A DNA stretch of 64,000 nt from Kiritimatiellia bacterium (GCA_017403825.1 JAFRDO010000016.1:25814-89813), one strand, 5' to 3'; positions 1-64,000 are shown, numbered from the stretch's first letter. Notes: a model not told the origin generated them from the sequence alone. Translations and numbers: made by a program.

Positions 1-102
1 CATGCGGCCTGGCGACTTCGTCAGGTCGCTCCGGTCGGTGACACGCTTCTTGACGCGCTTGACATCGCGCTTGGCGCAGAGGGGGTGGCGGCCCGTGGCT
101 GA
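1..102 (+). CDS. 3' end of an upstream gene (partial, unknown product)
   Basis: Frame 1 is open from the window edge (HAAWRLRQ...AARG) to TGA at 100-102, overlapping the GTG start of the next gene. Confidence 0.5.
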   Translation, partial: HAAWRLRQVAPVGDTLLDALDIALGAEGVAARG

Positions 103-1483
103 CGGCTCCCAGCGCGCATTCTGGTCGGGACACTTCGCGTTCGTGCTTGCCGCCGCCGCGTCGGCCATCGGGCTCGGGAACCTCTGGCGCTTTCCCTACC
201 TTGCCGCCAGGTACGGCGGCGGCGTGTTCATAGCCACGTATCTTCTTTTCTCCCTTACGCTCGGCGTCACGCTGCTTGTCACCGAGATAGCGATAGGACG
301 CAGGTCGCGCCAGAGCCAGCTGACGGCGTTTCGCGAGCTCGGGTATCCTCGCTGGAATATCGTCGGCGTTCTTGCGACGGTCGTGCCGCTTTTCATTCTC
401 CCCTACTACAACGTGATAGGCGGTTGGGTGATGCGGTACTTCGTAGCCTATGTCTCGCTTGTAGCCGGCGGCAGCGGACTTGAGAACCCGCAGGCGTTCT
501 TCGACTCGTTCATAGCTGCGCCGTTGGAGCCGTTCGTCTACATGGTTGTCTTCACGTTCGTCACGTGCGCCGTGATCGTCATGGGCGTCAGGAACGGCAT
601 AGAGAAGTCGAACATGGTCATGATGCCCGTGCTGTTCCTGATGGCCGTGGGGCTTGCTGCCTACGTGGCTTGCCTGCCTGGTGCGGGCGAGGGCATCAGG
701 TATTACCTTGTGCCAGACTTCTCGTCGTGCGGCAGCATGGGCAAGGTGGCGCTCGGCGCGATGGGGCAGATGTTCTACTCGCTTTCGCTCGCAATGGGCA
801 TAATGATCACGTACGGCAGCTACATGAGGCGCGGCGACTCCCTGCCGCGTTCCGCCGTAAGGATCGTGGCGGCGGACACGTTCGTGGCCGTGCTGTCGGG
901 CTTTATGATAATTCCTGTCGTGGTGATTTTCGCTGCGCAGTCAGGTTCGGGACGTGCCGCTATCGACGCAGGCCCCGGCCTCATGTTCGTGACACTCCCG
1001 AGGGTGTTCGCGTCCCTCGGCGCGGCGGGCGCGTGGGTCGGTCTCGCGTTCTTCGTGCTAGTGCTGTTCGCGGCGTTCACGAGCGCGATTTCGATGAGCG
1101 AGGCGTGCGTCGCGGCGGTCTGCGACTTCTTTCACATCGGGCGCAACGCTTCGGTTGCGGCGATTTGCGTGTGGTGCGTCTGGATCGGGTCGCTCTCGGC
1201 GTTCGGCTACGGACGATGGTCGGCGTTCAAGCCGTTCGGCATGCCCGCGCTAGACTTCTTCGACAGCTCGATGAACGTGCTGACGCCGATCGTAGCGACG
1301 CTTATCTGCGTGTTCGTCGGCTGGGCGGCCAAGCCGCGGCTCGTGACAGACGAGGCAGGTATGGGTGGGCGCGCGGCGCGGCTCTATAGCTTCATGATCC
1401 GCTATTTCGCTCCGCTGCTGCTCGCGGCGATACTCCTGTCCGAAGTCTGTCGCAGCCTCGGCATCGGCGGCTGGTCCATCTGA
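95..1483 (+). CDS. Sodium-dependent transporter, NSS/SNF family
   Basis: SAIGLGNLWRFPY and GQMFYSLSL motifs with about 11-12 hydrophobic segments. GTG at 95 preceded by GAGGGGG is a more likely start than the ORF-track start at 2. Confidence 0.92.
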   Translation: MADGSQRAFWSGHFAFVLAAAASAIGLGNLWRFPYLAARYGGGVFIATYLLFSLTLGVTLLVTEIAIGRRSRQSQLTAFRELGYPRWNIVGVLATVVPLFILPYYNVIGGWVMRYFVAYVSLVAGGSGLENPQAFFDSFIAAPLEPFVYMVVFTFVTCAVIVMGVRNGIEKSNMVMMPVLFLMAVGLAAYVACLPGAGEGIRYYLVPDFSSCGSMGKVALGAMGQMFYSLSLAMGIMITYGSYMRRGDSLPRSAVRIVAADTFVAVLSGFMIIPVVVIFAAQSGSGRAAIDAGPGLMFVTLPRVFASLGAAGAWVGLAFFVLVLFAAFTSAISMSEACVAAVCDFFHIGRNASVAAICVWCVWIGSLSAFGYGRWSAFKPFGMPALDFFDSSMNVLTPIVATLICVFVGWAAKPRLVTDEAGMGGRAARLYSFMIRYFAPLLLAAILLSEVCRSLGIGGWSI

Positions 1484-1670
1484 GGCATAGTTTCTTTGCA
1501 TAGGCCTTGCGGCGGCTGCTCGTCCGAACCGCAGTTTGCGGGCACCCCCGACATGATTTTGACGCGCGAGCATAGCTCGCGCCTGTTACCGCCTGGGGTC
1601 AAAATCACGTCGGACCCGCAAACGTGTCTCTCGTCCGACAGCCGCCTCCAGGCCTCGGCAAAGCGGTGCC
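1484..1670. other. 187-nt rod-like imperfect inverted repeat (candidate structured ncRNA or MITE/REPIN-like element)
   Basis: Nested arm pairs ggcat/gtgcc, ctttgc/gcaaag, aggcct/aggcct, ggcggctg/cagccgcc, gtttgcggg/cccgcaaac, ccgacatgattttgac/gtcaaaatcacgtcgg, plus inner hairpin gcgcgagc-ata-gctcgcgc. Confidence 0.7.
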
Positions 1671-1771
1671 ATTTCTGGCTTCGAAACTAGCGCAAATGAT
1701 GCTGGCACTTCTGACGGAGCCGACACGGAGTCGGGCTTGAAGCCTGATGAAGCGACGGGAAAGCAAGGGAA

Positions 1772-1908
1772 GCGACCCGATTTTCGGAGAAGGCTTTCCC
1801 GCGGCAACGGAACACTCTCCAAGCAGGCCGCGGGAAAGAACGGCGGAGAAAATCGATGTCGCACCCCGCGGCTTTCCCGGCTTTCAGGCCCGTATCCGGG
1901 CCGGAAAG
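1772..1908. repeat. Two further intergenic hairpins (1772-1862 and 1881-1908)
   Basis: Perfect 12-bp stem ctttcccgcggc (1794-1805)/gccgcgggaaag (1827-1838) inside gcgacccgattttc/gaaaatcgatgtcgc. Second hairpin ctttc-a-ggcccg-tatc-cgggcc-g-gaaag. Confidence 0.65.
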
Positions 1909-2052
1909 AGCGGAATCACCAGCGAAAGACCGGCTCCGGGTTGGCTCCGGCCTGTGCGAAAAGAAAATCGGGATATATGCATGTGTGCGCAAAATTATCA
2001 CCGAGCAGATAACTCTCTTGCAGAGTCGCGGCGCTTCGTTGCGTCGGGAATG

Positions 2053-2061
2053 TGGTATAAT
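2053..2061 (+). promoter_or_regulatory. Extended -10 promoter (TGG-TATAAT), ATG 8 nt downstream
   Basis: tgtggTATAATgttcaccaATG, no Shine-Dalgarno. Confidence 0.7.
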
Positions 2062-2069
2062 GTTCACCA

Positions 2070-3089
2070 ATGTATCCGGACATATCGCTTTGGCTTTCCA
2101 TAGCCTTCATGATTGTCGGCTTCGCGGCACTCGCGTGGTCGAGCGACTTGTTCGTGGTCGGCTCTTCCGCATTAGCGCGGGCAATGGGCATATCGCCGTT
2201 CGTCATCGGTATGGTGGTCATCGGTTTCGGCACTAGCGCGCCGGAACTTGTCGTGTCGATGCTGTCGGGCTTCTCCGGCCACGCCAACCTCTCGCTCGGC
2301 AACGCCTACGGCAGCTGTGTCTTCAACACGGCGATCATTCTGGGCGTGGCGGCGCTCATCGCCCCGCTCGCCGTGAAGCCTTCCGTGTCGCTTGTCGCCG
2401 GCCCGGGGCTGGCTGCCATTTCGCTCTTTTCCCTCTGGCTTTTGCGTGACGGCGCATGCGGACGCGTCGAGGCTGCCGCGCTGCTGGCGACGTTCGCAAT
2501 CGTCATGCCCCTTTACTGTTGGTACGACCAGTGGGTCAAGGGAGCGATCGGGAGAAAGTCGCCGTCCGCGGGCTTGCCGGCGTCGGAGGAGCACGCCGGC
2601 CTTGCGAAGCCAGTGCTTCAAGTGCTCGCTGGACTGGTGGTTCTGATTGGCTCCGCGCATATTCTCGTCTGGGGCGCGGTGGATTTCGCGAAGGCGTTGC
2701 ACGTGAGCGACCTCTTGATCGGACTTACAATCGTTGCGGTCGGCACGTCTCTTCCGGAGCTGGCAAGCGCGATAGCGTCGGCCCGCCGTGGCGAACATGA
2801 ATTCGTGCTGGGCAACATCGTAGGATCCAATCTCTTCAACATGCTGGCGGTCGTTGGGCTGGCGACGGTGATTTCGCCGGTCACGCCGGAGAACGGCGGG
2901 TTCTCTCGCTATGTCCTGACCCGCGACCTGCCGCTGCTGACCCTCCTCTCGCTGTCGATCACGGTCTTTGGCGTCAACTGGCGCAGTCCGCGCAGTCCTG
3001 GCGCAATCACGCGTCCGAAGGCGCTCGTCTGGCTTCTTGTTTTCGTTGCCTACACGGCGCTAATGTTCATACAGGAGACTCATGGCTAA
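2070..3089 (+). CDS. Calcium/sodium antiporter (YrbG-like, CaCA family)
   Basis: Two alpha repeats, GTSAPE...GNAYGS and GTSLPE...GNIVGSN; highly hydrophobic. Confidence 0.92.
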   Translation: MYPDISLWLSIAFMIVGFAALAWSSDLFVVGSSALARAMGISPFVIGMVVIGFGTSAPELVVSMLSGFSGHANLSLGNAYGSCVFNTAIILGVAALIAPLAVKPSVSLVAGPGLAAISLFSLWLLRDGACGRVEAAALLATFAIVMPLYCWYDQWVKGAIGRKSPSAGLPASEEHAGLAKPVLQVLAGLVVLIGSAHILVWGAVDFAKALHVSDLLIGLTIVAVGTSLPELASAIASARRGEHEFVLGNIVGSNLFNMLAVVGLATVISPVTPENGGFSRYVLTRDLPLLTLLSLSITVFGVNWRSPRSPGAITRPKALVWLLVFVAYTALMFIQETHG

Positions 3090-3753
3090 TGTAATCGCAA
3101 TCGATGGCCCGTCCGGGGCCGGGAAGAGCAGCGTGTCGCGGCTCGTCGGAAAGAAGTTGGGCTATCTGCACGTCGACTCCGGCGCGCTCTACCGCATCAT
3201 GACCTGGCAGTGCCTGGTGCACGGGGTGGATACGTCCGATCCTGCGGCCGTCGTGAAGTTCGTCAGGAACGTTACGGTGGAGAGCCGTCCCGAGGACGGC
3301 GCCATCGCCTACTATGTCGGCGGCGAGACGCCTGGTGATCGCATACGCACGCCCGAGGTGACGGCTCACGCGTCGGAGGTCGCGCGGCTGCCCGAGGTGC
3401 GCGAGATCATTACGTCCGCTCTCCGCGGCATGGCGTCCTGCGGGAACCTGGTCGTCGAAGGCCGCGACATCACGACCGCGGTCTTTCCGGACTCTCCGGC
3501 GCGGTTCTACCTGACTGCGAGCGCAGAGGCGCGGGCGCGGCGGCGGCAGAAGGAGGAAGTCGAGAAGGGGATCGCGAACCAGTCGGCGGAGACGGTCAAG
3601 GCGTCCCTCCTTGCGCGAGACCGCATGGACTCCTCCCGCGCCTGCGCTCCGCTGCGCAAGGCAGACGGCGCGCTTGAGATCGATTCCAGCGACATGACGC
3701 TCGAAGAGGTCGTGGAGACCGTTCTCGCCGCACTGCCGCCGTCGTGGCGGTAA
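3082..3753 (+). CDS. cmk: Cytidylate kinase
   Basis: IAIDGPSGAGKSS P-loop, DSGALYR, VVEGRDI, RDRMDSSR.APL. Confidence 0.95.
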   Translation: MANVIAIDGPSGAGKSSVSRLVGKKLGYLHVDSGALYRIMTWQCLVHGVDTSDPAAVVKFVRNVTVESRPEDGAIAYYVGGETPGDRIRTPEVTAHASEVARLPEVREIITSALRGMASCGNLVVEGRDITTAVFPDSPARFYLTASAEARARRRQKEEVEKGIANQSAETVKASLLARDRMDSSRACAPLRKADGALEIDSSDMTLEEVVETVLAALPPSWR

Positions 3754-3775
3754 CAGGGCCGTGTCGACGTGACGG

Positions 3776-3848
3776 TTTGCTAGCATGGCGACATGGCGCA
3801 TTCGGCGAAGATGAGCGACTCCATGTGCTCGTCGCGCCATCTAGCAGA
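3776..3848. terminator. Long imperfect hairpin between convergent cmk and Rrf2 genes (possible bidirectional terminator or REP-like element)
   Basis: tgctag/ctagca, atggcg/cgccat, acatgg/ccatgt, ttcg-g-cgaa; no clear U-tract. Confidence 0.45.
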
Positions 3849-3858
3849 ATGGGCCGCA

Positions 3859-4299
3859 TCATAGGCGACAGTCGCCGGATGCGCTGCCGTTTCTTGTCCG
3901 CTTCATGACGTTTGCGAGCGTGACGGTGGCGAGGGCATTCTTAATCGTTGCGTTGAGGTCCGCCCAGATGCTGCGGGCTGGGCATTTCGCGTGGCGTCTG
4001 CAAGTCTGAGGCGCCGTTAGGCATTTCAGTATGGAGACCGGGCCGTCGAGCGTCTCGGAGATGTCCAGAATGGTGATGTCTTCCGGCGGCCTTGCCAGGC
4101 GCAGCCCGCCGCCAACGCCGCGCTCGGCGCTGATGAGATGGGCACGCTTCAGAGGAACTGCGAGCCTGCTTATGAACGCAGCCGAGATGGCTTGCGACGC
4201 AGCAATCGCGCCAATCGTCCGCGGCGATTCGCTTTGCTCGTGCTGCGCGATGTCGAGGAGAATCCTGAGACCGTACCGTGTCTTGGCTGATATTTTCAT
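3859..4299 (-). CDS. Rrf2-family transcriptional regulator (IscR/CymR/NsrR-like, three Cys)
   Basis: MKISAKTRYGLR N-terminus, RGVGGGLRLARPPEDIT wing, C-x6-C-x5-C cluster. Confidence 0.92.
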   Translation of the reverse strand: MKISAKTRYGLRILLDIAQHEQSESPRTIGAIAASQAISAAFISRLAVPLKRAHLISAERGVGGGLRLARPPEDITILDISETLDGPVSILKCLTAPQTCRRHAKCPARSIWADLNATIKNALATVTLANVMKRTRNGSASGDCRL

Positions 4300-4308
4300 T
4301 TGTCCGGA

Positions 4309-4317
4309 AGTATATCA
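4309..4317 (-). promoter_or_regulatory. Extended -10 (TGA-TATACT) of Rrf2 gene, ATG 9 nt downstream
   Basis: Minus strand tgaTATACTtccggacaaATG. Confidence 0.6.
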
Positions 4318-4359
4318 TATAGGGTGACGATGGGCAATGCAGAAAGATAACCGAACTGG

Positions 4360-4389
4360 TTGACATTTACGGCTGCGGTTTGGTATACT
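4360..4389 (+). promoter_or_regulatory. Sigma70-type promoter TTGACA-18-TATACT with TG extension
   Basis: TTGACA 4360-4365, tgg TATACT 4384-4389. Confidence 0.75.
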
Positions 4390-4399
4390 ACTCGCCAAT

Positions 4400-4418
4400 G
4401 ACAACCAAAAAGGTTGTC
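4400..4418. promoter_or_regulatory. Perfect 7-5-7 inverted repeat, candidate operator or 5'UTR hairpin
   Basis: GACAACC-AAAAA-GGTTGTC just downstream of the promoter, in the divergent region shared with the Rrf2 gene. Confidence 0.45.
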
Positions 4419-4455
4419 TATTAAGGAGAAAAATTGGGTAAGGAGAAAAATTGAG

Positions 4456-7400
4456 ATGAGAGTTGAGACGAGCAACACCATCCGAAAGGCTTGCGGTAAG
4501 CTGCCGCTAATTGTCGTCGCTGCGTCATGTGCTTGCGCATTGTCTGCCGCTGAACTGCCCGTTCCAGTTTCCTCTGAGGTGGGGACTGGCTTCTGGATGG
4601 AAAACTTTGCCGCCGCCACGAATCTTGCGCACAAGACTTCCATGCCACTTGTGCTGTTTTGGGCGAACATGAAGTGCACCTACTGCGGATACCTCGAAGA
4701 GGCCGTCAACACAAAGGCGTTCAAGACATGGCAGAAGGCCCATGCCGACTACATCTACTGCTATGTCCAGGGCGTGAACAGCGTCGATGTCGCGCCCAAC
4801 GAAGGTGTGGACGTCCGGCAGTTCGCCCGTAGTGCCGCCGGCACTCTCGATCCTTCCAAATACATTTCCTCCTATCCGATCATCTGCCTTTACTGGCCAC
4901 AGAAAGCTGGCAAGGCGAAAGTCTCGTCGTTCGTCGGGCGTACCGGCAAGATGCTCGTTAAGGCCAGCGGGAGGACGCTTGCCCAAGAGCTGGAGGACAG
5001 TGTTTCGCAGTTCTTTTCGACTTATGTTGCCCCAAAGACTGAAATCGCATTCCGATGCGGGGATTCGGCCGGCACGTTGGGACTGGAGAACCGCAACGAC
5101 AGGCTGGAGGCGGATCCGTCGACAAGGCGCGTGCAAGTGCCGCTTGTCCGCAATGGATCCATCGTTGGCAAGGTGCGGGGAACGCTCGTCATCGAATGGC
5201 CAGGCGTCATCAAGCCGGTGGAGAGCAATGCCGTTGCATGGGCCGCGCTTGAAAAGAATGTATATGCGCCTGTCGATCTCGCGCTTCCTGACGGTGTTGA
5301 GTTTCCGGAGGGCGAGCGCATCGTTCTGACCCTTCTGGACGGCGCTGGAGCGCCTGTCGCCACAAATGCCATCACGTTCGTCGGCGCCAAGGCGAACACA
5401 AACACCAATCCGTTCTGGCTCGGCGAACGCGACGTAAATTCGCTCGGCGTCGCCGAATGGACGCATGACTATGACCTTGTCCGCGCCAGGATTGCCGCCG
5501 GCAAGGCGGACTACACGCTCGCGCTTTTCTCTGGCACGCTGTGGTGCCCTTATTGCAGGGGGATAGACGAGTCGCTTTTCCAGTCAGACGAGTTCAAGGC
5601 ATGGTGCGAGGCGAACCGGGTGCAGGTGGCGCTCTTCGACCAGGCGCAGCTGCCGGCGAACGGCGGCGGATCGCAGCTGCTCACATACATCCCGAGTGTC
5701 GAGCACATCGCCAACAAAGACGTCGTCACGGGGGCATCCTATCTTTCGCGGCATGGCCTGCGCGACGATGCCGATGACGTGGTGCATGTGCGCGAGCGCA
5801 CTGTGAACTACTCGACGGTGAAGTGGCTCACGCCGGAGACGGCCAGCGTCCGCCTCAGCAACCCGACCGTGCTCCTGATCGACGCCAACGACAACGTGGT
5901 GGGGCGGTTCAACGCCTGGCGCGACCGCAATAAAGTGTTTGACCACGCCCTCGGCAACAAATATTACGAGCCGTCCGAGAACCTTGCGCGTCTTGATGAC
6001 CTGCTCATGCTCGCAAAGCGCGGCAGCGAACGGCAGGATTACGCATCTACGACGACAAACGTGCTCAAACTCGGCGGGACTGCCGCCTCGCATTTTCAGG
6101 TGAACGACGCTCGCGACCATTACTTGCTTAAGCCGTCTTCGCGCGGCAAGCTCGCCGTTTCCGTGTCCGGCAAGACTTCCGACCGCCAGGTTCGCCTGGC
6201 TTTTGTGTGCGATGGCGTGGAGACGGCGTTTTCCACGAACGGGGAACTGTCCGTCGAAATCTCGCGTGCAGAACTCGCGGCTGAGCGTCTCGTACTGCGC
6301 GTGAGCGCGCCTGACTTCACCGACATGGCAGCAAACACACGCTTCGGAGCCGGCTCGTCCTTTGATGCAACTCTGAAAAGTTCGTTCGAACCAAGTCAGG
6401 ACGAGGCTACGGTCTACACCACGTTCGACTCCTCGGCCGTGCTTTCCAGCTATGTCGTCACCAACGGCCAGAAGGTGACTGTCAAGCTGTCCTCTGGCAA
6501 TCTGCCAAAAGGCGTTGCCCTCGTCTGGGATGTGGCGACGTCTTCTGTCATCGTCAAAGGCGTGGCCGCCTCGGAGGGAAGCTACCCAATCACGTACAAG
6601 GTGACGATCAAGGACAGCACGGGAGCGACGGTTCTCTCGGAAAAGGCAGTGGGAGTGGTGAAGGCCAACGTTCCTTCAGCTGTCAATCCCTACTACGGCA
6701 GCGCGTTCGTCGCATCCGTGCCGATCTACACTACGGACATGTGGGGGGTCAAGACGCTCTCCTCGTACATACGGATATCGCAGACGTCGAAAAAGACGCT
6801 CAGCGTCAAGCGCTTTGCAGACGCGGCCATGTCGTTCTCCGGTGGGTGGAAGAAGCTCAACTCCAAAACGGGCGCGCTGAGCACATCGCTTAAGAGCGGA
6901 AAGACTAAAGTCTCCATCTCGCTCTCTCCTGCCGGAAAGCTCTCCGCGGCTATCAACGGGGACCGGGGTGAGGTTTCCGTAGCGAATGGCTACAAGCGCT
7001 TCGCCGGTTCGTACACCGTGACGTTGCCAGTGTCCGAGACGACGGCGTGGTATTACACGTTCGGAGCCGGCTACCTGACGTTGAAGGCAAAGACCCTAAA
7101 CAAGCGAAAGGGTCTCATCGACTACGCAGGTGCGCTTCCCAACGGCGTCGCCGTCAGCGGCTCTGCATATCTCGGAGGGGATCCCGACGACCCGGATTTC
7201 GCATTACTGCCGATATACAAGCGTTCTTCTCGGAAGCTCTCTAACGGAAGCAAGAAATACAAGGCGTACGACGCGCTAGTTGCCGTGTTGCGGATCCGGG
7301 CCGACGGCGAGACGCTTTACGCCGATCCGGAGAGGAACCGCATAATCCTTGCGCCGGATGGCGTCAGCGCGCTATGGCGTCGCTCCACGTCTGCCGCCGA

Positions 7401-7776
7401 CAACTCGCTTGAGGCGACGATGTCGATCTTCGGCGGTTACTACGTGCCGGGCGCTTCGCTGAACGACTGGCTTGCGCTTTTCGACCTTGGAACCGAGAAA
7501 GACCTCTTTGCGACCGTTGACGGCGCAAAGGCGCCCGCAGTCTGGAAGTTCTCGCCCGAGACAGGCGTCATCACCGGCACGGCAAAGGTCGCAGTTGACA
7601 GGCGCACGGTAACTGCATCGTTCGGGGGCGTGATTCTTCCTGGCTGGATCGACTGCGGATGCGGCGACGAACTTCCGGTGCGCCCTTTTGCAAGCGGTAC
7701 GTTCTACTACTCCAACAGCGTGAACGGCTTCTCGACGCCGGCCTCACTTGAATTCGACTTGAACGCGCCGCAATGA
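4456..7776 (+). CDS. Large secreted protein with two thioredoxin-like CxxC domains, Ig-like domain and Lys-rich beta C-terminal module
   Basis: Signal peptide (LIVVAASCACALSA), LVLFWANMKCTYC and LFSGTLWCPYC, putative Ig (NLPKGVALVWD...GSYPITYKV). ATG 4456 follows AAGGAG. Confidence 0.8.
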   Translation: MRVETSNTIRKACGKLPLIVVAASCACALSAAELPVPVSSEVGTGFWMENFAAATNLAHKTSMPLVLFWANMKCTYCGYLEEAVNTKAFKTWQKAHADYIYCYVQGVNSVDVAPNEGVDVRQFARSAAGTLDPSKYISSYPIICLYWPQKAGKAKVSSFVGRTGKMLVKASGRTLAQELEDSVSQFFSTYVAPKTEIAFRCGDSAGTLGLENRNDRLEADPSTRRVQVPLVRNGSIVGKVRGTLVIEWPGVIKPVESNAVAWAALEKNVYAPVDLALPDGVEFPEGERIVLTLLDGAGAPVATNAITFVGAKANTNTNPFWLGERDVNSLGVAEWTHDYDLVRARIAAGKADYTLALFSGTLWCPYCRGIDESLFQSDEFKAWCEANRVQVALFDQAQLPANGGGSQLLTYIPSVEHIANKDVVTGASYLSRHGLRDDADDVVHVRERTVNYSTVKWLTPETASVRLSNPTVLLIDANDNVVGRFNAWRDRNKVFDHALGNKYYEPSENLARLDDLLMLAKRGSERQDYASTTTNVLKLGGTAASHFQVNDARDHYLLKPSSRGKLAVSVSGKTSDRQVRLAFVCDGVETAFSTNGELSVEISRAELAAERLVLRVSAPDFTDMAANTRFGAGSSFDATLKSSFEPSQDEATVYTTFDSSAVLSSYVVTNGQKVTVKLSSGNLPKGVALVWDVATSSVIVKGVAASEGSYPITYKVTIKDSTGATVLSEKAVGVVKANVPSAVNPYYGSAFVASVPIYTTDMWGVKTLSSYIRISQTSKKTLSVKRFADAAMSFSGGWKKLNSKTGALSTSLKSGKTKVSISLSPAGKLSAAINGDRGEVSVANGYKRFAGSYTVTLPVSETTAWYYTFGAGYLTLKAKTLNKRKGLIDYAGALPNGVAVSGSAYLGGDPDDPDFALLPIYKRSSRKLSNGSKKYKAYDALVAVLRIRADGETLYADPERNRIILAPDGVSALWRRSTSAADNSLEATMSIFGGYYVPGASLNDWLALFDLGTEKDLFATVDGAKAPAVWKFSPETGVITGTAKVAVDRRTVTASFGGVILPGWIDCGCGDELPVRPFASGTFYYSNSVNGFSTPASLEFDLNAPQ

Positions 7777-7800
7777 AGATAGAGTATCAGGGCAACTAAG

Positions 7801-7840
7801 AAGAGGCCTCCGCGACAAACGTCGCGGAGGCCTCTTTCTG
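7801..7840 (+). terminator. Rho-independent terminator
   Basis: Perfect 16-bp stem aagaggcctccgcgac-aaac-gtcgcggaggcctctt followed by tctg, 24 nt after the stop. Confidence 0.85.
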
Positions 7841-7937
7841 GAAAAGGGTCAGCGCAAAAACCGTCATCAGTGAGTACGGCGGTGAAATCTATGGTGCGGA
7901 TTCAGACTTTTCAGTGCCTGTTCGCATATCATAATCA

Positions 7938-7946
7938 TGGTATAAT
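7938..7946 (+). promoter_or_regulatory. Extended -10 (TGG-TATAAT) upstream of larE
   Basis: catggTATAATattc. Confidence 0.65.
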
Positions 7947-7964
7947 ATTCACATCTAATTAAAG

Positions 7965-8822
7965 ATGAAACAGATGGCTAGTGAAAATGACAGAGACGTG
8001 AAGCTGGAGCGGCTGCGCGCGTTGCTGCGGGAGACGGGCGGAGCGGTTGTGTCGTTTTCGGCGGGCGTGGATTCCACGTTTCTCCTGAAGGTCGCGCACG
8101 AGGAGCTTGTCGAGAGGGTTGTCGCGGTTACGGTTCGGTCGCATGCTTTCCCGAAGCGGGAACTGGACGAGGCGGTGGCGTTTTGCCGTGCCGAGGGCGT
8201 CCGCCACGAGATCCTGGACAGCGACGAATTGGACATTCCAGGATTTGCGGAAAATCCGCCGGACCGGTGCTATCTCTGCAAGAAGGCGCTGTTCGAAAGA
8301 CTGCTTGCATTTGCACGTGACAACGGGCTTTCGTCGGTGCTGGAAGGGTCGAACATCGACGATGACGGCGATTATCGTCCGGGCCGCCGCGCAATCCGCG
8401 AACTGGGCATATCAAGTCCGCTTCGCGAAGTCGGCCTGACGAAGGACGAGATACGCGAGTTGTCGCGGCAAATGGGCCTTCCGACAGCCGACAAGCCGTC
8501 GTTCGCCTGTCTCGCCTCGCGCTTCCCCTACGGCGAGCGCATCACGGCCGCTGGCTTGAAGCGCGTGGAGCGGGCGGAGCAGTATCTCCTTGACCTTGGC
8601 TTCGAACAGGTGCGCGTCCGCTCGCACGGCGACCTCGCGCGGATGGAACTGTCTTCGGCGGACATCCCGAAGGCCGTTGCGCAGCGGGAGAAGATTCACG
8701 CCACGCTAAAAGGCTTCGGGTTCGCGTATGTTGCGCTGGACCTTTGCGGCTACCGCACTGGCAGCTTGAACGAGGTGTTGCCCGCGACCGATTCAAGGAG
8801 AGGATCATGGGCAAGCGCTTGA
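7965..8822 (+). CDS. larE: ATP-dependent sacrificial sulfur transferase LarE (PP-loop)
   Basis: SFSAGVDSTFL PP-loop, NPPDRCYLCK, DDDGDYRPG, PSFACLASRFPYG, GYRTGSLN. Confidence 0.9.
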   Translation: MKQMASENDRDVKLERLRALLRETGGAVVSFSAGVDSTFLLKVAHEELVERVVAVTVRSHAFPKRELDEAVAFCRAEGVRHEILDSDELDIPGFAENPPDRCYLCKKALFERLLAFARDNGLSSVLEGSNIDDDGDYRPGRRAIRELGISSPLREVGLTKDEIRELSRQMGLPTADKPSFACLASRFPYGERITAAGLKRVERAEQYLLDLGFEQVRVRSHGDLARMELSSADIPKAVAQREKIHATLKGFGFAYVALDLCGYRTGSLNEVLPATDSRRGSWASA

Positions 8823-9952
8823 CGGGTTTCGACTATTCGCGGTCGATGTTCTACATGGTCACGATCAAGTGCTGCAATGGCGTACATGCGCTTTGTAAGA
8901 TCGTTGCGCCAGGCAAGTGCCAGTTGAATGCAGTTACGCGCGCGATGGTAAACTGCATTCGCAACTTCCATCTTGGTTGCGAGCAGATTGCGCCGATCGA
9001 GTGCTTCTCGATTATGCCTGATCATATTCACTTGCTGATTAGGATCGTGGATAGGAGCGAGATGCTTAAGGATGATGCAGCCGGCGCAAAGGCGCGCGCA
9101 TTTTCCCAAAGCGGCAATCCCATTCGCCTCTTGCGACTGGAGACGATTGTTGATCTTCTGATGCAGGCTCTTGAGGGCCGCTATCGCGAGGTAACGGGTC
9201 TTCGCGAGCAGGTTTTCGAGGCAGGATGGCATGATTGGATAGTTCTTGCGGAAGGCCAGCTTGCCGCCTTTACGCGCTATATCCGTGAAAACCCACGCCG
9301 ATCCTTTCTTCGCTCCGAGAACCGCCGCTATTTCACGTGCGTGCGTCGCGTTGCGTTCGCTGGGCGCGAGTGGTTCGCCTACGGTAATGCGGCAATCCTG
9401 GAATTGCCAGTAATCGAGCCGTTCCGATGCTCACGCAAGTGGGAGGAGAATGGAGCGGAATGGAGTGAGGCCATTGGCCGCGCCGAGCGCATCGGCCCTG
9501 GTGGCGCTGGCTGCGGCACTTTCTTGAGTCCTTGCGAGAAAGCTTGCGGCAACGCCATCTATCAGGCTGGAGGTTCGCTCGTCGTGCTCTCGCCAGAGGG
9601 CTTTGCGCCAAGGTGGCATCCGCCACGCAATAAGGAGGCGCTTTGCGCACAAGGGCGAATGCTCTTCCTCTCGCTGTGGGAGCCTTGCGCCGCAAAGCCA
9701 GATAATGCCATGCTCTATAGGCGCTGCCATGAGATGGGTGATATTATCTTAGGAGCAAAACGCTTAGGCAGGAACAAAGCGCTTAAGGCAAGTGGCGATT
9801 TTGCGCGCACTGCTGAAAATGGCATGGTCGGCGATGGGCATATTGGCAGCGTTGAGGCAGACGTTACTCTAAGAGTATTGCACCTACAAAAGAAAGCAGA
9901 TGACTATGCAACCAATCACCAGAGACGAGGCGGTGACGCTGCTGAAGCCTGA
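8807..9952 (+). mobile_element. Y1/HUH transposase (IS200/REP-associated tyrosine transposase-like) fused to a DprA/SLOG-like domain
   Basis: RL.GFDYS...YMVTI, IMPDHIH (HUH), GWHDWIV...YIRENP (catalytic Tyr). C-terminal part YGNAAIL...RCSR...FLSPCEK...GRMLFLS. ATG 8807 follows AAGGAGAGG; visibly lower GC than neighbours. Confidence 0.8.
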
Positions 9953-10838
9953 ACGGCGGGAGGAGCTGCGCGAAAGGGCGCACGAGGTGACGGAACGGTG
10001 CGTCGAGAAACGCTTTGACTTTTGCTCCATCATCAACGCACGCTCGGGGCGCTGCTCGGAGAACTGCAAGTGGTGTGCACAGTCTGCGCACTGGAAGACC
10101 GGCTGCGAGACATATGGTTGGGTTGGGACCGAGGCGTGCGTGAAGGCGGCGAAGGAGGCGGCGGCGAACGGCGCGGACCGCATCGGCATCGTCACTTCAG
10201 GACGCTGCCTTTCGCACGATGACGTGGAGAACGTCTGCGCCGCACTCCGGGAGATGCGAAGGGCGGAGCCGGACATCGGCCTTTGCGCTTCGCTTGGGCT
10301 CCTCTCGGAAGACGACCTCGCGAAACTCAATGCGGCGGGGCTTCAGCGCGTTCACTGCAATCTCGAGACCGCTCCGTCGCTCTTCCCGTCGCTCTGCTCT
10401 ACGCACACGATTGCGGACAAGCTCGCGACCTTGCGCGCCGCTAAGAAACTTGGTTTCCAGATCTGCTGCGGCGGCATCATCGGCATGGGCGAGACCGACG
10501 AGCAGCTCGTGGAGTTCGCCTTTGCGCTTAGGGAGATTGCGCCAGACTCTATTCCCGTCAACGTGCTGCACCCTATTGAAGGGACGCCGCTCGGCGACAG
10601 GGGCATTCTTGATCCGGAGCGCGTCGTCGATTCTGTCGCGCTCCTGCGGCTCGTGAACCCATCCACTCCGCTCCGCTTCGCTGGCGGGCGCCGCGACATG
10701 AGCGACGAGACGGCGGCGAAGTGCATCTATGCCGGAATGTCGGCGGGAATAGCGGGGCCGCTTCTCACCACGCCAGGCGCGGACTTCGACGACGACCGAG
10801 AACTGGCCGTTCGCGCCGGATATTCCGTCGGACGCTAG
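9900..10838 (+). CDS. bioB: Biotin synthase (radical SAM)
   Basis: CSIINARSGRCSENCKWCAQS, CASLG, HCNLET, CCGGIIGMGE, RFAGGR. Confidence 0.95.
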   Translation: MTMQPITRDEAVTLLKPERREELRERAHEVTERCVEKRFDFCSIINARSGRCSENCKWCAQSAHWKTGCETYGWVGTEACVKAAKEAAANGADRIGIVTSGRCLSHDDVENVCAALREMRRAEPDIGLCASLGLLSEDDLAKLNAAGLQRVHCNLETAPSLFPSLCSTHTIADKLATLRAAKKLGFQICCGGIIGMGETDEQLVEFAFALREIAPDSIPVNVLHPIEGTPLGDRGILDPERVVDSVALLRLVNPSTPLRFAGGRRDMSDETAAKCIYAGMSAGIAGPLLTTPGADFDDDRELAVRAGYSVGR

Positions 10839-10844
10839 GCGCCA

Positions 10845-11828
10845 TTACTCCGGCAGCAGGGAATCGGCGAACGGCACGAGCGGACGTCCGCGCAGGAACG
10901 CTCCGCCGTCCATTGCGGAGCCGCCCTCCGGCTTGACCTCGATAAGCTGGAGCGCGGTATCGTGGCACTTCACGACCGGGCCGGCCTTGTCTACGGCCAG
11001 CACCGTGCCCGGCGCTGCCGACGCCCATCCCGGGTTGAGGCGCATGATGCGGGCGCGCAGGACCACGAGCCGCCCTGACATTCCCTTCCTGCGCAGGCGC
11101 GGCGGCAAGAAGGTGTAGCAGCCGGGCCACGGGTTGTATGCGCGTATGCGCCGCTCGATCTCGATCACCGGCGAGTCCCAGACGATGCGTCCGTCCGCCT
11201 TGGTGAGCTTGCGGGCGTATGTGGCGTGCGTGGAGTCTTGCGGAACCTCTGGAGGCAGCGCGTTGTCGGACATCAGGCGCAGCGCCTTCGCGAGGGTGAC
11301 GCCGCCGGCGGTCGCCAGGTCGTTCATGAGCGCTCCCCCGGTGGTGTCGGGGTAGATGGGCTCGAAGCTCTGCAGCATGATCGGCCCGTCGTCCAGTCCG
11401 ACGCCCATGTGCATCACGGTGACGCCGGTGATTCGCTCGCCGGCGGCGAGCGCGGCGACGACCGGCGCGGCGCCGCGGTACTTCGGCAGGAGGGAAAAGT
11501 GGCAGTTGATGCAGCCGAAGAGAGGCAGGTCGAGAAGGGGCTTGCGCAGAATCTGCCCGTACGCCACGACGGCTATGACGTCCGGCCGCCATTCGCGTAT
11601 CGCGGCCATCGGACCTGCCTCGTTCACGTTCTCGGGCTTGATGATCCTGTCCGCCAGACCGCGTTCGGCGGCGTAGCGGGCCAGCTGGCACGGGGCGAGC
11701 ACCTTGCCGCGCCCTACGGGTCGGTCCGGCTGGGTGACGACGCCAACGACATCGAGAGCCTTCTCGCGCAGAAGCGCGTGGAGGCACTCGGCCGAAGCCG
11801 CAGACGAACCCATGAACACGACTCTCAT
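10845..11828 (-). CDS. fmt: Methionyl-tRNA formyltransferase
   Basis: VVFMG, VVTQPDRPVGRG, NCHFSLLPKYRGAAP, RAYNPWP. Confidence 0.95.
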   Translation of the reverse strand: MRVVFMGSSAASAECLHALLREKALDVVGVVTQPDRPVGRGKVLAPCQLARYAAERGLADRIIKPENVNEAGPMAAIREWRPDVIAVVAYGQILRKPLLDLPLFGCINCHFSLLPKYRGAAPVVAALAAGERITGVTVMHMGVGLDDGPIMLQSFEPIYPDTTGGALMNDLATAGGVTLAKALRLMSDNALPPEVPQDSTHATYARKLTKADGRIVWDSPVIEIERRIRAYNPWPGCYTFLPPRLRRKGMSGRLVVLRARIMRLNPGWASAAPGTVLAVDKAGPVVKCHDTALQLIEVKPEGGSAMDGGAFLRGRPLVPFADSLLPE

Positions 11829-11836
11829 GGGGCGAT

Positions 11837-11891
11837 ATTATACCACAAATGCGGTGCATCATTGCGAGTGCGGCTGAAAATTTGATATAAT
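11837..11891. promoter_or_regulatory. Divergent promoters: minus TGG-TATAAT (11845-11837, fmt) and plus TTGCGA-18-TATAAT (11862-11891)
   Basis: fmt ATG lies 8 nt after its -10. The plus promoter precedes AAAGGAG-ATG at 11920. Confidence 0.65.
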
Positions 11892-11919
11892 GCCCGCATA
11901 ACAAAAAGGAGACCGTTAC

Positions 11920-14900
11920 ATGAAAATGACAAGAAAGGTTCTCTCTTCCGTTGTTGCCGCGCTTGCGGCGGGCGCACTCTTCGCCGAGACTGAAGTCGTC
12001 GATGGCGTGGAATGGACGTATCAGGTAAAAGACGGGAAGGCGGAGATATACAACGATTGGTATGTCCCTGCAATCCCGGTTGAGACGTCTGGCGCGATTG
12101 CAATTCCTGCGACGCTCGGCGGTTGCCCCGTTATCAGCATCGGCTTTTCTGCGTTTTATGATTGTAGCAGTCTTACAAGCGTGACGATACCAGATGGCGT
12201 AACGCGCATTGGGGATTATGCATTCTGCGGTTGCTCCGAACTTGCCGACGTGACCATATCAGAAAGCGTAACGGACATAGGAGAGTGTGCGTTCAATGTG
12301 TGCTCCGAGCTTGCGCGCGTGTCGATACCGGACGGTGTGATGAACATCGGGGAGTTGGCGTTCAGCTATAGCGGGCTTGCCGACGTGACTATAGGTAGCG
12401 GTGTCACGAACATCGGATATAATGCGTTCCGCGGTTGTGACGGGTCATTTTCGGTTGCAGCCGGCAATCAGTCGTACAAGTCGGTTTCAGGCCTTCTGTT
12501 GACGAAGGACGGCAAGACGCTTGTCTATGGCGGGGGTGTTGATGTGACGATACCGAACGGCGTTACGAACATCAGTGACTCTGCGTTCTATAACTGTGAT
12601 AACCTTACGAACGTGACGATATCGGCCAGCGTCACGCGCATCGGGACGTATGCGTTCTATGGTTGCGGCAGTCTTGAGAGCGTAACAATGCCAGATGGCG
12701 TGAAGAGCATCGAGTCTAATGCGTTCGGCGATTGTACTGGGCTTAGGAGTGTGACGATCGGCAACGGTGTTGCCAGCATAGGGTATAGAGCGTTCTACGA
12801 CTGCCATAATATTACGAGCGTGACGATTCCTGACAGTGTTACGAGCATAGAAGATGAAGCCTTCTTCGACTGCTTTTGTCTTAAAGACGTAACGATCGGC
12901 AGTGGCGTCACGAACGTTGGGGTCATGGCGTTTTCCAGTTGTGGATTGGTGGGGTCATTTTCGGTTGCGGCCGGCAATCAGTCGTACAAGTCGGTGTCGG
13001 GGCTTCTGTTGACCAAGGACGGCAAGACGCTTGTCGCTGGCGTTTGTGGCGACGTGACGATACCGGACGGTGTCACGACCATCGGGTCTTATGCGTTCCA
13101 TGGTGCAAATCACCTTGAAAGTGTAACAATGCCCGACAGTGTGACGACCATCGGGGAATCTGCATTCGACTGGTGCACCAATCTTAAAAGCGTAAAGATG
13201 TCGAACAGCGTGGCCAGCATTGGGGCTTGGGCGTTTGATTATTGCACCCAGCTTGAGAACTTGACGATTCCCGACAGCGTTACAAGCATCGGGCAAAGTG
13301 CGTTCCGGGCCTGCATTGGTCTCATCGATGAAACTTCCATGCCTGGCGTCGAGTTGGTTGGCGGCTGGGCGGTTGGCCGCGATGACGAGCTTTCAGGGAG
13401 TCTGGATCTCGCCGGCGTGCGGGGCATCGGGGACGCCGTGTTTGAAGACAGCGGCCTTACGGGCGTGAAGATTCCCGGCAGCGCAACCAGGATCGGGTAC
13501 AGGGCGTTCGCGAATTGCAACGGGCTTGCGAGCCTGACTATCGGCAGCGGCGTCAAGAGCATCGGGGAGGAGGCGTTCGTCGGCTGCACCGGGCTTGCGA
13601 GCGTTACGATACCGGTCAGCGTCACGAGCATCGGGTGGCGCGCGTTCTGCGGTTGCAGCGAGCTTGTGAGCGTCAAGATGCCGAAGATTCCGGATGAGGA
13701 CTTCTTCTACGAATGCCCGAAGAGCCTGGTCATAACCTATTGGGGCGACGGGTGCGTCCTCAAGCTCAAGTCGAACAACTCGAAGTACGGCACCGTGAGC
13801 GGCGGCGGAACTTTCGAGAGCGGCGCGCGAGTGACGATAAAGGCGACGGCGAAGAAGGGAGACGTGTTCGCAGGGTGGTTCGCCGACAAGTCGTGCAAGA
13901 CGCCGCTGAACCCGCCGGGCTACGACAACCGCGACCCGAAGGTGAAGATCGTGATGCCGGCGGAAGACACGACGATCTACGCGAAGTTCGTGACGGCCGC
14001 TTCGGACAAGAAGTCGCTGAAGTTCTCGGACGCCACGAAGAAGTTCAAGAAGACTGCGGTCAAGGTTACGGCGGGCTCGGCGTTCCCGAAGAAGATCGAG
14101 TTCACGTCCGCCTCGCTGCCGACGGTTACGGCGAAGGGGTTTCCGAAGGGCCTTTCCATCGACAAGACGACCGGCGAGGTGACGGGCGTGGCGACGGTGC
14201 CCGGCTCCTACACGGCGACCGTTACGGTCAAGGATGCGGCGGGGAACACGATAACGCAGAAGGTGAAGATTTCCGTTTCCGTGCCGTCGTGGGCGAAGGG
14301 CACGTTCTGCGGGCTTGCCTACCCCGGCATCTCCGGCGGCCTGTGGGCGTACCTTGAGTTCACTGTCGACAAGGCCGGCAAGGTGTCCGGAAAGGTGACC
14401 TACAAGGGCAAGAGCTATTCGTTCAAGTCGTCCTATGAGTCGTGCTCGTCCTCGAAGGCGAAGTTCTCGCCGACGGTGAAGATCGGTTCTTCCACCTTCA
14501 AGCCGAAGACGGTGACGGTCAAGAAGATGAAGATCGGCGACCTTACACTCGTCGAGGCGTCCAACGCGGCGGAGACGTTCTTCGCGCAGAAGAAGGCGGA
14601 GCTTGTGAAGGCGGGCAAGGAGCTCGCGGAGATCATCGGAAAGAAGTTCACGTTCACGAAGAAGGATGCGAACTCCGGGCTCAAGAAGACCAGGGACAAG
14701 CTGACGGTGGTGATTTCGGACAACGACGGCGTGAAGGTGTCCGGCACGGTGAACGGCAAGAAGCTCACCGCCATCGTGCGGCCGCTGATCGTTTCCGAAA
14801 TGGTGACGGCGGACGGTGTCAAGACCTACACGATGACCGTTGACATCATCGAGCCTGACTACAAGTACGACCGTACGCTGGTCTTCACGGCGACGGTCGG

Positions 14901-14943
14901 GCCGGGCGGCGTTGCGGTGAATGTTGAATTCGAAGAAGAGTGA
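11920..14943 (+). CDS. BspA-type leucine-rich-repeat surface protein with InlB-B/Flg_new-like repeat, Ig domain and Lys-rich C-terminal module
   Basis: Signal peptide, many (S)VTIPDGVTxIGxxAFxxC repeats, GTVSGGGTF...FAGWF, GFPKGLSIDKTTGEVTG. Confidence 0.9.
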   Translation: MKMTRKVLSSVVAALAAGALFAETEVVDGVEWTYQVKDGKAEIYNDWYVPAIPVETSGAIAIPATLGGCPVISIGFSAFYDCSSLTSVTIPDGVTRIGDYAFCGCSELADVTISESVTDIGECAFNVCSELARVSIPDGVMNIGELAFSYSGLADVTIGSGVTNIGYNAFRGCDGSFSVAAGNQSYKSVSGLLLTKDGKTLVYGGGVDVTIPNGVTNISDSAFYNCDNLTNVTISASVTRIGTYAFYGCGSLESVTMPDGVKSIESNAFGDCTGLRSVTIGNGVASIGYRAFYDCHNITSVTIPDSVTSIEDEAFFDCFCLKDVTIGSGVTNVGVMAFSSCGLVGSFSVAAGNQSYKSVSGLLLTKDGKTLVAGVCGDVTIPDGVTTIGSYAFHGANHLESVTMPDSVTTIGESAFDWCTNLKSVKMSNSVASIGAWAFDYCTQLENLTIPDSVTSIGQSAFRACIGLIDETSMPGVELVGGWAVGRDDELSGSLDLAGVRGIGDAVFEDSGLTGVKIPGSATRIGYRAFANCNGLASLTIGSGVKSIGEEAFVGCTGLASVTIPVSVTSIGWRAFCGCSELVSVKMPKIPDEDFFYECPKSLVITYWGDGCVLKLKSNNSKYGTVSGGGTFESGARVTIKATAKKGDVFAGWFADKSCKTPLNPPGYDNRDPKVKIVMPAEDTTIYAKFVTAASDKKSLKFSDATKKFKKTAVKVTAGSAFPKKIEFTSASLPTVTAKGFPKGLSIDKTTGEVTGVATVPGSYTATVTVKDAAGNTITQKVKISVSVPSWAKGTFCGLAYPGISGGLWAYLEFTVDKAGKVSGKVTYKGKSYSFKSSYESCSSSKAKFSPTVKIGSSTFKPKTVTVKKMKIGDLTLVEASNAAETFFAQKKAELVKAGKELAEIIGKKFTFTKKDANSGLKKTRDKLTVVISDNDGVKVSGTVNGKKLTAIVRPLIVSEMVTADGVKTYTMTVDIIEPDYKYDRTLVFTATVGPGGVAVNVEFEEE
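12442..13035 (+). repeat. 84-bp near-identical direct repeat inside the LRR gene (12442-12525 and 12952-13035)
   Basis: gggtcattttcggttgc...ggcaagacgcttgtc occurs twice 510 bp apart with about 5 mismatches (GSFSVAAGNQSYKSVSGLLLTKDGKTLV twice). Confidence 0.9.
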
Positions 14944-14977
14944 GGCTTCGGTCCGCCCGCCTGTGCCTCGGCGACAG

Positions 14978-16969
14978 ATGACGCATCTGCTCGACGACCC
15001 TTGCCTGAAGCCTTACGAGGCGGCTGTTCGCGGACGCTCGCGCCGCGCGTTTGACCGCGCGGCCGAGCTGACGCAGGGAAAGTGTTCGTTGGCCGACTGG
15101 GCGAACGCTCACCGCTACTACGGGCTCCACCGCGACTCCCGCGGGTGGGTCTTCCGCGAGTGGGCGCCGCATGCGACGTCGATGTGGCTTGTAGGCGACT
15201 TCTGCGGATGGAAGATCGACCCCGAGTTCGAGGTGTTCCGCATACCGGGTACTGACGTCTGGGAGCGGCGCATCGGCGCACGACGCATCAGGCACGGCGA
15301 CAAGTACCATCTTGAGGTCCGCTGGGACGGCGACTGCGGCGAGCGCATACCGGCATACGCGCGTTTCGTGACGCAGGACCCGGAAACCAAGCTCTTCTCG
15401 GCGTCGGTCTGGAATCCGCGGAAGCCGTACAAGTGGCGGAACCCGAGGCCCGTTGTCCGGGCCGGCGAACCGCTCCTCATTTACGAGGCTCATGTCGGCA
15501 TGGCAGGCGAGGAGCCGTGCGTCCACACCTACGCCGAGTTCCGCGACGCCGTCCTGCCGCGAATCCGCGCCGCAGGCTACAACACCGTCCAGCTGATGGC
15601 GGTCATGGAGCACCCGTATTACGGCAGCTTTGGCTATCATGTCTCCTCGTTCTTCGCCGCTTCCTCGCGCTTCGGCACGCCGGACGACCTGAAGTCGCTC
15701 GTCGACGCGGCACACGGAATGGGGCTGCGGGTCATAATGGACCTGGTGCACTCCCATGCCGTGGCGAACGAGCGCGACGGACTCTCGCGTTTCGACGGCA
15801 CCGACTACCAGTACTTCCATTCCGGCGCGAAGGGCTGGCATTCGGCATGGGGCAGCAGGTGTTTCGACTACGGCAAGACTGACGTGCTGCACTTCTTGCT
15901 GTCCAACTGCAAGTTCTGGCTTGAGGAGTACCGCTTCGACGGCTACCGCTTCGACGGCGTCACTTCGATGCTGTTCTGGAACCATGGACTGGGCGACGCC
16001 TTCACCAGCTACGACATGTACTTCAACGGCTCCGTCGACGACGACGCCTGGGTGTATCTGCAGATGGCGAACCGCGTCATACACGAGGTCGAGCCGTCCG
16101 CGACGACCGTTGCCGAGGACGTCTCGGGGCTGCCTGGCGTAGCCGCGCCGGTCACGGACTGCGGCATCGGCTTCGACTACCGCATGGCGATGGGCGAGCC
16201 CGATTTTTGGTTCCGCCTTGCTTCCGAAGTGCGCGATGACGACTGGCCGATGGGCGGCATCTACTGGGCGCTTACGGACAAGCGTGCCGAGGAGCGTGTC
16301 GTGAGTTACGTCGAGTCGCACGATCAGGCGCTCGTCGGCGGCAAGACGTTCTTCTTCCAGCTCGCTGACGCGGCGGTCTACTACGGCATGGGACGAGACC
16401 AGCACGGCCTAGAAACCGACCGCGCCGTCGCGCTCCATAAGATGGCCCGTCTCGCCACGTTCGCGCTCAGTGGCGGAGCTTACCTGAACTTCATGGGCAA
16501 TGAGTTCGGGCACCCGGAGTGGATAGACTTTCCGCGAGAGGAGAACGGCTGGAGCTACGCCCATGCCCGCCGCCAGTGGTCGCTCCGCGACGACCCTGCC
16601 TTACGCTTCAAGGCGCTAGGCGACTTTGACGCGGCCATGCTCGCCGCCGTGGGTCCGGCATGCGGGGCGGCGCCGACGCTGCTTGCGGCGAACGAGCCCG
16701 ACAAGGTCCTGGCGTTTGTCAGGGGCGAGCGTCTTTTCGTGTTCAACTTCAATCCGGTCCGGTCGTTCGAGGGCTACGGCGTGATGGTGCCGCCGGCGAC
16801 GGAATGGCGGCATCTCCTCGACACCGACGAGCCGCGGTTTGGCGGACAGGGGCGCATTCGCGGCGGGGGTGGCTATGTCCCGACGCTCGTCCGCGACCGC
16901 AGTGAGCTCGTGCAGCAGATACGGCTTTATCTCCCGGCGCGGACGGCAATCGTGCTCACGCGCGCATGA
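14978..16969 (+). CDS. glgB: 1,4-alpha-glucan branching enzyme (GH13, eukaryote/Bacteroidota-like type)
   Basis: FREWAP, IYEAHVGM, EHPYYGSFGYHVS, FDGYRFDGVTSM, ESHDQALVG, YLNFMGNEFGHPEWIDFPR. Confidence 0.93.
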   Translation: MTHLLDDPCLKPYEAAVRGRSRRAFDRAAELTQGKCSLADWANAHRYYGLHRDSRGWVFREWAPHATSMWLVGDFCGWKIDPEFEVFRIPGTDVWERRIGARRIRHGDKYHLEVRWDGDCGERIPAYARFVTQDPETKLFSASVWNPRKPYKWRNPRPVVRAGEPLLIYEAHVGMAGEEPCVHTYAEFRDAVLPRIRAAGYNTVQLMAVMEHPYYGSFGYHVSSFFAASSRFGTPDDLKSLVDAAHGMGLRVIMDLVHSHAVANERDGLSRFDGTDYQYFHSGAKGWHSAWGSRCFDYGKTDVLHFLLSNCKFWLEEYRFDGYRFDGVTSMLFWNHGLGDAFTSYDMYFNGSVDDDAWVYLQMANRVIHEVEPSATTVAEDVSGLPGVAAPVTDCGIGFDYRMAMGEPDFWFRLASEVRDDDWPMGGIYWALTDKRAEERVVSYVESHDQALVGGKTFFFQLADAAVYYGMGRDQHGLETDRAVALHKMARLATFALSGGAYLNFMGNEFGHPEWIDFPREENGWSYAHARRQWSLRDDPALRFKALGDFDAAMLAAVGPACGAAPTLLAANEPDKVLAFVRGERLFVFNFNPVRSFEGYGVMVPPATEWRHLLDTDEPRFGGQGRIRGGGGYVPTLVRDRSELVQQIRLYLPARTAIVLTRA

Positions 16970-16972
16970 GCA

Positions 16973-17001
16973 TTGACTTCGACTGCGATTTTTAGGATAA
17001 T
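16973..17001 (+). promoter_or_regulatory. Promoter TTGACT-17-GATAAT, ATG 6 nt downstream (leaderless)
   Basis: TTGACT 16973-78, GATAAT 16996-17001, ATG 17008. Confidence 0.75.
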
Positions 17002-17007
17002 ACGAGC

Positions 17008-17601
17008 ATGAAAACGGCTCTTGGCAAGGGATTTGTCCGGTCGCTCCTACTGCTTTCGCCTCTGGTGCTTGCGGGGTGCCTGACTTCGCGTGTGCCGGAA
17101 GTCGCGTGCTGGAATATCGAGTACACGGCTGATGCTGCTACGGCGGCGAAGGCGGACGACGCCCGATTAGGCATCGTGCGCGTGTCGCAGGTTGTAGTCA
17201 GGGCGCCTTATGCTGCGAAGGGGATTGCGGTGCTGCGCGCCAACGGAACCGTCGCGTTCGATCCGTACAACGAGTATGCGGCCGGTCCCGCCGCCCTACT
17301 TAAGGGCGTCGTCTCCGATGCGATGGTCGCGTCAGGGCTGTTCAAGGCTGTCGTCAGTGAATCGTCTTCGGTCAAGGCTTCGCTGCTCGCCGAGGTCACT
17401 GTCACGCGTCTGGCGATCGACTGCCGCGAGGAAGGCGTGCGGCGTGCGTCGGCGGAGCTGCTGCTGCAGCTGGTGGACGGTCGCGAGATTTCGGCGGCGG
17501 TGAAGGGAGCCGGTGCAGCCGACGCGGCGGACGGCAATTACGGCGCAGCGCTTTCGCGGGCGGTAACCGATGCGCTTGCCGCTGCTCTCGGGCAGCTTTG
17601 A
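17008..17601 (+). CDS. PqiC-like ABC-transport auxiliary lipoprotein
   Basis: Lipobox LAGC, FDPYNEYAAGP, first gene of an mlaEFD-type operon. Confidence 0.78.
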   Translation: MKTALGKGFVRSLLLLSPLVLAGCLTSRVPEVACWNIEYTADAATAAKADDARLGIVRVSQVVVRAPYAAKGIAVLRANGTVAFDPYNEYAAGPAALLKGVVSDAMVASGLFKAVVSESSSVKASLLAEVTVTRLAIDCREEGVRRASAELLLQLVDGREISAAVKGAGAADAADGNYGAALSRAVTDALAAALGQL

Positions 17602-17610
17602 CGGGAGGCG

Positions 17611-18402
17611 ATGGCTGTTTTCTCCAATGTCGGCATGAAGTCCGTCGCGGTGGCGTCGGGCGTGGCCGGATGCCTTGCCGTGCTGGGCGAGACATGCACG
17701 TGCGCCTTCGGCATGCTGTTGCATCCGCGGCGGTTCAGGTTCGGCGATGCTGCGCTGGCGTTCCAGCGCGCCGCGTTCGACGGGTTGCCCATTTCTGCGG
17801 GGATAGGCTTTCTGCTCGGCGTCATACTGGCGTTCCAGTCCGCCGCCGCGCTCAAGATGTTCGGGGCCGAAGTGTATGTTTCCGATTTCCTTGCTATTGC
17901 GCTTTTCCGTGAGCTAGGGCCCCTCGTGACGGCGATCATACTTGCGGGGCGTTCAGGGAGCGCGTTCGCCGCCGAGATCGGAACGATGAAGGTGGACGAG
18001 GAGCTGGACGCCCTGACGACGATGGGGCTGCCTCCGGTAAGGTTCCTGGTGATGCCGCGAGTGGTGGCGGCCGTGCTGGCGATGCCAGTCCTCACGATCT
18101 TTGCGGAGCTTACGGGTCTTGTCGGCGGCGCGGCTGTGCTTTCGATGATGGACGTGCCGCCTACGGTGTTCTGGAGCCATGTCTCCGGCGCGTCGACCCC
18201 GCTCTCCATATCGATAGGAATCATAAAGGGCTTGATCTTCGGGCTTCTGGTCGGCCTGATCGGCTGCACCGCCGGAATGCGCACGAAGTCAACCGCCGAC
18301 GGCGTGGGCGTGGCGGCCACGGCAGCCGTAGTCGGAGGCATAGTCGCAATCGCAGTGTCGGACGGCCTGATGGCCGTGCTGTGCTACATATGGGACCTGT
18401 AA
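17611..18402 (+). CDS. mlaE: MlaE-family ABC permease
   Basis: RELGPLVTAIILAGRSGSAFAAEIGTMKVDEELDAL. Confidence 0.92.
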   Translation: MAVFSNVGMKSVAVASGVAGCLAVLGETCTCAFGMLLHPRRFRFGDAALAFQRAAFDGLPISAGIGFLLGVILAFQSAAALKMFGAEVYVSDFLAIALFRELGPLVTAIILAGRSGSAFAAEIGTMKVDEELDALTTMGLPPVRFLVMPRVVAAVLAMPVLTIFAELTGLVGGAAVLSMMDVPPTVFWSHVSGASTPLSISIGIIKGLIFGLLVGLIGCTAGMRTKSTADGVGVAATAAVVGGIVAIAVSDGLMAVLCYIWDL

Positions 18403-19136
18403 TCAGTCTTGAGCATGTGGACGCCGGGTATCCCGGCGCCGTTATCCTGCACGACGTCACGTTCGACGTCGCGCGAGGCGAGGTGTTCATTCTGCTCGGC
18501 GGGTCGGGATGCGGAAAGTCAACGGTCATGAAGCACATGATCGGGCTGAACCCTGTGCTGTCCGGCAAGCTGTCGGTGGCCGGACTTGAGTGGACGCGGC
18601 GAAACCGTGCCGCGCTTTGCCGCAAGATAGGCGTCATGTACCAGTCTGGGGCGCTCTTCGGCTCCATGACATGCCTTGAGAACGTGATGCTGCCCTTGGA
18701 GGAGTTCTCTAAGCTGGGCAAGGGCGAGCGCCGCGCCCGCGCCCGTTCGCTCCTTGCCGACGTGGAGCTTGAGGACGCGGCGGACAAGATGCCGTCGGAG
18801 ATTTCCGGCGGCATGCGCAAGCGCGTTGCCATCGCCCGGGCGATGGCCCTTGAACCGGAGGTCGTTTTTCTCGACGAGCCGAGCGCGGGGCTCGACCCCA
18901 TAACGTCGTCGTCGCTCGATGACCTCATTCTCAGGCTCCGCGGCGACAAGGGCATGACGTTCGTGGTCGTAACCCACGAGCTGCCTAGCGTGTTCAAGAT
19001 AGGCGACAGGGCCGCGATGTTCGATCGTTCGCGCAAGGCTATGGTGGCGCTCGGCAGCCCGAAGGAGCTTCGCGAATCGTCCGCAGACCCGTTTGTAAGG
19101 AAGTTCTTCAGCAGGGGAGGTTCAGATGGCATCTAA
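18390..19136 (+). CDS. mlaF: MlaF-family ABC ATP-binding protein
   Basis: GGSGCGKS, YQSGALFGSM, ISGGMRKRVAIARA, FLDEPSAGLDP, VTHE. Confidence 0.92.
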   Translation: MGPVISLEHVDAGYPGAVILHDVTFDVARGEVFILLGGSGCGKSTVMKHMIGLNPVLSGKLSVAGLEWTRRNRAALCRKIGVMYQSGALFGSMTCLENVMLPLEEFSKLGKGERRARARSLLADVELEDAADKMPSEISGGMRKRVAIARAMALEPEVVFLDEPSAGLDPITSSSLDDLILRLRGDKGMTFVVVTHELPSVFKIGDRAAMFDRSRKAMVALGSPKELRESSADPFVRKFFSRGGSDGI

Positions 19137-19881
19137 CCACGCAAGCTACGCCACGATCGGACTGACGGTGGTCCTCGGCATCGTAGCAATAACCGCCACG
19201 CTCGTGTATATCGGCGGCGCCGGCGGCGCCGACAGGTTCATGTTCGCCGAGACGTACTACGACAGGTCGGTGAGCGGCCTTTCAGTAGGCAGCACCGTCA
19301 ACTTCCGGGGCGTGAAGGTCGGCGAGGTCAAGGAGATAAGCTTCGTCGGCAACAAGTACGAGACCAGCGATGACGACGCCCAGCGCATCTACATACTGAT
19401 GGCTTTCCGTTGCGACGACCTGGCCCTGTACTCCGGCAAGGCAAAAAGGCTTTTGGACAGGGGTTTGCGCGCGACAGTCACCGCCAGCGGCGTGACTGGA
19501 CTTTCGAGAATCGAGCTCGACCTGCTGAAGCAAGCGGCTCCTCCTCCGCCGATAAGCTGGCAGCCGAAGAACCTGTACATACCGCCCGCGCCGTCGCTGA
19601 TGAGCAGCTTCTCCGATTCTGCCACGAAGGTGATGAACCAGATCAACAAGATGGACCTCGATGCGGCGTGGAGCAACATTCATGTCGCAGTGGAGTCGGT
19701 TTCCCGTGCCACGGAAAGCGCAATGACGACATTGGAGACGCGTCGGGCGGACTTCTCGCGGATCATCGAGAACATCGCCGAGGCGTCCGAGTCGCTGCGG
19801 GAACTCGCGGCGGAACTGAAGCGCAACCCGTCGCTCCTGCTGCGCGAGCGCACAGAAGCCCCGCTTGACGAGACGAGATGA
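19126..19881 (+). CDS. mlaD: MlaD/MCE-domain protein
   Basis: N-terminal TM, SVSGLSVGSTVNFRGVKVGEV, helical tail ending NPSLLL. Confidence 0.88.
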   Translation: MASNHASYATIGLTVVLGIVAITATLVYIGGAGGADRFMFAETYYDRSVSGLSVGSTVNFRGVKVGEVKEISFVGNKYETSDDDAQRIYILMAFRCDDLALYSGKAKRLLDRGLRATVTASGVTGLSRIELDLLKQAAPPPPISWQPKNLYIPPAPSLMSSFSDSATKVMNQINKMDLDAAWSNIHVAVESVSRATESAMTTLETRRADFSRIIENIAEASESLRELAAELKRNPSLLLRERTEAPLDETR

Positions 19882-22109
19882 AAGCTGGCGGCCGCGACAT
19901 GCCAGGTTCCGGCGTCGAACTGCTTGCGCCGGCGGGGAACTTCGCCGTCGCGCGCGCGGCGTTCGCTGCAGGGGCCGATGCCGTATACTGCGGGCTTGCG
20001 GACTTCTCCGCCAGGGCGTTCGCCGACAACTTCTCGACTGACGACATGCGCGACCTCCTGCGCCTGGCTCGCTCGCAGGGGCTCAAGGTCTACGTCACGT
20101 TCAACACTGTGATTGACGAATGTGACGCGGAGCGCGCCGTCCGCACGCTGGCACAGCTCGACGAACTGCGCCCCGACGCCATTATCGTGCAGGACATCGG
20201 AGTCGCCCGCATCTGCCGCAGGCATTTCCCGAATCTTTGCCTCCATGCCTCTACGCAACTCGTGGCGCACAACCTTGAGGGCGTGCTGGCGTTGCGCGAG
20301 CTGGGCTTTCGCCGCGTTGTGCTGGCGCGAGAACTCAGTCTGGCTGAGATAGAGTCCATTGCCCGCCGTTGCGGCGTAGAGATAGAGGTGTTCATTCACG
20401 GCGCACTTTGCTATTCGCTTTCCGGGCTCTGCCTCTTCGGGGCGATGGAAAAGGGACGCAGCGGCAACCGCGGGAAGTGCCCGTACTGCTGCCGTCAGGG
20501 ATTTCCCGTTCAGTCTGCGGACGGCGGTGCGGCGGTTTCGCACCCGTTTTCAATGAAGGACCTTCGCCTCGGCGAAGACGTACGCAGACTTGCCGACGCA
20601 GGCGTAGCGTCCCTCAAGATCGAGGGACGCATGAAGTCCGCGCTTTATGTCGCGAGCGTTACGCGCTACTACCGGCAGATCCTGGACAGGGAAGATGCAA
20701 GAAACGGGAAGGGGGTCTCGGTCGAGGATCTGGAAACGGTCTTCTCCCGCCGCACGACGGAACTCTATTTCCGCGGCCAGCCCGGGCAGGTAGAGTCTCC
20801 GATCGACACGGGTTCGCCTGGTCACGTCGGCGCGCCCGTCGGGACGGTGAAGCATGTTACGAAAGACCGCGACGGACGAAGCTGGCTTCGCTTCCACACC
20901 AGGCGAGCGCTTGAGAAGCATGACGGGCTGCAGTTCGAGGCTGTCGGCGCTGACGGACGCCGCCTTGGCATGGGGATAACCGAAATGCGCCAGTCGATTT
21001 CGCGGCGGCCGGTCCTTGAGGTTGACGCTGGGACCGACGTGGAGATACTGCTTCCCGACGAGCGTGGGCCCGCCGGAGCGGGCGCGACTGATTGGTCGGC
21101 AATCAAGCCGGGAAGCACTGTATTTTGCTCGATGTCGAACGCGGTGAAGCGAATGTTTCCCACGCCGTCGTTCCGTCCGAGCGATCTCCCTGGCGGCTGC
21201 ACCCTGGACGTTGAAGTTGGCCTTTCCCGCGACGGCATCTCATGCCGTGTTGCCAGTCCTGTTGCCGTTTCGGTTTCTAAGCCGCTCGCACTGGAAAAGG
21301 CGAAAGCTCCAGATCGGACGGCAGAGGGCGTGCGCAAGGCCTTCGCCAAGCTGGGAGGAACGGATTACAGCCTAGGACGCCTGTCGGTGAATGACCCTGA
21401 CGGACTCTTCGCTCCGCCGAGCGTGCTGAACGACATTCGCCGCGAGCTTGTGGAGAAGCTCGATGCGGCGCGGGCTGAGGCGATGCGGGAGCGGGTCGGA
21501 TCGGCGCTTGAAGACGTTGTGCGCCGAGGAGAAACGCATGAACGTCCGACCCCGTGCCGCCGCCTGAAAATGCGTCCCGACCAGGTCATGCCGCCAGGAG
21601 AATGGGACGAGGTCATTGTGACGATGGGCGAGGGCGGCGATCGCGTCGCGACGCCCGTCTACACTGCCGAGCCTGACTTTGCCAGGTTGCGCGCAGACGC
21701 AAAGCGCTTGATCCGCAGGGGCTGCGTCCGCTGGGAGGCGAGCGACTTGGCGACGCTGCGCATGCTGCGTTCGCTAGGCGTCGAGGACGTGACGGCCGAC
21801 TGGACTCTCTATGCGTTCAACACCCAGGCTTTGCAGGCTCTCGCCGACCTTGGAGTGAGCCGTTTCGTGGCCAGCCCCGAGAACGCACAGGACAACATGA
21901 GGGCTCTTGCCGGGAGTGGCTTTGACGTAGAGTTCGTTTCGCAGCAGTCGACGCCGCTGTTCATTTCGCTGACGGAACCGGCCATGCGTCCGCCGGATCT
22001 GGCTGTGTTCCGCATCGGACGCGTGTGGGTAACCACGCGTCCGACGCCGCGAACGTTCGCGGCGCCGCCGGGAGTCTCGACGCGAGTCGACATCTCCTGG
22101 GATCAGTGA
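19878..22109 (+). CDS. Peptidase U32-family protein (RlhA-like RNA hydroxylase) with DUF3656-like region
   Basis: ELLAPAG, HASTQ, LARELS, HGALCYSLSGLC, NRGKCPYCCR, LKIEGRMK. Confidence 0.85.
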   Translation: MKAGGRDMPGSGVELLAPAGNFAVARAAFAAGADAVYCGLADFSARAFADNFSTDDMRDLLRLARSQGLKVYVTFNTVIDECDAERAVRTLAQLDELRPDAIIVQDIGVARICRRHFPNLCLHASTQLVAHNLEGVLALRELGFRRVVLARELSLAEIESIARRCGVEIEVFIHGALCYSLSGLCLFGAMEKGRSGNRGKCPYCCRQGFPVQSADGGAAVSHPFSMKDLRLGEDVRRLADAGVASLKIEGRMKSALYVASVTRYYRQILDREDARNGKGVSVEDLETVFSRRTTELYFRGQPGQVESPIDTGSPGHVGAPVGTVKHVTKDRDGRSWLRFHTRRALEKHDGLQFEAVGADGRRLGMGITEMRQSISRRPVLEVDAGTDVEILLPDERGPAGAGATDWSAIKPGSTVFCSMSNAVKRMFPTPSFRPSDLPGGCTLDVEVGLSRDGISCRVASPVAVSVSKPLALEKAKAPDRTAEGVRKAFAKLGGTDYSLGRLSVNDPDGLFAPPSVLNDIRRELVEKLDAARAEAMRERVGSALEDVVRRGETHERPTPCRRLKMRPDQVMPPGEWDEVIVTMGEGGDRVATPVYTAEPDFARLRADAKRLIRRGCVRWEASDLATLRMLRSLGVEDVTADWTLYAFNTQALQALADLGVSRFVASPENAQDNMRALAGSGFDVEFVSQQSTPLFISLTEPAMRPPDLAVFRIGRVWVTTRPTPRTFAAPPGVSTRVDISWDQ

Positions 22110-22151
22110 CCCGCGAAAAGCCCCGTCGGCTGCCGCTGAATTTTCGTGCTG

Positions 22152-22703
22152 CTACTTGAAGTAGCGGTTGTAGAGGCCCTGGAACGCCTTGCCGTGGCGG
22201 GCTTCGTCCTTCGCCATCTCGTGAACGGTGTCGTGGATGGCGTCGTAGCCAAGCTCCTTCGCGCGCTTTGCGATGGCGAGCTTTCCGGCGGTCGCGCCGC
22301 ATTCGGCCTCCATGCGGCGGCGGAGGTTCTCCTTTGTGGAGTCGGTGACGATGTCGATCGTCTTGCCGAGGAGTTCGGCGAACTTCGCCGCGTGCTCGGC
22401 CTCCTCGAACGCTATGCGCTTGTACGCTTCGGCGACTTCTGGATAGCCCTCGCGGTCCGCCTGGCGCGACATGGCGAGATACATGCCGACTTCGCAGCAT
22501 TCGCCGTTGAAATGGTCCTTGAGGCCCTGCGTGACCTCCGCGTCGTCGACTATGCCGTCGCCGACGTGATGCTCGGCCACGAAGTCCAGTCCGCCGGACT
22601 GCTTGAGGAATTTCGCGCCCGGAACGCCGCACTGGGGGCACTTCTCCGGTGCCGAATCGCCTTCATGCACGTACCCGCATACGGGGCAAACCCATTTTGT
22701 CAT
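22152..22703 (-). CDS. Reverse rubrerythrin (N-terminal rubredoxin domain; NADH peroxidase-like)
   Basis: WVCPVCGY...[36 protein letters not shown] at 22703 after an AGGAAGG SD. Confidence 0.92.
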
Positions 22704-22735
22704 CTCTGCCTTCCTTTCTTTCAGTGCTTTCGCGT

Positions 22736-22812
22736 TGGCGGGTCTGGCGGGAATCGAACCCACTACCCGCGGTTTAGAAAACCGCTGCTCTATCCGAATG
22801 AGCTACAGACCC
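22736..22812 (-). tRNA. tRNA-Arg (anticodon UCU)
   Basis: GGGTCTGTAGCTCATTCGGATAGAGCA-GCGGT-TTTCTAA-ACCGC...GGTTCGATTCC...CCGCCA, 77 nt with encoded CCA. Confidence 0.96.
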
Positions 22813-22832
22813 AGTTGATTGTAGTGGCCCGT

Positions 22833-22862
22833 AGTATACCAAGTTTGCATTGACGCCGTCAA
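22833..22862 (-). promoter_or_regulatory. Promoter TTGACG-18-TATACT (TG-extended) for tRNA-Arg/rubrerythrin; -35 lies in the palindrome TTGACG-C-CGTCAA
   Basis: Minus strand ttgacg-gcgtcaatgcaaacttgg-tatact. Confidence 0.7.
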
Positions 22863-22907
22863 CACGACGGAATTTATTGTATAATATCGGCAACCAAGGA
22901 GGGCATC

Positions 22908-23864
22908 ATGACAAGACGTGATTTTGCAAAGGGCGTCGCTTCGGCGGGGCTGCTTGCCGCGGCGGGAAGGCTGGCGGCGCAGTCGCACGAGCCGACGGGC
23001 GTGGCGGAGCTTGACCTGCGCCAGTCTGAGATCGACGCGGTGACGCCGCAGGATTTCGCGGCGTACTGCAGCCTGGAGCCTGGCGCCGCCGGTGCGGAGG
23101 CGCTGTCGGCCGCGGTTTCGCGCTTTCCCGTGCTGGGGCGGCTTGAGGCGGCGTTCGACAAGGTGTTCCGCGAAGCGAAGGACACGGTCGTGACGGACGC
23201 GAACAGGCCGGCCGTGTGGTACCTCTACAACATGGGGCTGATCGTGAAGACGCCGAAGACGATGTTCTCGATTGACCTTCACCACCGCCGTGCGGAGGAG
23301 TTCGCGCCGTTCCTGGACTTCGCGCTCATCACCCACAATCACAACGACCACTACACGGAGCGGTTCAAGGTGGCGATGGACAGGGGCGAGCACAAGCCGG
23401 TGGTGAACAACTTCTTCGACAACTATGGCGTGAGGGACAGGAAGTATGGCGGCTACACGAGGGCGAAGTCGAAGACGTTCCGGTTCGGCGACGTTACCAT
23501 CATAACGGGCCTTTGCGACCACAACAGCTACCTCATAGACTACACGACGCCGTTCGAGGTGCAGGTGGGCGACTTCACGCTCTACCATTCTGGTGACTGC
23601 TGCAGCCACGAGAAGCTTGGCGTCACGCGCCGCCCTGACTTATGGGTGTTCCACCCTTACTGCGGCATGGATCCCGTGAAGGGCGCCGTCGAGACGGTTC
23701 GGCCGAAGAAGGCGGTGATCGCTCATCTGCAGGAGCTGGGGCATGCGAAGGGCAGGTATCGCTGGACATACCGCGATGGGATGAGGGCGAAGGCCCGCCT
23801 TGAAGCCGCCGAGTTCCCGTCCGTCATGCCGCTGTGGGGCGAGCGCCTCGATTGCCCCACCTGA
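22908..23864 (+). CDS. Tat-exported metallo-beta-lactamase-fold hydrolase
   Basis: MTRRDFAK twin-Arg signal, THNHNDH, YHSGD, AH..E..H. Confidence 0.85.
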   Translation: MTRRDFAKGVASAGLLAAAGRLAAQSHEPTGVAELDLRQSEIDAVTPQDFAAYCSLEPGAAGAEALSAAVSRFPVLGRLEAAFDKVFREAKDTVVTDANRPAVWYLYNMGLIVKTPKTMFSIDLHHRRAEEFAPFLDFALITHNHNDHYTERFKVAMDRGEHKPVVNNFFDNYGVRDRKYGGYTRAKSKTFRFGDVTIITGLCDHNSYLIDYTTPFEVQVGDFTLYHSGDCCSHEKLGVTRRPDLWVFHPYCGMDPVKGAVETVRPKKAVIAHLQELGHAKGRYRWTYRDGMRAKARLEAAEFPSVMPLWGERLDCPT

Positions 23865-23939
23865 CATTCTGTCCAGTAGACGGTGTACTCGCCATTGTCA
23901 GGGTTGAGCCAAAGTCAATCATCATCGATGATATAATAT

Positions 23940-24044
23940 GGGGGCGTACTTTGGAGCGTACTTGGGGGGCGCACCTTTGATCAAAATCATCATTGGCCGC
24001 CAACGCGCCACGAGACGCAACGGAAAACGGAAAGGCAACGGAAA
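23940..24044. repeat. Short direct repeats next to the tRNA-Ala 3' end (integrase arm-site-like)
   Basis: gggggcgtactt / tggagcgtactt / ggggggcgcacct at about 12-bp period (23940-23976), and gcaacggaaa-acggaaa-g-gcaacggaaa (24017-24044). Confidence 0.6.
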
Positions 24045-24101
24045 TGGCTCAAAAGCAATGCGATGAAAGCAAAAAAGACCGCTCGGCGCGGCCTTTCAAT
24101 C

Positions 24102-24177
<76 letters not shown>

Positions 24178-24196
24178 ATGTAACGAAGTGGAAAAA

Positions 24197-24226
24197 AGTA
24201 TATCATAATCTGCCCTAGGAAGTCAA
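24197..24226 (-). promoter_or_regulatory. tRNA-Ala promoter TTGACT-18-TATACT
   Basis: Minus strand ttgact-tcctagggcagattatga-tatact. Confidence 0.75.
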
Positions 24227-24235
24227 CCGGGGTGC

Positions 24236-24273
24236 CGCGCCTGAAGTTCAGGCGCGTTTTTTTATGGTATAAT
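24236..24273 (+). promoter_or_regulatory. Perfect 10-1-10 palindrome plus T7, overlapping the -35 region of a TGG-TATAAT promoter
   Basis: CGCGCCTGAA-G-TTCAGGCGCG (24236-24256), T-run, then TATAAT 24268-24273. Confidence 0.55.
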
Positions 24274-24330
24274 ATGCAAGATTTGTCCGCACGGGGGCGG
24301 ACGGCAGACACCGAAAAAGAAGGAGTGCGT

Positions 24331-25770
24331 GTGGAAAAGACTAAGAGATACATGGTCTTCCTGCTGGTGATGGCGGGATGCGGCGGCATGCTGTTCGATT
24401 TCGGCGGCACGATCATCGGCCCTGCACTGCCTTACATCGGGCCGGTAGAAGACAACCCCGGAAGTCTCGGCCTCTTTACAACGGCTCAGGTTTCGCACCT
24501 TTCCAGCGCGGTCGTCATGTGCGCGGCAATCGCATGCCTTGCGGCCGGCTGGCTTGCGGAAAAGTTGGGTCGCAAGCTGATGATGCTCATCTCCGCTGCC
24601 GTCGCCGCGCTCGCGTGCCTTCCAATCTGCATAGCCGAGGGGAACTATGCGATGTTCTTCCTCGGGCGCGCGATGCAGGGCGTGGCCGCCGGCTTCATCG
24701 GCGTAGTCGTGCCCATGTACCTTGCCGAGTGCCTGGATGCGAACAGCCGCGGGAAGGGCGCCGGGATGTTCCAGCTCCTCGACTTCATCGGCATAACTTT
24801 TTGCTCTGTCGTGGGGCTGGTCGTGGTCCACACGATAGGCGCTGCGGACGATGCGTCCGTCACTGCCGCGCAGAAGTCCCTCGCATGGAAGACGATTTTC
24901 TGGTCGAGTGCGGCACCTGCGATACTCTTCTTCCTTGGAGCGCTCGGCCTCAGGGAGTCGCCGCGCTGGCTTTACCGCCGCGGACGCAAGGAAGAGGCCC
25001 TTGCGGCCCTTGCCGCGAACAACGGCGAGGCGAAGGCCAGGGAGATTCTAGACGAGATGATGGCGAGTGATGCGGCAGAAGCCGCCGAGAAGGCTGCGCT
25101 TGCGGCCGCGGCGAAGGGCGACACGCTCTTCCAGAAGAAGTATGTGCTGCCGTTCTGCATCTCGCTTGCCATTCTCATCTGCAACCAGGCGATAGGTTTC
25201 AACGCCATCCAGTATTTCTCAATTCCGATGTTCATGAAGGCCGGTCTCTCTCAAGCCACGGCCAACGCCGCCAACTTCGTCGTTTGGCTCGTGCCGATTC
25301 CGGTCACGGCAGTCGCGCTCAGCCTCGTTGACCGCAGCGGACGCAAGACGCTCCTCAAAATAGGAACGGTCGGCATGGTGATTGCGCTTGCCGGCGTGGC
25401 CTCCATGTTCCTGCTGCTCGAAAAGGGGATTGCGTCAGGCGGAAACTTCGCAGGATGGATGACGGTCGGCGGCATCGCGTTGTTCGTCGCATCGTTCTCC
25501 ATCGGGCCAGGCGTTGTCGTGTGGCTTGCGCTCTCGGAGCTGATGCCGAGTCGCATCCGGGCAAACGGCATGGCGATCGCGCTCTTCGTGAACCAGATGG
25601 TTGCGTTCGCGATAGCGGACGCTTTCTTGCCCTGGCAGAAGGCATGCGGATATGCCGCCGTATTCTACTGTCTCGCTGGCTTTGCATTCCTCTACTTCCT
25701 TGCGGCAGCGTTTCTGCTGCCAGAGACCAAGGGCAAGACGCTGGAGGAGATCGAGGAATACTGGAAATAA
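24331..25770 (+). CDS. MFS sugar porter family transporter
   Basis: LGRK, PMYLAE...RG, ESPRWL, VDRSGRK, PETKGKTLEEIE. GTG 24331 after AGAAGGAG. Confidence 0.92.
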   Translation: MEKTKRYMVFLLVMAGCGGMLFDFGGTIIGPALPYIGPVEDNPGSLGLFTTAQVSHLSSAVVMCAAIACLAAGWLAEKLGRKLMMLISAAVAALACLPICIAEGNYAMFFLGRAMQGVAAGFIGVVVPMYLAECLDANSRGKGAGMFQLLDFIGITFCSVVGLVVVHTIGAADDASVTAAQKSLAWKTIFWSSAAPAILFFLGALGLRESPRWLYRRGRKEEALAALAANNGEAKAREILDEMMASDAAEAAEKAALAAAAKGDTLFQKKYVLPFCISLAILICNQAIGFNAIQYFSIPMFMKAGLSQATANAANFVVWLVPIPVTAVALSLVDRSGRKTLLKIGTVGMVIALAGVASMFLLLEKGIASGGNFAGWMTVGGIALFVASFSIGPGVVVWLALSELMPSRIRANGMAIALFVNQMVAFAIADAFLPWQKACGYAAVFYCLAGFAFLYFLAAAFLLPETKGKTLEEIEEYWK

Positions 25771-25783
25771 CGGAGGACCCGAA

Positions 25784-26944
25784 ATGAAGAAGCTCGCATT
25801 ACTTTGCGCCGCATGCGCGGCAATCGAACTCTCTGCCGCTCCCGCCGCGAAGATGGAGCCGGTGGCCGCAGGCTTCCCGCAGTGGCAGGGGCTTGTGCAG
25901 AAGAACTACATACAGGGGCGCGAGATCACGCCGTCCGACCTGCGCCATCGCGTGACGATCGTGATCGACGTCGAGGACTGCCCCGCGCTGAAGCACCAGA
26001 TGCTCCTTGCCAGCAGGTTCCTGTCGCAGACCGGGCTTGTCGGGCTCGAAGGCAGTGACTTCGAAAGGCGAGAGGATCTGCCGCGCAACGTGCTGATCGT
26101 CGTCTCCTGCCACGGGCTGCTCAAGAACCCCGATGCGCTCAAGAAGGCCCTCAAACCGGCCGACAACACCGAGTCCGGCCTTTCCTACTTCTACTCGACG
26201 CAGACTCCGTTCTACGAGGGAGTCTCCCTCGTCGGCGGACCCGAGACCGAAGGGCAGCGTCCCTACATCTACGTAATGGGTCCAAAGGGCACAGCGCCTC
26301 TCTATCAGGGTAAGCTGAACGAAGCCGGCATCAAGGCCGCCAGCAAGGCGATTGGCGAGGCGAAGGCGCAGATTGCGAAGGGTCCGGAGTGGAAGCCGTT
26401 CTACGGAACCGTCTCGCCGGAGAAGTACCCCGCGATCGCCGCCGCGATAGCCAAGGGCAAGCCCCTCGCTCCTGTCGCCGTCGCGATCCAGAAGGACATC
26501 CTCTCGAAGGACGCGGAGAAGGCGACTGACGCGCAGATCGTGTACGACGCGCTGTCGCAGACGCGCAGTGACCTCTTGTCCCGCATTCGCCTCGAGGCCC
26601 GCGCGTGTCCGCACCGGGCCTACTATGACTTCCAGAAGCTCGTCAAGTACTGGCCGTCGGAGAAGAAGAAGCTGGACGACGTGATGCAGCGGCTGAAGGC
26701 GATTCCTGACGCAGAGAAGCTGTCGAAGATGTTCTGCAAGGTGATGACGTGGGCCGAGCCGGACTTCGTCTGCAAGAACAAGGGCGAGGCCAAAAAGATA
26801 GTCGAAGAGCTGAAGAAGATGAAGCCGGTGCTGGCGAAGATGAAGGAGTCGAAGGTGATCGTGGTGCAGAACGGTGCACTGCTGATGGACTCGCAGCTTG
26901 ACACGCTCATCGAGACGATTCCCGACAAGATTGCCGTGAAGTAG
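25784..26944 (+). CDS. Secreted hypothetical protein (possible degenerate redoxin-like N-domain plus helical Lys-rich C-domain)
   Basis: MKKLALLCAACAA signal, GGAGG SD. GREITPSDLRHRVTIVID resembles the TlpA start but has no CxxC. Confidence 0.7.
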   Translation: MKKLALLCAACAAIELSAAPAAKMEPVAAGFPQWQGLVQKNYIQGREITPSDLRHRVTIVIDVEDCPALKHQMLLASRFLSQTGLVGLEGSDFERREDLPRNVLIVVSCHGLLKNPDALKKALKPADNTESGLSYFYSTQTPFYEGVSLVGGPETEGQRPYIYVMGPKGTAPLYQGKLNEAGIKAASKAIGEAKAQIAKGPEWKPFYGTVSPEKYPAIAAAIAKGKPLAPVAVAIQKDILSKDAEKATDAQIVYDALSQTRSDLLSRIRLEARACPHRAYYDFQKLVKYWPSEKKKLDDVMQRLKAIPDAEKLSKMFCKVMTWAEPDFVCKNKGEAKKIVEELKKMKPVLAKMKESKVIVVQNGALLMDSQLDTLIETIPDKIAVK

Positions 26945-27004
26945 GTGGTTCAGGCGAAACCTGCTGAAATTGGCCGGTATTTTTTGATATAATTTCACGA
27001 ACGT

Positions 27005-27865
27005 ATGGAGAAGATAGACACAGCGCAGGCGAAGGCCGCCGTACTCACGGCGGCCCTGCCCTACATTCAGGACTTCAAGGGCTCGGTCGTGCTTGTCAAG
27101 CTCGGCGGGTCGGTGATGGAGGTCGAGGAGAACCTTGAAAGCCTGATGGACGACATCGCGTTCATGAACGCGACGGGCATGAAGGTCGTGATCGTCCATG
27201 GCGGCGGCAAGGCGATTACGAAGGCGATCAAGATGAGCGGCCACGTGCCGGCGTTCGTGGACGGGCTGCGCGTCACCGACGAGCCGACGATGGAGATTGT
27301 CCGCAAGACGCTCAACAACGTCGTCAACCCCGACATCGTGGCGCGGCTTTGCAACCGGGGAGCGAACGCGAAGCCCCTGCACGGCAACTGGATATTCGGG
27401 GCGAAGAAGATAGCCGAGCCCGACCGCGGCTACGTTGGGGAGGTCGTGCGGGTGACGGCGCGCGCGGTGGTGGAGATGCTTGACGCGCACATCATACCGG
27501 TCGTGACCCCGCTTGGAACCGGTGTTGATGACGGCCACCTCTACAACATCAACGCCGACTATGCTGCCGCGGCCCTCGCCAAGGAGCTTCAGGTGAGGAA
27601 GTTCATGCTGGTGTCGGACGTCCCGGGTCTGCTCAAGGATCCAGAGGACCCTCAGACTCTCCTTTCGACCCTGCACCTCGGCGACGTGGAGAAGCTGACG
27701 TCGGACGGCACGATTTCCGGCGGAATGCTCCCGAAGATCAGGAGCTGCTGCGACGCGATCCGCGCCGGGGTGCGCAAGGTGCATCTCGTCGACGGTCGCA
27801 TGGCGCATTCGCTTTTACTTGAAATATTCACGCGGGAAGGCGTGGGAACGGAGATAACGGAATGA
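27005..27865 (+). CDS. argB: Acetylglutamate kinase
   Basis: VKLGGS, VHGGG, GLRVTD, NINAD, GGMLPK; promoter TGA-TATAAT at 26985-26993. Confidence 0.95.
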   Translation: MEKIDTAQAKAAVLTAALPYIQDFKGSVVLVKLGGSVMEVEENLESLMDDIAFMNATGMKVVIVHGGGKAITKAIKMSGHVPAFVDGLRVTDEPTMEIVRKTLNNVVNPDIVARLCNRGANAKPLHGNWIFGAKKIAEPDRGYVGEVVRVTARAVVEMLDAHIIPVVTPLGTGVDDGHLYNINADYAAAALAKELQVRKFMLVSDVPGLLKDPEDPQTLLSTLHLGDVEKLTSDGTISGGMLPKIRSCCDAIRAGVRKVHLVDGRMAHSLLLEIFTREGVGTEITE

Positions 27866-29064
27866 GCAACAAGACACAGGAGATACTCGGGCTTTACAAG
27901 TCCAAGGTGATGCCGACGTATGCGCCGTCGGTGGTGATCGCGTCGGGGAAGGGAATTACGGTCCGCGACGTGGACGGGCGTTCCTATTACGACTTCACCA
28001 GCGGCATCGGTGTGCACAACGTCGGCCACTGCCACAAGAAGGTCGTGGACGCGATCCGGACCCAGGCCGCGACGCTGACGCATGCGTCCAACCTGTTCGC
28101 TAACGTGCCGGCGACGCTACTTGCCGACAAGCTCGTGGAGATTTCCGGCCTCGGCGGCAAGGCGTTCTTCTGCAATTCCGGTGCCGAGGCCAACGAGGCG
28201 GCCATCAAGTTGGCCCGCAAGTGGGGCGCGGCGAACGGCGGACGTTACGAGATCGTCACCATGCGCCAGGGTTTCCACGGGCGCACGCTTGCCACGCTCG
28301 CGGCGACGGCGCAGGCGTGGTGCCAGGAGGGCTACGACCCGCTGCCCGTCGGCTTCGCATACGCCGACTTCAACGACATTGAGTCCGTAAAGGCTGCCGT
28401 GGGCGACAAGACAGTCGCCGTGATGCTGGAGGCCGTGCAGGGCGAGGGCGGCGTGTTGCCCGCGACTGATGAGTTCATGCGGGGCGTCCGTGCGCTTTGC
28501 GACGAGAAGAACCTGCTGATGATCTGCGACGAAGTGCAGTGCGGCATGGGCCGCACGGGGTCGTGGTTCGCGTGGCAGGGCTACGAGGGCGTCAAGCCAG
28601 ACCTCTTCACCTGCGCGAAAGCGATTGCGGACGGAATCCCGATGGGTGCGCTCGTCTCCAACGCAAAGCTCGCTGACGTCTTCACCCTGTCGTCCCACGC
28701 CTCCACTTTCGGCGGCAATCCCGTCGCGGCGGCTGCGGCGAACGCGGTGATATCGGTCATCGAGGACGAGGGCCTTCTTGAGAACGCGGTGAAGGTCGGC
28801 GGGCTTCTGCGCGAGGCCCTGCAGGGGTTCGTCGATTCGTACGACAAGCTGCTGGAGGTGCGCGGCAAGGGCATGCTCATCGGTCTTGTCGCCGACTGCG
28901 ACGTGAAGCCGATCATCGAGGCGTTGCAGAGCCAGGGCCTCCTCGCGCTGTCCGCCGGCAAGAACGTGGTGCGCTTCCTGCCGCCGCTGACGCTCGGCGA
29001 GGACGACCTCGAGGACGCCGTGGACATGATTTCCGACGCACTCGACGAAGTCTTCAGCGACTGA
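27862..29064 (+). CDS. argD: Acetylornithine aminotransferase
   Basis: FCNSGAEANEAAIKLAR, FHGRT, DEVQCGMGRTG, AK, STFGGNP; ATGA overlap with argB. Confidence 0.92.
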   Translation: MSNKTQEILGLYKSKVMPTYAPSVVIASGKGITVRDVDGRSYYDFTSGIGVHNVGHCHKKVVDAIRTQAATLTHASNLFANVPATLLADKLVEISGLGGKAFFCNSGAEANEAAIKLARKWGAANGGRYEIVTMRQGFHGRTLATLAATAQAWCQEGYDPLPVGFAYADFNDIESVKAAVGDKTVAVMLEAVQGEGGVLPATDEFMRGVRALCDEKNLLMICDEVQCGMGRTGSWFAWQGYEGVKPDLFTCAKAIADGIPMGALVSNAKLADVFTLSSHASTFGGNPVAAAAANAVISVIEDEGLLENAVKVGGLLREALQGFVDSYDKLLEVRGKGMLIGLVADCDVKPIIEALQSQGLLALSAGKNVVRFLPPLTLGEDDLEDAVDMISDALDEVFSD

Positions 29065-29117
29065 CTGGGCAAGGCTTCCACGGCGCTTGAGGTTTTTCAA
29101 CAACAATACAAGGAGGT

Positions 29118-29612
29118 ATGAAAATGAGAGAACTTTTGATTGCGGTTGCGGCATGTCTAGTAGGGACTACCCTGTCTGCCGCGCAGTGCGAGGGCATGAC
29201 GCAAAAGGGTGAGCGCTGCAAGCGCGAAGCCGACCCAGGCTCGTCCTACTGCATCGGGCACGCCGATCAGGCGAAGACCGCCAAGAAGGCCAAGAGCGAG
29301 CCGAAGGCTAAGAGCGAGCAAAAGGCTAAAAGCGAGCAGAAAGCTAAGAGCGAGCCGGAGGCCAAGGACAAGCAGAATGCTCAGGGCGAGCAGGAGCTTA
29401 AGGACGACGGAACCTGCTGGGCGATTACGCAGGCCGGGACGCGCTGCAAGCACAAGAAGGACGGCGAAAGCGACTATTGCAAGCAGCACTCTCCCTCGGT
29501 GAAGCCGTCCCATCCCGTCACGCAGTGCCGCGCGCTGACGTATAACGGCAAGCAGTGCGTCCGCAAGCCGGTCGAGGGCAGCAACTACTGCGCCCAGCAC
29601 GGCGGGAAGTGA
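29118..29612 (+). CDS. Small secreted protein with three C-x3-T-x2-G-x2-C...YC-x2-H motifs (DUF5763-like) and a KAKSE(P/Q) repeat linker
   Basis: Signal peptide; CEGMTQKGERC..YCIGH, CWAITQAGTRC..YCKQH, CRALTYNGKQC..YCAQH. Confidence 0.8.
   Translation: MKMRELLIAVAACLVGTTLSAAQCEGMTQKGERCKREADPGSSYCIGHADQAKTAKKAKSEPKAKSEQKAKSEQKAKSEPEAKDKQNAQGEQELKDDGTCWAITQAGTRCKHKKDGESDYCKQHSPSVKPSHPVTQCRALTYNGKQCVRKPVEGSNYCAQHGGK
29286..29393 (+). repeat. 18-bp in-frame tandem repeat (4 good plus 2 degenerate units)
   Basis: aaggccaagagcgagccg/aaggctaagagcgagcaa/aaggctaaaagcgagcag/aaagctaagagcgagccg... Confidence 0.85.
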
Positions 29613-29664
29613 AGAACGCTTCCGTAATGCGGTTTCTCACGCTGTCAGGAAAGCAGGAAATCGC

Positions 29665-31203
29665 ATGAAGCAGACAGTTAAGATTCTGGTTGTTGCTGCG
29701 CTAGCGGTGTCCGCCGCGGCGCAGGGCGGAGCGCGGTGGGACGAAGGAACGCCGCGCATTAACGGTCCGAAGGCATACGGCGCGACGCCGGGCCGCGCAT
29801 TCCTTTATGCATTCCCAACGTGCGGTAGCCGTGATGGATTGAAGTTTTCCGTCTCCGACGGAAGTCTTCCGCCTGGGGTCTCACTTGATGCGAAACTGGG
29901 CATGCTTTCCGGCAAGGTTGAGAAGGCAGGTGAATACCAGTTCGAGGTTTCTGCCGTCAATGCGTTCGGCTCGGCCCGCAAACGGTTCTCGCTCGTCATC
30001 TGCGACCGTCGTGCGCTGACGCCACCGATGGGGTGGACGAGCTGGAACGCGTTCACCAGCGACGTGGATCAGGAGCTCATGGAGGCGACGGCGGAGGCAC
30101 TCGTGAAGAAGGGCCTTGCGGCGCATGGTTATGTCTACGTGAACGTCGACTCATGCTGGCAGGGCCAGCGTAACGCGACGAACACAGCCGCGCTGCAGCC
30201 GAACGAGAAGTTCCCCGACATGGGCGGCATGGTGAAGAAGATACATTCGCTCGGCCTCAAGGCCGGCATCTATTCCACGCCGATGGTGCACGCCTGGGGA
30301 TCGCGCCGCGAGCGGCTTCTTCTCGGTTCGACCGACTATCCACTTGACCCGGACTACTTCCACCCGCACTTCGGCGGCTGTGGCAAGAAGGGCTACGAGA
30401 AGGAGGACGCCCTGCAGTTCGCGGAATGGGGCTTCGACTGGCTCAAGTACGACTGGTCGCGCACCGAGCCGCACCACACGCGCATCATGCGCGAGGCGCT
30501 TGACGCGACAGGGCGCGACTTCGTTCTCCAGGTCTGCACAGGCGCCAAGCTGTCGAATGTGCAGGAGTTCGCGGCATGCTGCGAGCTCGCCAGGGGTAAC
30601 AGCGACACCAGGGACGTCTGGAAATCGCTGACAGAAAAGGTCATGCGCCGTGCGGACGGCTGGCTGCCGCATGTCCGGCCGGGTTTTTGGTACGATCTCG
30701 ACATGCTGGCCGTAGGTGCGATGCGCATCGACAGGAAGGAGTCCGTCGTGCATGCGCCCCGTCCTGGACAGGCGCTTCCAAAAGAAATGAACAACAAGTT
30801 GACGCACGACGAGATCGCGAGCCACTTTGCGTGGTGGGCGATAATCCCGGCGCCGCTGTTCCTCTCTTGCGACATAGAGCATATCGACGACTTCACGCTC
30901 TCGCTCGTCACTAACGACGACCTTATCGAGATCAACCAGGACTATCCGGCGAAGCCCGCGACGTTTGAGGACGTCGACGGCGGCAAGCGCCGCATCTGGC
31001 GGCGCGAACTGTCCGACGGACGCAGGGTGCTTGCGTTCTTCAACCTGACCGATGATGGGGAGTGGCAGCTCTCGCATCCGCTCGGCGGCGCGTTCGCCGT
31101 CCGCGACGTCTTCGCCGGGACTGACATGGGTGCGTTAGACAGGATCGAGGCATCGTTGCCGGTACACGCGGCGAAGGTGTACCTGCTCGGAATCGCAGAG
31201 TAG
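29665..31203 (+). CDS. Secreted GH27 alpha-galactosidase-like glycosidase with N-terminal putative Ig domain
   Basis: ALTPPMGWTSWN, YVNVDSCWQ, FDWLKYDW, DLDML, APLFLSCD. Confidence 0.9.
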   Translation: MKQTVKILVVAALAVSAAAQGGARWDEGTPRINGPKAYGATPGRAFLYAFPTCGSRDGLKFSVSDGSLPPGVSLDAKLGMLSGKVEKAGEYQFEVSAVNAFGSARKRFSLVICDRRALTPPMGWTSWNAFTSDVDQELMEATAEALVKKGLAAHGYVYVNVDSCWQGQRNATNTAALQPNEKFPDMGGMVKKIHSLGLKAGIYSTPMVHAWGSRRERLLLGSTDYPLDPDYFHPHFGGCGKKGYEKEDALQFAEWGFDWLKYDWSRTEPHHTRIMREALDATGRDFVLQVCTGAKLSNVQEFAACCELARGNSDTRDVWKSLTEKVMRRADGWLPHVRPGFWYDLDMLAVGAMRIDRKESVVHAPRPGQALPKEMNNKLTHDEIASHFAWWAIIPAPLFLSCDIEHIDDFTLSLVTNDDLIEINQDYPAKPATFEDVDGGKRRIWRRELSDGRRVLAFFNLTDDGEWQLSHPLGGAFAVRDVFAGTDMGALDRIEASLPVHAAKVYLLGIAE

Positions 31204-31205
31204 CG

Positions 31206-31304
31206 CTGTCGCGTCGGGGCTGCTCGCTCGGTGTCGCGCGCTCCACCCGGAGCCGACTGGACGGGCCGGCGTGCAACCGAGAGGACTTTCGGCGGGCGGG
31301 ACAG
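31206..31304. repeat. About 100-nt imperfect hairpin between the GH27 gene and the prfB promoter
   Basis: ctgtc/gacag, ctcggt/accgag, inner gctcc-accc-ggagc. Confidence 0.45.
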
Positions 31305-31337
31305 GGCTTGGGTGTTTTTGGTATAATACGCTGCACC

Positions 31338-32474
31338 ATGGCAGAGGAGAAGAAAGAGAAGCTGCTTGAGACCGAGTCTGTCCGCCAGCGGATAGCCGAG
31401 CTGACGGCCAAGGTCGGCGAGATGGCGGACTACATACGCGTCGAGGAGCGGCGCGCGAAGCTGGCAGGGCTGGAGGCGGAGCAGGCCAAGGCGGAATTCT
31501 GGAACAGTCCGGCGAAGGCCCGCGAAGTGATCGCCGCGACGAACGCCGAACGCGCCTACGTCGGGCCGTACGACGCGCTCGTAAAGACTGTCGAGGACGC
31601 CGGCGTGATGCTGGAGCTGGCGGAGATGGAAGAGGGCGAGGCGCAGCAGTCGGCTCTCCGCGACACGCTTGCTGAATGCGAGAAGGCCGACTCGTTCTTC
31701 GGCAAGCTGCGCCTGCAGTCGCTGCTCGGCGGCAAGTTCGACCAGTGCAACGTGTTCGTCAAGCTCCACGCCGGTCAGGGCGGAACCGAGGCGTGCGACT
31801 GGGTCGCGATGCTCTACCGCATGTACCAGCGCTACGCCGAGTCGCAGGGATGGAAGGTCGAGGAATATGACGTGCAGCTGGGCGAAGAAGCCGGCTACAA
31901 GGACGTCTACTTCCGCGTGGAAGGCCCGTACGCATTCGGAATGCTGAAGGCCGAGCGCGGCATCCATCGGCTCGTGCGCATATCGCCGTTCGACGCCAAC
32001 AAGCGTCGCCAGACAAGCTTCGCCTCGATGGAGACTGTCGCCGAGATAAACGAGGACATCGACGTGGAGATCAAGGACGAGGACCTCAGGATCGACACGT
32101 ACCGCTCCGGCGGCGCGGGCGGCCAGCACGTCAACAAGACCGACTCCGCCGTGCGCCTCACCCACCTTCCGACCGGCATCGTGGTCGCCTGCCAGAAGGA
32201 ACGCTCGCAGCACATGAACAAGGAGAAGGCGATGAACATGCTGCGAGCCCAGCTCTACGAGTACTACGAAGACCAGAAGAAGGCCGAGATGGACCGCTTC
32301 TACGGCGCGAAGAGCGAGAACGGCTGGGGCAGCCAGATACGCAGCTACGTCTTCTGTCCCTACACGATGGTTAAGGACCTCCGCACCGAGTACGAGACCA
32401 GCGACGTGAACGGCGTGATGGACGGACACCTGCAGCCCTTCATTGAGGCGTGGCTCCAGATGAAGGCGAAATAG
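31338..32474 (+). CDS. prfB: Peptide chain release factor 2 (continuous ORF, no +1 frameshift)
   Basis: SPF anticodon motif (RISPFD), [17 protein letters not shown]; TGG-TATAAT at 31319-31327, ATG 10 nt downstream. Confidence 0.95.
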
Positions 32475-32491
32475 CGTCAGCGAGGTCTGCG

Positions 32492-32824
32492 GTGGCGTTC
32501 GAGAACGGAGTTGACTGGAAGCCCCTGGCGCCTGACCAGCGCGGGCGTCACGCAAACCTTTCCTCGGCCCTTGACGCCGCGTTCAAGGACCTCGTCACGG
32601 AGCGCAACGCGTTCTTCGACTCGCTTGTGGACAACTGGGGTCGACTCTTCCCGTCGCTACCGGCCGTACCCGGCCGCTACGAGGACGGCAAGATATTCGT
32701 CTACGTGCGCAATGCGCCGACGGCGTTCACGGTGCGTCCGCGCCTGCGCTCCGTCGCGGCCCGCCTGGCGCAGCTGCCGGGAGCGCCCAAGCGCATAGAC
32801 CTTCGCCTGGAGATCCATGCCTAG
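32492..32824 (+). CDS. Small protein, DciA/DUF721-like
   Basis: About 110 aa with a NW..LF...P.RYEDGKIFVYV pattern; fills the gap in a coupled operon; start uncertain. Confidence 0.55.
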   Translation: MAFENGVDWKPLAPDQRGRHANLSSALDAAFKDLVTERNAFFDSLVDNWGRLFPSLPAVPGRYEDGKIFVYVRNAPTAFTVRPRLRSVAARLAQLPGAPKRIDLRLEIHA

Positions 32825-34292
32825 TGGCGTCCCATCGCTTCTGGCGGCGCTTCTTGCCGCAGCCTTCTCGCGTCCGATGGAGCGCGTCTCGACGATGGAC
32901 CCCGTGATGACGCGGAGCATGTACGACGCGCAGGCCGTCCAGCTCGTCTACGAGACGCCTCTGACCGTCGACTACCTGGCGCGGCCATACCGTCTTGCGC
33001 CGGGCTATTGCGACATGCCGAAGGTTGATGCCGACGGGCTGCGCTATGTGTTCCGCACGCTGCATGGTCCGGCGGAGGCCGTCGTCGCGTCCCTTAAACG
33101 GCTCGGCGATCCCGCGCTGACTTCGCCGAACGCCTGGATGGCGAAGGAGATCGCGTCCGTGAGCGCTCCCGATTCCGCCACGGTCGAGGTTCGCCTGCAT
33201 CGGCGGACGCACTACTTCCCCTGGCTCATGGCGATGGCGCCTGCGGCGGTCGTCGGCGCGGATGGCGAAGGAACCGGTCCATTCCGCCTTGCGTCGTGGT
33301 GGAAGAACCATGAGATGGTGTTCAAGCGGCGCCAGCCCGGCGGAGATGGCTTCGACGAGGTGCGCTATCTCGTCATCGACGACGCCAGCACTCAGTGGCT
33401 GATGTTCCTGAAGGGCGAGATAGACTTCCTCGGCGAGGTCTCGCGCGACAACTGGGATTCCGTCGTCGGTCCGGACGGACTTCTCCTGCCATCCTTGGCG
33501 AAGATTGGGGTGAGCCTTCATTCGACGCCGTCGCTGGACGTGCTGTATGTCGGCATCAACATGCGCGACCGTGTGCTTGGCGGCAACCGCAGCCTGCGTC
33601 AGGCGCTGAACGCGGCATTCGACTATCCTTCCTGGGAACGTTTTTACAACGGTCGCATCAGAGAGTGCGACGGACCTGTCCCGCCGGGCATCGGCGGACG
33701 GCTTGAGACGCCGTTCCCGTATCGTTACAACCCTGAGCTGGCGAAGCGCCTTCTGGCGGAAGCAGGCTACCCCGGCGGCATCGACCCCGCCACCGGACGC
33801 CGCCTTTCGCTGACGCTGACCATCGGCCGCCCGACGCAGGACAGCCGCGAGGCAGGCGAGCTGATGGCCGCGTTCTACGACCGCGTCGGCATACGGCTGG
33901 AGCTCCAGTACCTTACGTGGGACGCGTTCCTGCGCGCGGTCAACGAGGGCCATGTGCAGATGTTCCGCATGGGGTGGGTGGCTGACTATCCTGACGCGCA
34001 GAATTTGCTTCAGTTGTTCTACTCCCGCAACGTCAGTCCCGGGCCGAACCACGCCAACTACGAGAACCCCGAGTTCGACCGCGAATACGACGCCGCGCTT
34101 GACTCCGCTAACGAGAAGGAGCGAAACGCGCACTGGCGGCGGTGCCAGGAGATTGTCCGTGAAGACTGCCCCTGGATATTCACCAACTTCAACAAGAACT
34201 ACTCCCTGATCCGCTCGCGGGTCGGCAACTATGTCCCGTCCTACTTCCCCTACGGGCAGGAAAGCCATTACACTGTGAAGGAGACGCGATGA
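32817..34292 (+). CDS. ABC transporter substrate-binding protein, family 5 (peptide/nickel)
   Basis: TMDP, YETPL, GTGPFRL, LRQALN, AKRLLAEAGYP, WVADYPDAQN. Confidence 0.88.
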   Translation: MPSGVPSLLAALLAAAFSRPMERVSTMDPVMTRSMYDAQAVQLVYETPLTVDYLARPYRLAPGYCDMPKVDADGLRYVFRTLHGPAEAVVASLKRLGDPALTSPNAWMAKEIASVSAPDSATVEVRLHRRTHYFPWLMAMAPAAVVGADGEGTGPFRLASWWKNHEMVFKRRQPGGDGFDEVRYLVIDDASTQWLMFLKGEIDFLGEVSRDNWDSVVGPDGLLLPSLAKIGVSLHSTPSLDVLYVGINMRDRVLGGNRSLRQALNAAFDYPSWERFYNGRIRECDGPVPPGIGGRLETPFPYRYNPELAKRLLAEAGYPGGIDPATGRRLSLTLTIGRPTQDSREAGELMAAFYDRVGIRLELQYLTWDAFLRAVNEGHVQMFRMGWVADYPDAQNLLQLFYSRNVSPGPNHANYENPEFDREYDAALDSANEKERNAHWRRCQEIVREDCPWIFTNFNKNYSLIRSRVGNYVPSYFPYGQESHYTVKETR

Positions 34293-34813
34293 GCACGCTC
34301 TACATTGACAGGTCCGTCAGCGACGGCAGTCGCGGCGACTGGGTCGAGTCGCTCGCCTTGGACGGCGTCGACAGGATCGTCGTCGGTACAGGCCCCGGAT
34401 CGTTCGCCGGCATACGCTCCGCGCTGGCGTTCGCGCAAGGCTACGCGCTTGGACGCCGATGCGAGGTTCTCGGTCTGCCTTCCGCCTGCGCTCTGGCCGG
34501 CGACGGCCCGCTCGCCGTGGTGGGGGACGCCAGGCGCGGACAGTTCTGGGTGGCGCTCTTTGACGGGTTTCGTCCCGAACGTGACATATTCCAGGTCGGG
34601 GAAGCGGAACTGGCGTCTGCCGTCCCGGCCGACCACGCGGTGACGACGCCGGACGCCGCTCGCATCGACGCGCTGCTGAAGGAAACGTTTGGCGCTCGCT
34701 ATCTTGGCGGTAGGGTCCCCACGGACGACGGGCTTCGCCGATTCGCGGAGGCAAATCCATCGGTCTTGCGTCCCGAGCCGCTGCCGATATACCTCAACCC
34801 TGCCGTCCGCTGA
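34289..34813 (+). CDS. tsaB: tRNA threonylcarbamoyladenosine biosynthesis protein TsaB (compact)
   Basis: VGTGPGSFAGIR, DARRGQ, PLPIYL; adjacent to tsaE. Confidence 0.85.
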   Translation: MSTLYIDRSVSDGSRGDWVESLALDGVDRIVVGTGPGSFAGIRSALAFAQGYALGRRCEVLGLPSACALAGDGPLAVVGDARRGQFWVALFDGFRPERDIFQVGEAELASAVPADHAVTTPDAARIDALLKETFGARYLGGRVPTDDGLRRFAEANPSVLRPEPLPIYLNPAVR

Positions 34814-34831
34814 CATGAAGGTTTGGAGATT

Positions 34832-35254
34832 ATGAAGGGCACATTCGAGGTCGGTTCGGTCGAGGAGACATGGGCGCTGGCGCGGCGGCTTGCGGCGGAA
34901 CTTAAGCCGGGCGACGTCGTATGTCTCGAAGGCGACCTTGGCTCCGGCAAGACCACGTTCGTGCAGGGGCTCGCCGCCGCGCTCGGCGTCGCCGGACGCG
35001 TCACCTCGCCGACGTTCTGCCTGGTGCAGGAGCACGGGTCGGCTGACGGACGCCTTCTCGTGCACATGGATCTCTACCGTCTGGCGTCCGAGGACGACGT
35101 GCTTGCGATCGGCTGGGAGGATTTTCTCGCCAGGGGGGCGATTCTTGCGGTGGAATGGCCGGAGCGAGCCGGGTCGCTCGTTCCTGAAGATGCGGTGCGC
35201 GTTTCGTTTGCCTGTCTGGACGGCGAAGATGCAAGGAGGATAGAGATTTCATGA
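34832..35254 (+). CDS. tsaE: tRNA threonylcarbamoyladenosine biosynthesis ATPase TsaE
   Basis: LEGDLGSGKTTF, VTSPTF, HMDLYRL, VEWPE. Confidence 0.93.
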   Translation: MKGTFEVGSVEETWALARRLAAELKPGDVVCLEGDLGSGKTTFVQGLAAALGVAGRVTSPTFCLVQEHGSADGRLLVHMDLYRLASEDDVLAIGWEDFLARGAILAVEWPERAGSLVPEDAVRVSFACLDGEDARRIEIS

Positions 35255-35649
35255 GCAACTTGTTCTACGAGTCGGTAGCGCAGGTACTTGAAGTGGACGG
35301 GGTCGGCTTCGACACCGATTTCCGTCAGGTGCCGGGCTGGTGTTCGCTTCAGGCGTTCGGGCTGCTCGTGCTGATGGAGAACGACTGGGGCGCGCCGCTG
35401 GACATCGTGCGGCTGAATGCGGTACGGACTGTCGGGGACCTCTACTGCGAGGCGTTCATCGCCTTCGCCGCCTCGCTTTTCGGCGTGGACCGCGCGTCGC
35501 TCTCGCCAGACAGCGCCTATGGCTCCATCCCTGCCTGGGACAGCGTAGCCCACCTTCGCCTGGTGATGGAGGCGGAGAAGCGTTTCGGCACTCACTACCC
35601 GCTGGAGACCATTCCGGGCTTGCGGACCATTCGCGATTTTTTGGTATAA
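35251..35649 (+). CDS. Tandem two-domain acyl-carrier-protein-like protein
   Basis: Two ~65-aa units, VPGWCSLQAFGLLVLMENDWG...TVGDL and IPAWDSVAHLRLVMEAEKRFG...TIRDF. Confidence 0.72.
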   Translation: MSNLFYESVAQVLEVDGVGFDTDFRQVPGWCSLQAFGLLVLMENDWGAPLDIVRLNAVRTVGDLYCEAFIAFAASLFGVDRASLSPDSAYGSIPAWDSVAHLRLVMEAEKRFGTHYPLETIPGLRTIRDFLV

Positions 35650-35679
35650 TATCTTCATCCATACAGACAAGGGGGAGGC

Positions 35680-37128
35680 ATGGGCGGATTTTGCGGAGTT
35701 GTTGCGAAGGAGGATTGCGTAATCGATCTCTTCTTCGGCACGGACTACCATTCGCATCTCGGCACGCATCGCGGCGGGATGGCGGTTCTTGGCAGGCGGG
35801 GTTTTCAAAGATCCATTCACAACATACAGAACGCGCCGTTCCGTTCAAAGTTCGAGCATGACATCACCGGTTTTGAGGGAAGCGTCGGCATAGGCGTTAT
35901 TTCAGATACCGATCCCCAGCCGCTCGTGATGTGCTCGCATCTCGGCACGTTCGCGATCGTCACCGTGGGGCTGATATCGAACATCGAGGAGCTCAAGCGC
36001 GAGCTGTTCGTGGGCAACTCGGCCCAGCTCCAGTATTCGACGACGAGCGGGATGGTCGGCCCGACGGAAGTCGTGAGCGCCCTTATTGCCACGCAGCCGT
36101 CGATAGTGGACGGCGTGCGCTACGTTCAAAGCCGTATCGAGGGCAGTTGCTCGATACTGATCTTGACGGAGGAAGGGCGGCTCTTCGCCGCACGCGACCG
36201 CTACGGGCGCACGCCCATCGTGGTCGGGCGCAAGGAAGGCTCGATGATTGCGCTCATGGAGTCGTGCGCGCTGCCGAACCTGGGCTACGAGTACGTCCGC
36301 GACCTCGGGCCCGGCGAGATGGCGGAGCTGACGCCCGACGGCGAAGTCTCGACCGTGATCCCGCCAGGCGACAAGATGGCGATCTGCGCGTTCTTCTGGG
36401 TGTATTACGGCTATCCGGCGTCGTCCTACGAGGGACGGAACGTGGAGATGGCCCGCTACCGCTGCGGCAGCGCCCTCGCGAAGCGCGACGACACGGTGGC
36501 GGACGCCGCATGCGGCATTCCGGACTCCGGCACGTCGCATGCGCTCGGTTACGCGCACGAGAAGGGCATAAAGTTCGCGCGTCCGTTCGTAAAGTACACC
36601 CCGACCTGGGCGCGGTCGTTCATGCCGTCCGACCAGAAGCAGCGCGAGAAGGTCGCGGCGATGAAGCTGATTCCGATTCCCGGCCTCATACGCGACAGGC
36701 GGCTCGTCTTCTGCGACGACTCGATCGTGCGCGGCACCCAGCTCGGCAGGCAGGCCGACCGCCTCTATTCCGAGGGCTGCCGCGAGATGCACGTGAGGAT
36801 CGCATGTCCGCCGCTCCTCTACCCCTGCCGCTTCATAAACTTCTCGCGCTCCAAGAACGAATACGACCTCATCACGCGCCGCTACATACGCGACAACGAG
36901 GGCGAGGGCGCCGACATCGACAAGTACCAGGACGAACGCGGCGCTCCGTACCGGGAAATGGTTGAGTACATACGCCGCAAGTTGAATCTCACGTCGCTGG
37001 CCTTCCAGACGGTCGACGACCTCGTTGCGGCGATCGGGTTGCCGAAGGATCGCCTTTGCACCTTCTGCTGGACTGGCAAGGACGTGTCGTGCGGCGGTTC
37101 CTGTCCCGGCTGCCCTTGCCACGGCTGA
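35680..37128 (+). CDS. purF: Amidophosphoribosyltransferase (variant lacking the N-terminal catalytic Cys)
   Basis: RD.YGRTP, GIPDSG, DDSIVRGT, HVRIACPP, C..CWTG; N-terminus MGGFCG; promoter TGG-TATAAT 35642-35650. Confidence 0.92.
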   Translation: MGGFCGVVAKEDCVIDLFFGTDYHSHLGTHRGGMAVLGRRGFQRSIHNIQNAPFRSKFEHDITGFEGSVGIGVISDTDPQPLVMCSHLGTFAIVTVGLISNIEELKRELFVGNSAQLQYSTTSGMVGPTEVVSALIATQPSIVDGVRYVQSRIEGSCSILILTEEGRLFAARDRYGRTPIVVGRKEGSMIALMESCALPNLGYEYVRDLGPGEMAELTPDGEVSTVIPPGDKMAICAFFWVYYGYPASSYEGRNVEMARYRCGSALAKRDDTVADAACGIPDSGTSHALGYAHEKGIKFARPFVKYTPTWARSFMPSDQKQREKVAAMKLIPIPGLIRDRRLVFCDDSIVRGTQLGRQADRLYSEGCREMHVRIACPPLLYPCRFINFSRSKNEYDLITRRYIRDNEGEGADIDKYQDERGAPYREMVEYIRRKLNLTSLAFQTVDDLVAAIGLPKDRLCTFCWTGKDVSCGGSCPGCPCHG

Positions 37129-37148
37129 TTGCAACGCTAGGAGAGGAC

Positions 37149-38750
37149 ATGAAAAGGTCAGCAGCGTCTTGGGTTCTGGTTTCCGCCGCCGTAATCCTGT
37201 CGAACGCCGCAATTGCGTTCGCAGGCTTCTCGATCGACCGTTCGGTCATGTCGGAGGCGTATTGGAACATCTGGAACGAAGGGGTCCAGGCGAAGATCGA
37301 CGCCGACATCGAGAAGTACCGCAAGGCCGATGCAACCGTCGAAGTCGCCGCGCCGGACGGCGCCGAGGTGAAGGTGGAGCAGGAGAGCCATGCGTTCTTC
37401 TTCGGCGCGCACATCTTCAACTTCAACCAGCTCGGCAAGAAGGAGTGGAACGACCGCTACAAGGAGCTGTACGGCACGCTCTTCAACTCCGCGACCGTCG
37501 CGTTCTACTGGCGGACGTTGGAACGGTATCCCTACGCGCCGCGCTTCGAGGAGCGCTACGAGGACACGGAGAATTTCTGGAACAGCTGTCCGCAACCGAA
37601 GGAACAGCCGCACTGGCGGCGTCCGCCGCCGGATCCGGTGATCTCGTTCCTGAAGACGAAGGGTTGCCGCATCCACGGGCATCCTCTCGTGTGGGGAAGC
37701 CCCCACTGGCATTCGCCGACTTGGCTCTGGAGCGATTACTGTCCCGCGGCGGAGAAGCGTGCGCTTGAGGCCGCGAGCGGCGTTACGGTGCCTAGTTTCG
37801 ACTTCCACAAGGAGATCAGCGCGTGCGACCGTCAATGGACGCGAGATTGGACCGACGCTTGGAAGAAGATATATGCCAAGCTGACGGACGAGGAGATTGC
37901 CGCGCTCGTGCCGACCTACATCAAGGCCCAGGCCGATTTCTACGAGCGGCGCATCCGCGACATCGCCGCCCGCTACGGCAGCCGCGTCGATTCGTGGGAC
38001 GTGGTGAACGAGAGCGCGACGGACTTCGACAAGTTCGGGCGCAAGGCCGTGCGCGGCAAGCCGTTCGACAGGAGCTGGTACGGTCCGATGCCGGCGGACT
38101 ACGCCTACAAGGCGTTCGTGTGGTCGCATAAGTACATGCCTGAGACCGCCTGGCTGAACATCAACGAGTACAACATGGTTCCGTTCTTCGACCAGATCCG
38201 CGACCTCGCGGCGAACGGCGCGAAGATCGACGTGGTAGGTTCGCAGATGCACCTGTTCAATCCTGCGGAGAGCGTGTCGATCGCCCGCGGCGAGTTCACT
38301 GAGGAGGCGTACAAGAAGACGCACCCCGAAGCCGTCGCGGAACGCTTCCGCGTCCTGTCGCAGGCGGGCAGGCCGATACACCTCTCGGAAATCACCATCA
38401 CCGCGCCAGACAGTTCGCCGCGCGGGCAGATGGTTCAGGCGATCATCATGCGCAACCTCTACCGCGCCTGGTTCTCGGTGGAGAAGATGAACGGCATCAC
38501 GTGGTGGAACGTGGTGGACGACTGCGGCGCGCCGGGCGAGCCTTCCATCAGCGGACTCTTCACCCGCGACATGCGTCCTAAGACGGCGTACTTCGCGATG
38601 GACGACCTCGTGAACCGGGAGTGGAAGACGAAGACGACCGTGAAGGCCGCCGGCGGCAAGGTGACGTTCAGGGGTTTTCGCGGACGCTACCGTCTCAGCT
38701 GGAAGGATTCCGACGGCAAGGAGCGGACAACGCTTGCGGAAGTGAGGTAA
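37149..38750 (+). CDS. Secreted GH10-family glycoside hydrolase (endo-xylanase-like)
   Basis: Signal peptide, HGHPLVW, WDVVNE (acid/base), INEYN, GSQMH, IHLSEI (nucleophile). Confidence 0.88.
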   Translation: MKRSAASWVLVSAAVILSNAAIAFAGFSIDRSVMSEAYWNIWNEGVQAKIDADIEKYRKADATVEVAAPDGAEVKVEQESHAFFFGAHIFNFNQLGKKEWNDRYKELYGTLFNSATVAFYWRTLERYPYAPRFEERYEDTENFWNSCPQPKEQPHWRRPPPDPVISFLKTKGCRIHGHPLVWGSPHWHSPTWLWSDYCPAAEKRALEAASGVTVPSFDFHKEISACDRQWTRDWTDAWKKIYAKLTDEEIAALVPTYIKAQADFYERRIRDIAARYGSRVDSWDVVNESATDFDKFGRKAVRGKPFDRSWYGPMPADYAYKAFVWSHKYMPETAWLNINEYNMVPFFDQIRDLAANGAKIDVVGSQMHLFNPAESVSIARGEFTEEAYKKTHPEAVAERFRVLSQAGRPIHLSEITITAPDSSPRGQMVQAIIMRNLYRAWFSVEKMNGITWWNVVDDCGAPGEPSISGLFTRDMRPKTAYFAMDDLVNREWKTKTTVKAAGGKVTFRGFRGRYRLSWKDSDGKERTTLAEVR

Positions 38751-38758
38751 GGGGGCTT

Positions 38759-40081
38759 ATGCACATCAACAAGATCAATCCTTCGACGCTCAAGATCACC
38801 GACATGCGCTTCGCCGACATCGACGGGGCGCCGAAGCGCTGCACGCTGATGAAGCTCAACACGAACCAGGGGCTCGTCGGCTACGGCGAAGTGCGCGATG
38901 CATCGAGCCGCACGTACGCCGCGATGCTTAAAAGCCGCATCCTCGGCGAGAACCCGTGCAACGTGGAAAAGGTGTTCAGGCGCATTAGGCAGTTCGGCGG
39001 CGACTCGCGCCAGGCTGGCGGCGTCTGCGCCGTGGAGCTGGCGTGCTGGGACATCTGCGGCAAGGCGTGGGGGCTCCCCGTGTGGCAGCTCCTCGGCGGC
39101 AGGTGGCGCGACGAGATACGCTGCTACTGCGACACGGATTCCGAAGGCGGCGGCAGGGACATGGGCGCGGCGCTCAAGGAGCGCATGAAGATGGGCTTCA
39201 CGTTCCTGAAGATGGACCTCGGCATAGAGCTCCTGATGAACGTTCCGGGAGCGCTGATCGCGCCTCTGGGCTATCTCGGCTACATGAAGAAGATGAAGCA
39301 TGTTGTGCAGACGCCGCATGGCTCCATCGACCCGCGCTCCATGCGTGGCGAGGCGTATGACCTCTTCAACACGGCGCACGGCTTCACGGGCATCCACATC
39401 ACCGAGAAGGGGCTGGACTTCCTTGAGAAGTACATGGCCGACGTGCGCGAGGTCGTCGGCTGGGAGGTGCCGATCGCCATCGACCATCTCGGCCACATAC
39501 CATACGAGGACTGCGTGCAGCTGCTGAGGCGGCTTGAGAAGTACCATCTTTCGTGGGCCGAGGACGTGTTGCCCTGGCAGATGACCGGGCAGTGGAAGCA
39601 GCTTCACGCGGCGACCGTGACGCCGCTCGGCACCGGCGAGGACATCTACCTGAAGGAGAATTTCAGGCCGCTCCTCGAATCCGGCGCGCTTGCGGTGGTG
39701 CATCCCGACCTGCTGACGGCGGGCGGAATGATGGAGACTAAGAAGATCGGCGACATGGCCGAGGACTGCGGAGTGCAGATGAACATCCACATGGCGGAGT
39801 CGCCGATAGCCTGCCTCGCGGCGGTGCATGTGGCGGCGGCGACCAGGAACTTCATGGCGCTTGAGTTGCATTCCGTCGACGTGCCGTGGTGGGGCGACCT
39901 CGTGAAGCCCGTGCTCTCCTACAAGGGCGGCTTCATCAAGGTGCCGACGAAGCCGGGCCTCGGCATCGACGAGCTGAACGAAAAGCTCATCAGGAAGCAG
40001 TCTTGCGCAGGCTTCCCGCCGCCGTGGGCGCCTACGAAGGAATGGGACGGCGAATGGTCTAACGACAGGCGGTGGTCGTGA
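38759..40081 (+). CDS. Enolase-superfamily (mandelate racemase/muconate lactonizing) acid dehydratase
   Basis: ELACWDICGKAWGLPVWQLLGG, KMD, D-E-E metal ligands (IDH, AED, GED). Confidence 0.9.
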   Translation: MHINKINPSTLKITDMRFADIDGAPKRCTLMKLNTNQGLVGYGEVRDASSRTYAAMLKSRILGENPCNVEKVFRRIRQFGGDSRQAGGVCAVELACWDICGKAWGLPVWQLLGGRWRDEIRCYCDTDSEGGGRDMGAALKERMKMGFTFLKMDLGIELLMNVPGALIAPLGYLGYMKKMKHVVQTPHGSIDPRSMRGEAYDLFNTAHGFTGIHITEKGLDFLEKYMADVREVVGWEVPIAIDHLGHIPYEDCVQLLRRLEKYHLSWAEDVLPWQMTGQWKQLHAATVTPLGTGEDIYLKENFRPLLESGALAVVHPDLLTAGGMMETKKIGDMAEDCGVQMNIHMAESPIACLAAVHVAAATRNFMALELHSVDVPWWGDLVKPVLSYKGGFIKVPTKPGLGIDELNEKLIRKQSCAGFPPPWAPTKEWDGEWSNDRRWS

Positions 40082-41148
40082 TTGCGAAGAAACACAGGAT
40101 TGCGGTGATCGCCGGCGACGGCATCGGCCCCGAGGTCATCGCCGAAGGCGAAAAGGTCCTGAAGCGGGCGGCCCGGCTCGACGGGACGTTCTGCTTCTCA
40201 TTCACGCATTTCCCGTGGGGGTGCGAATACTACCTGAAGACTGGGCGAATGATGCCGGCGGACGCGCTGAAGACGCTGGCGAAGTTCGACGCGATCTTCC
40301 TCGGCGCGGTCGGCTTTCCCGGCGTGCCGGATCACGTTTCCCTCCGTGAGCTGCTCCTTGAGATCCGCCACGGCTTTGACCAGTACGTGAACGTGCGTCC
40401 GGTGAAGCTGCTGCCGGGCGCGCCGTGTCCGCTCGTCGGCGCAAAGCCGGAGGACATCGACATGACGTTCATCCGGGAGAACTCGGAGGGCGAATACTCC
40501 GGTTCCGGCGCGTGGCTTTACCGCGGCACGCCCGAGGAAGTCGTGATACAGAACGGCGTGTTCTCCCGCAAGGGCACCGAGCGGATCATTCGCTATGCCT
40601 ACGAGCTCGCGCGTCGGGAGAAGAAGACGCTGACCTCCATCTCGAAGGGCAACGCGCTCAATTACTCGATGGTCTTTTGGGACCAGGTGTTCAAGGAGGT
40701 CGGCGCCGAATACCCCGACGTGGAGACTCATTCGCTTCTGGTGGACGCAGCCTCGATGTTCATGGTGAAGGATCCGAAGCGCTTTCAGGTCGTCGTCGCC
40801 TCAAACCTCTTCGGCGACATACTGACCGACCTTGGCGCGGCGATTTCCGGCGGAATGGGGCTCGCGGCGGGTGCGAACCTGAATCCAGAGCGGAAGTTTC
40901 CGTCGATGTTCGAGCCGATTCACGGCAGCGCGCCCGACATTGCGGGGAAGGGGCTGGCGAATCCGCTTGCGACCGTGTGGAGCGCGGCGCAGATGCTGGA
41001 GTTCCTCGGCCACCGGAGCTGGTCTGATAAGGTGCTTGGCGTGATCGCGAAGATGCTGAGGGAGAAGATTTCGCTTACGCCCGACATGGGCGGCACAGCG
41101 ACTACCGCGGAATGCGGCAGTGCCGCGGCGCGGCTCCTGGGAAAGTAG
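40078..41148 (+). CDS. Tartrate/D-malate dehydrogenase (decarboxylating; isocitrate/isopropylmalate DH family)
   Basis: GDGIGPEV, GVPDHVSL, FDQYVNVRP, RENSEGEYS, NLFGDILTDL, FEPIHGSAPDIAGKG. Confidence 0.85.
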   Translation: MIAKKHRIAVIAGDGIGPEVIAEGEKVLKRAARLDGTFCFSFTHFPWGCEYYLKTGRMMPADALKTLAKFDAIFLGAVGFPGVPDHVSLRELLLEIRHGFDQYVNVRPVKLLPGAPCPLVGAKPEDIDMTFIRENSEGEYSGSGAWLYRGTPEEVVIQNGVFSRKGTERIIRYAYELARREKKTLTSISKGNALNYSMVFWDQVFKEVGAEYPDVETHSLLVDAASMFMVKDPKRFQVVVASNLFGDILTDLGAAISGGMGLAAGANLNPERKFPSMFEPIHGSAPDIAGKGLANPLATVWSAAQMLEFLGHRSWSDKVLGVIAKMLREKISLTPDMGGTATTAECGSAAARLLGK

Positions 41149-41150
41149 CC

Positions 41151-42434
41151 ATGACGCCTGCCGCGATAACGCTGACCGTATTCCTGATTGCCCTTGGGCT
41201 TTTCATCGCAGACTTCCTGCCGATGGGGCTCATGGTGTTCATGGTGCCGCTGGCGCTTTACTTCTGCGGCGTCATCGATGTGAAGGAGATATTCGCTCCG
41301 CTTGTCGGACAGTCCATAATACTTGTCGTGGCGATGAGCGTGATCGGCGCGGCGCTGTTCAGGACGGGCATGGCGGAGCGGATCGGCAGGCTGCTGTTCC
41401 GGTTCTGTCCGGGCGAACGGTCTCTCATGATGGTCGTGACGCTGTTCTCGGGCGTCGTGTCATCGTTCGTGTCGAACACGGGGACCGTGGCGATCCTGAT
41501 ACCGATCGTCATGGGCGCCGCCGCCTCGCACCGGGTGCGCCCCAGCCGGCTGCTGATTCCGCTGACGGCGGGCGCGACGCTGGGCGGTAACATCTCGGTG
41601 ATCGGAAGCCCAGGGAACCTTATCGCAAAGGAGACGATCGAGAAGTTTTCCGAGGGCGCGATGAGCGTGAGGTTCTTCGAGTATGCGGGCGTCGGGATTC
41701 CGCTTCTCGTCGCGGCGGCGGTCTTCTATGCGCTGGTCGGCCCGAAGCTGCTTCCGTCAAAGGGCGATGCCGAAGCTGGCGGCGGTGGTGCGCAGGGCGC
41801 GGCGCTGCCTGGCTGGAAGGGCTGGTTCACGGTTGCCGTGCTGCTCGGGACGGTTGGGGCGATGATTTGCGCGGATTACTTCAAGTGGCTGCCGCCGATG
41901 CACGTGACGGCTTGCGTCGGCGCGGTCGCAGTCGTCCTTTTCGGCGTGTTGACGCAGAAGGAGGCGTTCGCCGCCTTCGACATGCAGGCGGTATTCCTGC
42001 TCTCGTTCATGACGCCCCTCGGCAACGCGATGATGAAGACCGGCGCGGCGCGGCAGATTGCCGATGCCGTGGTGTGCGTCGGCGGAGGGCACGGACCGCT
42101 TGTGATGATGGCCGTCCTCTGGCTGACGGTCTGGGGACTGACTCAGGTTATGAGCAACACCGCGACCTGCGCGCTGTTCTGTCCGATAGGCTGGACTATC
42201 GCTAAGACACTCGGGGCCGACCCTCGCGCCGTCGTGATCGCGATCCTCATCGCCTCGTCGGTCGCAGTCTGCACGCCGCTCGCTATTCCGGCGAACTCGA
42301 TGATCCTCGAGCCGGGCGGACTGCGCTTCAAGGACTTTTTCAAGCCCGGCATCTGCCTTTCCGCGCTGGCGTTCGTCCTTTCGATGCTGCTGCTGCCGGT
42401 CATCTATCCGTTCTATCCTGCCGCCGCATCTTGA
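41151..42434 (+). CDS. SLC13/DASS-family anion permease
   Basis: Two SNT motifs (FVSNTG, VMSNTA), IGSPGN, TPLAIPAN; hydrophobic. Confidence 0.88.
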   Translation: MTPAAITLTVFLIALGLFIADFLPMGLMVFMVPLALYFCGVIDVKEIFAPLVGQSIILVVAMSVIGAALFRTGMAERIGRLLFRFCPGERSLMMVVTLFSGVVSSFVSNTGTVAILIPIVMGAAASHRVRPSRLLIPLTAGATLGGNISVIGSPGNLIAKETIEKFSEGAMSVRFFEYAGVGIPLLVAAAVFYALVGPKLLPSKGDAEAGGGGAQGAALPGWKGWFTVAVLLGTVGAMICADYFKWLPPMHVTACVGAVAVVLFGVLTQKEAFAAFDMQAVFLLSFMTPLGNAMMKTGAARQIADAVVCVGGGHGPLVMMAVLWLTVWGLTQVMSNTATCALFCPIGWTIAKTLGADPRAVVIAILIASSVAVCTPLAIPANSMILEPGGLRFKDFFKPGICLSALAFVLSMLLLPVIYPFYPAAAS

Positions 42435-42539
42435 TGCAGGCTCTCAATTTTTCTCACATTTTTTCAAATCTTTTCGGCCAACTCTCACAGCCGTTGTAGT
42501 ATAATATACGGCATCAGCAAGTCACGGAAGGAACTGATA

Positions 42540-43994
42540 ATGAAGATCAAGACCGACAGCTACATGTTCGAGATGATTCGGACGGAGCTTACCGACGCTG
42601 TGGGCGACGCAAACGTCGACGTGAAGTTCGCCGACAAGTTCGGCCACTCCATCGACTATTACTGGATTCCAGAGATGTGGCATGACCGCGGCAAGGAGTG
42701 CCCCAAGGCGGACTTCATCGTCCACCCCGGCAGCACCGAAGAGGTCGCCAAGGTGATGAAGATCGCCAACCAGTACAAGATTCCGGTCGTCCCGTGGGGC
42801 GGCGGCTCCGGCTCGCAGGGTGGGGCGCTTCCGATCTACGGCGGCATCATCCTTGACATGAAGCGCATGAACAAGTTTTACGGCGTGGACAGGGAGAGTT
42901 ACACCGTCCGTTGCCAGACTGGCATCATCGCGCGTCATCTGGAATGGAACTGCAACAAGGAGGGATTCTCCACGATGCACCTGCCGGCGTCCATCTCCTG
43001 CGCTACGATCGGCGGCTTCCTGGCGCACCGCGGGACGGGAGTCCTCTCCACGAAGTACGGCAAGATCGAGGACATGGTGATGTCGCTTGAGGTCGTCACG
43101 CCGTCCGGCGAGATCATCCGCACGCTTCCGGTGCCGCGCCACGCCTCCGGCCCCGACCTGACGATGCTCTTCCTCGGCAGCGAGGGCACGCTCGGCGTCA
43201 TCACCGAGGTGACGCTGAAGGTCCATCCGCAGCCCGAGGCCCGCGAGTTCCGCGCGTACATATTCAAGGACTTCCACACCGCGATGCAGGCCGGCGCGAC
43301 GCTCATGCGCTCAAGGCTCGGTCCGTGCGCGATGCGCCTTTACGACGAGACGGAGACGAAGACTCACGTCTCGAAGGTGTTCGGCATCAACCTCGACAGG
43401 GGCGCGTACCTGGTGTTCGGGTTTGACGGCCGCAAGGACATCGTCGCCAGCCAGATGAAGTACGCCCGTGAGATCATGGAGCGCGAGTTCAAGGGCAAGG
43501 ACCTCGGCGCGAAGGGCGGCGAGTGGTGGTGGGAGAACAAGTACAAGTTCTTCTATCCCGGGTACATGTTCCATGTGCCGCAGGCGTTCGGCACGCTCGA
43601 CACGGTCGCCGACTTCGCGCACATCGAGAAGGTGTACTGGGCGATGAAGAACGTCGTGAACAAGGAGTTCCCCGATGCCCGCTTCATCGGGCACTTCTCC
43701 CACTGGTACGAGTGGGGGTGCATGCTTTACGCGCGCTTCATCTTCCCGGGCGACAAGGTTCCGCCGAACGAGCGCGAGGCCGCGGCGCTTTACAACGCCG
43801 TCTGGGACAAAGCCATCCGCGCCGCGATCGCCAACGGCGGCGTCATCAACGAGCATCACGGCGTCGGCCTGAAGCTCGGCCGCTACGTGAAGGACCTCTA
43901 CGGCACGGCCATGCCGGTCCTGGAGGGCATCAAGAAACAGCTGGACCCGAACGGCATCATGAACCCAGGCAAGCTCGGCTTCGCAGGATGCTAA
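42540..43994 (+). CDS. FAD-binding oxidoreductase (VAO/PCMH; alkyl-DHAP-synthase/GlcD-like)
   Basis: PWGGGSG, TIGG, GSEGTLGVIT, HFSHWY, EHHGVG, LDPNGIMNPGK; TATAAT at 42500-42505. Confidence 0.9.
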   Translation: MKIKTDSYMFEMIRTELTDAVGDANVDVKFADKFGHSIDYYWIPEMWHDRGKECPKADFIVHPGSTEEVAKVMKIANQYKIPVVPWGGGSGSQGGALPIYGGIILDMKRMNKFYGVDRESYTVRCQTGIIARHLEWNCNKEGFSTMHLPASISCATIGGFLAHRGTGVLSTKYGKIEDMVMSLEVVTPSGEIIRTLPVPRHASGPDLTMLFLGSEGTLGVITEVTLKVHPQPEAREFRAYIFKDFHTAMQAGATLMRSRLGPCAMRLYDETETKTHVSKVFGINLDRGAYLVFGFDGRKDIVASQMKYAREIMEREFKGKDLGAKGGEWWWENKYKFFYPGYMFHVPQAFGTLDTVADFAHIEKVYWAMKNVVNKEFPDARFIGHFSHWYEWGCMLYARFIFPGDKVPPNEREAAALYNAVWDKAIRAAIANGGVINEHHGVGLKLGRYVKDLYGTAMPVLEGIKKQLDPNGIMNPGKLGFAGC

Positions 43995-44008
43995 CAAGGA
44001 GGAGAATC

Positions 44009-45043
44009 ATGAACATCGACAAGTACGAAGACGCCATCATGAACTGCCGGTTCTGCTTCATGTGCCGGCATCTTTCCGCCATCGGGAACGTCCGCTTCAC
44101 CGAGGTGGACACGCCCCGCATCCGCGCGGCTATGCTCTACGGCCTCAGGACCGGCACTAACTCGTTCGACGACGAGGACTTCGTGGACGCCCTCTACCGC
44201 CAGGACCTCTCGGCCTGCTGCGCGCGCCACTGCGTGAACCACTACGACGAGAACGGGCTCGCTCTTGCGGCCCGCGCCGATGTAGTGGAGGCTGGCAAGG
44301 CCCCTGCGGCGGTGAAGAGGCTCGCCGCGAAGTTCGTGAAGTCCGCCGCGTGGAAGGCGTCCGGCAATGGCAAGGTCGCGCTCTTCCTTGACGAGACCAC
44401 GGCCTCCGACAAGGCCGAGACTGCCGCGCTCCGCAAGCTCATGAAGAATGCCGCCGGAGACTACGTCACCGTTACTGGCGGGTCGATAGGCAAGGCGCTG
44501 AAGGTGCTCGGCTACGTTCCCGAGGCCAAGGACGCCGCCGCGAAGTTCGCGCAGTTCCTCAACGGGCTGGACGTCTCCGCCGTCGTCGTGCCGAATCCGG
44601 CGGCGTTCGACGCGCTGAAGAACGACTATCCGGCATGGGGCCTTAAGCTGAAGGCCAAGGTGTTCTGCACGGCCGGCTTCCTCCTCGACAGGAAGGTCAG
44701 GTTCTCCAAGTCCGCCGGAGAGCTTTACTACCTTGCCGACGACTTCATGCGCAACTACTGCGGGTGCGAGTGCCCCGAAAGGCTGCTTGCCGCGCTCAAG
44801 GCGAAGAACAAGCCGTTCGGCACCAACGACGAAGAGACGTACAACTGCGGCGAGGGCGCGGTCGTCCTGGACAGGCTGCATCCCGAAATCGTGAAGTCGC
44901 TCGCCGAATACGTTGCTGCGCGCGCGGACGACCCGAAGAAGGATCGGATCGTCACGCTCGGGGTTTACGCGAAGATGGCGCTGGTCAAGTACGGAAAGCT
45001 CGACGTAAAGACTCTGAACGAGATTGCGGCCAGCTGCCTGTAA
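44009..45043 (+). CDS. Fe-S-binding oxidoreductase partner (GlcF/CCG-like)
   Basis: CRFCFMCRH, ACCARHC, degenerate CCG motif (NCGEG); AGGAGG SD. Confidence 0.75.
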   Translation: MNIDKYEDAIMNCRFCFMCRHLSAIGNVRFTEVDTPRIRAAMLYGLRTGTNSFDDEDFVDALYRQDLSACCARHCVNHYDENGLALAARADVVEAGKAPAAVKRLAAKFVKSAAWKASGNGKVALFLDETTASDKAETAALRKLMKNAAGDYVTVTGGSIGKALKVLGYVPEAKDAAAKFAQFLNGLDVSAVVVPNPAAFDALKNDYPAWGLKLKAKVFCTAGFLLDRKVRFSKSAGELYYLADDFMRNYCGCECPERLLAALKAKNKPFGTNDEETYNCGEGAVVLDRLHPEIVKSLAEYVAARADDPKKDRIVTLGVYAKMALVKYGKLDVKTLNEIAASCL

Positions 45044-45088
45044 GTCGGCGGTGGGCGTCTCCGGCAGAATTGTGGTATACTATGCGGC

Positions 45089-45277
45089 ATGGCGGAGATG
45101 GCAGAGATGACGGAGCTGGACCGGAAGCTGGCGAAAGCCGCGCGCGAATGCAGCGCGGACGCTGTTCGGCGCACATTTGAGGCGGGTTTGCCGATCACAA
45201 TCCTCGTCGGCAATCGTATCGTCCGGCGGTGGGCGGACGGGCGAGAGGAACTTGTCAAGGAACTGCCGCCGCGATGA
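45089..45277 (+). CDS. Small protein, putative antitoxin partner of the zeta-like ATPase
   Basis: 62 aa with A..A.RR..EAGLPITI..GNRIV pattern, ATGA overlap with the next gene; TGG-TATACT 45073-45081 lies 7 nt before the ATG. Confidence 0.7.
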   Translation: MAEMAEMTELDRKLAKAARECSADAVRRTFEAGLPITILVGNRIVRRWADGREELVKELPPR

Positions 45278-45999
45278 TTCGCCGCTTCCGTATGGTCGCC
45301 GGGCCGAACGGCTCCGGCAAGACGACGTTGGTCGGCTGGCTGACCCGCGACTACGCTGTCAACTTCTATACGGTGCTCAACGCCGATGACGTGTTCGCGC
45401 AGGTGAAGCGGACAAGGGCGTTGTTTCTTCCGTTTCCGGTAGATTCGGCGTCGCTTGCGGCGTATGTCGAATCCTCGCAATATGACGAGTGCGAGAAAAT
45501 GCGTTTCAGGTCAGGTGAGATTGTCGTAGAGGGAGATTGTGCCCGGTTCAATGCCGATGATGCCGTAAACTCATATTCGGTCGCCTTGCTGGTAAATTTT
45601 CTTCAGGACGAATTCATCAGTCGCGGCATCAGCTTTTCGCAGGAAACGGTATTCTCGCATTCCTCAAAGGTTGCCGCGCTTGCCAAGGCATATGATGTCG
45701 GGTTTCGGAATTATCTCTACTATGTGGCGACAGACGACGCGGCCATCAACGCGGATCGCGTAATGTGTCGCTATGCGCAGGGCGGACACGATGTGCCGCC
45801 TGAGAAGATTGCGGCGCGATACGTGCGTTCGCTCGCCAATATCGCGCCAGCGCTCCAGTATCTTTCACGGGCGTTTTTCTTCGACAATTCCAACGCGGAG
45901 ATGCGGTATCTGGCCTCCTATGACGCCGATGCCGGATTCGCCTTGCACGTTCCGCCTGCGGAACTGCCACTCTGGTTCCGCCGAAACGTGACGATGTAA
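45274..45999 (+). CDS. Zeta-toxin-like / COG4185-type P-loop ATPase
   Basis: AGPNGSGKTT, NADD, FSQETVFS, RV..R.AQGGHDVP.EKI..RY.RS, FDNS. Confidence 0.85.
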   Translation: MIRRFRMVAGPNGSGKTTLVGWLTRDYAVNFYTVLNADDVFAQVKRTRALFLPFPVDSASLAAYVESSQYDECEKMRFRSGEIVVEGDCARFNADDAVNSYSVALLVNFLQDEFISRGISFSQETVFSHSSKVAALAKAYDVGFRNYLYYVATDDAAINADRVMCRYAQGGHDVPPEKIAARYVRSLANIAPALQYLSRAFFFDNSNAEMRYLASYDADAGFALHVPPAELPLWFRRNVTM

Positions 46000-46025
46000 C
46001 TGCCACTTGCAAGGGAGCCGTGCTG

Positions 46026-46059
46026 ATTGCGCTCGGCGGGAGAGTTTGGTATAATGTGT
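46026..46059 (+). promoter_or_regulatory. Promoter TTGCGC-17-TATAAT (copy 1 of a 34-bp repeat)
   Basis: attgcgctcggcgggagagtttggtataatgtgt; 31/34 identical to 50062-50095. Confidence 0.8.
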
Positions 46060-46090
46060 TGCGTCAAGCGACACAACATAGGAAAAAACG

Positions 46091-48631
46091 ATGAAAAAAT
46101 TGCTTGCCGCACTTGTCTGCGCCGTTGCGTTCCAGCTGACGGTGTCCGCCGAATCCTACACCTACACACCTGGCGACACGTCGCTTGGCAACGGTGCCGT
46201 GACCATCACCTACGATGGTAGCACGACCGACATCGCAACGCTGACCGCGAACCCGTCGGACGGCGAGACGATCACGCTCACGGGCGGCGCGGCAACGTTC
46301 GCCGCTGGCGCGACGATTACGCTCGCCTCGTCCGGCACCGTCGCGTTCGCGGAGAAGGTGACAACCAAGGGTGCGCTTACCCTTGCACGCGGCGACGATG
46401 TGTATCGCGTGTGGACTGGCGCCGCGTTGACGACCGATCATCCAAACACGCCGGCGTTTCCGGATATTGTCACGAACGATCAGATCTCCGCAACCGACGT
46501 GGCGAACACATGGGAATGCATACATGTGGTCGCTAGTGCTCCTAGTACGAGCGGATACAACCACCTTGGTGCTGTTGGGCGTTATGACACTATCGGAGGG
46601 CGGATTGGCAACGACTCATTCGTAACATTGAACCGCAATACCTCTGCGTTCGCCTATTCCATACGTGTCCAGCTGACGCCAAGAGCCGACGGAACCTATG
46701 CCCGTTGCCGCACGGGCGTCCGTTCGCCACGCTACGGCCTCTATCCCGACTTGGAAAAAAACTGGGCAACCGCCGACCTTTGGGGCGATACCGTCGCCAA
46801 TTGGGGCGCGACAAAAGAAGCAAGAGCATTCCGTGGTATCTGGGGTACTTCCGACAGCAATGGCAACGATGCCCAGAAATATGGCGGAACATGGCTTGGC
46901 TATACATCCGCTATGGGGTTGAACAAAATCATCCTCAGGCGCAAGAATTCGCCCGCCGGTGCAATGCAGGTGCGTTTCGATGGCGGCGCAACGCTCGGCG
47001 GCACAACGACAATCCCGTTTGGGATGGAGGCCGTGCTGTCGGTTGGCAATGGAAGCGATTCGTCGGTGCTCTCTCAGCCTATTGAAGGTGATGGCGACTT
47101 CAGGATAAAGCCGATTGATGTTGGCAGCGCCACATCCTACAGGGAAGACTACAGGGAAGACTTCATAACGACCTCCTGGTCGCTTCTTGTCCAAAACCGT
47201 CTTTTGGCCTCGGTTACGTCAATGTCCGCTGAGATGAATGGTTCTAGCCAGCCCACGTCAGTTGCCGCACGATGGTGCCACTACAAGTACGATCCCGCCA
47301 CTGATATGGCAAAGTGCCAGTTCCAATTCTGGAATGGAACGGGAATCAAAGTGGTAAAGGTGGAGTTGAGGCAACAGCCAGATAATAGTGGCAATATACA
47401 GATTAGAGCCACTGGCGCTGGTTATTACACAGGTACTCAATACAATTACAATAATAACGAGCCGGTGGATGTCTATGATCGCAGCAATACGCACACGGTT
47501 GCAACAAACGCCACGGTTGCCAACTACGGTATTCACAAGATTAGGGTGACAACGAGTGATAAGGGTGGCATTGTGACGGTTTCGGGTAACGTTCAGAACC
47601 TGATCGGCGGGCGGTTCACCGTAGAAGGCGGCGACAGCGGGCGGATGATCGCCACGGTTACATCAACGACTGGGCTTCCGGCCGGTGGCGCAGTCCATAT
47701 CAACACCAATGCAGAATTGAGGCTTATGGCCTCTACTACAGCGCCCGCCAACGGTACGTTTGAGTATTTTGTTCATGCCGGGGGACGGCTTCGCAATATC
47801 AACCAGTGGCAGATTTCAAGGCCTCAGAACCTCGTTTTTGACGGAGGAACGTTTTCCGGGTACAGTACAGATGCCTATTTGAACTATGTTACTCTGTCCA
47901 ATGCCAACATGAACGGCACTTACACGCGTGTAGCCTATGACTTACCCAATGCGTATTGGCGGGTGATTGGAACAGCACCGTCAACCATCGCTTTCAGCTC
48001 CGGCTTGAATGCATATGGATATGCTGGTGCTGCTACCGCGCGGAACAACAATTGCGCGTTTCGTATTGAAGTGGCAGATGTGACGGACGGGCCTGACTGC
48101 ATCTTGAACCGCATCCGTGGCGCGGCTAACCGTGGCGCATCAGATCGTGAAAGTTACGCTTGGTTCTGGTTTGAGAAGTACGGTCCGGGTACGCTGAAGA
48201 TTACCGACGACTCCAAGGAAGTTCGCATGGAGTCGAGGCTTTACAATGGTACGCTGTTGCTGGCTGGGAACAACATCATGACGAACGAGGTGCAGCTGTT
48301 GGGCGGCAATCTCGCGGTCGATGCCGGAAAGGCCAACAATAATCTCGGCCAGCTCACGGCGGAGAAGGGCGGCACCATCACGGTTGGTGCGGGCGGCTCG
48401 CTCGGGTTTGCGTCGTTCGCGCCGGGCGCGAATTTGGCGACCAAGTCCATCATGATTGACGCGCCGAAGGATGGCAATGTCCTCAAGTTCAATACTACGT
48501 TCACGGGCGAACAGCTCAGGTACTTCAGATGGAAGGACGAAACTGCACCTGTCGGGTCTTGGCGTGTGGCGCAGGACGCGGACGGCTATATGCACCCGGT
48601 CGAGTGTGGAACGTTCATCTTCATCCGGTAG
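46091..48631 (+). CDS. Large secreted beta-rich protein (autotransporter-passenger-like strands, no beta-barrel), ending ...GTFIFIR
   Basis: MKKLLAALVCAVAFQLTVSA signal, FEKYGPGTLKI...NGTLLL passenger-type repeat. Confidence 0.8.
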   Translation: MKKLLAALVCAVAFQLTVSAESYTYTPGDTSLGNGAVTITYDGSTTDIATLTANPSDGETITLTGGAATFAAGATITLASSGTVAFAEKVTTKGALTLARGDDVYRVWTGAALTTDHPNTPAFPDIVTNDQISATDVANTWECIHVVASAPSTSGYNHLGAVGRYDTIGGRIGNDSFVTLNRNTSAFAYSIRVQLTPRADGTYARCRTGVRSPRYGLYPDLEKNWATADLWGDTVANWGATKEARAFRGIWGTSDSNGNDAQKYGGTWLGYTSAMGLNKIILRRKNSPAGAMQVRFDGGATLGGTTTIPFGMEAVLSVGNGSDSSVLSQPIEGDGDFRIKPIDVGSATSYREDYREDFITTSWSLLVQNRLLASVTSMSAEMNGSSQPTSVAARWCHYKYDPATDMAKCQFQFWNGTGIKVVKVELRQQPDNSGNIQIRATGAGYYTGTQYNYNNNEPVDVYDRSNTHTVATNATVANYGIHKIRVTTSDKGGIVTVSGNVQNLIGGRFTVEGGDSGRMIATVTSTTGLPAGGAVHINTNAELRLMASTTAPANGTFEYFVHAGGRLRNINQWQISRPQNLVFDGGTFSGYSTDAYLNYVTLSNANMNGTYTRVAYDLPNAYWRVIGTAPSTIAFSSGLNAYGYAGAATARNNNCAFRIEVADVTDGPDCILNRIRGAANRGASDRESYAWFWFEKYGPGTLKITDDSKEVRMESRLYNGTLLLAGNNIMTNEVQLLGGNLAVDAGKANNNLGQLTAEKGGTITVGAGGSLGFASFAPGANLATKSIMIDAPKDGNVLKFNTTFTGEQLRYFRWKDETAPVGSWRVAQDADGYMHPVECGTFIFIR

Positions 48632-48715
48632 GCAATAATTCCATATGCCGGCATATACGTGGCTGCTGGGCGGCGCCTGGCGTGGATGTACCTGCCCTCC
48701 ATTTGCTGATCGGCC

Positions 48716-50044
48716 ATGAGAACTAATGTTGCAATATTTGTTGCGCTGAATGCGCTTGTCATAGCCGCTTCTGCGGCAGTCGTCCCGGTTTCGCCGACGG
48801 GCGGAGCGAAGGTCGCGCTTCTGCCGGAGGCGCATAAGAAGATCATGTCGTTCGCCACCTGCGGGGAACGGATCGCCGTCCTCAAGGCGGACAGCGAAAA
48901 ACCGCACGACGAGCGCTTCTACGGCAAGGACCGTTCCTCGAAGTGGCGCACGTTCCTGCCGCTCAAGCTTGAATGGCGCACTACCGACGGCGAGACAGGT
49001 CCGTGGAAGATCCTGATTGGCAAGACGCCCGACCTCGCCGGCGCGACCGAGATGTGGCTCAATTCGGAAGCGGCCCTCAAGATGTCGCTGACGGAGAAGA
49101 GCTCGACTGGCGAGAAGGTCGAAGGCAATACGCACGTCTACAGCTACGTCGTGCCGCGCGCCAACCTCGAAGTAGGCCGCACCTACTACTGGAAAGTGTG
49201 GAGCAACGTCGCGTGCCGCCGTTTCCCGCACGGTTCCACTATGAACGCCAAATGTCCCTATTGCGACAGCCGCCGCGCCGTGGCGTCGGACGTGGCGTCC
49301 TTCGTCACCGAAGACCAGCCGCCGCGCTGGATCAGGCTGGAGGGCAGCGCAGGGAACGTCCGCGACCTCGGCGGATGGAAGGGGCTCGGCGGACGGCGCG
49401 TGAAGCAGGGCATGATTTTCCGCGGAGCTGGACTCAACAACGGCAGCGCGAACGGCGAAAGACCGGGACCGTGCCGCATGACGGTCGAGGACGCAAACTA
49501 CATGAGGGACGTGCTGGGCATAAGGACAGACCTCGATCTCCGTACGGATCTTGAGGTTGGCGGTATGACCAAGTCTCCGCTCGGCGACGGTGTCAGGCTG
49601 GTTCACATAGCTTCGGCGGCATACGCAGGGCTGTTCTTCGTCGGCGACAAGGCCGGAGAATTCAACAGGCATCTCTGCGCGGACGGCAAAAAGGCGATGG
49701 CCGAGAACTTTCGCGTGTTCTGCGACAAGGCGAACTACCCCGTATACGTCCATTGCGCGGGCGGCGCCGATCGCACCGGGTCGCTCGTGTACGTCCTTCT
49801 GGGCGCCCTCGGCGTCCCCAGACACGATGCCGAGGTGGAATGGGAATTGACCTTCTATCCGAAGTTCGACGGTTTTGAAGCCACGACGGATCATTGGAGG
49901 AGCGAGCGGCACTTTAATGACGGCCTTGCCGGGTACGGCGACGCCGACACCCCGTGGAACAGGCGCATAGAGCTGTATCTTGCTGACTGCGGCATCACGC
50001 AGGAGGAAATCGACCGATTCCGCTCGATAATGCTGGAACCCTGA
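48716..50044 (+). CDS. Secreted protein-tyrosine-phosphatase-family enzyme
   Basis: Signal peptide, NVRDLGGW, DLDLR, HCAGGADRTG (CX5R). Confidence 0.88.
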   Translation: MRTNVAIFVALNALVIAASAAVVPVSPTGGAKVALLPEAHKKIMSFATCGERIAVLKADSEKPHDERFYGKDRSSKWRTFLPLKLEWRTTDGETGPWKILIGKTPDLAGATEMWLNSEAALKMSLTEKSSTGEKVEGNTHVYSYVVPRANLEVGRTYYWKVWSNVACRRFPHGSTMNAKCPYCDSRRAVASDVASFVTEDQPPRWIRLEGSAGNVRDLGGWKGLGGRRVKQGMIFRGAGLNNGSANGERPGPCRMTVEDANYMRDVLGIRTDLDLRTDLEVGGMTKSPLGDGVRLVHIASAAYAGLFFVGDKAGEFNRHLCADGKKAMAENFRVFCDKANYPVYVHCAGGADRTGSLVYVLLGALGVPRHDAEVEWELTFYPKFDGFEATTDHWRSERHFNDGLAGYGDADTPWNRRIELYLADCGITQEEIDRFRSIMLEP

Positions 50045-50061
50045 CAGATTGTTGCGGGTGA

Positions 50062-50095
50062 ATTGCGCTTGGCGGCAGAGTTTGATATAATGTGT
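50062..50095 (+). promoter_or_regulatory. Promoter TTGCGC-17-TATAAT (copy 2 of the 34-bp repeat)
   Basis: attgcgcttggcggcagagtttgatataatgtgt. Confidence 0.8.
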
Positions 50096-50169
50096 ATGAT
50101 GTGAACGGCTATGTCCATCCAAAGGTCTTTGGCGGCAGGATTATCGTCAAATAATCACAAGAGGGCAAA

Positions 50170-51228
50170 ATGAACGGACATTCAGGAATAGGGCGTCGGG
50201 CGTTCCTTGGTGCAGGCGCGGCAACGCTGCTTGCGGGCGGGGTATCTGGCAAGACCGGTGCGTCGGGGCGGCCTGACGGCGACGAAGTGAAGTTCTGCGC
50301 GTTCGCGGACATTCACTACTACCCAGGGGTGTTCCCGCATGACACCCGCGAATGGCTCGAGCGGGTCCTTGACCGTGCCGAGAAGTCCAAGGTCGACTTC
50401 ATAATCCACATGGGCGACTTCACACACACGCCTGTCCGCTGCAAGGACTACGTGGACTTCTACAACGACTTCCGCATCAAGACCTACCATACCGTGGGCA
50501 ACCACGACGACGACGGCAATTCGCATGCGGAGACGCTGGCGGCATACCGGCTCGACCGCGGCTACTACTACTTCGACCGCGGAGGTTTCCGCTTCATCGT
50601 TACGGACACGAACAACTGCCTTGTGGACGGCAAGTGGACGCATTACTCCAATTCCAACTACTATGCCGTCGGACGGAAGGACGGAAACCTCATCACCCGC
50701 GTGCCGCCGGAGCAGCTGGAATGGCTGAAGGCGACGATCGAAGGCTCGCCGTACCCGTGCATCATAACGAGCCACGCCAGCTACGAACGCGAGGACGGTT
50801 CGCCGGACCGCGCTGCCGTGCGCCGGATATTTGACGAGGCGAACGCGAAGCATCCCGGCCGTGTGCGACTTGTGATCAACGGGCATCACCACTGCGACCA
50901 CGTTCGCATGCTGGAGAATATCGTCTATTTGGATCTTAACTCTGCCAGCTATGACTGGATGGATAAGACGCACACGGCCTATCCAGAAGAGGACGTCAAG
51001 CGCTGGAAGCACGCGCGGCACGTTATTGCGTGGAACGACCCTGTGAACGCGATCATCACGATAAACCGGAACGGTCACCTGAAGGTCGAGGGGCAGAGGA
51101 GCGAGTTCTACCGCGGCGTCACGCCCGTCATGGCGGGCCTGCCGCCGACCAACGGGCGCCAGCGCCGTCTCATCACCCCGAACGTCCAGTCGTTTGAGAT
51201 GACGATAGCATATCCAGGCGCTTCGTGA
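50170..51228 (+). CDS. Tat-exported calcineurin-like metallophosphoesterase
   Basis: GRRAFL twin-Arg signal, ADIH, GDF, GNHD, SH, NGHHH. Confidence 0.9.
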   Translation: MNGHSGIGRRAFLGAGAATLLAGGVSGKTGASGRPDGDEVKFCAFADIHYYPGVFPHDTREWLERVLDRAEKSKVDFIIHMGDFTHTPVRCKDYVDFYNDFRIKTYHTVGNHDDDGNSHAETLAAYRLDRGYYYFDRGGFRFIVTDTNNCLVDGKWTHYSNSNYYAVGRKDGNLITRVPPEQLEWLKATIEGSPYPCIITSHASYEREDGSPDRAAVRRIFDEANAKHPGRVRLVINGHHHCDHVRMLENIVYLDLNSASYDWMDKTHTAYPEEDVKRWKHARHVIAWNDPVNAIITINRNGHLKVEGQRSEFYRGVTPVMAGLPPTNGRQRRLITPNVQSFEMTIAYPGAS

Positions 51229-51275
51229 TTCTATCTTAGCTGATCGTCTGACCGTGTTCCGATGACAAGAAAAGA

Positions 51276-52352
51276 ATGGAAAAGGACATGTCCGGCAGAA
51301 AGGATTTCCTGAAAGGCGGCGTCGCGGAGGGAGGAGAGGCAGCGGCGAAACCGAAGTTCGCATGGTCGTTTCTCGTCCATTTTGGCATGAACATGTGGGG
51401 AGACATCGTCTCCAAGCCGAGCCGCAACGGGCTAATCAAGAAGCGGCTCACCGACGAGGAGTTCGCGCTCGTATGCGGCGACGACTACCTTGCGCTAGAC
51501 CGCGTCCGCTTCGACGAGGCGCTCTGGCGCGACCTCTCGGAGCAGCTCAAGAAGGACGGCTGCAATCAGATCGTGGTCGATGTCGGCGAGTTCCTGAAAT
51601 ACCCAAGCCACCCCGAACTGGCGGTAAAGGGCAGCTGGAGCGCGGAGCGGCTCGCGGCGGAGGTGAAGCGACTGAATTGCATGGGGTTCGAGGTCGTGCC
51701 TAAGCTCAACTTCTCCTGCTGCCACCGCACATGGCTCGGCGAGTATGCGCGGATGGTGTCGACGCCGAAGTACTATGAGGTCTGCGCCGACCTCATCCGC
51801 GATGCGCTTGAGGTGTTCAAGGGTACGCGCTTCCTTCACATCGGCATGGACGAAGAGCACATGCCGTCGTACCAACGCTACAACAGGATGCTGGTGATGC
51901 GTCAGGGGGAACTTTGGTGGCACGATGCGCTTTGGCTTGTGAAGGAAGTGGAGAAGCATGACGTGCGCGCCTGGATGTGGCACGATTTCCTGCGCAAGCA
52001 CAAGATGGAGGAGTTTGCGAAGCGTATGCCGAAGACTGTTGTGCAGAGCCCGTGGACGTATCAGATCGACGACACTACGCGGTACGAGAACCTGTTCTGG
52101 ATCTTCCGCACGCTTTCTAAGGGCGGGTATGACACCGTTCCGTGCAGTTCGCATTGCTACGGCGGTGACAAAGGATTCGTGAAGTTGGCGGAATGGTGCA
52201 GGGACAACATGGATCCCGCGCATTTCATTGGCTTCCAAATGGCACCTTGGATGCAGACGGGCGAGGCGTACAGGCGGTTGCTTTTCAGAGGTTCCGAACT
52301 TCTCGCTGAGGCGCGGCGAGCGTTGTGCCAAAATTTGCCGCATTTGCAATAA
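51276..52352 (+). CDS. TIM-barrel glycoside-hydrolase-like protein (GH20-like) with vestigial Tat motif
   Basis: YPSHPEL, VVPKLNFS, HIGMDEE (GH20-type D-E pair), WMWHD; start at 51276 or 51288. Confidence 0.7.
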   Translation: MEKDMSGRKDFLKGGVAEGGEAAAKPKFAWSFLVHFGMNMWGDIVSKPSRNGLIKKRLTDEEFALVCGDDYLALDRVRFDEALWRDLSEQLKKDGCNQIVVDVGEFLKYPSHPELAVKGSWSAERLAAEVKRLNCMGFEVVPKLNFSCCHRTWLGEYARMVSTPKYYEVCADLIRDALEVFKGTRFLHIGMDEEHMPSYQRYNRMLVMRQGELWWHDALWLVKEVEKHDVRAWMWHDFLRKHKMEEFAKRMPKTVVQSPWTYQIDDTTRYENLFWIFRTLSKGGYDTVPCSSHCYGGDKGFVKLAEWCRDNMDPAHFIGFQMAPWMQTGEAYRRLLFRGSELLAEARRALCQNLPHLQ

Positions 52353-52372
52353 CGTGGAATATTTGGTACAAT
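52344..52372 (+). promoter_or_regulatory. Promoter TTGCAA-17-TACAAT (TG-extended)
   Basis: ttgcaa-taacgtggaatatttgg-tacaat. Confidence 0.65.
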
Positions 52373-52424
52373 TTGGTGCGAAAGATTGGAAAACCTTTCA
52401 AACAATTCAAGGGAGAAAATAAAG

Positions 52425-54563
52425 ATGCGTACGGTAGCAAACAATGTAAGAGGTATGTTTTTCGTTTCCCTTCTCGGAGCGATGGCGGGTATTCTTGCAG
52501 CACAGGCCGAGACGGTCACCGCCGAACCCGATGCCTTCCTTGAATACGTTGGGGCGACAGGAACGCAGTACATCGATACTGGTGTCAACGCCGAGACGGG
52601 GCTGAAGGCGCGACTCGACTTCGCGTGGGATACATCCGTGACAAGTGGTTCCGACTGGTCGCTTCTCGCCGCCGCCACGGCTGACAACAGTTCAGACAAC
52701 CGTTCGCGCATTTTTCTCTGTCATTATTATGGCGGTGGCGGGAAACCGTTCTTCGGCTACGGCCTCAAACAGCGCGGGAATCCCGCGAAGTCGTTCGTAT
52801 TCGCCGCCGGGCGGCGATACGAGATTGTCTCTGACATGTCTGACACCAACTCTTTTGAACTGGTCCAGAACGGCATGAAGACGTTCAGCACTGCTGACCG
52901 CGAGACGTATGCGGCGAACGGCAACAACGTCAACCTGAACCTCAACCTTTTCGTATTCGCATGCAACTACGGGGGGAATCCCACCTGGAAAAGCAAGGGC
53001 AAGCTCTATGAGCTGAAGATTTTCAAGAAGACCGGCGAGATTGCCGGAACGAACACATTTGATCTCATCCGCCACTACCTGCCTTGCATCAAGAACGGTC
53101 GCGCCGGACTTTACGACAAGGTGAACGGTACGATTTCCTATTCTTTCACGTCCGGGTCGGACTTCGTCGCCGGGCCGGTGCTCGACAAGCCGCTTGACTT
53201 CGTGAAGTGGGTCTGGACGAACGGCAAGCAGTGGTTTGACACGCTCGTCTGGGGCAAGAGTGGACTCAAGAGCGAGGTGGACATCTCCGTGCGCGAATAC
53301 GAGGGCGACCACTGCATTCTTGGAACCCGCCGCAACAACAACCGCTATTATCCGGCCTACAGCTACGAGAAGCGGTTCCGATACGCCTATGGAACAATGC
53401 CCAAAAGGGAGAACACGAACATTTCCGTCCCGACAAATGACGTGTCCTACTACATGGACACGCGCTATCTCATCAAGTCCGACCTTCGAGACGGCTATCA
53501 GTCCGTGATCGTCGACAAGAACGGCGGCGCGTACGTCGTTGAACTTCACAAGGACGATCAGGCCTATCTTACGGGCGAGAACGTCGTGACCAACACGATG
53601 GCGCTAATGGCCTGCCATCAGGACAACAGCTACACATTTCCTTCGAAAGGTCTCATCTACGCAACTAAGATCTGGGACGGCGACGAACTGCTGCGTGACT
53701 TCGTACCAGTTGTGGCGACCAATGCCGAGGGCGTGGCCTACGCCGGTCTCTATGACACGGTGTCCGAGCGCATCTTCCGCCAGATAGGAACAGCGGAGTT
53801 CGACCTTGCCAGTCAGGTTGGCGGTGTCACCAACTCGCTCCGCACCGCTGTCGCCAGCCCGACGACGCGCATAGGGTACATCGATTCCGATGCGTTGCTT
53901 GACTATGTTGATTTGGGAATCATCGGCAAGGACGGCGTGGAAATGGAAACGGAGATGGCGTGGCTTTACGTCCCGACCGACGGCGCGTTTGTCGGTGCAC
54001 GAACGAATACGCAACAAGACCACGGTGGCAATACTGGCGTGAGGTTCTACCCATACCATTACTGGAAAAATGCCGAAGCTGGGTCGCGGCATCGCCTTTG
54101 CTACGACGGCGATCTGTTCGTGATCGGCTCCCAGGCCGCAACGGCGAACACGAAGTATCGCATTGCCACGCGACTCGATGTGGATTGTGGCTATGCCTCT
54201 CTCTCCACTTTCTCGAATGGTGCGTGGGGTGCGCCGGAAACACGTACTATTCTCCCCGAAAACGGCTACGACAGTCCTGTTAATACGGGGCTTCCCCTCT
54301 ACCTTTTCGCTGTCAACATCGACGGTGTGCCGCGGTTCCCCGGCAAGGTGCGTCTCTATAAGCTGAAGCTCAAGGAGAAGCAGCAGGACGGATCGTATGC
54401 GCTTGTGCGCGACCTTGTGCCTGTGTTTGACCCTGCGACGGGCGGCGCGGCGCTCTGGGACAAGGTGACGGAATCGTATTTCCGCAACGGCGGCAAGTAT
54501 CAGCTCGCCGGCGGCGGCGCGGAAAGACCGATTGCGCCGGGTGTCATAATTTCAATTAAATGA
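52425..54563 (+). CDS. Secreted protein with three repeats of a ~220-aa beta-sandwich (LamG/ConA-like) domain, ending ...GVIISIK
   Basis: Signal peptide; repeats open with (L/I)EY..TG.QYIDTG and close with Y..KI...L.R.(F/Y)VP...GLYD.V. Confidence 0.8.
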   Translation: MRTVANNVRGMFFVSLLGAMAGILAAQAETVTAEPDAFLEYVGATGTQYIDTGVNAETGLKARLDFAWDTSVTSGSDWSLLAAATADNSSDNRSRIFLCHYYGGGGKPFFGYGLKQRGNPAKSFVFAAGRRYEIVSDMSDTNSFELVQNGMKTFSTADRETYAANGNNVNLNLNLFVFACNYGGNPTWKSKGKLYELKIFKKTGEIAGTNTFDLIRHYLPCIKNGRAGLYDKVNGTISYSFTSGSDFVAGPVLDKPLDFVKWVWTNGKQWFDTLVWGKSGLKSEVDISVREYEGDHCILGTRRNNNRYYPAYSYEKRFRYAYGTMPKRENTNISVPTNDVSYYMDTRYLIKSDLRDGYQSVIVDKNGGAYVVELHKDDQAYLTGENVVTNTMALMACHQDNSYTFPSKGLIYATKIWDGDELLRDFVPVVATNAEGVAYAGLYDTVSERIFRQIGTAEFDLASQVGGVTNSLRTAVASPTTRIGYIDSDALLDYVDLGIIGKDGVEMETEMAWLYVPTDGAFVGARTNTQQDHGGNTGVRFYPYHYWKNAEAGSRHRLCYDGDLFVIGSQAATANTKYRIATRLDVDCGYASLSTFSNGAWGAPETRTILPENGYDSPVNTGLPLYLFAVNIDGVPRFPGKVRLYKLKLKEKQQDGSYALVRDLVPVFDPATGGAALWDKVTESYFRNGGKYQLAGGGAERPIAPGVIISIK

Positions 54564-54585
54564 TCAAGGCGAATAGAGGCAAACA

Positions 54586-56673
54586 ATGCACTACAAGATG
54601 CTGAACGTCAAAACGCCGAATAAACCAAGCGGGTGCAAGCTATTGGCTTTCCTGCTGTGCGCAACGACGGGTCTCCTTGCGGCATGGGCGGAGACCATTG
54701 ATGGTACGCCTGACTCCTACATTGATTACATCGAGTCGACCGGGGCGCAGTATATCGATACTGGCGTCAACGCTGAGACCGGCCTCAAGGCGCGTGCCGA
54801 CTTCTCGTGGGGAAGCAAGGTCAATAATTACGACGACTGGGGGTTTCTCGGTGCAAAGGATGGCTATAGCGGCGACAATAGCACGCGCATGCTTATGATT
54901 CATCTCGGTGGCGATAAGCCCTATATCGGCTACGGGCTGAAGAGTCGCGGCTACCCTGGAAATGCAATAAGCGTTACGCGCAATGTGCGCGGTGAAATTC
55001 TTGTTGACTTCTCAGACTACAACGCGCTTCAGATCTATCAGAACGGTTCCAACACGATGACCTCCGCCAATCAGGAGGCCTATGCGGTGCACGGCAATGT
55101 CAATCTCAATCTCAACCTTTACGCATTCGCCTACAACCAGGCGGGCACGGCAGGTGGAAAATGCAAGGCCAAGCTCTACGAGCTGAAGATCATGAAGAAG
55201 AACGCTTCAGGTGGCTTCGACATCCTCCGCCATTATCTGCCGTGCCTCAAGAACGGACGTGCCGCGCTCTACGACAAGGCAAATGGCAAGATATATTTCT
55301 CAGACAGCGGTACGGATTTCTTAGCGGGGTCAGAGTTGCCGCGCCCAGCCGAGATGGTCGAATGGGTGCAGTCGAACAACAAGGATTATAATTGGCTTGA
55401 TACGCTGGTTTATGCAAAGAGCGGCCTTAGAAGCGAGGTCGATTTCATCCACAAGGATGCCAATCAGATTTCTGGCCACACAGACGTTGACCGTTGTGTT
55501 CTTGGTGCGCGTATAACCAACACCGGAGCGATGGCAGCGTCTCGGTTTTATCTGACCTACTTCTATCAAGGGGTGTTTTGCTATGGTTATCGGAATCTTT
55601 ATTATAAAGACGGGGCTAATGTAAACGAAGTGTCTGCGGTAAACGGCAGTCGCTATCTTGTCGAAAGCGATCTCTCCGCCGGCAATCAGTCCGTGACGGT
55701 CAACGGAACGGAACTGCACAAGGATGGCGTTGCGCATGACGAGACTTATTTTGCCACTGGAAACGATCTCTCGCTCTTTGCCATGCATCTAGGGACCGGC
55801 CATACGTGTCATTCTGCCGTGCGCCTCTTCTACGCGAAGATATGGGACGGCGACGAACTGCTGCGAGACTTCGCGCCGTGCGTTGACAGCACTGGCAAGG
55901 CCGGGCTATACGATGGCGTTACGGAGCGCATCTTCTATTTGGGCGAGAATAAGGTTTTCGACCCGACAAACTGCGTGGGAGGGGTCACGAACTGGCTTTT
56001 GCTTGCCGACGGAACGCTTCCCGATGCGAAGATTTCATACATCGAATCCGACGGCACGAACGATTACTTCGATGTGGGCGTGATAGCAAAGGATGGCGTT
56101 GAGATGGAGGCCGTTATGGAGTGGCTGACCGTGCCGAAGGATGGTGCGTTCGTCAGCGCACGTACGGATACGCCTTCAATTATGCGGTTTTTCCCTTATC
56201 ATTACTGGGGCGGGTACCATCGCCTTGGCTATGCGGGAGAAGGCTTTGCGTATGGCGGGGCGGCGACCGCAGGGCAGAAGTACAAGGTCGTGACCCATTA
56301 TGATGCGGGCAACCAAACGGCATCGATAAGCGCGCTTGTCAATGGCGCGTGGAGCGACGTTGGCTCTATCAGCAAGACATTGTCCGGTCCGGTGGACACG
56401 GGGCTTTCGCTTTACCTGTTTGCAAGAAACTACAATAACTCGGCAGACTATCCAGGCCATGCCCGCATGTACAAGCTGAAGTTCAGGGAGAAGCAGCAGG
56501 ACGGCACGTACAAGCTGACGCGTGATTTCGTGCCGGTGATGAAGGACGGCAAGGCGATGCTTTACGACAGGGTGAGTGGAACATTCTTCCGCAACAAGGG
56601 CCGCTACCTTGCGATCGGAGGCGGTTCGGAACGGGAATGGTTCGAGGGCGGCGCAACTATCGTGATTCGCTGA
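54586..56673 (+). CDS. Tandem paralogue: secreted protein with three LamG/ConA-like repeats, ending ...GATIVIR
   Basis: YIESTGAQYIDTGVNAETGLKAR, KIWDGDELLRDF and EKQQDG blocks shared with the upstream gene. Confidence 0.82.
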   Translation: MHYKMLNVKTPNKPSGCKLLAFLLCATTGLLAAWAETIDGTPDSYIDYIESTGAQYIDTGVNAETGLKARADFSWGSKVNNYDDWGFLGAKDGYSGDNSTRMLMIHLGGDKPYIGYGLKSRGYPGNAISVTRNVRGEILVDFSDYNALQIYQNGSNTMTSANQEAYAVHGNVNLNLNLYAFAYNQAGTAGGKCKAKLYELKIMKKNASGGFDILRHYLPCLKNGRAALYDKANGKIYFSDSGTDFLAGSELPRPAEMVEWVQSNNKDYNWLDTLVYAKSGLRSEVDFIHKDANQISGHTDVDRCVLGARITNTGAMAASRFYLTYFYQGVFCYGYRNLYYKDGANVNEVSAVNGSRYLVESDLSAGNQSVTVNGTELHKDGVAHDETYFATGNDLSLFAMHLGTGHTCHSAVRLFYAKIWDGDELLRDFAPCVDSTGKAGLYDGVTERIFYLGENKVFDPTNCVGGVTNWLLLADGTLPDAKISYIESDGTNDYFDVGVIAKDGVEMEAVMEWLTVPKDGAFVSARTDTPSIMRFFPYHYWGGYHRLGYAGEGFAYGGAATAGQKYKVVTHYDAGNQTASISALVNGAWSDVGSISKTLSGPVDTGLSLYLFARNYNNSADYPGHARMYKLKFREKQQDGTYKLTRDFVPVMKDGKAMLYDRVSGTFFRNKGRYLAIGGGSEREWFEGGATIVIR

Positions 56674-56686
56674 CAAAATACGCCGC

Positions 56687-57979
56687 ATGAATGCCATGTT
56701 GCTGCTTTGCGCGCTCCTTGCGGCGAGCGTGGACGTGCGCGAGTACGGCGCCAAGGGCGACGGTGTCACTAAGGACACCAAGTCTATCCAGGCTGCAATC
56801 GATGCCGTCGCGCGCATCGGCGGCGGCACGGTGCGCATCGGCGGCGGCACGTACCTGACGGGCTCCATCTACCTGAAAAGCGGCGTCGACCTGTTCCTTG
56901 ACGGCGACGTGGCGCTGAAGGGGAGTCCTGACAGGGAGGACTACAACGCCGTGGACGTGTGTCCGCAAAACTGGTCGAGCAAGGCGGAGTCCGCCTCGGG
57001 CGCGCATCTGATCCTCTGCATAGAGCAGACGAACGTGACCGTGCGGGGGACGGGGCGCATCGACGGGAACTGTGCGGCGTTCGTGCTTGATCCCGACGGA
57101 CGTCCCTGGCCGGGCGGACAGGGCGGCATTCCGTGGCGGCCGAGCCAGATGCTCTACTTCGTGGAGTGCGACGGCGTGCGCGTGGAAAGCGTTTCGCTCG
57201 TAGATTCTCCGTACTGGTCGTGCTTCTTCCACGGCTGCACGCGGGTGACGGCGCGGAACCTCCGCGTGAGGACCCGGCGCGAGCCGTTCCATACGCACAA
57301 CGGCGACGGAATCGACATAGACTGTTGCGAGGATGTGGAGGTCTCGTGGTGCGACATCAACACTGCGGACGACTCGATCACGCTGCGCGCCGACGTGGCG
57401 CGCCTGAAGCGTCCGCGTCCGTGCGCTCGCGTCCGGGTTTCGGACTGCCGCCTCGCTTCCACCTGCAACGCCGTGCGTGTCGGAGTCGGCGACGGGGAGG
57501 TGCGCGATGCGTCGTTCAGGAACATCGAGATATACGATACGCGAACGGCGGTGGACTTCGTGTCGTCCTGGCGGCGCGGCGGCAGGGGCGTGTCCATGGA
57601 CGGCATTGCGTTCGACGGCATGAAGGTGGAGGCTGTCCTTTTCTGCCGCATCAGCCCCAGCTTTGCGAAGGAGACGCGGATAGGCAACATTCGGTTCGCC
57701 AACGTGACGGGGCGCACCGAATGCGCCTCGTGGATCACGGGCCGCGCTTGCAGTCCGGTCGGAACTGTCGTCTTCAAGAACGTGGACCTGCCGCATGGCG
57801 TGGTATGCCTGAACGCGCCGGACGTGCGCATTGAGGGCGGGCGGTTCGAGCGCAAGGTGCCGTCCGATGGCGAGAAGTCGGCCTATGATCGCGTTATCGC
57901 CGAGAAGGACCGTTTCCCGTGCGTGTTCAGCGGCCCGCTGTACGATTCGATACAGAATCGCCGCACCCGCACCCGTTGA
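56687..57979 (+). CDS. GH28-like (polygalacturonase/pectin-lyase fold) glycoside hydrolase
   Basis: DVREYGAKGDGVTKDT..IQAAID, SPYW, NGDGIDID, ADDSI. Confidence 0.88.
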   Translation: MNAMLLLCALLAASVDVREYGAKGDGVTKDTKSIQAAIDAVARIGGGTVRIGGGTYLTGSIYLKSGVDLFLDGDVALKGSPDREDYNAVDVCPQNWSSKAESASGAHLILCIEQTNVTVRGTGRIDGNCAAFVLDPDGRPWPGGQGGIPWRPSQMLYFVECDGVRVESVSLVDSPYWSCFFHGCTRVTARNLRVRTRREPFHTHNGDGIDIDCCEDVEVSWCDINTADDSITLRADVARLKRPRPCARVRVSDCRLASTCNAVRVGVGDGEVRDASFRNIEIYDTRTAVDFVSSWRRGGRGVSMDGIAFDGMKVEAVLFCRISPSFAKETRIGNIRFANVTGRTECASWITGRACSPVGTVVFKNVDLPHGVVCLNAPDVRIEGGRFERKVPSDGEKSAYDRVIAEKDRFPCVFSGPLYDSIQNRRTRTR

Positions 57980-58052
57980 CTGGATTCAAAGTAATGGGTT
58001 AGTAGGCTGCGGGATTTACTGGTTTGGTCGCAGAGTTCGCAGAATTTGCGTC

Positions 58053-58141
58053 CGATTCCCGATTGTCGTCACCTCCCCGCATAGAACTCGACATTGGCAT
58101 TTCATCAACTTTTCAGTTGTGCGGGGCGACAATCGGAATCG
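58053..58141. repeat. Imperfect intergenic hairpin (~90 nt)
   Basis: cgattcccgattgtcg/cgacaatcggaatcg and ccccgcat/gtgcgggg. Confidence 0.6.
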
Positions 58142-58195
58142 TCCGCGGTTGTTCGCCTATGGCAGTCGGCAGCACGGATTCAAGCGCCATCGGCG

Positions 58196-58225
58196 TTGCA
58201 TTGGCGGGTGAAGATTTGTTATACT
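58196..58225 (+). promoter_or_regulatory. Promoter TTGCAT-18-TATACT (TG-extended)
   Basis: ttgcat-tggcgggtgaagatttgt-tatact, followed by GGAGG and GTG 58255. Confidence 0.65.
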
Positions 58226-58254
58226 GTCCACAACAATGAAATTGGAGGTCTAAC

Positions 58255-61200
58255 GTGACATTGGCTGCAAAACCTTTCGTGTTAACACTCACCTTTGCCT
58301 TGTTGGCTGCAGACGCCGTCGCCGAGACGGTGACCTTGGCCCCGCCGGCGGGCGTCACTACAAACGTCATCGCGCTGTTCACCGGCGACACGGCGGTTGA
58401 GGTCGCCGGTCCCGGAACGGTGAGGCTCAACAACTCCAACCTGCACACTGGTGGTACCACGCTTTCCGGCGGCGCGCTCGTAATCTCCGGCAACATTCCG
58501 GTGGGTGGGCCTTCGCCGGTCGGAACGGGCACGTTCACCGTCTCCGGCGGCACACTGCGCGGCACCGGAACCTTCGGCGGCGACATAATTGGAACGGGCG
58601 ATTTCACAATCGAGGCGCCAAATGGCTTTGTCCTATCGGGAAACAATGCGTTCGGCGGCAAGATCACCATCGCGGATGGCACCCTTGGAATCGCCAGTGG
58701 AACGACTGCGTTCTCGCAGCATCTTTACATGACGGGCACCTCCGCATATTCGCAGACGGGCGGTGCCGTTACGATGGACGCGAACAACGTCCAACTCGCC
58801 TACGGCAACGACGCGGCATCGTCCTTCGCGATGACTGGCGGCACGTTCGACGCCAACGGCAGGAACGTCGTTGTGGGATTCGGCGCGACCGGTGCGTCGG
58901 CGACCATCGACATCTCAGGCGGCGCGGTCTTCCAGAACGCTGGGAACGTCTATTCCTACCAGAACGGTAACTCGCTTACGCTTTCGGTTCGCGACGGCGG
59001 CATATTCGCTGCAAAGCGCATCTATGCGTCAAGTGGTGGTTCGACGGCCGCGATTTCCGTCGCGGACGGCGGCACTCTCGGGTTCACCAACATCTACGCC
59101 AACGCCAGTGGCTCGGCGACGCTCTCCATCAACGGTGGAATTCTGCGCAATGACGGCGCGCCGTCCATTAGTGCCGATTATTACAAGTGGATACAGGACA
59201 GCGCCAACCTTTCCGTTTCCGTGGGGCCGGGAGGCGCAACATTCAAGGATGGCGGGAAGACGACGAAGTTCGCGCAGATCTACAAGGAAATGACAGCCGA
59301 TGTCGGCGACGGCTCTGCGCCGAAAGGCGTCGTCTTCGACGGCGGCAACTGGGCCTACTACGTTGCACAGTCCTACGCCGGACCTACCGTCATCAAGAAC
59401 GGCGCCGCGCTATTCCTTCCGAACAACGGCACGATTCCGTCCGGCTCCGCCGTCACCATTGCGTCGGGTAGCAGGCTTCACATCGGAAACACGGACAAAT
59501 CGGTATCTTCCCTCGTCCTTGGAGAGGGCGCGATCATCGGGACGGGATCGAGTGCGAAGTCGCTCTCTGTCACCGGCAATGTCACGCTTCCTTCGCGCGC
59601 TAAAATCGGGTTCTACAACGCCACATCTCCGACGAGTTCCGCCAAGAACACGAACGGAACCTACGAAATACTGAAGGTTCCCGCCTCTTACGCCGACGAG
59701 CTTCGCGCCGTCTCATGGTCGTGCGCGACTGCGACGAGCGGCAAGTCCTACACGTTCTCGGTGGCGACGAGCGGCGACACGGCGACGCTCTCCATGACAA
59801 TCGCCGCCGCTCCTTCTGGCACGTTCGCCGTTTCCGATGATACGGCGCTTGGCGGAACGCTCACCGTCAGCGGCGACATCACTATCGGCAGCGACGCGAC
59901 GCTTGCCGCTTCGCCCATCAATGGCACGACAACTGGCGGATCTATCACCATCAACAACGGCGGTACGCTCGACGCTTCCGGCGACAACATCCGCCCCGTT
60001 AACGCAAGCGGGAACTCGTTCCACCTTTACCTCAACGAAGGCGGAACGCTTGTCGTAAACCAGATTCATGGCGTCAGTTCCGGCGCGGCCATGAACGAGG
60101 CAACAGGGACGCCCATGTTCCACTTCAACGGCGGTACGATCCAGCCCGTCGCGTTCGAGGACGATGCCGCCAGTGGTCTGCGCTATCTTCTCAACTACCA
60201 GACCGCCCTCGTCGGCGAGAACGGCATGGTTATCGACCTGTCGAACTGGTCGCGTCCCGCCGGATACGACATCTGGGTGCGCAGCACTCTTCAGGGCAAC
60301 GTCAACCACGACCCGAGCTGCGCGGGCACGGACGGCGGCATCACGGTGAAGGCGACGGTCGATGACAGGGCGCTTGTCTGCTTCGGCGGACGATTCAACG
60401 GCTCCACGCTCACGGGCGGCATTCTGGCGGAAGACGGCGCCATCGTCGCCGCAACCACCAGCGGTCTTGAAGGGCAGACCCTCACGCTCCAGCCCGGTTC
60501 GCGCTTCCGTCCCTACAATACAAATGCCATCCAGATTGGCGACCTCACGTTTGGCGAAGCGGGTGCGACGAAGGCGGTGGTCTTCGACTGCTCGAACAGC
60601 ACGACTGGTTACGGCGTAGTCGTCACCGACACGCTCTCCATCCTCTCGCCGGTGAAGTTTTCAGTTACGCCAGGCTGGAGCGTGGATTCCACCCTCTCGT
60701 CCGGTACGTACACCGCGCTCGTCTATCAGGCGTCGTGCAGCGTCGATCCGTCGCTCTTCCGGCTCCCCGCGAACGCACCAGCAGGTGCGACGCTTTCCGC
60801 CGAAGAGGTTGTGCTCGCCGCCGGTGACTATGCCGGCTGCAAGGCTCTCGTCGTCACAATCGCCAACGACATCGTCGTCACGGGCTCTACATCGCATCCC
60901 ACTCCGCTCACTGTCTCTGAGGATGCCGCCGTCGGCAGCATCGTCGTCGGTGGAGCGTGGAACGGCGAGGCCGATCCCGTCTGCGAGACTTCGCTGACGA
61001 TTTCCGGGAACGTCACGGCATCGACGGGGCTTTACCTTGGCTACAATCCCGCGCCGGGCGTGGACAAGGACAACTGGCACAAGGGATTCCTCACGCTGAA
61101 CGGCGGCTCGATCACCACGCCGCTGTTCTATTCAATCTATCGTCCCGGCATGACAGGCAACAACGACTCCGACTGCCGTTTCGGGTGCGAGGCGACCGTG

Positions 61201-62232
61201 AACGGCGGGCTTTTGGATGTTGCGGGCGACGTCCGTCTTGGCTTCAACCGTTCGAGGAACGGCGACAACCTGTATTCGCGCCTCGCGGTGAACGCAGGGC
61301 GCGTCGCTGTCGGCGGCAAGTTCTATCTGCTTTACGATAACACGCAAGGTGCCTTTACGGCTCCCGGCTCCATTGTCCTGAACGGAGGCGAGGTGGACGT
61401 GAAGGGCGTCATCGACATGTCGCGCAATGCACAGAATCCCGGCAACCAGGCCTATAACACAAAGTTCGGCATCTGGCTCAACGGCGGCGTCCTGAAGGCG
61501 GAGAACATCATGATGACCGCCGCCTCGGCCACAACGCCGCAGGTTGTTTTCAACGGCGGCACCTACGCCCCATACGGCGCGGCGGCGGCGAACCGTACGA
61601 TGGAGTACCCGAACAAGGTTTATGTTTCGACGAATGGCGCGGTGATTTCCACGGCGAACATGCCCGCCGGAGCGACGTACACGATTGCGCAGAACCTCCT
61701 AACCGATCCGGTGCTTGGCGGCACCGCCGACGGCGGCCTCACGAAGCGCGGCGCGGGAACCCTTTCCCTGACAGGCGCAAACACCTTCACCGGCCAGACG
61801 GTTGTCGAGGAAGGCACGCTTGTCGTCGGAAGCGTCGCTGCGCTCTCCGCGTCCGTTGCCGTGGCCAACGGCGCGGTGCTGGACGCCTCGGGCGCGGACC
61901 TGTCGCTCGCTGAAGTTGCGGCGAGCGGCGCTGTCGTAGCCGATTCGGTCGCCGTGTCTGGCACCTTGAAGCTCTCGGGCATCGGCTCGGTACTGTCGGT
62001 TTGCGGCAACGTGAGCATTCCCCGGCGTGCGGCGATCGACTTCGGACTCGCGGCCGGAGCAACGCCCGATTACGACTGGTGCCCGGTCCTTGCGGCATCT
62101 GGAACGATAGTCGCATCCCCGATTGTCCATGCGACGAACTGCGGCGCGTTCAACCGGTGCGAGACTGCGGTGCGGGACGGCGTCCTGTACGTGCGGCCGA
62201 CGTCGGTAGGCGTGATGATACTCATCAAATGA
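58255..62232 (+). CDS. Large secreted beta-helix protein with autotransporter-associated beta-strand repeats, no beta-barrel, ending ...GVMILIK
   Basis: Signal peptide, GPGTVRLNNSNLHTGGTTLSGGAL, GGLTKRGAGTLSLTGANTFTGQTVVEEGTL; no terminal aromatic beta-signal. Confidence 0.85.
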   Translation: MTLAAKPFVLTLTFALLAADAVAETVTLAPPAGVTTNVIALFTGDTAVEVAGPGTVRLNNSNLHTGGTTLSGGALVISGNIPVGGPSPVGTGTFTVSGGTLRGTGTFGGDIIGTGDFTIEAPNGFVLSGNNAFGGKITIADGTLGIASGTTAFSQHLYMTGTSAYSQTGGAVTMDANNVQLAYGNDAASSFAMTGGTFDANGRNVVVGFGATGASATIDISGGAVFQNAGNVYSYQNGNSLTLSVRDGGIFAAKRIYASSGGSTAAISVADGGTLGFTNIYANASGSATLSINGGILRNDGAPSISADYYKWIQDSANLSVSVGPGGATFKDGGKTTKFAQIYKEMTADVGDGSAPKGVVFDGGNWAYYVAQSYAGPTVIKNGAALFLPNNGTIPSGSAVTIASGSRLHIGNTDKSVSSLVLGEGAIIGTGSSAKSLSVTGNVTLPSRAKIGFYNATSPTSSAKNTNGTYEILKVPASYADELRAVSWSCATATSGKSYTFSVATSGDTATLSMTIAAAPSGTFAVSDDTALGGTLTVSGDITIGSDATLAASPINGTTTGGSITINNGGTLDASGDNIRPVNASGNSFHLYLNEGGTLVVNQIHGVSSGAAMNEATGTPMFHFNGGTIQPVAFEDDAASGLRYLLNYQTALVGENGMVIDLSNWSRPAGYDIWVRSTLQGNVNHDPSCAGTDGGITVKATVDDRALVCFGGRFNGSTLTGGILAEDGAIVAATTSGLEGQTLTLQPGSRFRPYNTNAIQIGDLTFGEAGATKAVVFDCSNSTTGYGVVVTDTLSILSPVKFSVTPGWSVDSTLSSGTYTALVYQASCSVDPSLFRLPANAPAGATLSAEEVVLAAGDYAGCKALVVTIANDIVVTGSTSHPTPLTVSEDAAVGSIVVGGAWNGEADPVCETSLTISGNVTASTGLYLGYNPAPGVDKDNWHKGFLTLNGGSITTPLFYSIYRPGMTGNNDSDCRFGCEATVNGGLLDVAGDVRLGFNRSRNGDNLYSRLAVNAGRVAVGGKFYLLYDNTQGAFTAPGSIVLNGGEVDVKGVIDMSRNAQNPGNQAYNTKFGIWLNGGVLKAENIMMTAASATTPQVVFNGGTYAPYGAAAANRTMEYPNKVYVSTNGAVISTANMPAGATYTIAQNLLTDPVLGGTADGGLTKRGAGTLSLTGANTFTGQTVVEEGTLVVGSVAALSASVAVANGAVLDASGADLSLAEVAASGAVVADSVAVSGTLKLSGIGSVLSVCGNVSIPRRAAIDFGLAAGATPDYDWCPVLAASGTIVASPIVHATNCGAFNRCETAVRDGVLYVRPTSVGVMILIK

Positions 62233-62277
62233 CCGCGTCGCCAGGGGCCGGAAGGGACGTCATTCTGACACGATTTA

Positions 62278-62286
62278 TGGTATAAT
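62278..62286 (+). promoter_or_regulatory. Extended -10 (TGG-TATAAT), ATG 6 nt downstream (leaderless)
   Basis: atggTATAATactgacATG. Confidence 0.75.
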
Positions 62287-62292
62287 ACTGAC

Positions 62293-62736
62293 ATGAGCGG
62301 TTGTGCATGGATGTGGATGTACTTCGGCGCGTTCCTGATGCTTCTGGAGCTTCTCGCGCCGGGGTTTGTGATTTTCTTCTTCGGGCTCTCGGCTGCTACC
62401 GTGGGCCTGTGCCGGTTCGCCTTTGGCGAGGCGTTCTCCTTCACCTGGCAGTTGGCGGCGTTCTCGGCTTTCTCCATCGTCTACCTGCTGGTCCTTCGCC
62501 GCTGGCTCCGCAACACGTTCCTGGGCGGCAAGGTTGAGGCGAAGACCGACTTCGACAACGAGTACGTGGGCCGTGTCGGCAAGGTGACGGAGCCGATTTC
62601 GCCGCCACTCGCCGGGCGGGTCGTGATCGGCGACGCCGAGTGGACGGCCTCGGCGGACGAGCCCGTCGCGGCGGGGGCGACGGTAGAGGTGATTTCACAA
62701 AACAACCTTACAATGAAGGTAAAGGAGGTAAAGTAA
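62293..62736 (+). CDS. NfeD-family membrane protein
   Basis: LELLAPGF, 3 TMs, OB-fold tail GRVVIGDAEWTA; TAATG coupling to the SPFH gene. Confidence 0.88.
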   Translation: MSGCAWMWMYFGAFLMLLELLAPGFVIFFFGLSAATVGLCRFAFGEAFSFTWQLAAFSAFSIVYLLVLRRWLRNTFLGGKVEAKTDFDNEYVGRVGKVTEPISPPLAGRVVIGDAEWTASADEPVAAGATVEVISQNNLTMKVKEVK

Positions 62737-63653
62737 TGAGCGGAGGTCTCGTGTTCTTCGCGATCGTGGCGATGATCGTCTTGATCGCAATCTTAAAGAC
62801 GGCGGTCATTGTGCCGCAGAAGACGGCATACATCGTGGAGCGGCTTGGCAAGTACCGCTGCACGCTGGACGCCGGCTTCCACATACTGATACCGTTCTTT
62901 GACCACATCGCCTACAAGCACACGCTGAAGGAGCAGGCGATAGACGTGCCGCCGCAAGAATGCATTACCAAGGACAACATAGCCGTCTCCGTTGACGGCA
63001 TCCTCTACATGCAGGTGATGGACGCGGCGAAGGCTAGCTACGGCATCGGGAACTACCTTTTCGCGACGACCCAGCTCGCCCAGACCACGATGCGTTCCGA
63101 GATGGGCAAGCTCGACCTCGACCGCAGCTTCGAGGAGCGCACCGCCATCAACCAGGCGATCGTGTCGGCCGTGGACAAGGCGAGCGACCCGTGGGGCATC
63201 AAGGTGACGCGCTACGAGATCAAGAACATCACGCCGCCGCAGTCGATCCGTGATGCGATGGAGAAGCAGATGCGTGCAGAGCGCGAAAAGCGCGCGATGA
63301 TTGCTGAATCCGAAGGCGAGCGCCAGGCGAAGATCAACCGCGCCGAGGGCGAGCGTCAGCAGGCTGTGGCCCTTTCCGAGGGCGAGCGCCAGCGCAAGAT
63401 CAACGAGGCCGAGGGCCGCGCCAAGGAGATCCTGCTCGTTGCCGAGGCCCAGGCCGCCGGCATACGCAAGGTCGCGGAGGCGCTCGGGGAGAAGGGCGGC
63501 CTGGAGTCCGTCAACATGCAGCTCGCCCAGCAGTACCTCGCCCAGTTCGGCAATCTCGCGAAGGCGAACAACACGATGATAATCCCGTCCGACCTGGCGA
63601 ACGTAGCCGGCATCATCAAGGCCTGCACTTCAATCGTCAGGGAGGCGCATTGA
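62736..63653 (+). CDS. SPFH/stomatin-like (paraslipin/QmcA) protein
   Basis: VERLGKY, ITKDN..VDG, LAQTTMRSE.G, WGIKVTRYEI, QMRAEREKRA. Confidence 0.93.
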   Translation: MSGGLVFFAIVAMIVLIAILKTAVIVPQKTAYIVERLGKYRCTLDAGFHILIPFFDHIAYKHTLKEQAIDVPPQECITKDNIAVSVDGILYMQVMDAAKASYGIGNYLFATTQLAQTTMRSEMGKLDLDRSFEERTAINQAIVSAVDKASDPWGIKVTRYEIKNITPPQSIRDAMEKQMRAEREKRAMIAESEGERQAKINRAEGERQQAVALSEGERQRKINEAEGRAKEILLVAEAQAAGIRKVAEALGEKGGLESVNMQLAQQYLAQFGNLAKANNTMIIPSDLANVAGIIKACTSIVREAH

Positions 63654-63654
63654 G

Positions 63655-64000
63655 ATGAAGCCGACGCTTGTCGTGCTTGCCGCCGGCATGGGCTCGCGTT
63701 ACGGCGGGCTGAAGCAGGTGGATCCCGTCGGCCCGTCCGGCGAGGCCCTGCTCGACTATTCCGTGTTCGATGCGGTGCGCGGCGGGTTCGGCAAGGTCGT
63801 GTTCGTCATTCGCCGCGACTTCGAGGCCGAGTTTCGCGAGAAGGTTGGGTCGAAGTACGAGGGCATGGTGCCGGTCGAATACTGCTTTCAGGACATTGCA
63901 GACCTGCCTGCCCCGTACTCGGTGCCCGAGGGGCGCTCGAAGCCGTGGGGCACCGCGCATGCGACCCGTGCCGCGCGCTCGGCGGCAAGCGAGCCGTTCG
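63655..64000 (+). CDS. Sugar-phosphate nucleotidyltransferase family protein (partial, runs off window)
   Basis: Not in the ORF track; translates as MKPTLVVLAAGMGSRYGGLKQVDPVGPSGE...KPWGTAHA. Confidence 0.88.
   Translation, partial: MKPTLVVLAAGMGSRYGGLKQVDPVGPSGEALLDYSVFDAVRGGFGKVVFVIRRDFEAEFREKVGSKYEGMVPVEYCFQDIADLPAPYSVPEGRSKPWGTAHATRAARSAASEPF

What the first reader, a model, noticed from the sequence alone, without database searches (positions are those of the whole stretch)
46091..62232. Shared 7-residue C-terminal tag G-x-x-I-x-I-[R/K]-stop on four secreted proteins: candidate undescribed sorting/secretion signal
Seen: four signal-peptide proteins end PVEC-GTFIFIR* (46091-48631), PIAP-GVIISIK* (52425-54563), WFEG-GATIVIR* (54586-56673) and PTSV-GVMILIK* (58255-62232). 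G(-7), I(-4), I(-2) and a basic last residue are invariant, and three have Pro at -11. The bodies belong to two unrelated types (beta-helix passenger-like and triple LamG-like), so whole-gene paralogy cannot explain the tag. None of the enzymes in the window carry it. Established: it is too short for a PEP-CTERM/LPXTG transmembrane anchor or a T9SS CTD (~80 aa), and it lacks the terminal aromatic of the BAM beta-signal. Inference: it is a single terminal beta-strand read by a lineage-specific export or surface-attachment machine, for example by beta-augmentation. I know of no named model for it, but novelty is unverified.
Basis: partly seen in the sequence, partly recalled or inferred. Interest (0 to 1): 0.85.

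Follow-up and report, generated by a model that had tools for sequence, protein, structure and literature searches.

The report
Seven-residue C-terminal tag on exported proteins
About a hundred large exported proteins of this uncultured gut Kiritimatiellae bacterium end in the same short tail (glycine, five greasy residues, then arginine or lysine), which looks like an undescribed address or anchor label, though what reads it is unknown.

Summary
The four window proteins end GTFIFIR, GVIISIK, GATIVIR and GVMILIK. In the whole genome, 99 of 2753 gene-like ORFs end G-x-x-[ILVFM]-x-[ILVFM]-[RK]; 2.2 are expected. These 99 fall into 42 unrelated body clusters, and 87 have a signal-peptide-like N-terminus. 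Conservation covers only the last 7-9 residues: (P)-x-G-Φ5-[R/K]-COOH. Codons, stop codons and downstream DNA vary, so selection acts on the protein. The tag is kept in homologues from ruminant, horse and human gut Kiritimatiellae MAGs. Homologues labelled Planctomycetales and Flavobacteriales lack it. In one β-helix family it follows NCBIfam's "choice-of-anchor Q" domain, where two other homologues carry a T9SS sorting domain. Two AlphaFold2 models (LamG-like and β-helix bodies) leave the tail unpacked. It is not PEP-CTERM: the genome has an exosortase and two classical PEP-CTERM proteins of its own. It is not a T9SS domain, and it differs from this organism's BamA-type β-signal, which ends in Phe. 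I read it as a new short extracytoplasmic sorting or surface-anchoring signal. No reader was found: Omp85, secretin, exosortase and FGE-like families do not track the tag. Four literature searches found no description.

The parts
46091..48631 (+). 846-aa signal-peptide protein of unknown family (no Pfam or NCBIfam hit). It belongs to a cluster of 8 tagged paralogues in the genome. Ends ...DADGYMHPVECGTFIFIR*.
48608..48628 (+). Tag codons G-T-F-I-F-I-R (stop at 48629-48631).
   Evidence: coordinates by arithmetic from the ORF end
52425..54563 (+). 712-aa protein (ORF opens at TTG 52386; the ATG at 52425 gives the signal peptide). Paralogue of the next gene. Ends ...AERPIAPGVIISIK*.
54540..54560 (+). 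Tag codons G-V-I-I-S-I-K.
54586..56673 (+). 695-aa protein with three LamG/concanavalin-like jelly-roll domains (AlphaFold2 mean pLDDT 89.7; best PDB matches are laminin LG and neurexin LNS domains). The tail after a GGG linker is not packed. Ends ...GGGSEREWFEGGATIVIR*.
56650..56670 (+). Tag codons G-A-T-I-V-I-R.
58255..62232 (+). 1325-aa protein with autotransporter-associated β-strand repeats (PATR PF12951, 49 bits; TIGR02601, 56.7 bits) but no β-barrel domain. Ends ...YVRPTSVGVMILIK*.
62209..62229 (+). Tag codons G-V-M-I-L-I-K.

Best explanation
The tail (P)-x-G-Φ-Φ-Φ-Φ-Φ-[R/K]-COOH is a short, lineage-specific extracytoplasmic sorting signal of host-associated Kiritimatiellae. It marks large Sec-exported, mostly glycan-binding or glycan-cleaving-like proteins (LamG-like, parallel β-helix, PATR) for display on, or tethering to, the cell envelope.

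Proposed mechanism (inferred, not shown). After Sec export and signal-peptide removal the body folds in the periplasm. The tail stays free behind a Pro/Gly turn. Its five hydrophobic residues, terminal basic side chain and free carboxylate then dock as an added β-strand into a receptor of the envelope: an outer-membrane or scaffold protein, or part of an outer-membrane translocon. In effect it would work as a 7-residue 'mini-dockerin' or address label.

Shown: the tag exists; it is strongly enriched at C-termini of signal-peptide proteins; it is selected at protein level across unrelated bodies and across genera; it is not part of the fold in two models; in one family it occupies the slot where relatives carry a T9SS sorting domain.

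Inferred: where it acts, its strand conformation, non-covalent docking, and that a receptor exists.
For: 1. Enrichment: 99 of 2753 gene-like ORFs against 2.2 expected; 7 of 8288 non-gene ORFs.

2. The strict tag is on 55 of 254 crude-SP-positive proteins of 600-999 aa and on 22 of 100 of at least 1000 aa.

3. There are 42 unrelated body clusters. Information is confined to positions -9 to -1.

4. Protein-level selection: the tagged genes use TGA 52, TAA 24 and TAG 23; eight different codons for the last residue; four Gly codons; and share no downstream 12-mer.

5. Conservation: 79 of the 120 listed homologues of the 695-aa window protein (45-70% identity) keep the strict tag. By my reading of the list, all but about 3 of the other 41 keep a variant. 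Of 126 representatives at 50% clustering for a β-helix cargo, 73 have the strict tag and 16 a variant.

6. Of 31 related loci in named genomes I read 22 strict, 6 variant and 1 cut by the contig end. The Planctomycetales- and Flavobacteriales-labelled homologues stop right after the ...DIGCYE(N/Y)W.. motif with no tag, so the tag is an appendage.

7. NCBIfam choice-of-anchor Q (NF041518) ends 10-13 residues before the C-terminus in tagged proteins: L027 453-496 of 507, L048 454-497 of 507, P0121 552-592 of 605. Homologues P0198 and P0214 carry choice-of-anchor Q followed by the T9SS type A sorting domain TIGR04183 (45.6 and 28.8 bits, cut-off 23).

8. AlphaFold2: in the 695-aa model residues 691-695 have pLDDT 56 and 681-690 have 74, against a mean of 89.7, with no DSSP strand after 684. 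In the 624-aa β-helix model the blocks 611-620 and 621-624 have 76 and 69, against a mean of 89.1, with no strand in the last 24 residues.

9. Cargo folds are of the surface-protein kind: LamG/laminin-LG-like and PL6-lyase- or tailspike-like β-helix, Laminin_G_3 and PATR.
Against: No reader was identified. G000 has a single Omp85. Secretin and exosortase are in 61 of 61 sampled genomes of the order, so they do not track the tag. FGE-like gene counts do not track it either.

Nothing shows localisation, cleavage or binding; there is no proteomic or experimental datum.

Five hydrophobic residues cannot span a membrane, and there is no precedent in bacteria for so short a C-terminal sorting signal.

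The monomer models show the tail as coil, not as a strand. Lower pLDDT may also reflect sequence variability.

My signal-peptide test is crude: 33% of untagged ORFs are positive.

The phyletic map rests on a DNA proxy that under-counts. G341 scored 8 against a control of 13, yet holds at least 4 distinct tagged proteins of one family, 3 of them with the strict tag.
Confidence: 0.5

Rival explanations
1. It is a secretion signal proper. The tag is recognised in the periplasm by an outer-membrane translocon, for example one of the four secretin systems, and the proteins are released or handed on rather than tethered by the tag.
For: G000 encodes 4 secretins. The cargo are large folded β-rich proteins, which are typical substrates of type II-like export (established knowledge). 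Passages of the Haft 2023 preprint state that GlyGly-CTERM and MYXO-CTERM proteins need a T2SS to reach the surface.
Against: Secretin counts (2-11) do not differ between tag-rich and tag-poor genomes of the order. No linear T2SS signal is known (recalled). Two tagged ORFs continue in frame from anti-sigma-like membrane parts, which would not fit release if they are made as fusions.
Confidence: 0.15
2. It is the substrate of a sortase-like transpeptidase. The tail is cut at or near G(-7) and the protein is attached covalently to a lipid, LPS or peptidoglycan, as with PorU in T9SS or exosortase.
For: Small residues dominate at -7: G105, P6, A6, N2 and S1 in the broad set. Pro is frequent at -9 and -8. 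In one family the tag sits in the slot of cleaved sorting domains.
Against: There is no TM segment to hold the precursor at an intramembrane enzyme. The one exosortase is present in all 61 sampled genomes of the order and has two classical PEP-CTERM substrates of its own in G000. No candidate peptidase was found.
Confidence: 0.1
3. It is a self-association motif. The all-hydrophobic strand, flanked by the 'gatekeeper' residues Pro/Gly and Arg/Lys, zips with the tails of other tagged proteins into a shared β-sheet. This would co-assemble many cargo proteins into a surface layer or clusters without a dedicated receptor.
For: Composition: five consecutive β-branched or hydrophobic residues between G and R/K. 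No tag-specific machine was found.
Against: There is no direct evidence. A free aggregation-prone tail on about 100 periplasmic intermediates would be hazardous. It does not explain why the motif must lie at the very C-terminus.
Confidence: 0.1
4. It is a periplasmic quality-control or chaperone tag, for example a ligand of a PDZ-domain protease or chaperone (DegP, Prc or Ctp type). It would time the folding, holding or turnover of very large β-rich proteins.
For: PDZ domains read free C-termini by β-augmentation (established knowledge, recalled). The tag is free in the models.
Against: Typical PDZ ligands end in a hydrophobic or aromatic residue, not in Arg or Lys (recalled). Such proteases are near-universal, whereas the tag is lineage-restricted. 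I did not enumerate PDZ proteins.
Confidence: 0.08
5. It is a BamA β-signal mimic. The core G-x-x-Φ-x-Φ equals the Omp85/Sam50 β-signal core, and the tag docks at the BamA lateral gate.
For: Motif likeness (the consensus is recalled from the literature, not from a call). BamA is present.
Against: The organism's own barrel proteins end in the canonical aromatic residue: BamA ...FSFSVGYDF, and a neighbouring OMP-like protein ...LTLSYSF. The tag is hydrophobic throughout rather than alternating, and it ends in R/K. The bodies are LamG and β-helix folds, not barrels. There is a single Omp85 in tag-rich and tag-poor genomes alike.
Confidence: 0.05
6. It has no sorting role: it is a structural cap or last strand of each body.
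For: Family-specific strands precede the tag (for example D..GYL, FNS, LxY), so a terminal hairpin is possible.
Against: Two models leave it unpacked. Outgroup homologues fold without it. The same 7-mer pattern sits on 42 unrelated bodies.
Confidence: 0.04

Closest known systems
PEP-CTERM / exosortase and the other tripartite C-terminal sorting domains (LPXTG, GlyGly-CTERM, MYXO-CTERM, PGF-CTERM)
   Same: It lies at the extreme C-terminus, occurs in many copies per genome, sits on signal-peptide proteins that share nothing else, and has a patchy lineage distribution. The order of elements is the same: small or Pro-containing motif, hydrophobic stretch, basic end. These are attributes 1, 2, 6 and 7 of the list in 10.1101/2023.06.07.544157 (passages read).
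   Different: The hydrophobic stretch is 5 residues instead of a TM helix, there is one basic residue instead of a cluster, and there is no signature of three near-invariant residues. The TIGR02595 model does not hit it, yet it does hit two other proteins of the same genome. Exosortase is present regardless of the tag.
T9SS C-terminal sorting domain (type A, TIGR04183)
   Same: It marks the same kinds of cargo (β-helix, LamG, adhesin-like). In the choice-of-anchor Q family it occupies the same slot. The T9SS domains of P0198 and P0214 also end in a short hydrophobic strand plus Lys (...YKIMKK...KMIILK).
   Different: The T9SS domain is a folded domain; the NCBIfam model has 72 positions. Here only 7-9 residues are conserved. 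No tagged protein scanned hit TIGR04183. T9SS is known from Bacteroidota and relatives, not from the PVC group (recalled). My SprA search was uninformative.
BamA/Sam50 β-signal
   Same: It is a terminal strand with a G-x-x-Φ-x-Φ core (consensus recalled), and reading by β-augmentation is the precedent.
   Different: See the rival explanation: it ends in R/K, it is not alternating, the bodies are not barrels, and the organism's own β-signals end in Phe.
Very short C-terminal address labels read as free ends (peroxisomal PTS1 -SKL, ER -KDEL, PDZ ligands)
   Same: It is a few residues long, its position at the free carboxyl end is essential to the pattern, and it sits on unrelated cargo (analogy; recalled knowledge).
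   Different: Those are eukaryotic or cytosolic systems with no homology to this one. No bacterial envelope system of this kind is known to me.
Dockerin-cohesin (cellulosome)
   Same: Many polysaccharide-related proteins of one genome share a C-terminal module that could plug into a common scaffold (analogy).
   Different: A dockerin is a folded Ca-binding domain of about 70 aa (recalled). No scaffold or receptor was found here.

Membership tests
Prokaryotic tripartite C-terminal sorting domains (criteria listed in 10.1101/2023.06.07.544157) | [quoted passage not shown] | tested here: met
   The tag is the last 7 residues in all 99.
Prokaryotic tripartite C-terminal sorting domains | [quoted passage not shown] | tested here: met
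   99 of 2753 ORFs.
Prokaryotic tripartite C-terminal sorting domains | [quoted passage not shown] | tested here: not met
   Only Gly(-7) is fixed, and that is by my regex; Pro at -9 occurs in 33 of 99. In homologues Gly is replaceable.
Prokaryotic tripartite C-terminal sorting domains | Hydrophobic region long enough for a transmembrane helix | tested here: not met
   Five residues, positions -6 to -2.
Prokaryotic tripartite C-terminal sorting domains | Cluster of 2-5 basic residues at the end | tested here: not met
   A single R (78) or K (21).
Prokaryotic tripartite C-terminal sorting domains | Most bearers have an N-terminal signal peptide | tested here: met
   87 of 99 by a crude test. 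Most of the other 12 are ORFs that open too far upstream.
Prokaryotic tripartite C-terminal sorting domains | Many pairs of bearers share no other similarity | tested here: met
   42 clusters.
PEP-CTERM / exosortase | Match to TIGR02595 and co-occurrence with exosortase | tested here: not met
   No hit in the 4 window proteins at E up to 0.1. L067 and L068, two other proteins of G000, score 25.9 and 25.2 bits (cut-off 16). Exosortase is in 61 of 61 genomes of the order.
T9SS sorting domain | Folded C-terminal domain matching TIGR04183 or TIGR04131 | tested here: not met
   No hit in the 4 window proteins or in the 6 tagged proteins among the 10 scanned. Conservation is limited to 7-9 aa.
T9SS sorting domain | T9SS machinery (SprA/Sov, PorV, PorU, GldKLMN) in the genome | tested here: inconclusive
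   SprA_N PF14349 was not found, but the control rang in no genome. FGE-like proteins give only partial GldK/PorK matches (48-69 bits, cut-off 350).
BAM β-signal | Last strand of a β-barrel, ending in an aromatic residue | tested here: not met
   Bodies are LamG-like and β-helix. The tag ends in R/K. The organism's own BamA ends in ...YDF.
LPXTG / sortase | LPXTG-like pentapeptide, TM segment and basic tail | tested here: not met
   None of these is present in the tails. Sortase itself was not searched for.
Choice-of-anchor Q domain proteins (NCBIfam NF041518), the β-helix subset only | NF041518 domain directly upstream of a C-terminal anchor | tested here: met
   L027 42.6, L048 46.8, L058 35.7 and P0121 30.6 bits (cut-off 25); L057 scores 23.8, just below. 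That the name refers to variable anchors is recalled. The variable anchors themselves were seen here: T9SS domain in P0198 and P0214, the tag elsewhere.

The most novel reading that the evidence does not exclude
The tag defines a so far unknown envelope sorting pathway of diderm bacteria. In it a free 7-residue C-terminal strand, with no membrane anchor and no folded domain, is enough to route or plug about 100 different large proteins into a common outer-membrane receptor or scaffold. That would be a bacterial counterpart of PTS1- or KDEL-type labels and a minimal functional replacement for PEP-CTERM and T9SS sorting domains.
Probability: 0.3. Interest if true: 0.9.

Novelty: new variant of a known kind. 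Interest (0 to 1): 0.7.

Why it matters
If it is a sorting or anchoring signal, it gives a one-line rule for predicting the surface proteome of uncultured gut and rumen Kiritimatiellae, which are fibre, mucin and sulfated-glycan degraders. About 4% of this proteome would be covered, and about a quarter of its large exported proteins.

It would show that a C-terminal sorting label in a diderm need be neither a membrane anchor nor a folded domain.

It points to an unknown receptor or translocon that can be found by phylogenetic profiling.

A 7-residue tag would also be an attractive tool for surface display.

Even if the mechanism turns out differently, a motif this enriched and this conserved is a defined, testable object.

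Tried and rejected
Reader hunt by phyletic pattern. A DNA proxy for tag plus stop was compared with Omp85, secretin, exosortase and FGE-sulfatase in 61 genomes of the order. None tracks the tag. The proxy itself is weak. It called G133 positive through short repeats that are not gene ends. It called G341 negative although that genome has tagged proteins.

Neighbourhood enrichment in G000 gave only FGE-like genes, glycosidase-like families, regulators and ATPases, and no machine.

The loci around the four secretins showed nothing telling.

Complex prediction with the FGE-like protein g1198 and the neighbouring small tagged protein g1197 gave no verdict (scores 0.02, 0.41, 0.01; the controls were not run). 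This counts neither for nor against binding.

The self-repeat screen of the 155 largest proteins for a scaffold returned zero for every protein, which I do not trust; it was not used.

The mixed-bin idea, raised because G000 is about twice the size of its genus mates, was rejected: tagged genes lie on most large contigs, which have an even GC content.

A DNA cassette spreading the tag was rejected.

The SprA_N search is uninformative, because the control rang nowhere.

One search printed nothing because of a regex slip of mine; it was corrected.

Not done: PDZ/S41 enumeration, sortase search, read mapping, and a full proteome comparison with a tag-free relative (too many region calls needed).

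Supplementary files of papers were not asked for.

Full report
What is there. They are the only gene-like ORFs of the window with such an end. Pfam and NCBIfam recognise only the 1325-aa protein, through its autotransporter-associated β-strand repeats (PATR 49 bits; TIGR02601 56.7 bits). Nothing matches at any of the four C-termini.

Is it more than chance? The window lies in a 3.93-Mb, 96-contig, 60% GC assembly. CheckM-type figures are 90.8% complete and 3.9% contaminated. I enumerated ORFs myself, as no gene caller was available. The strict pattern G..[ILVFM].[ILVFM][RK]$ ends 106 of 11041 ORFs of at least 100 aa. It ends 99 of 2753 greedy non-overlapping ORFs, where the internal frequency of the same pattern predicts 2.2. 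It ends 7 of the 8288 left-over ORFs, which is the chance level. A crude signal-peptide test is positive in 87 of 99 tagged ORFs and 873 of 2654 untagged ones (odds ratio 14.8, p 9e-29). Most of the 12 negatives are ORFs that open upstream of the true start. Tagged proteins are large, with a median of 846 aa against 374 aa. The strict tag sits on 55 of 254 SP-positive proteins of 600-999 aa and on 22 of 100 of at least 1000 aa.

Anatomy. Information content is confined to the last nine positions (n=99):
- -9: Pro in 33.
- -8: R/P/K.
- -7: Gly (fixed by my regex).
- -6: M/T/A/L/V/F.
- -5: I/V/T/L/M.
- -4: I45, L35, V12.
- -3: I41, S15, L14.
- -2: I52, V20, L14, F13.
- -1: R78, K21.

Upstream there are only family-specific strands. 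About 15 further paralogues keep the hydrophobic core but end in Q/H/N/W/F/Y/L/E. The 99 bodies form 42 BLAST clusters, 26 of them singletons. The tagged genes use all three stop codons (TGA 52, TAA 24, TAG 23), eight codons for the last residue and four for Gly, and they share no downstream 12-mer. The tag is therefore kept at protein level and is not a DNA cassette. Tagged genes lie on most large contigs, which have an even GC content, so the assembly does not look like a mixture.

Conservation and distribution. Two homologues of the 695-aa window protein are named 'Kiritimatiellae bacterium' by their sources; most carry no name. Of the 120 listed (45-70% identity), 79 keep the strict tag. 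By my reading, all but about three of the other 41 keep a variant with N/P/A/S at -7 or another last residue. A β-helix cargo (g0372, locus L057) found 126 representatives in the 50%-clustered library. Of these, 73 have the strict tag and 16 a variant; 36 are 'other', largely fragments or near-variants; one has a PEP-CTERM-like end.

A scan of one genome per species found 31 loci. Most titles name Kiritimatiellae or Kiritimatiellia MAGs from goat omasum, sheep rectum, water-deer rectum, rumen, horse faeces and a Hadza gut sample. By my reading 22 have the strict tag, 6 a variant and 1 is cut by the contig end. The two labelled Planctomycetales and Flavobacteriales stop a few residues after the ...DIGCYE(N/Y)W motif with no tag.

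A DNA proxy for tag plus stop gives 64 hits against 9 for its reversed control in G000. Among 400 other genomes of the phylum, by my reading of the table, ten show at least 18 hits and at least a 3-fold excess:
- family f1: G068, G074, G194, G209, G368, G164;
- family f2: G007;
- family f6: G392;
- family f25: G269;
- family f40: G133.

Ten listed hits each of G007 and G269 were translated: 8 and 7 of them end ORFs open for at least 264 aa (consensus G-T-Φ4-R). G133 is a false positive made of short repeats. The proxy also under-counts. G341 scored 8 against a control of 13, yet has at least 4 distinct tagged proteins of the β-helix family, 3 of them with the strict tag. The map is therefore 'strongly enriched in some Kiritimatiellae lineages, not seen elsewhere in the sample', no more.

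Is the tag part of the fold? Two AlphaFold2 models with alignments say no.

The 695-aa window protein was modelled with 108 sequences (mean pLDDT 89.7). It is three jelly-roll domains whose best PDB matches are laminin LG and neurexin LNS domains. After a conserved GGG linker, confidence falls to 74 for residues 681-690 and 56 for 691-695, and no strand is assigned after 684.

The 624-aa protein g0372 was modelled with 52 sequences (mean pLDDT 89.1). It is a right-handed β-helix like PL6 lyases, lacto-N-biosidase and tailspikes. Its last blocks score 76 and 69, and no strand is assigned in the last 24 residues.

Monomer models cannot show a strand that forms only on a partner.

Comparison with known signals. 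The criteria for small C-terminal sorting domains that I read in 10.1101/2023.06.07.544157 (passages) are met for position, multiplicity, signal peptides and unrelated bearers. They are not met for a three-residue signature, a TM-length hydrophobic segment or a basic cluster.

The genome has its own classical system: one exosortase with an EpsI-like extension and two small proteins with textbook PEP-CTERM tails (TIGR02595, 25.9 and 25.2 bits). Exosortase is present in all 61 sampled genomes of the order. The tag is therefore a separate thing.

Barrel proteins of this organism end in the canonical aromatic β-signal: BamA ends ...FSFSVGYDF. The tag shares the recalled core G-x-x-Φ-x-Φ with that signal, but not its alternation, its last residue or its context.

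In the β-helix family the tag follows NCBIfam's choice-of-anchor Q domain by about ten residues. Two homologues, P0198 and P0214, have the same domain followed by a T9SS type A sorting domain (45.6 and 28.8 bits). This is the best single argument that the tag stands in an 'anchor slot'. Those T9SS domains also end in a short hydrophobic strand plus Lys.

What reads it? Unknown. There is one Omp85 in G000 and one or a few in all relatives. There are four secretins in G000 and 2-11 in relatives. Exosortase is universal in the order. FGE-like gene counts are unrelated to tag status. Gene neighbourhoods of tagged genes hold FGE-like genes, glycosidase-like families and regulators, but no obvious machine.

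Best reading. I commit to an extracytoplasmic sorting or anchoring signal that acts as a free terminal strand docking into a receptor (confidence 0.5 for the class; less for the docking detail). Rivals, in order: a secretion signal proper; a sortase-like cleavage site; a self-association zipper; a quality-control or PDZ ligand; a BamA β-signal mimic; a structural cap.

A possible constraint comes from two tagged ORFs (L125 and L109). They continue in frame from anti-sigma-like N-terminal parts (zf-HC2 21.3 bits, just under the cut-off, plus one TM segment) behind ECF sigma genes. Both also contain a conserved internal AAGGAG-N8-ATG followed by a signal-peptide-like segment. If the fusions are made, the tag works on an inner-membrane-tethered protein. 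That would favour docking at the outer membrane over release. If only the internal start is used, nothing follows.

Novelty. Four full-text searches returned no paper describing such a tag: with terms built around Kiritimatiell*, C-terminal, sorting signal, exosortase, RFP12 and LamG. I saw only listings and abstracts, plus passages of one preprint. I rate it a new variant of a known kind (C-terminal protein-sorting signals), with a 0.3 chance that it marks a categorically new pathway.

Noticed in passing
L060 (g1197) with L065 (g1198); L061 with L066; L062 with L102; L063 with L100; L064 with L103; L108 with L101; L109 with L104; L110 with L106; fused form L107 (g2231): Eight small tagged ORFs of 103-245 aa (signal peptide, low-complexity stretch, often an F-N-S motif, then the tag) each lie directly beside 1-3 genes of a 33-member FGE-sulfatase-like family. 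That family has an N-terminal Ig-like part, PF03781 at about 90 bits, and only partial GldK/PorK and PvdO matches. One family member, g2231, carries the low-complexity stretch and the tag itself. This suggests the small proteins may be tagged adaptors for untagged partners.
   Followed up: partly
L125:1-2502 (-), L128:53-646 (-), L109:1-699 (-), L126:1-534 (-): Two tagged ORFs continue in frame from anti-sigma-like parts (zf-HC2, one TM segment) downstream of ECF sigma genes. Both contain the same stretch CTTGAAGCCAACCAAGGAGAA-NNN-GAA-ATGAACAT, that is a Shine-Dalgarno site and an internal start in front of a signal-peptide-like segment. Whether they are fusion proteins, separate proteins or both is open.
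   Followed up: partly
L067:1-483 (+), L068:4-498 (-); exosortase at G000:C1:31432-33621: There is a classical PEP-CTERM system beside the new tag: two proteins of about 160 aa with VPEP/TPEP, a TM segment and an RRR tail, plus one exosortase whose ORF carries an EpsI-like C-terminal extension.
   Followed up: yes
G000 contigs C10, C90, C79, C6, C51, C88 (proteins g0151, g2625, g2154, g0058, g1283, g2419); outside the window: A second C-terminal pattern, [FYW]-F-[KR]-Φ-x-Φ within the last 13 residues, ends 8 proteins (about 0.9 expected). Among them are a 4291-aa giant and members of a 34-member family with 'LYARWT'-type repeats.
   Followed up: no
L034 (G007) and at least 12 further places of G007 listed: At least 13 copies of the 24-base string encoding G-A-V-I-L-L-R-stop, 11 of them identical and 2 differing by one base, occur in G007, at the end of an ORF of at least 264 aa. 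This is a multi-copy gene, possibly a mobile element, that inflates the proxy count for that genome.
   Followed up: no
L085 and L086: A contig binned under a Limosilactobacillus gorillae label encodes the same tagged tail (...DIGCYQCWIKPVGFKVICK) as a Kiritimatiellaeota MAG contig. It is probably a mis-binned contig.
   Followed up: no
window 50170-51228, 51276-52352, 56687-57979 (+): Untagged genes are interleaved with the four tagged ones, among them proteins of multi-copy families (fam7 with 19 members, fam13 with 10 members) that have signal-peptide-like or Tat-like N-termini. The cluster looks like a polysaccharide-utilisation-type locus. I did not annotate them.
   Followed up: no
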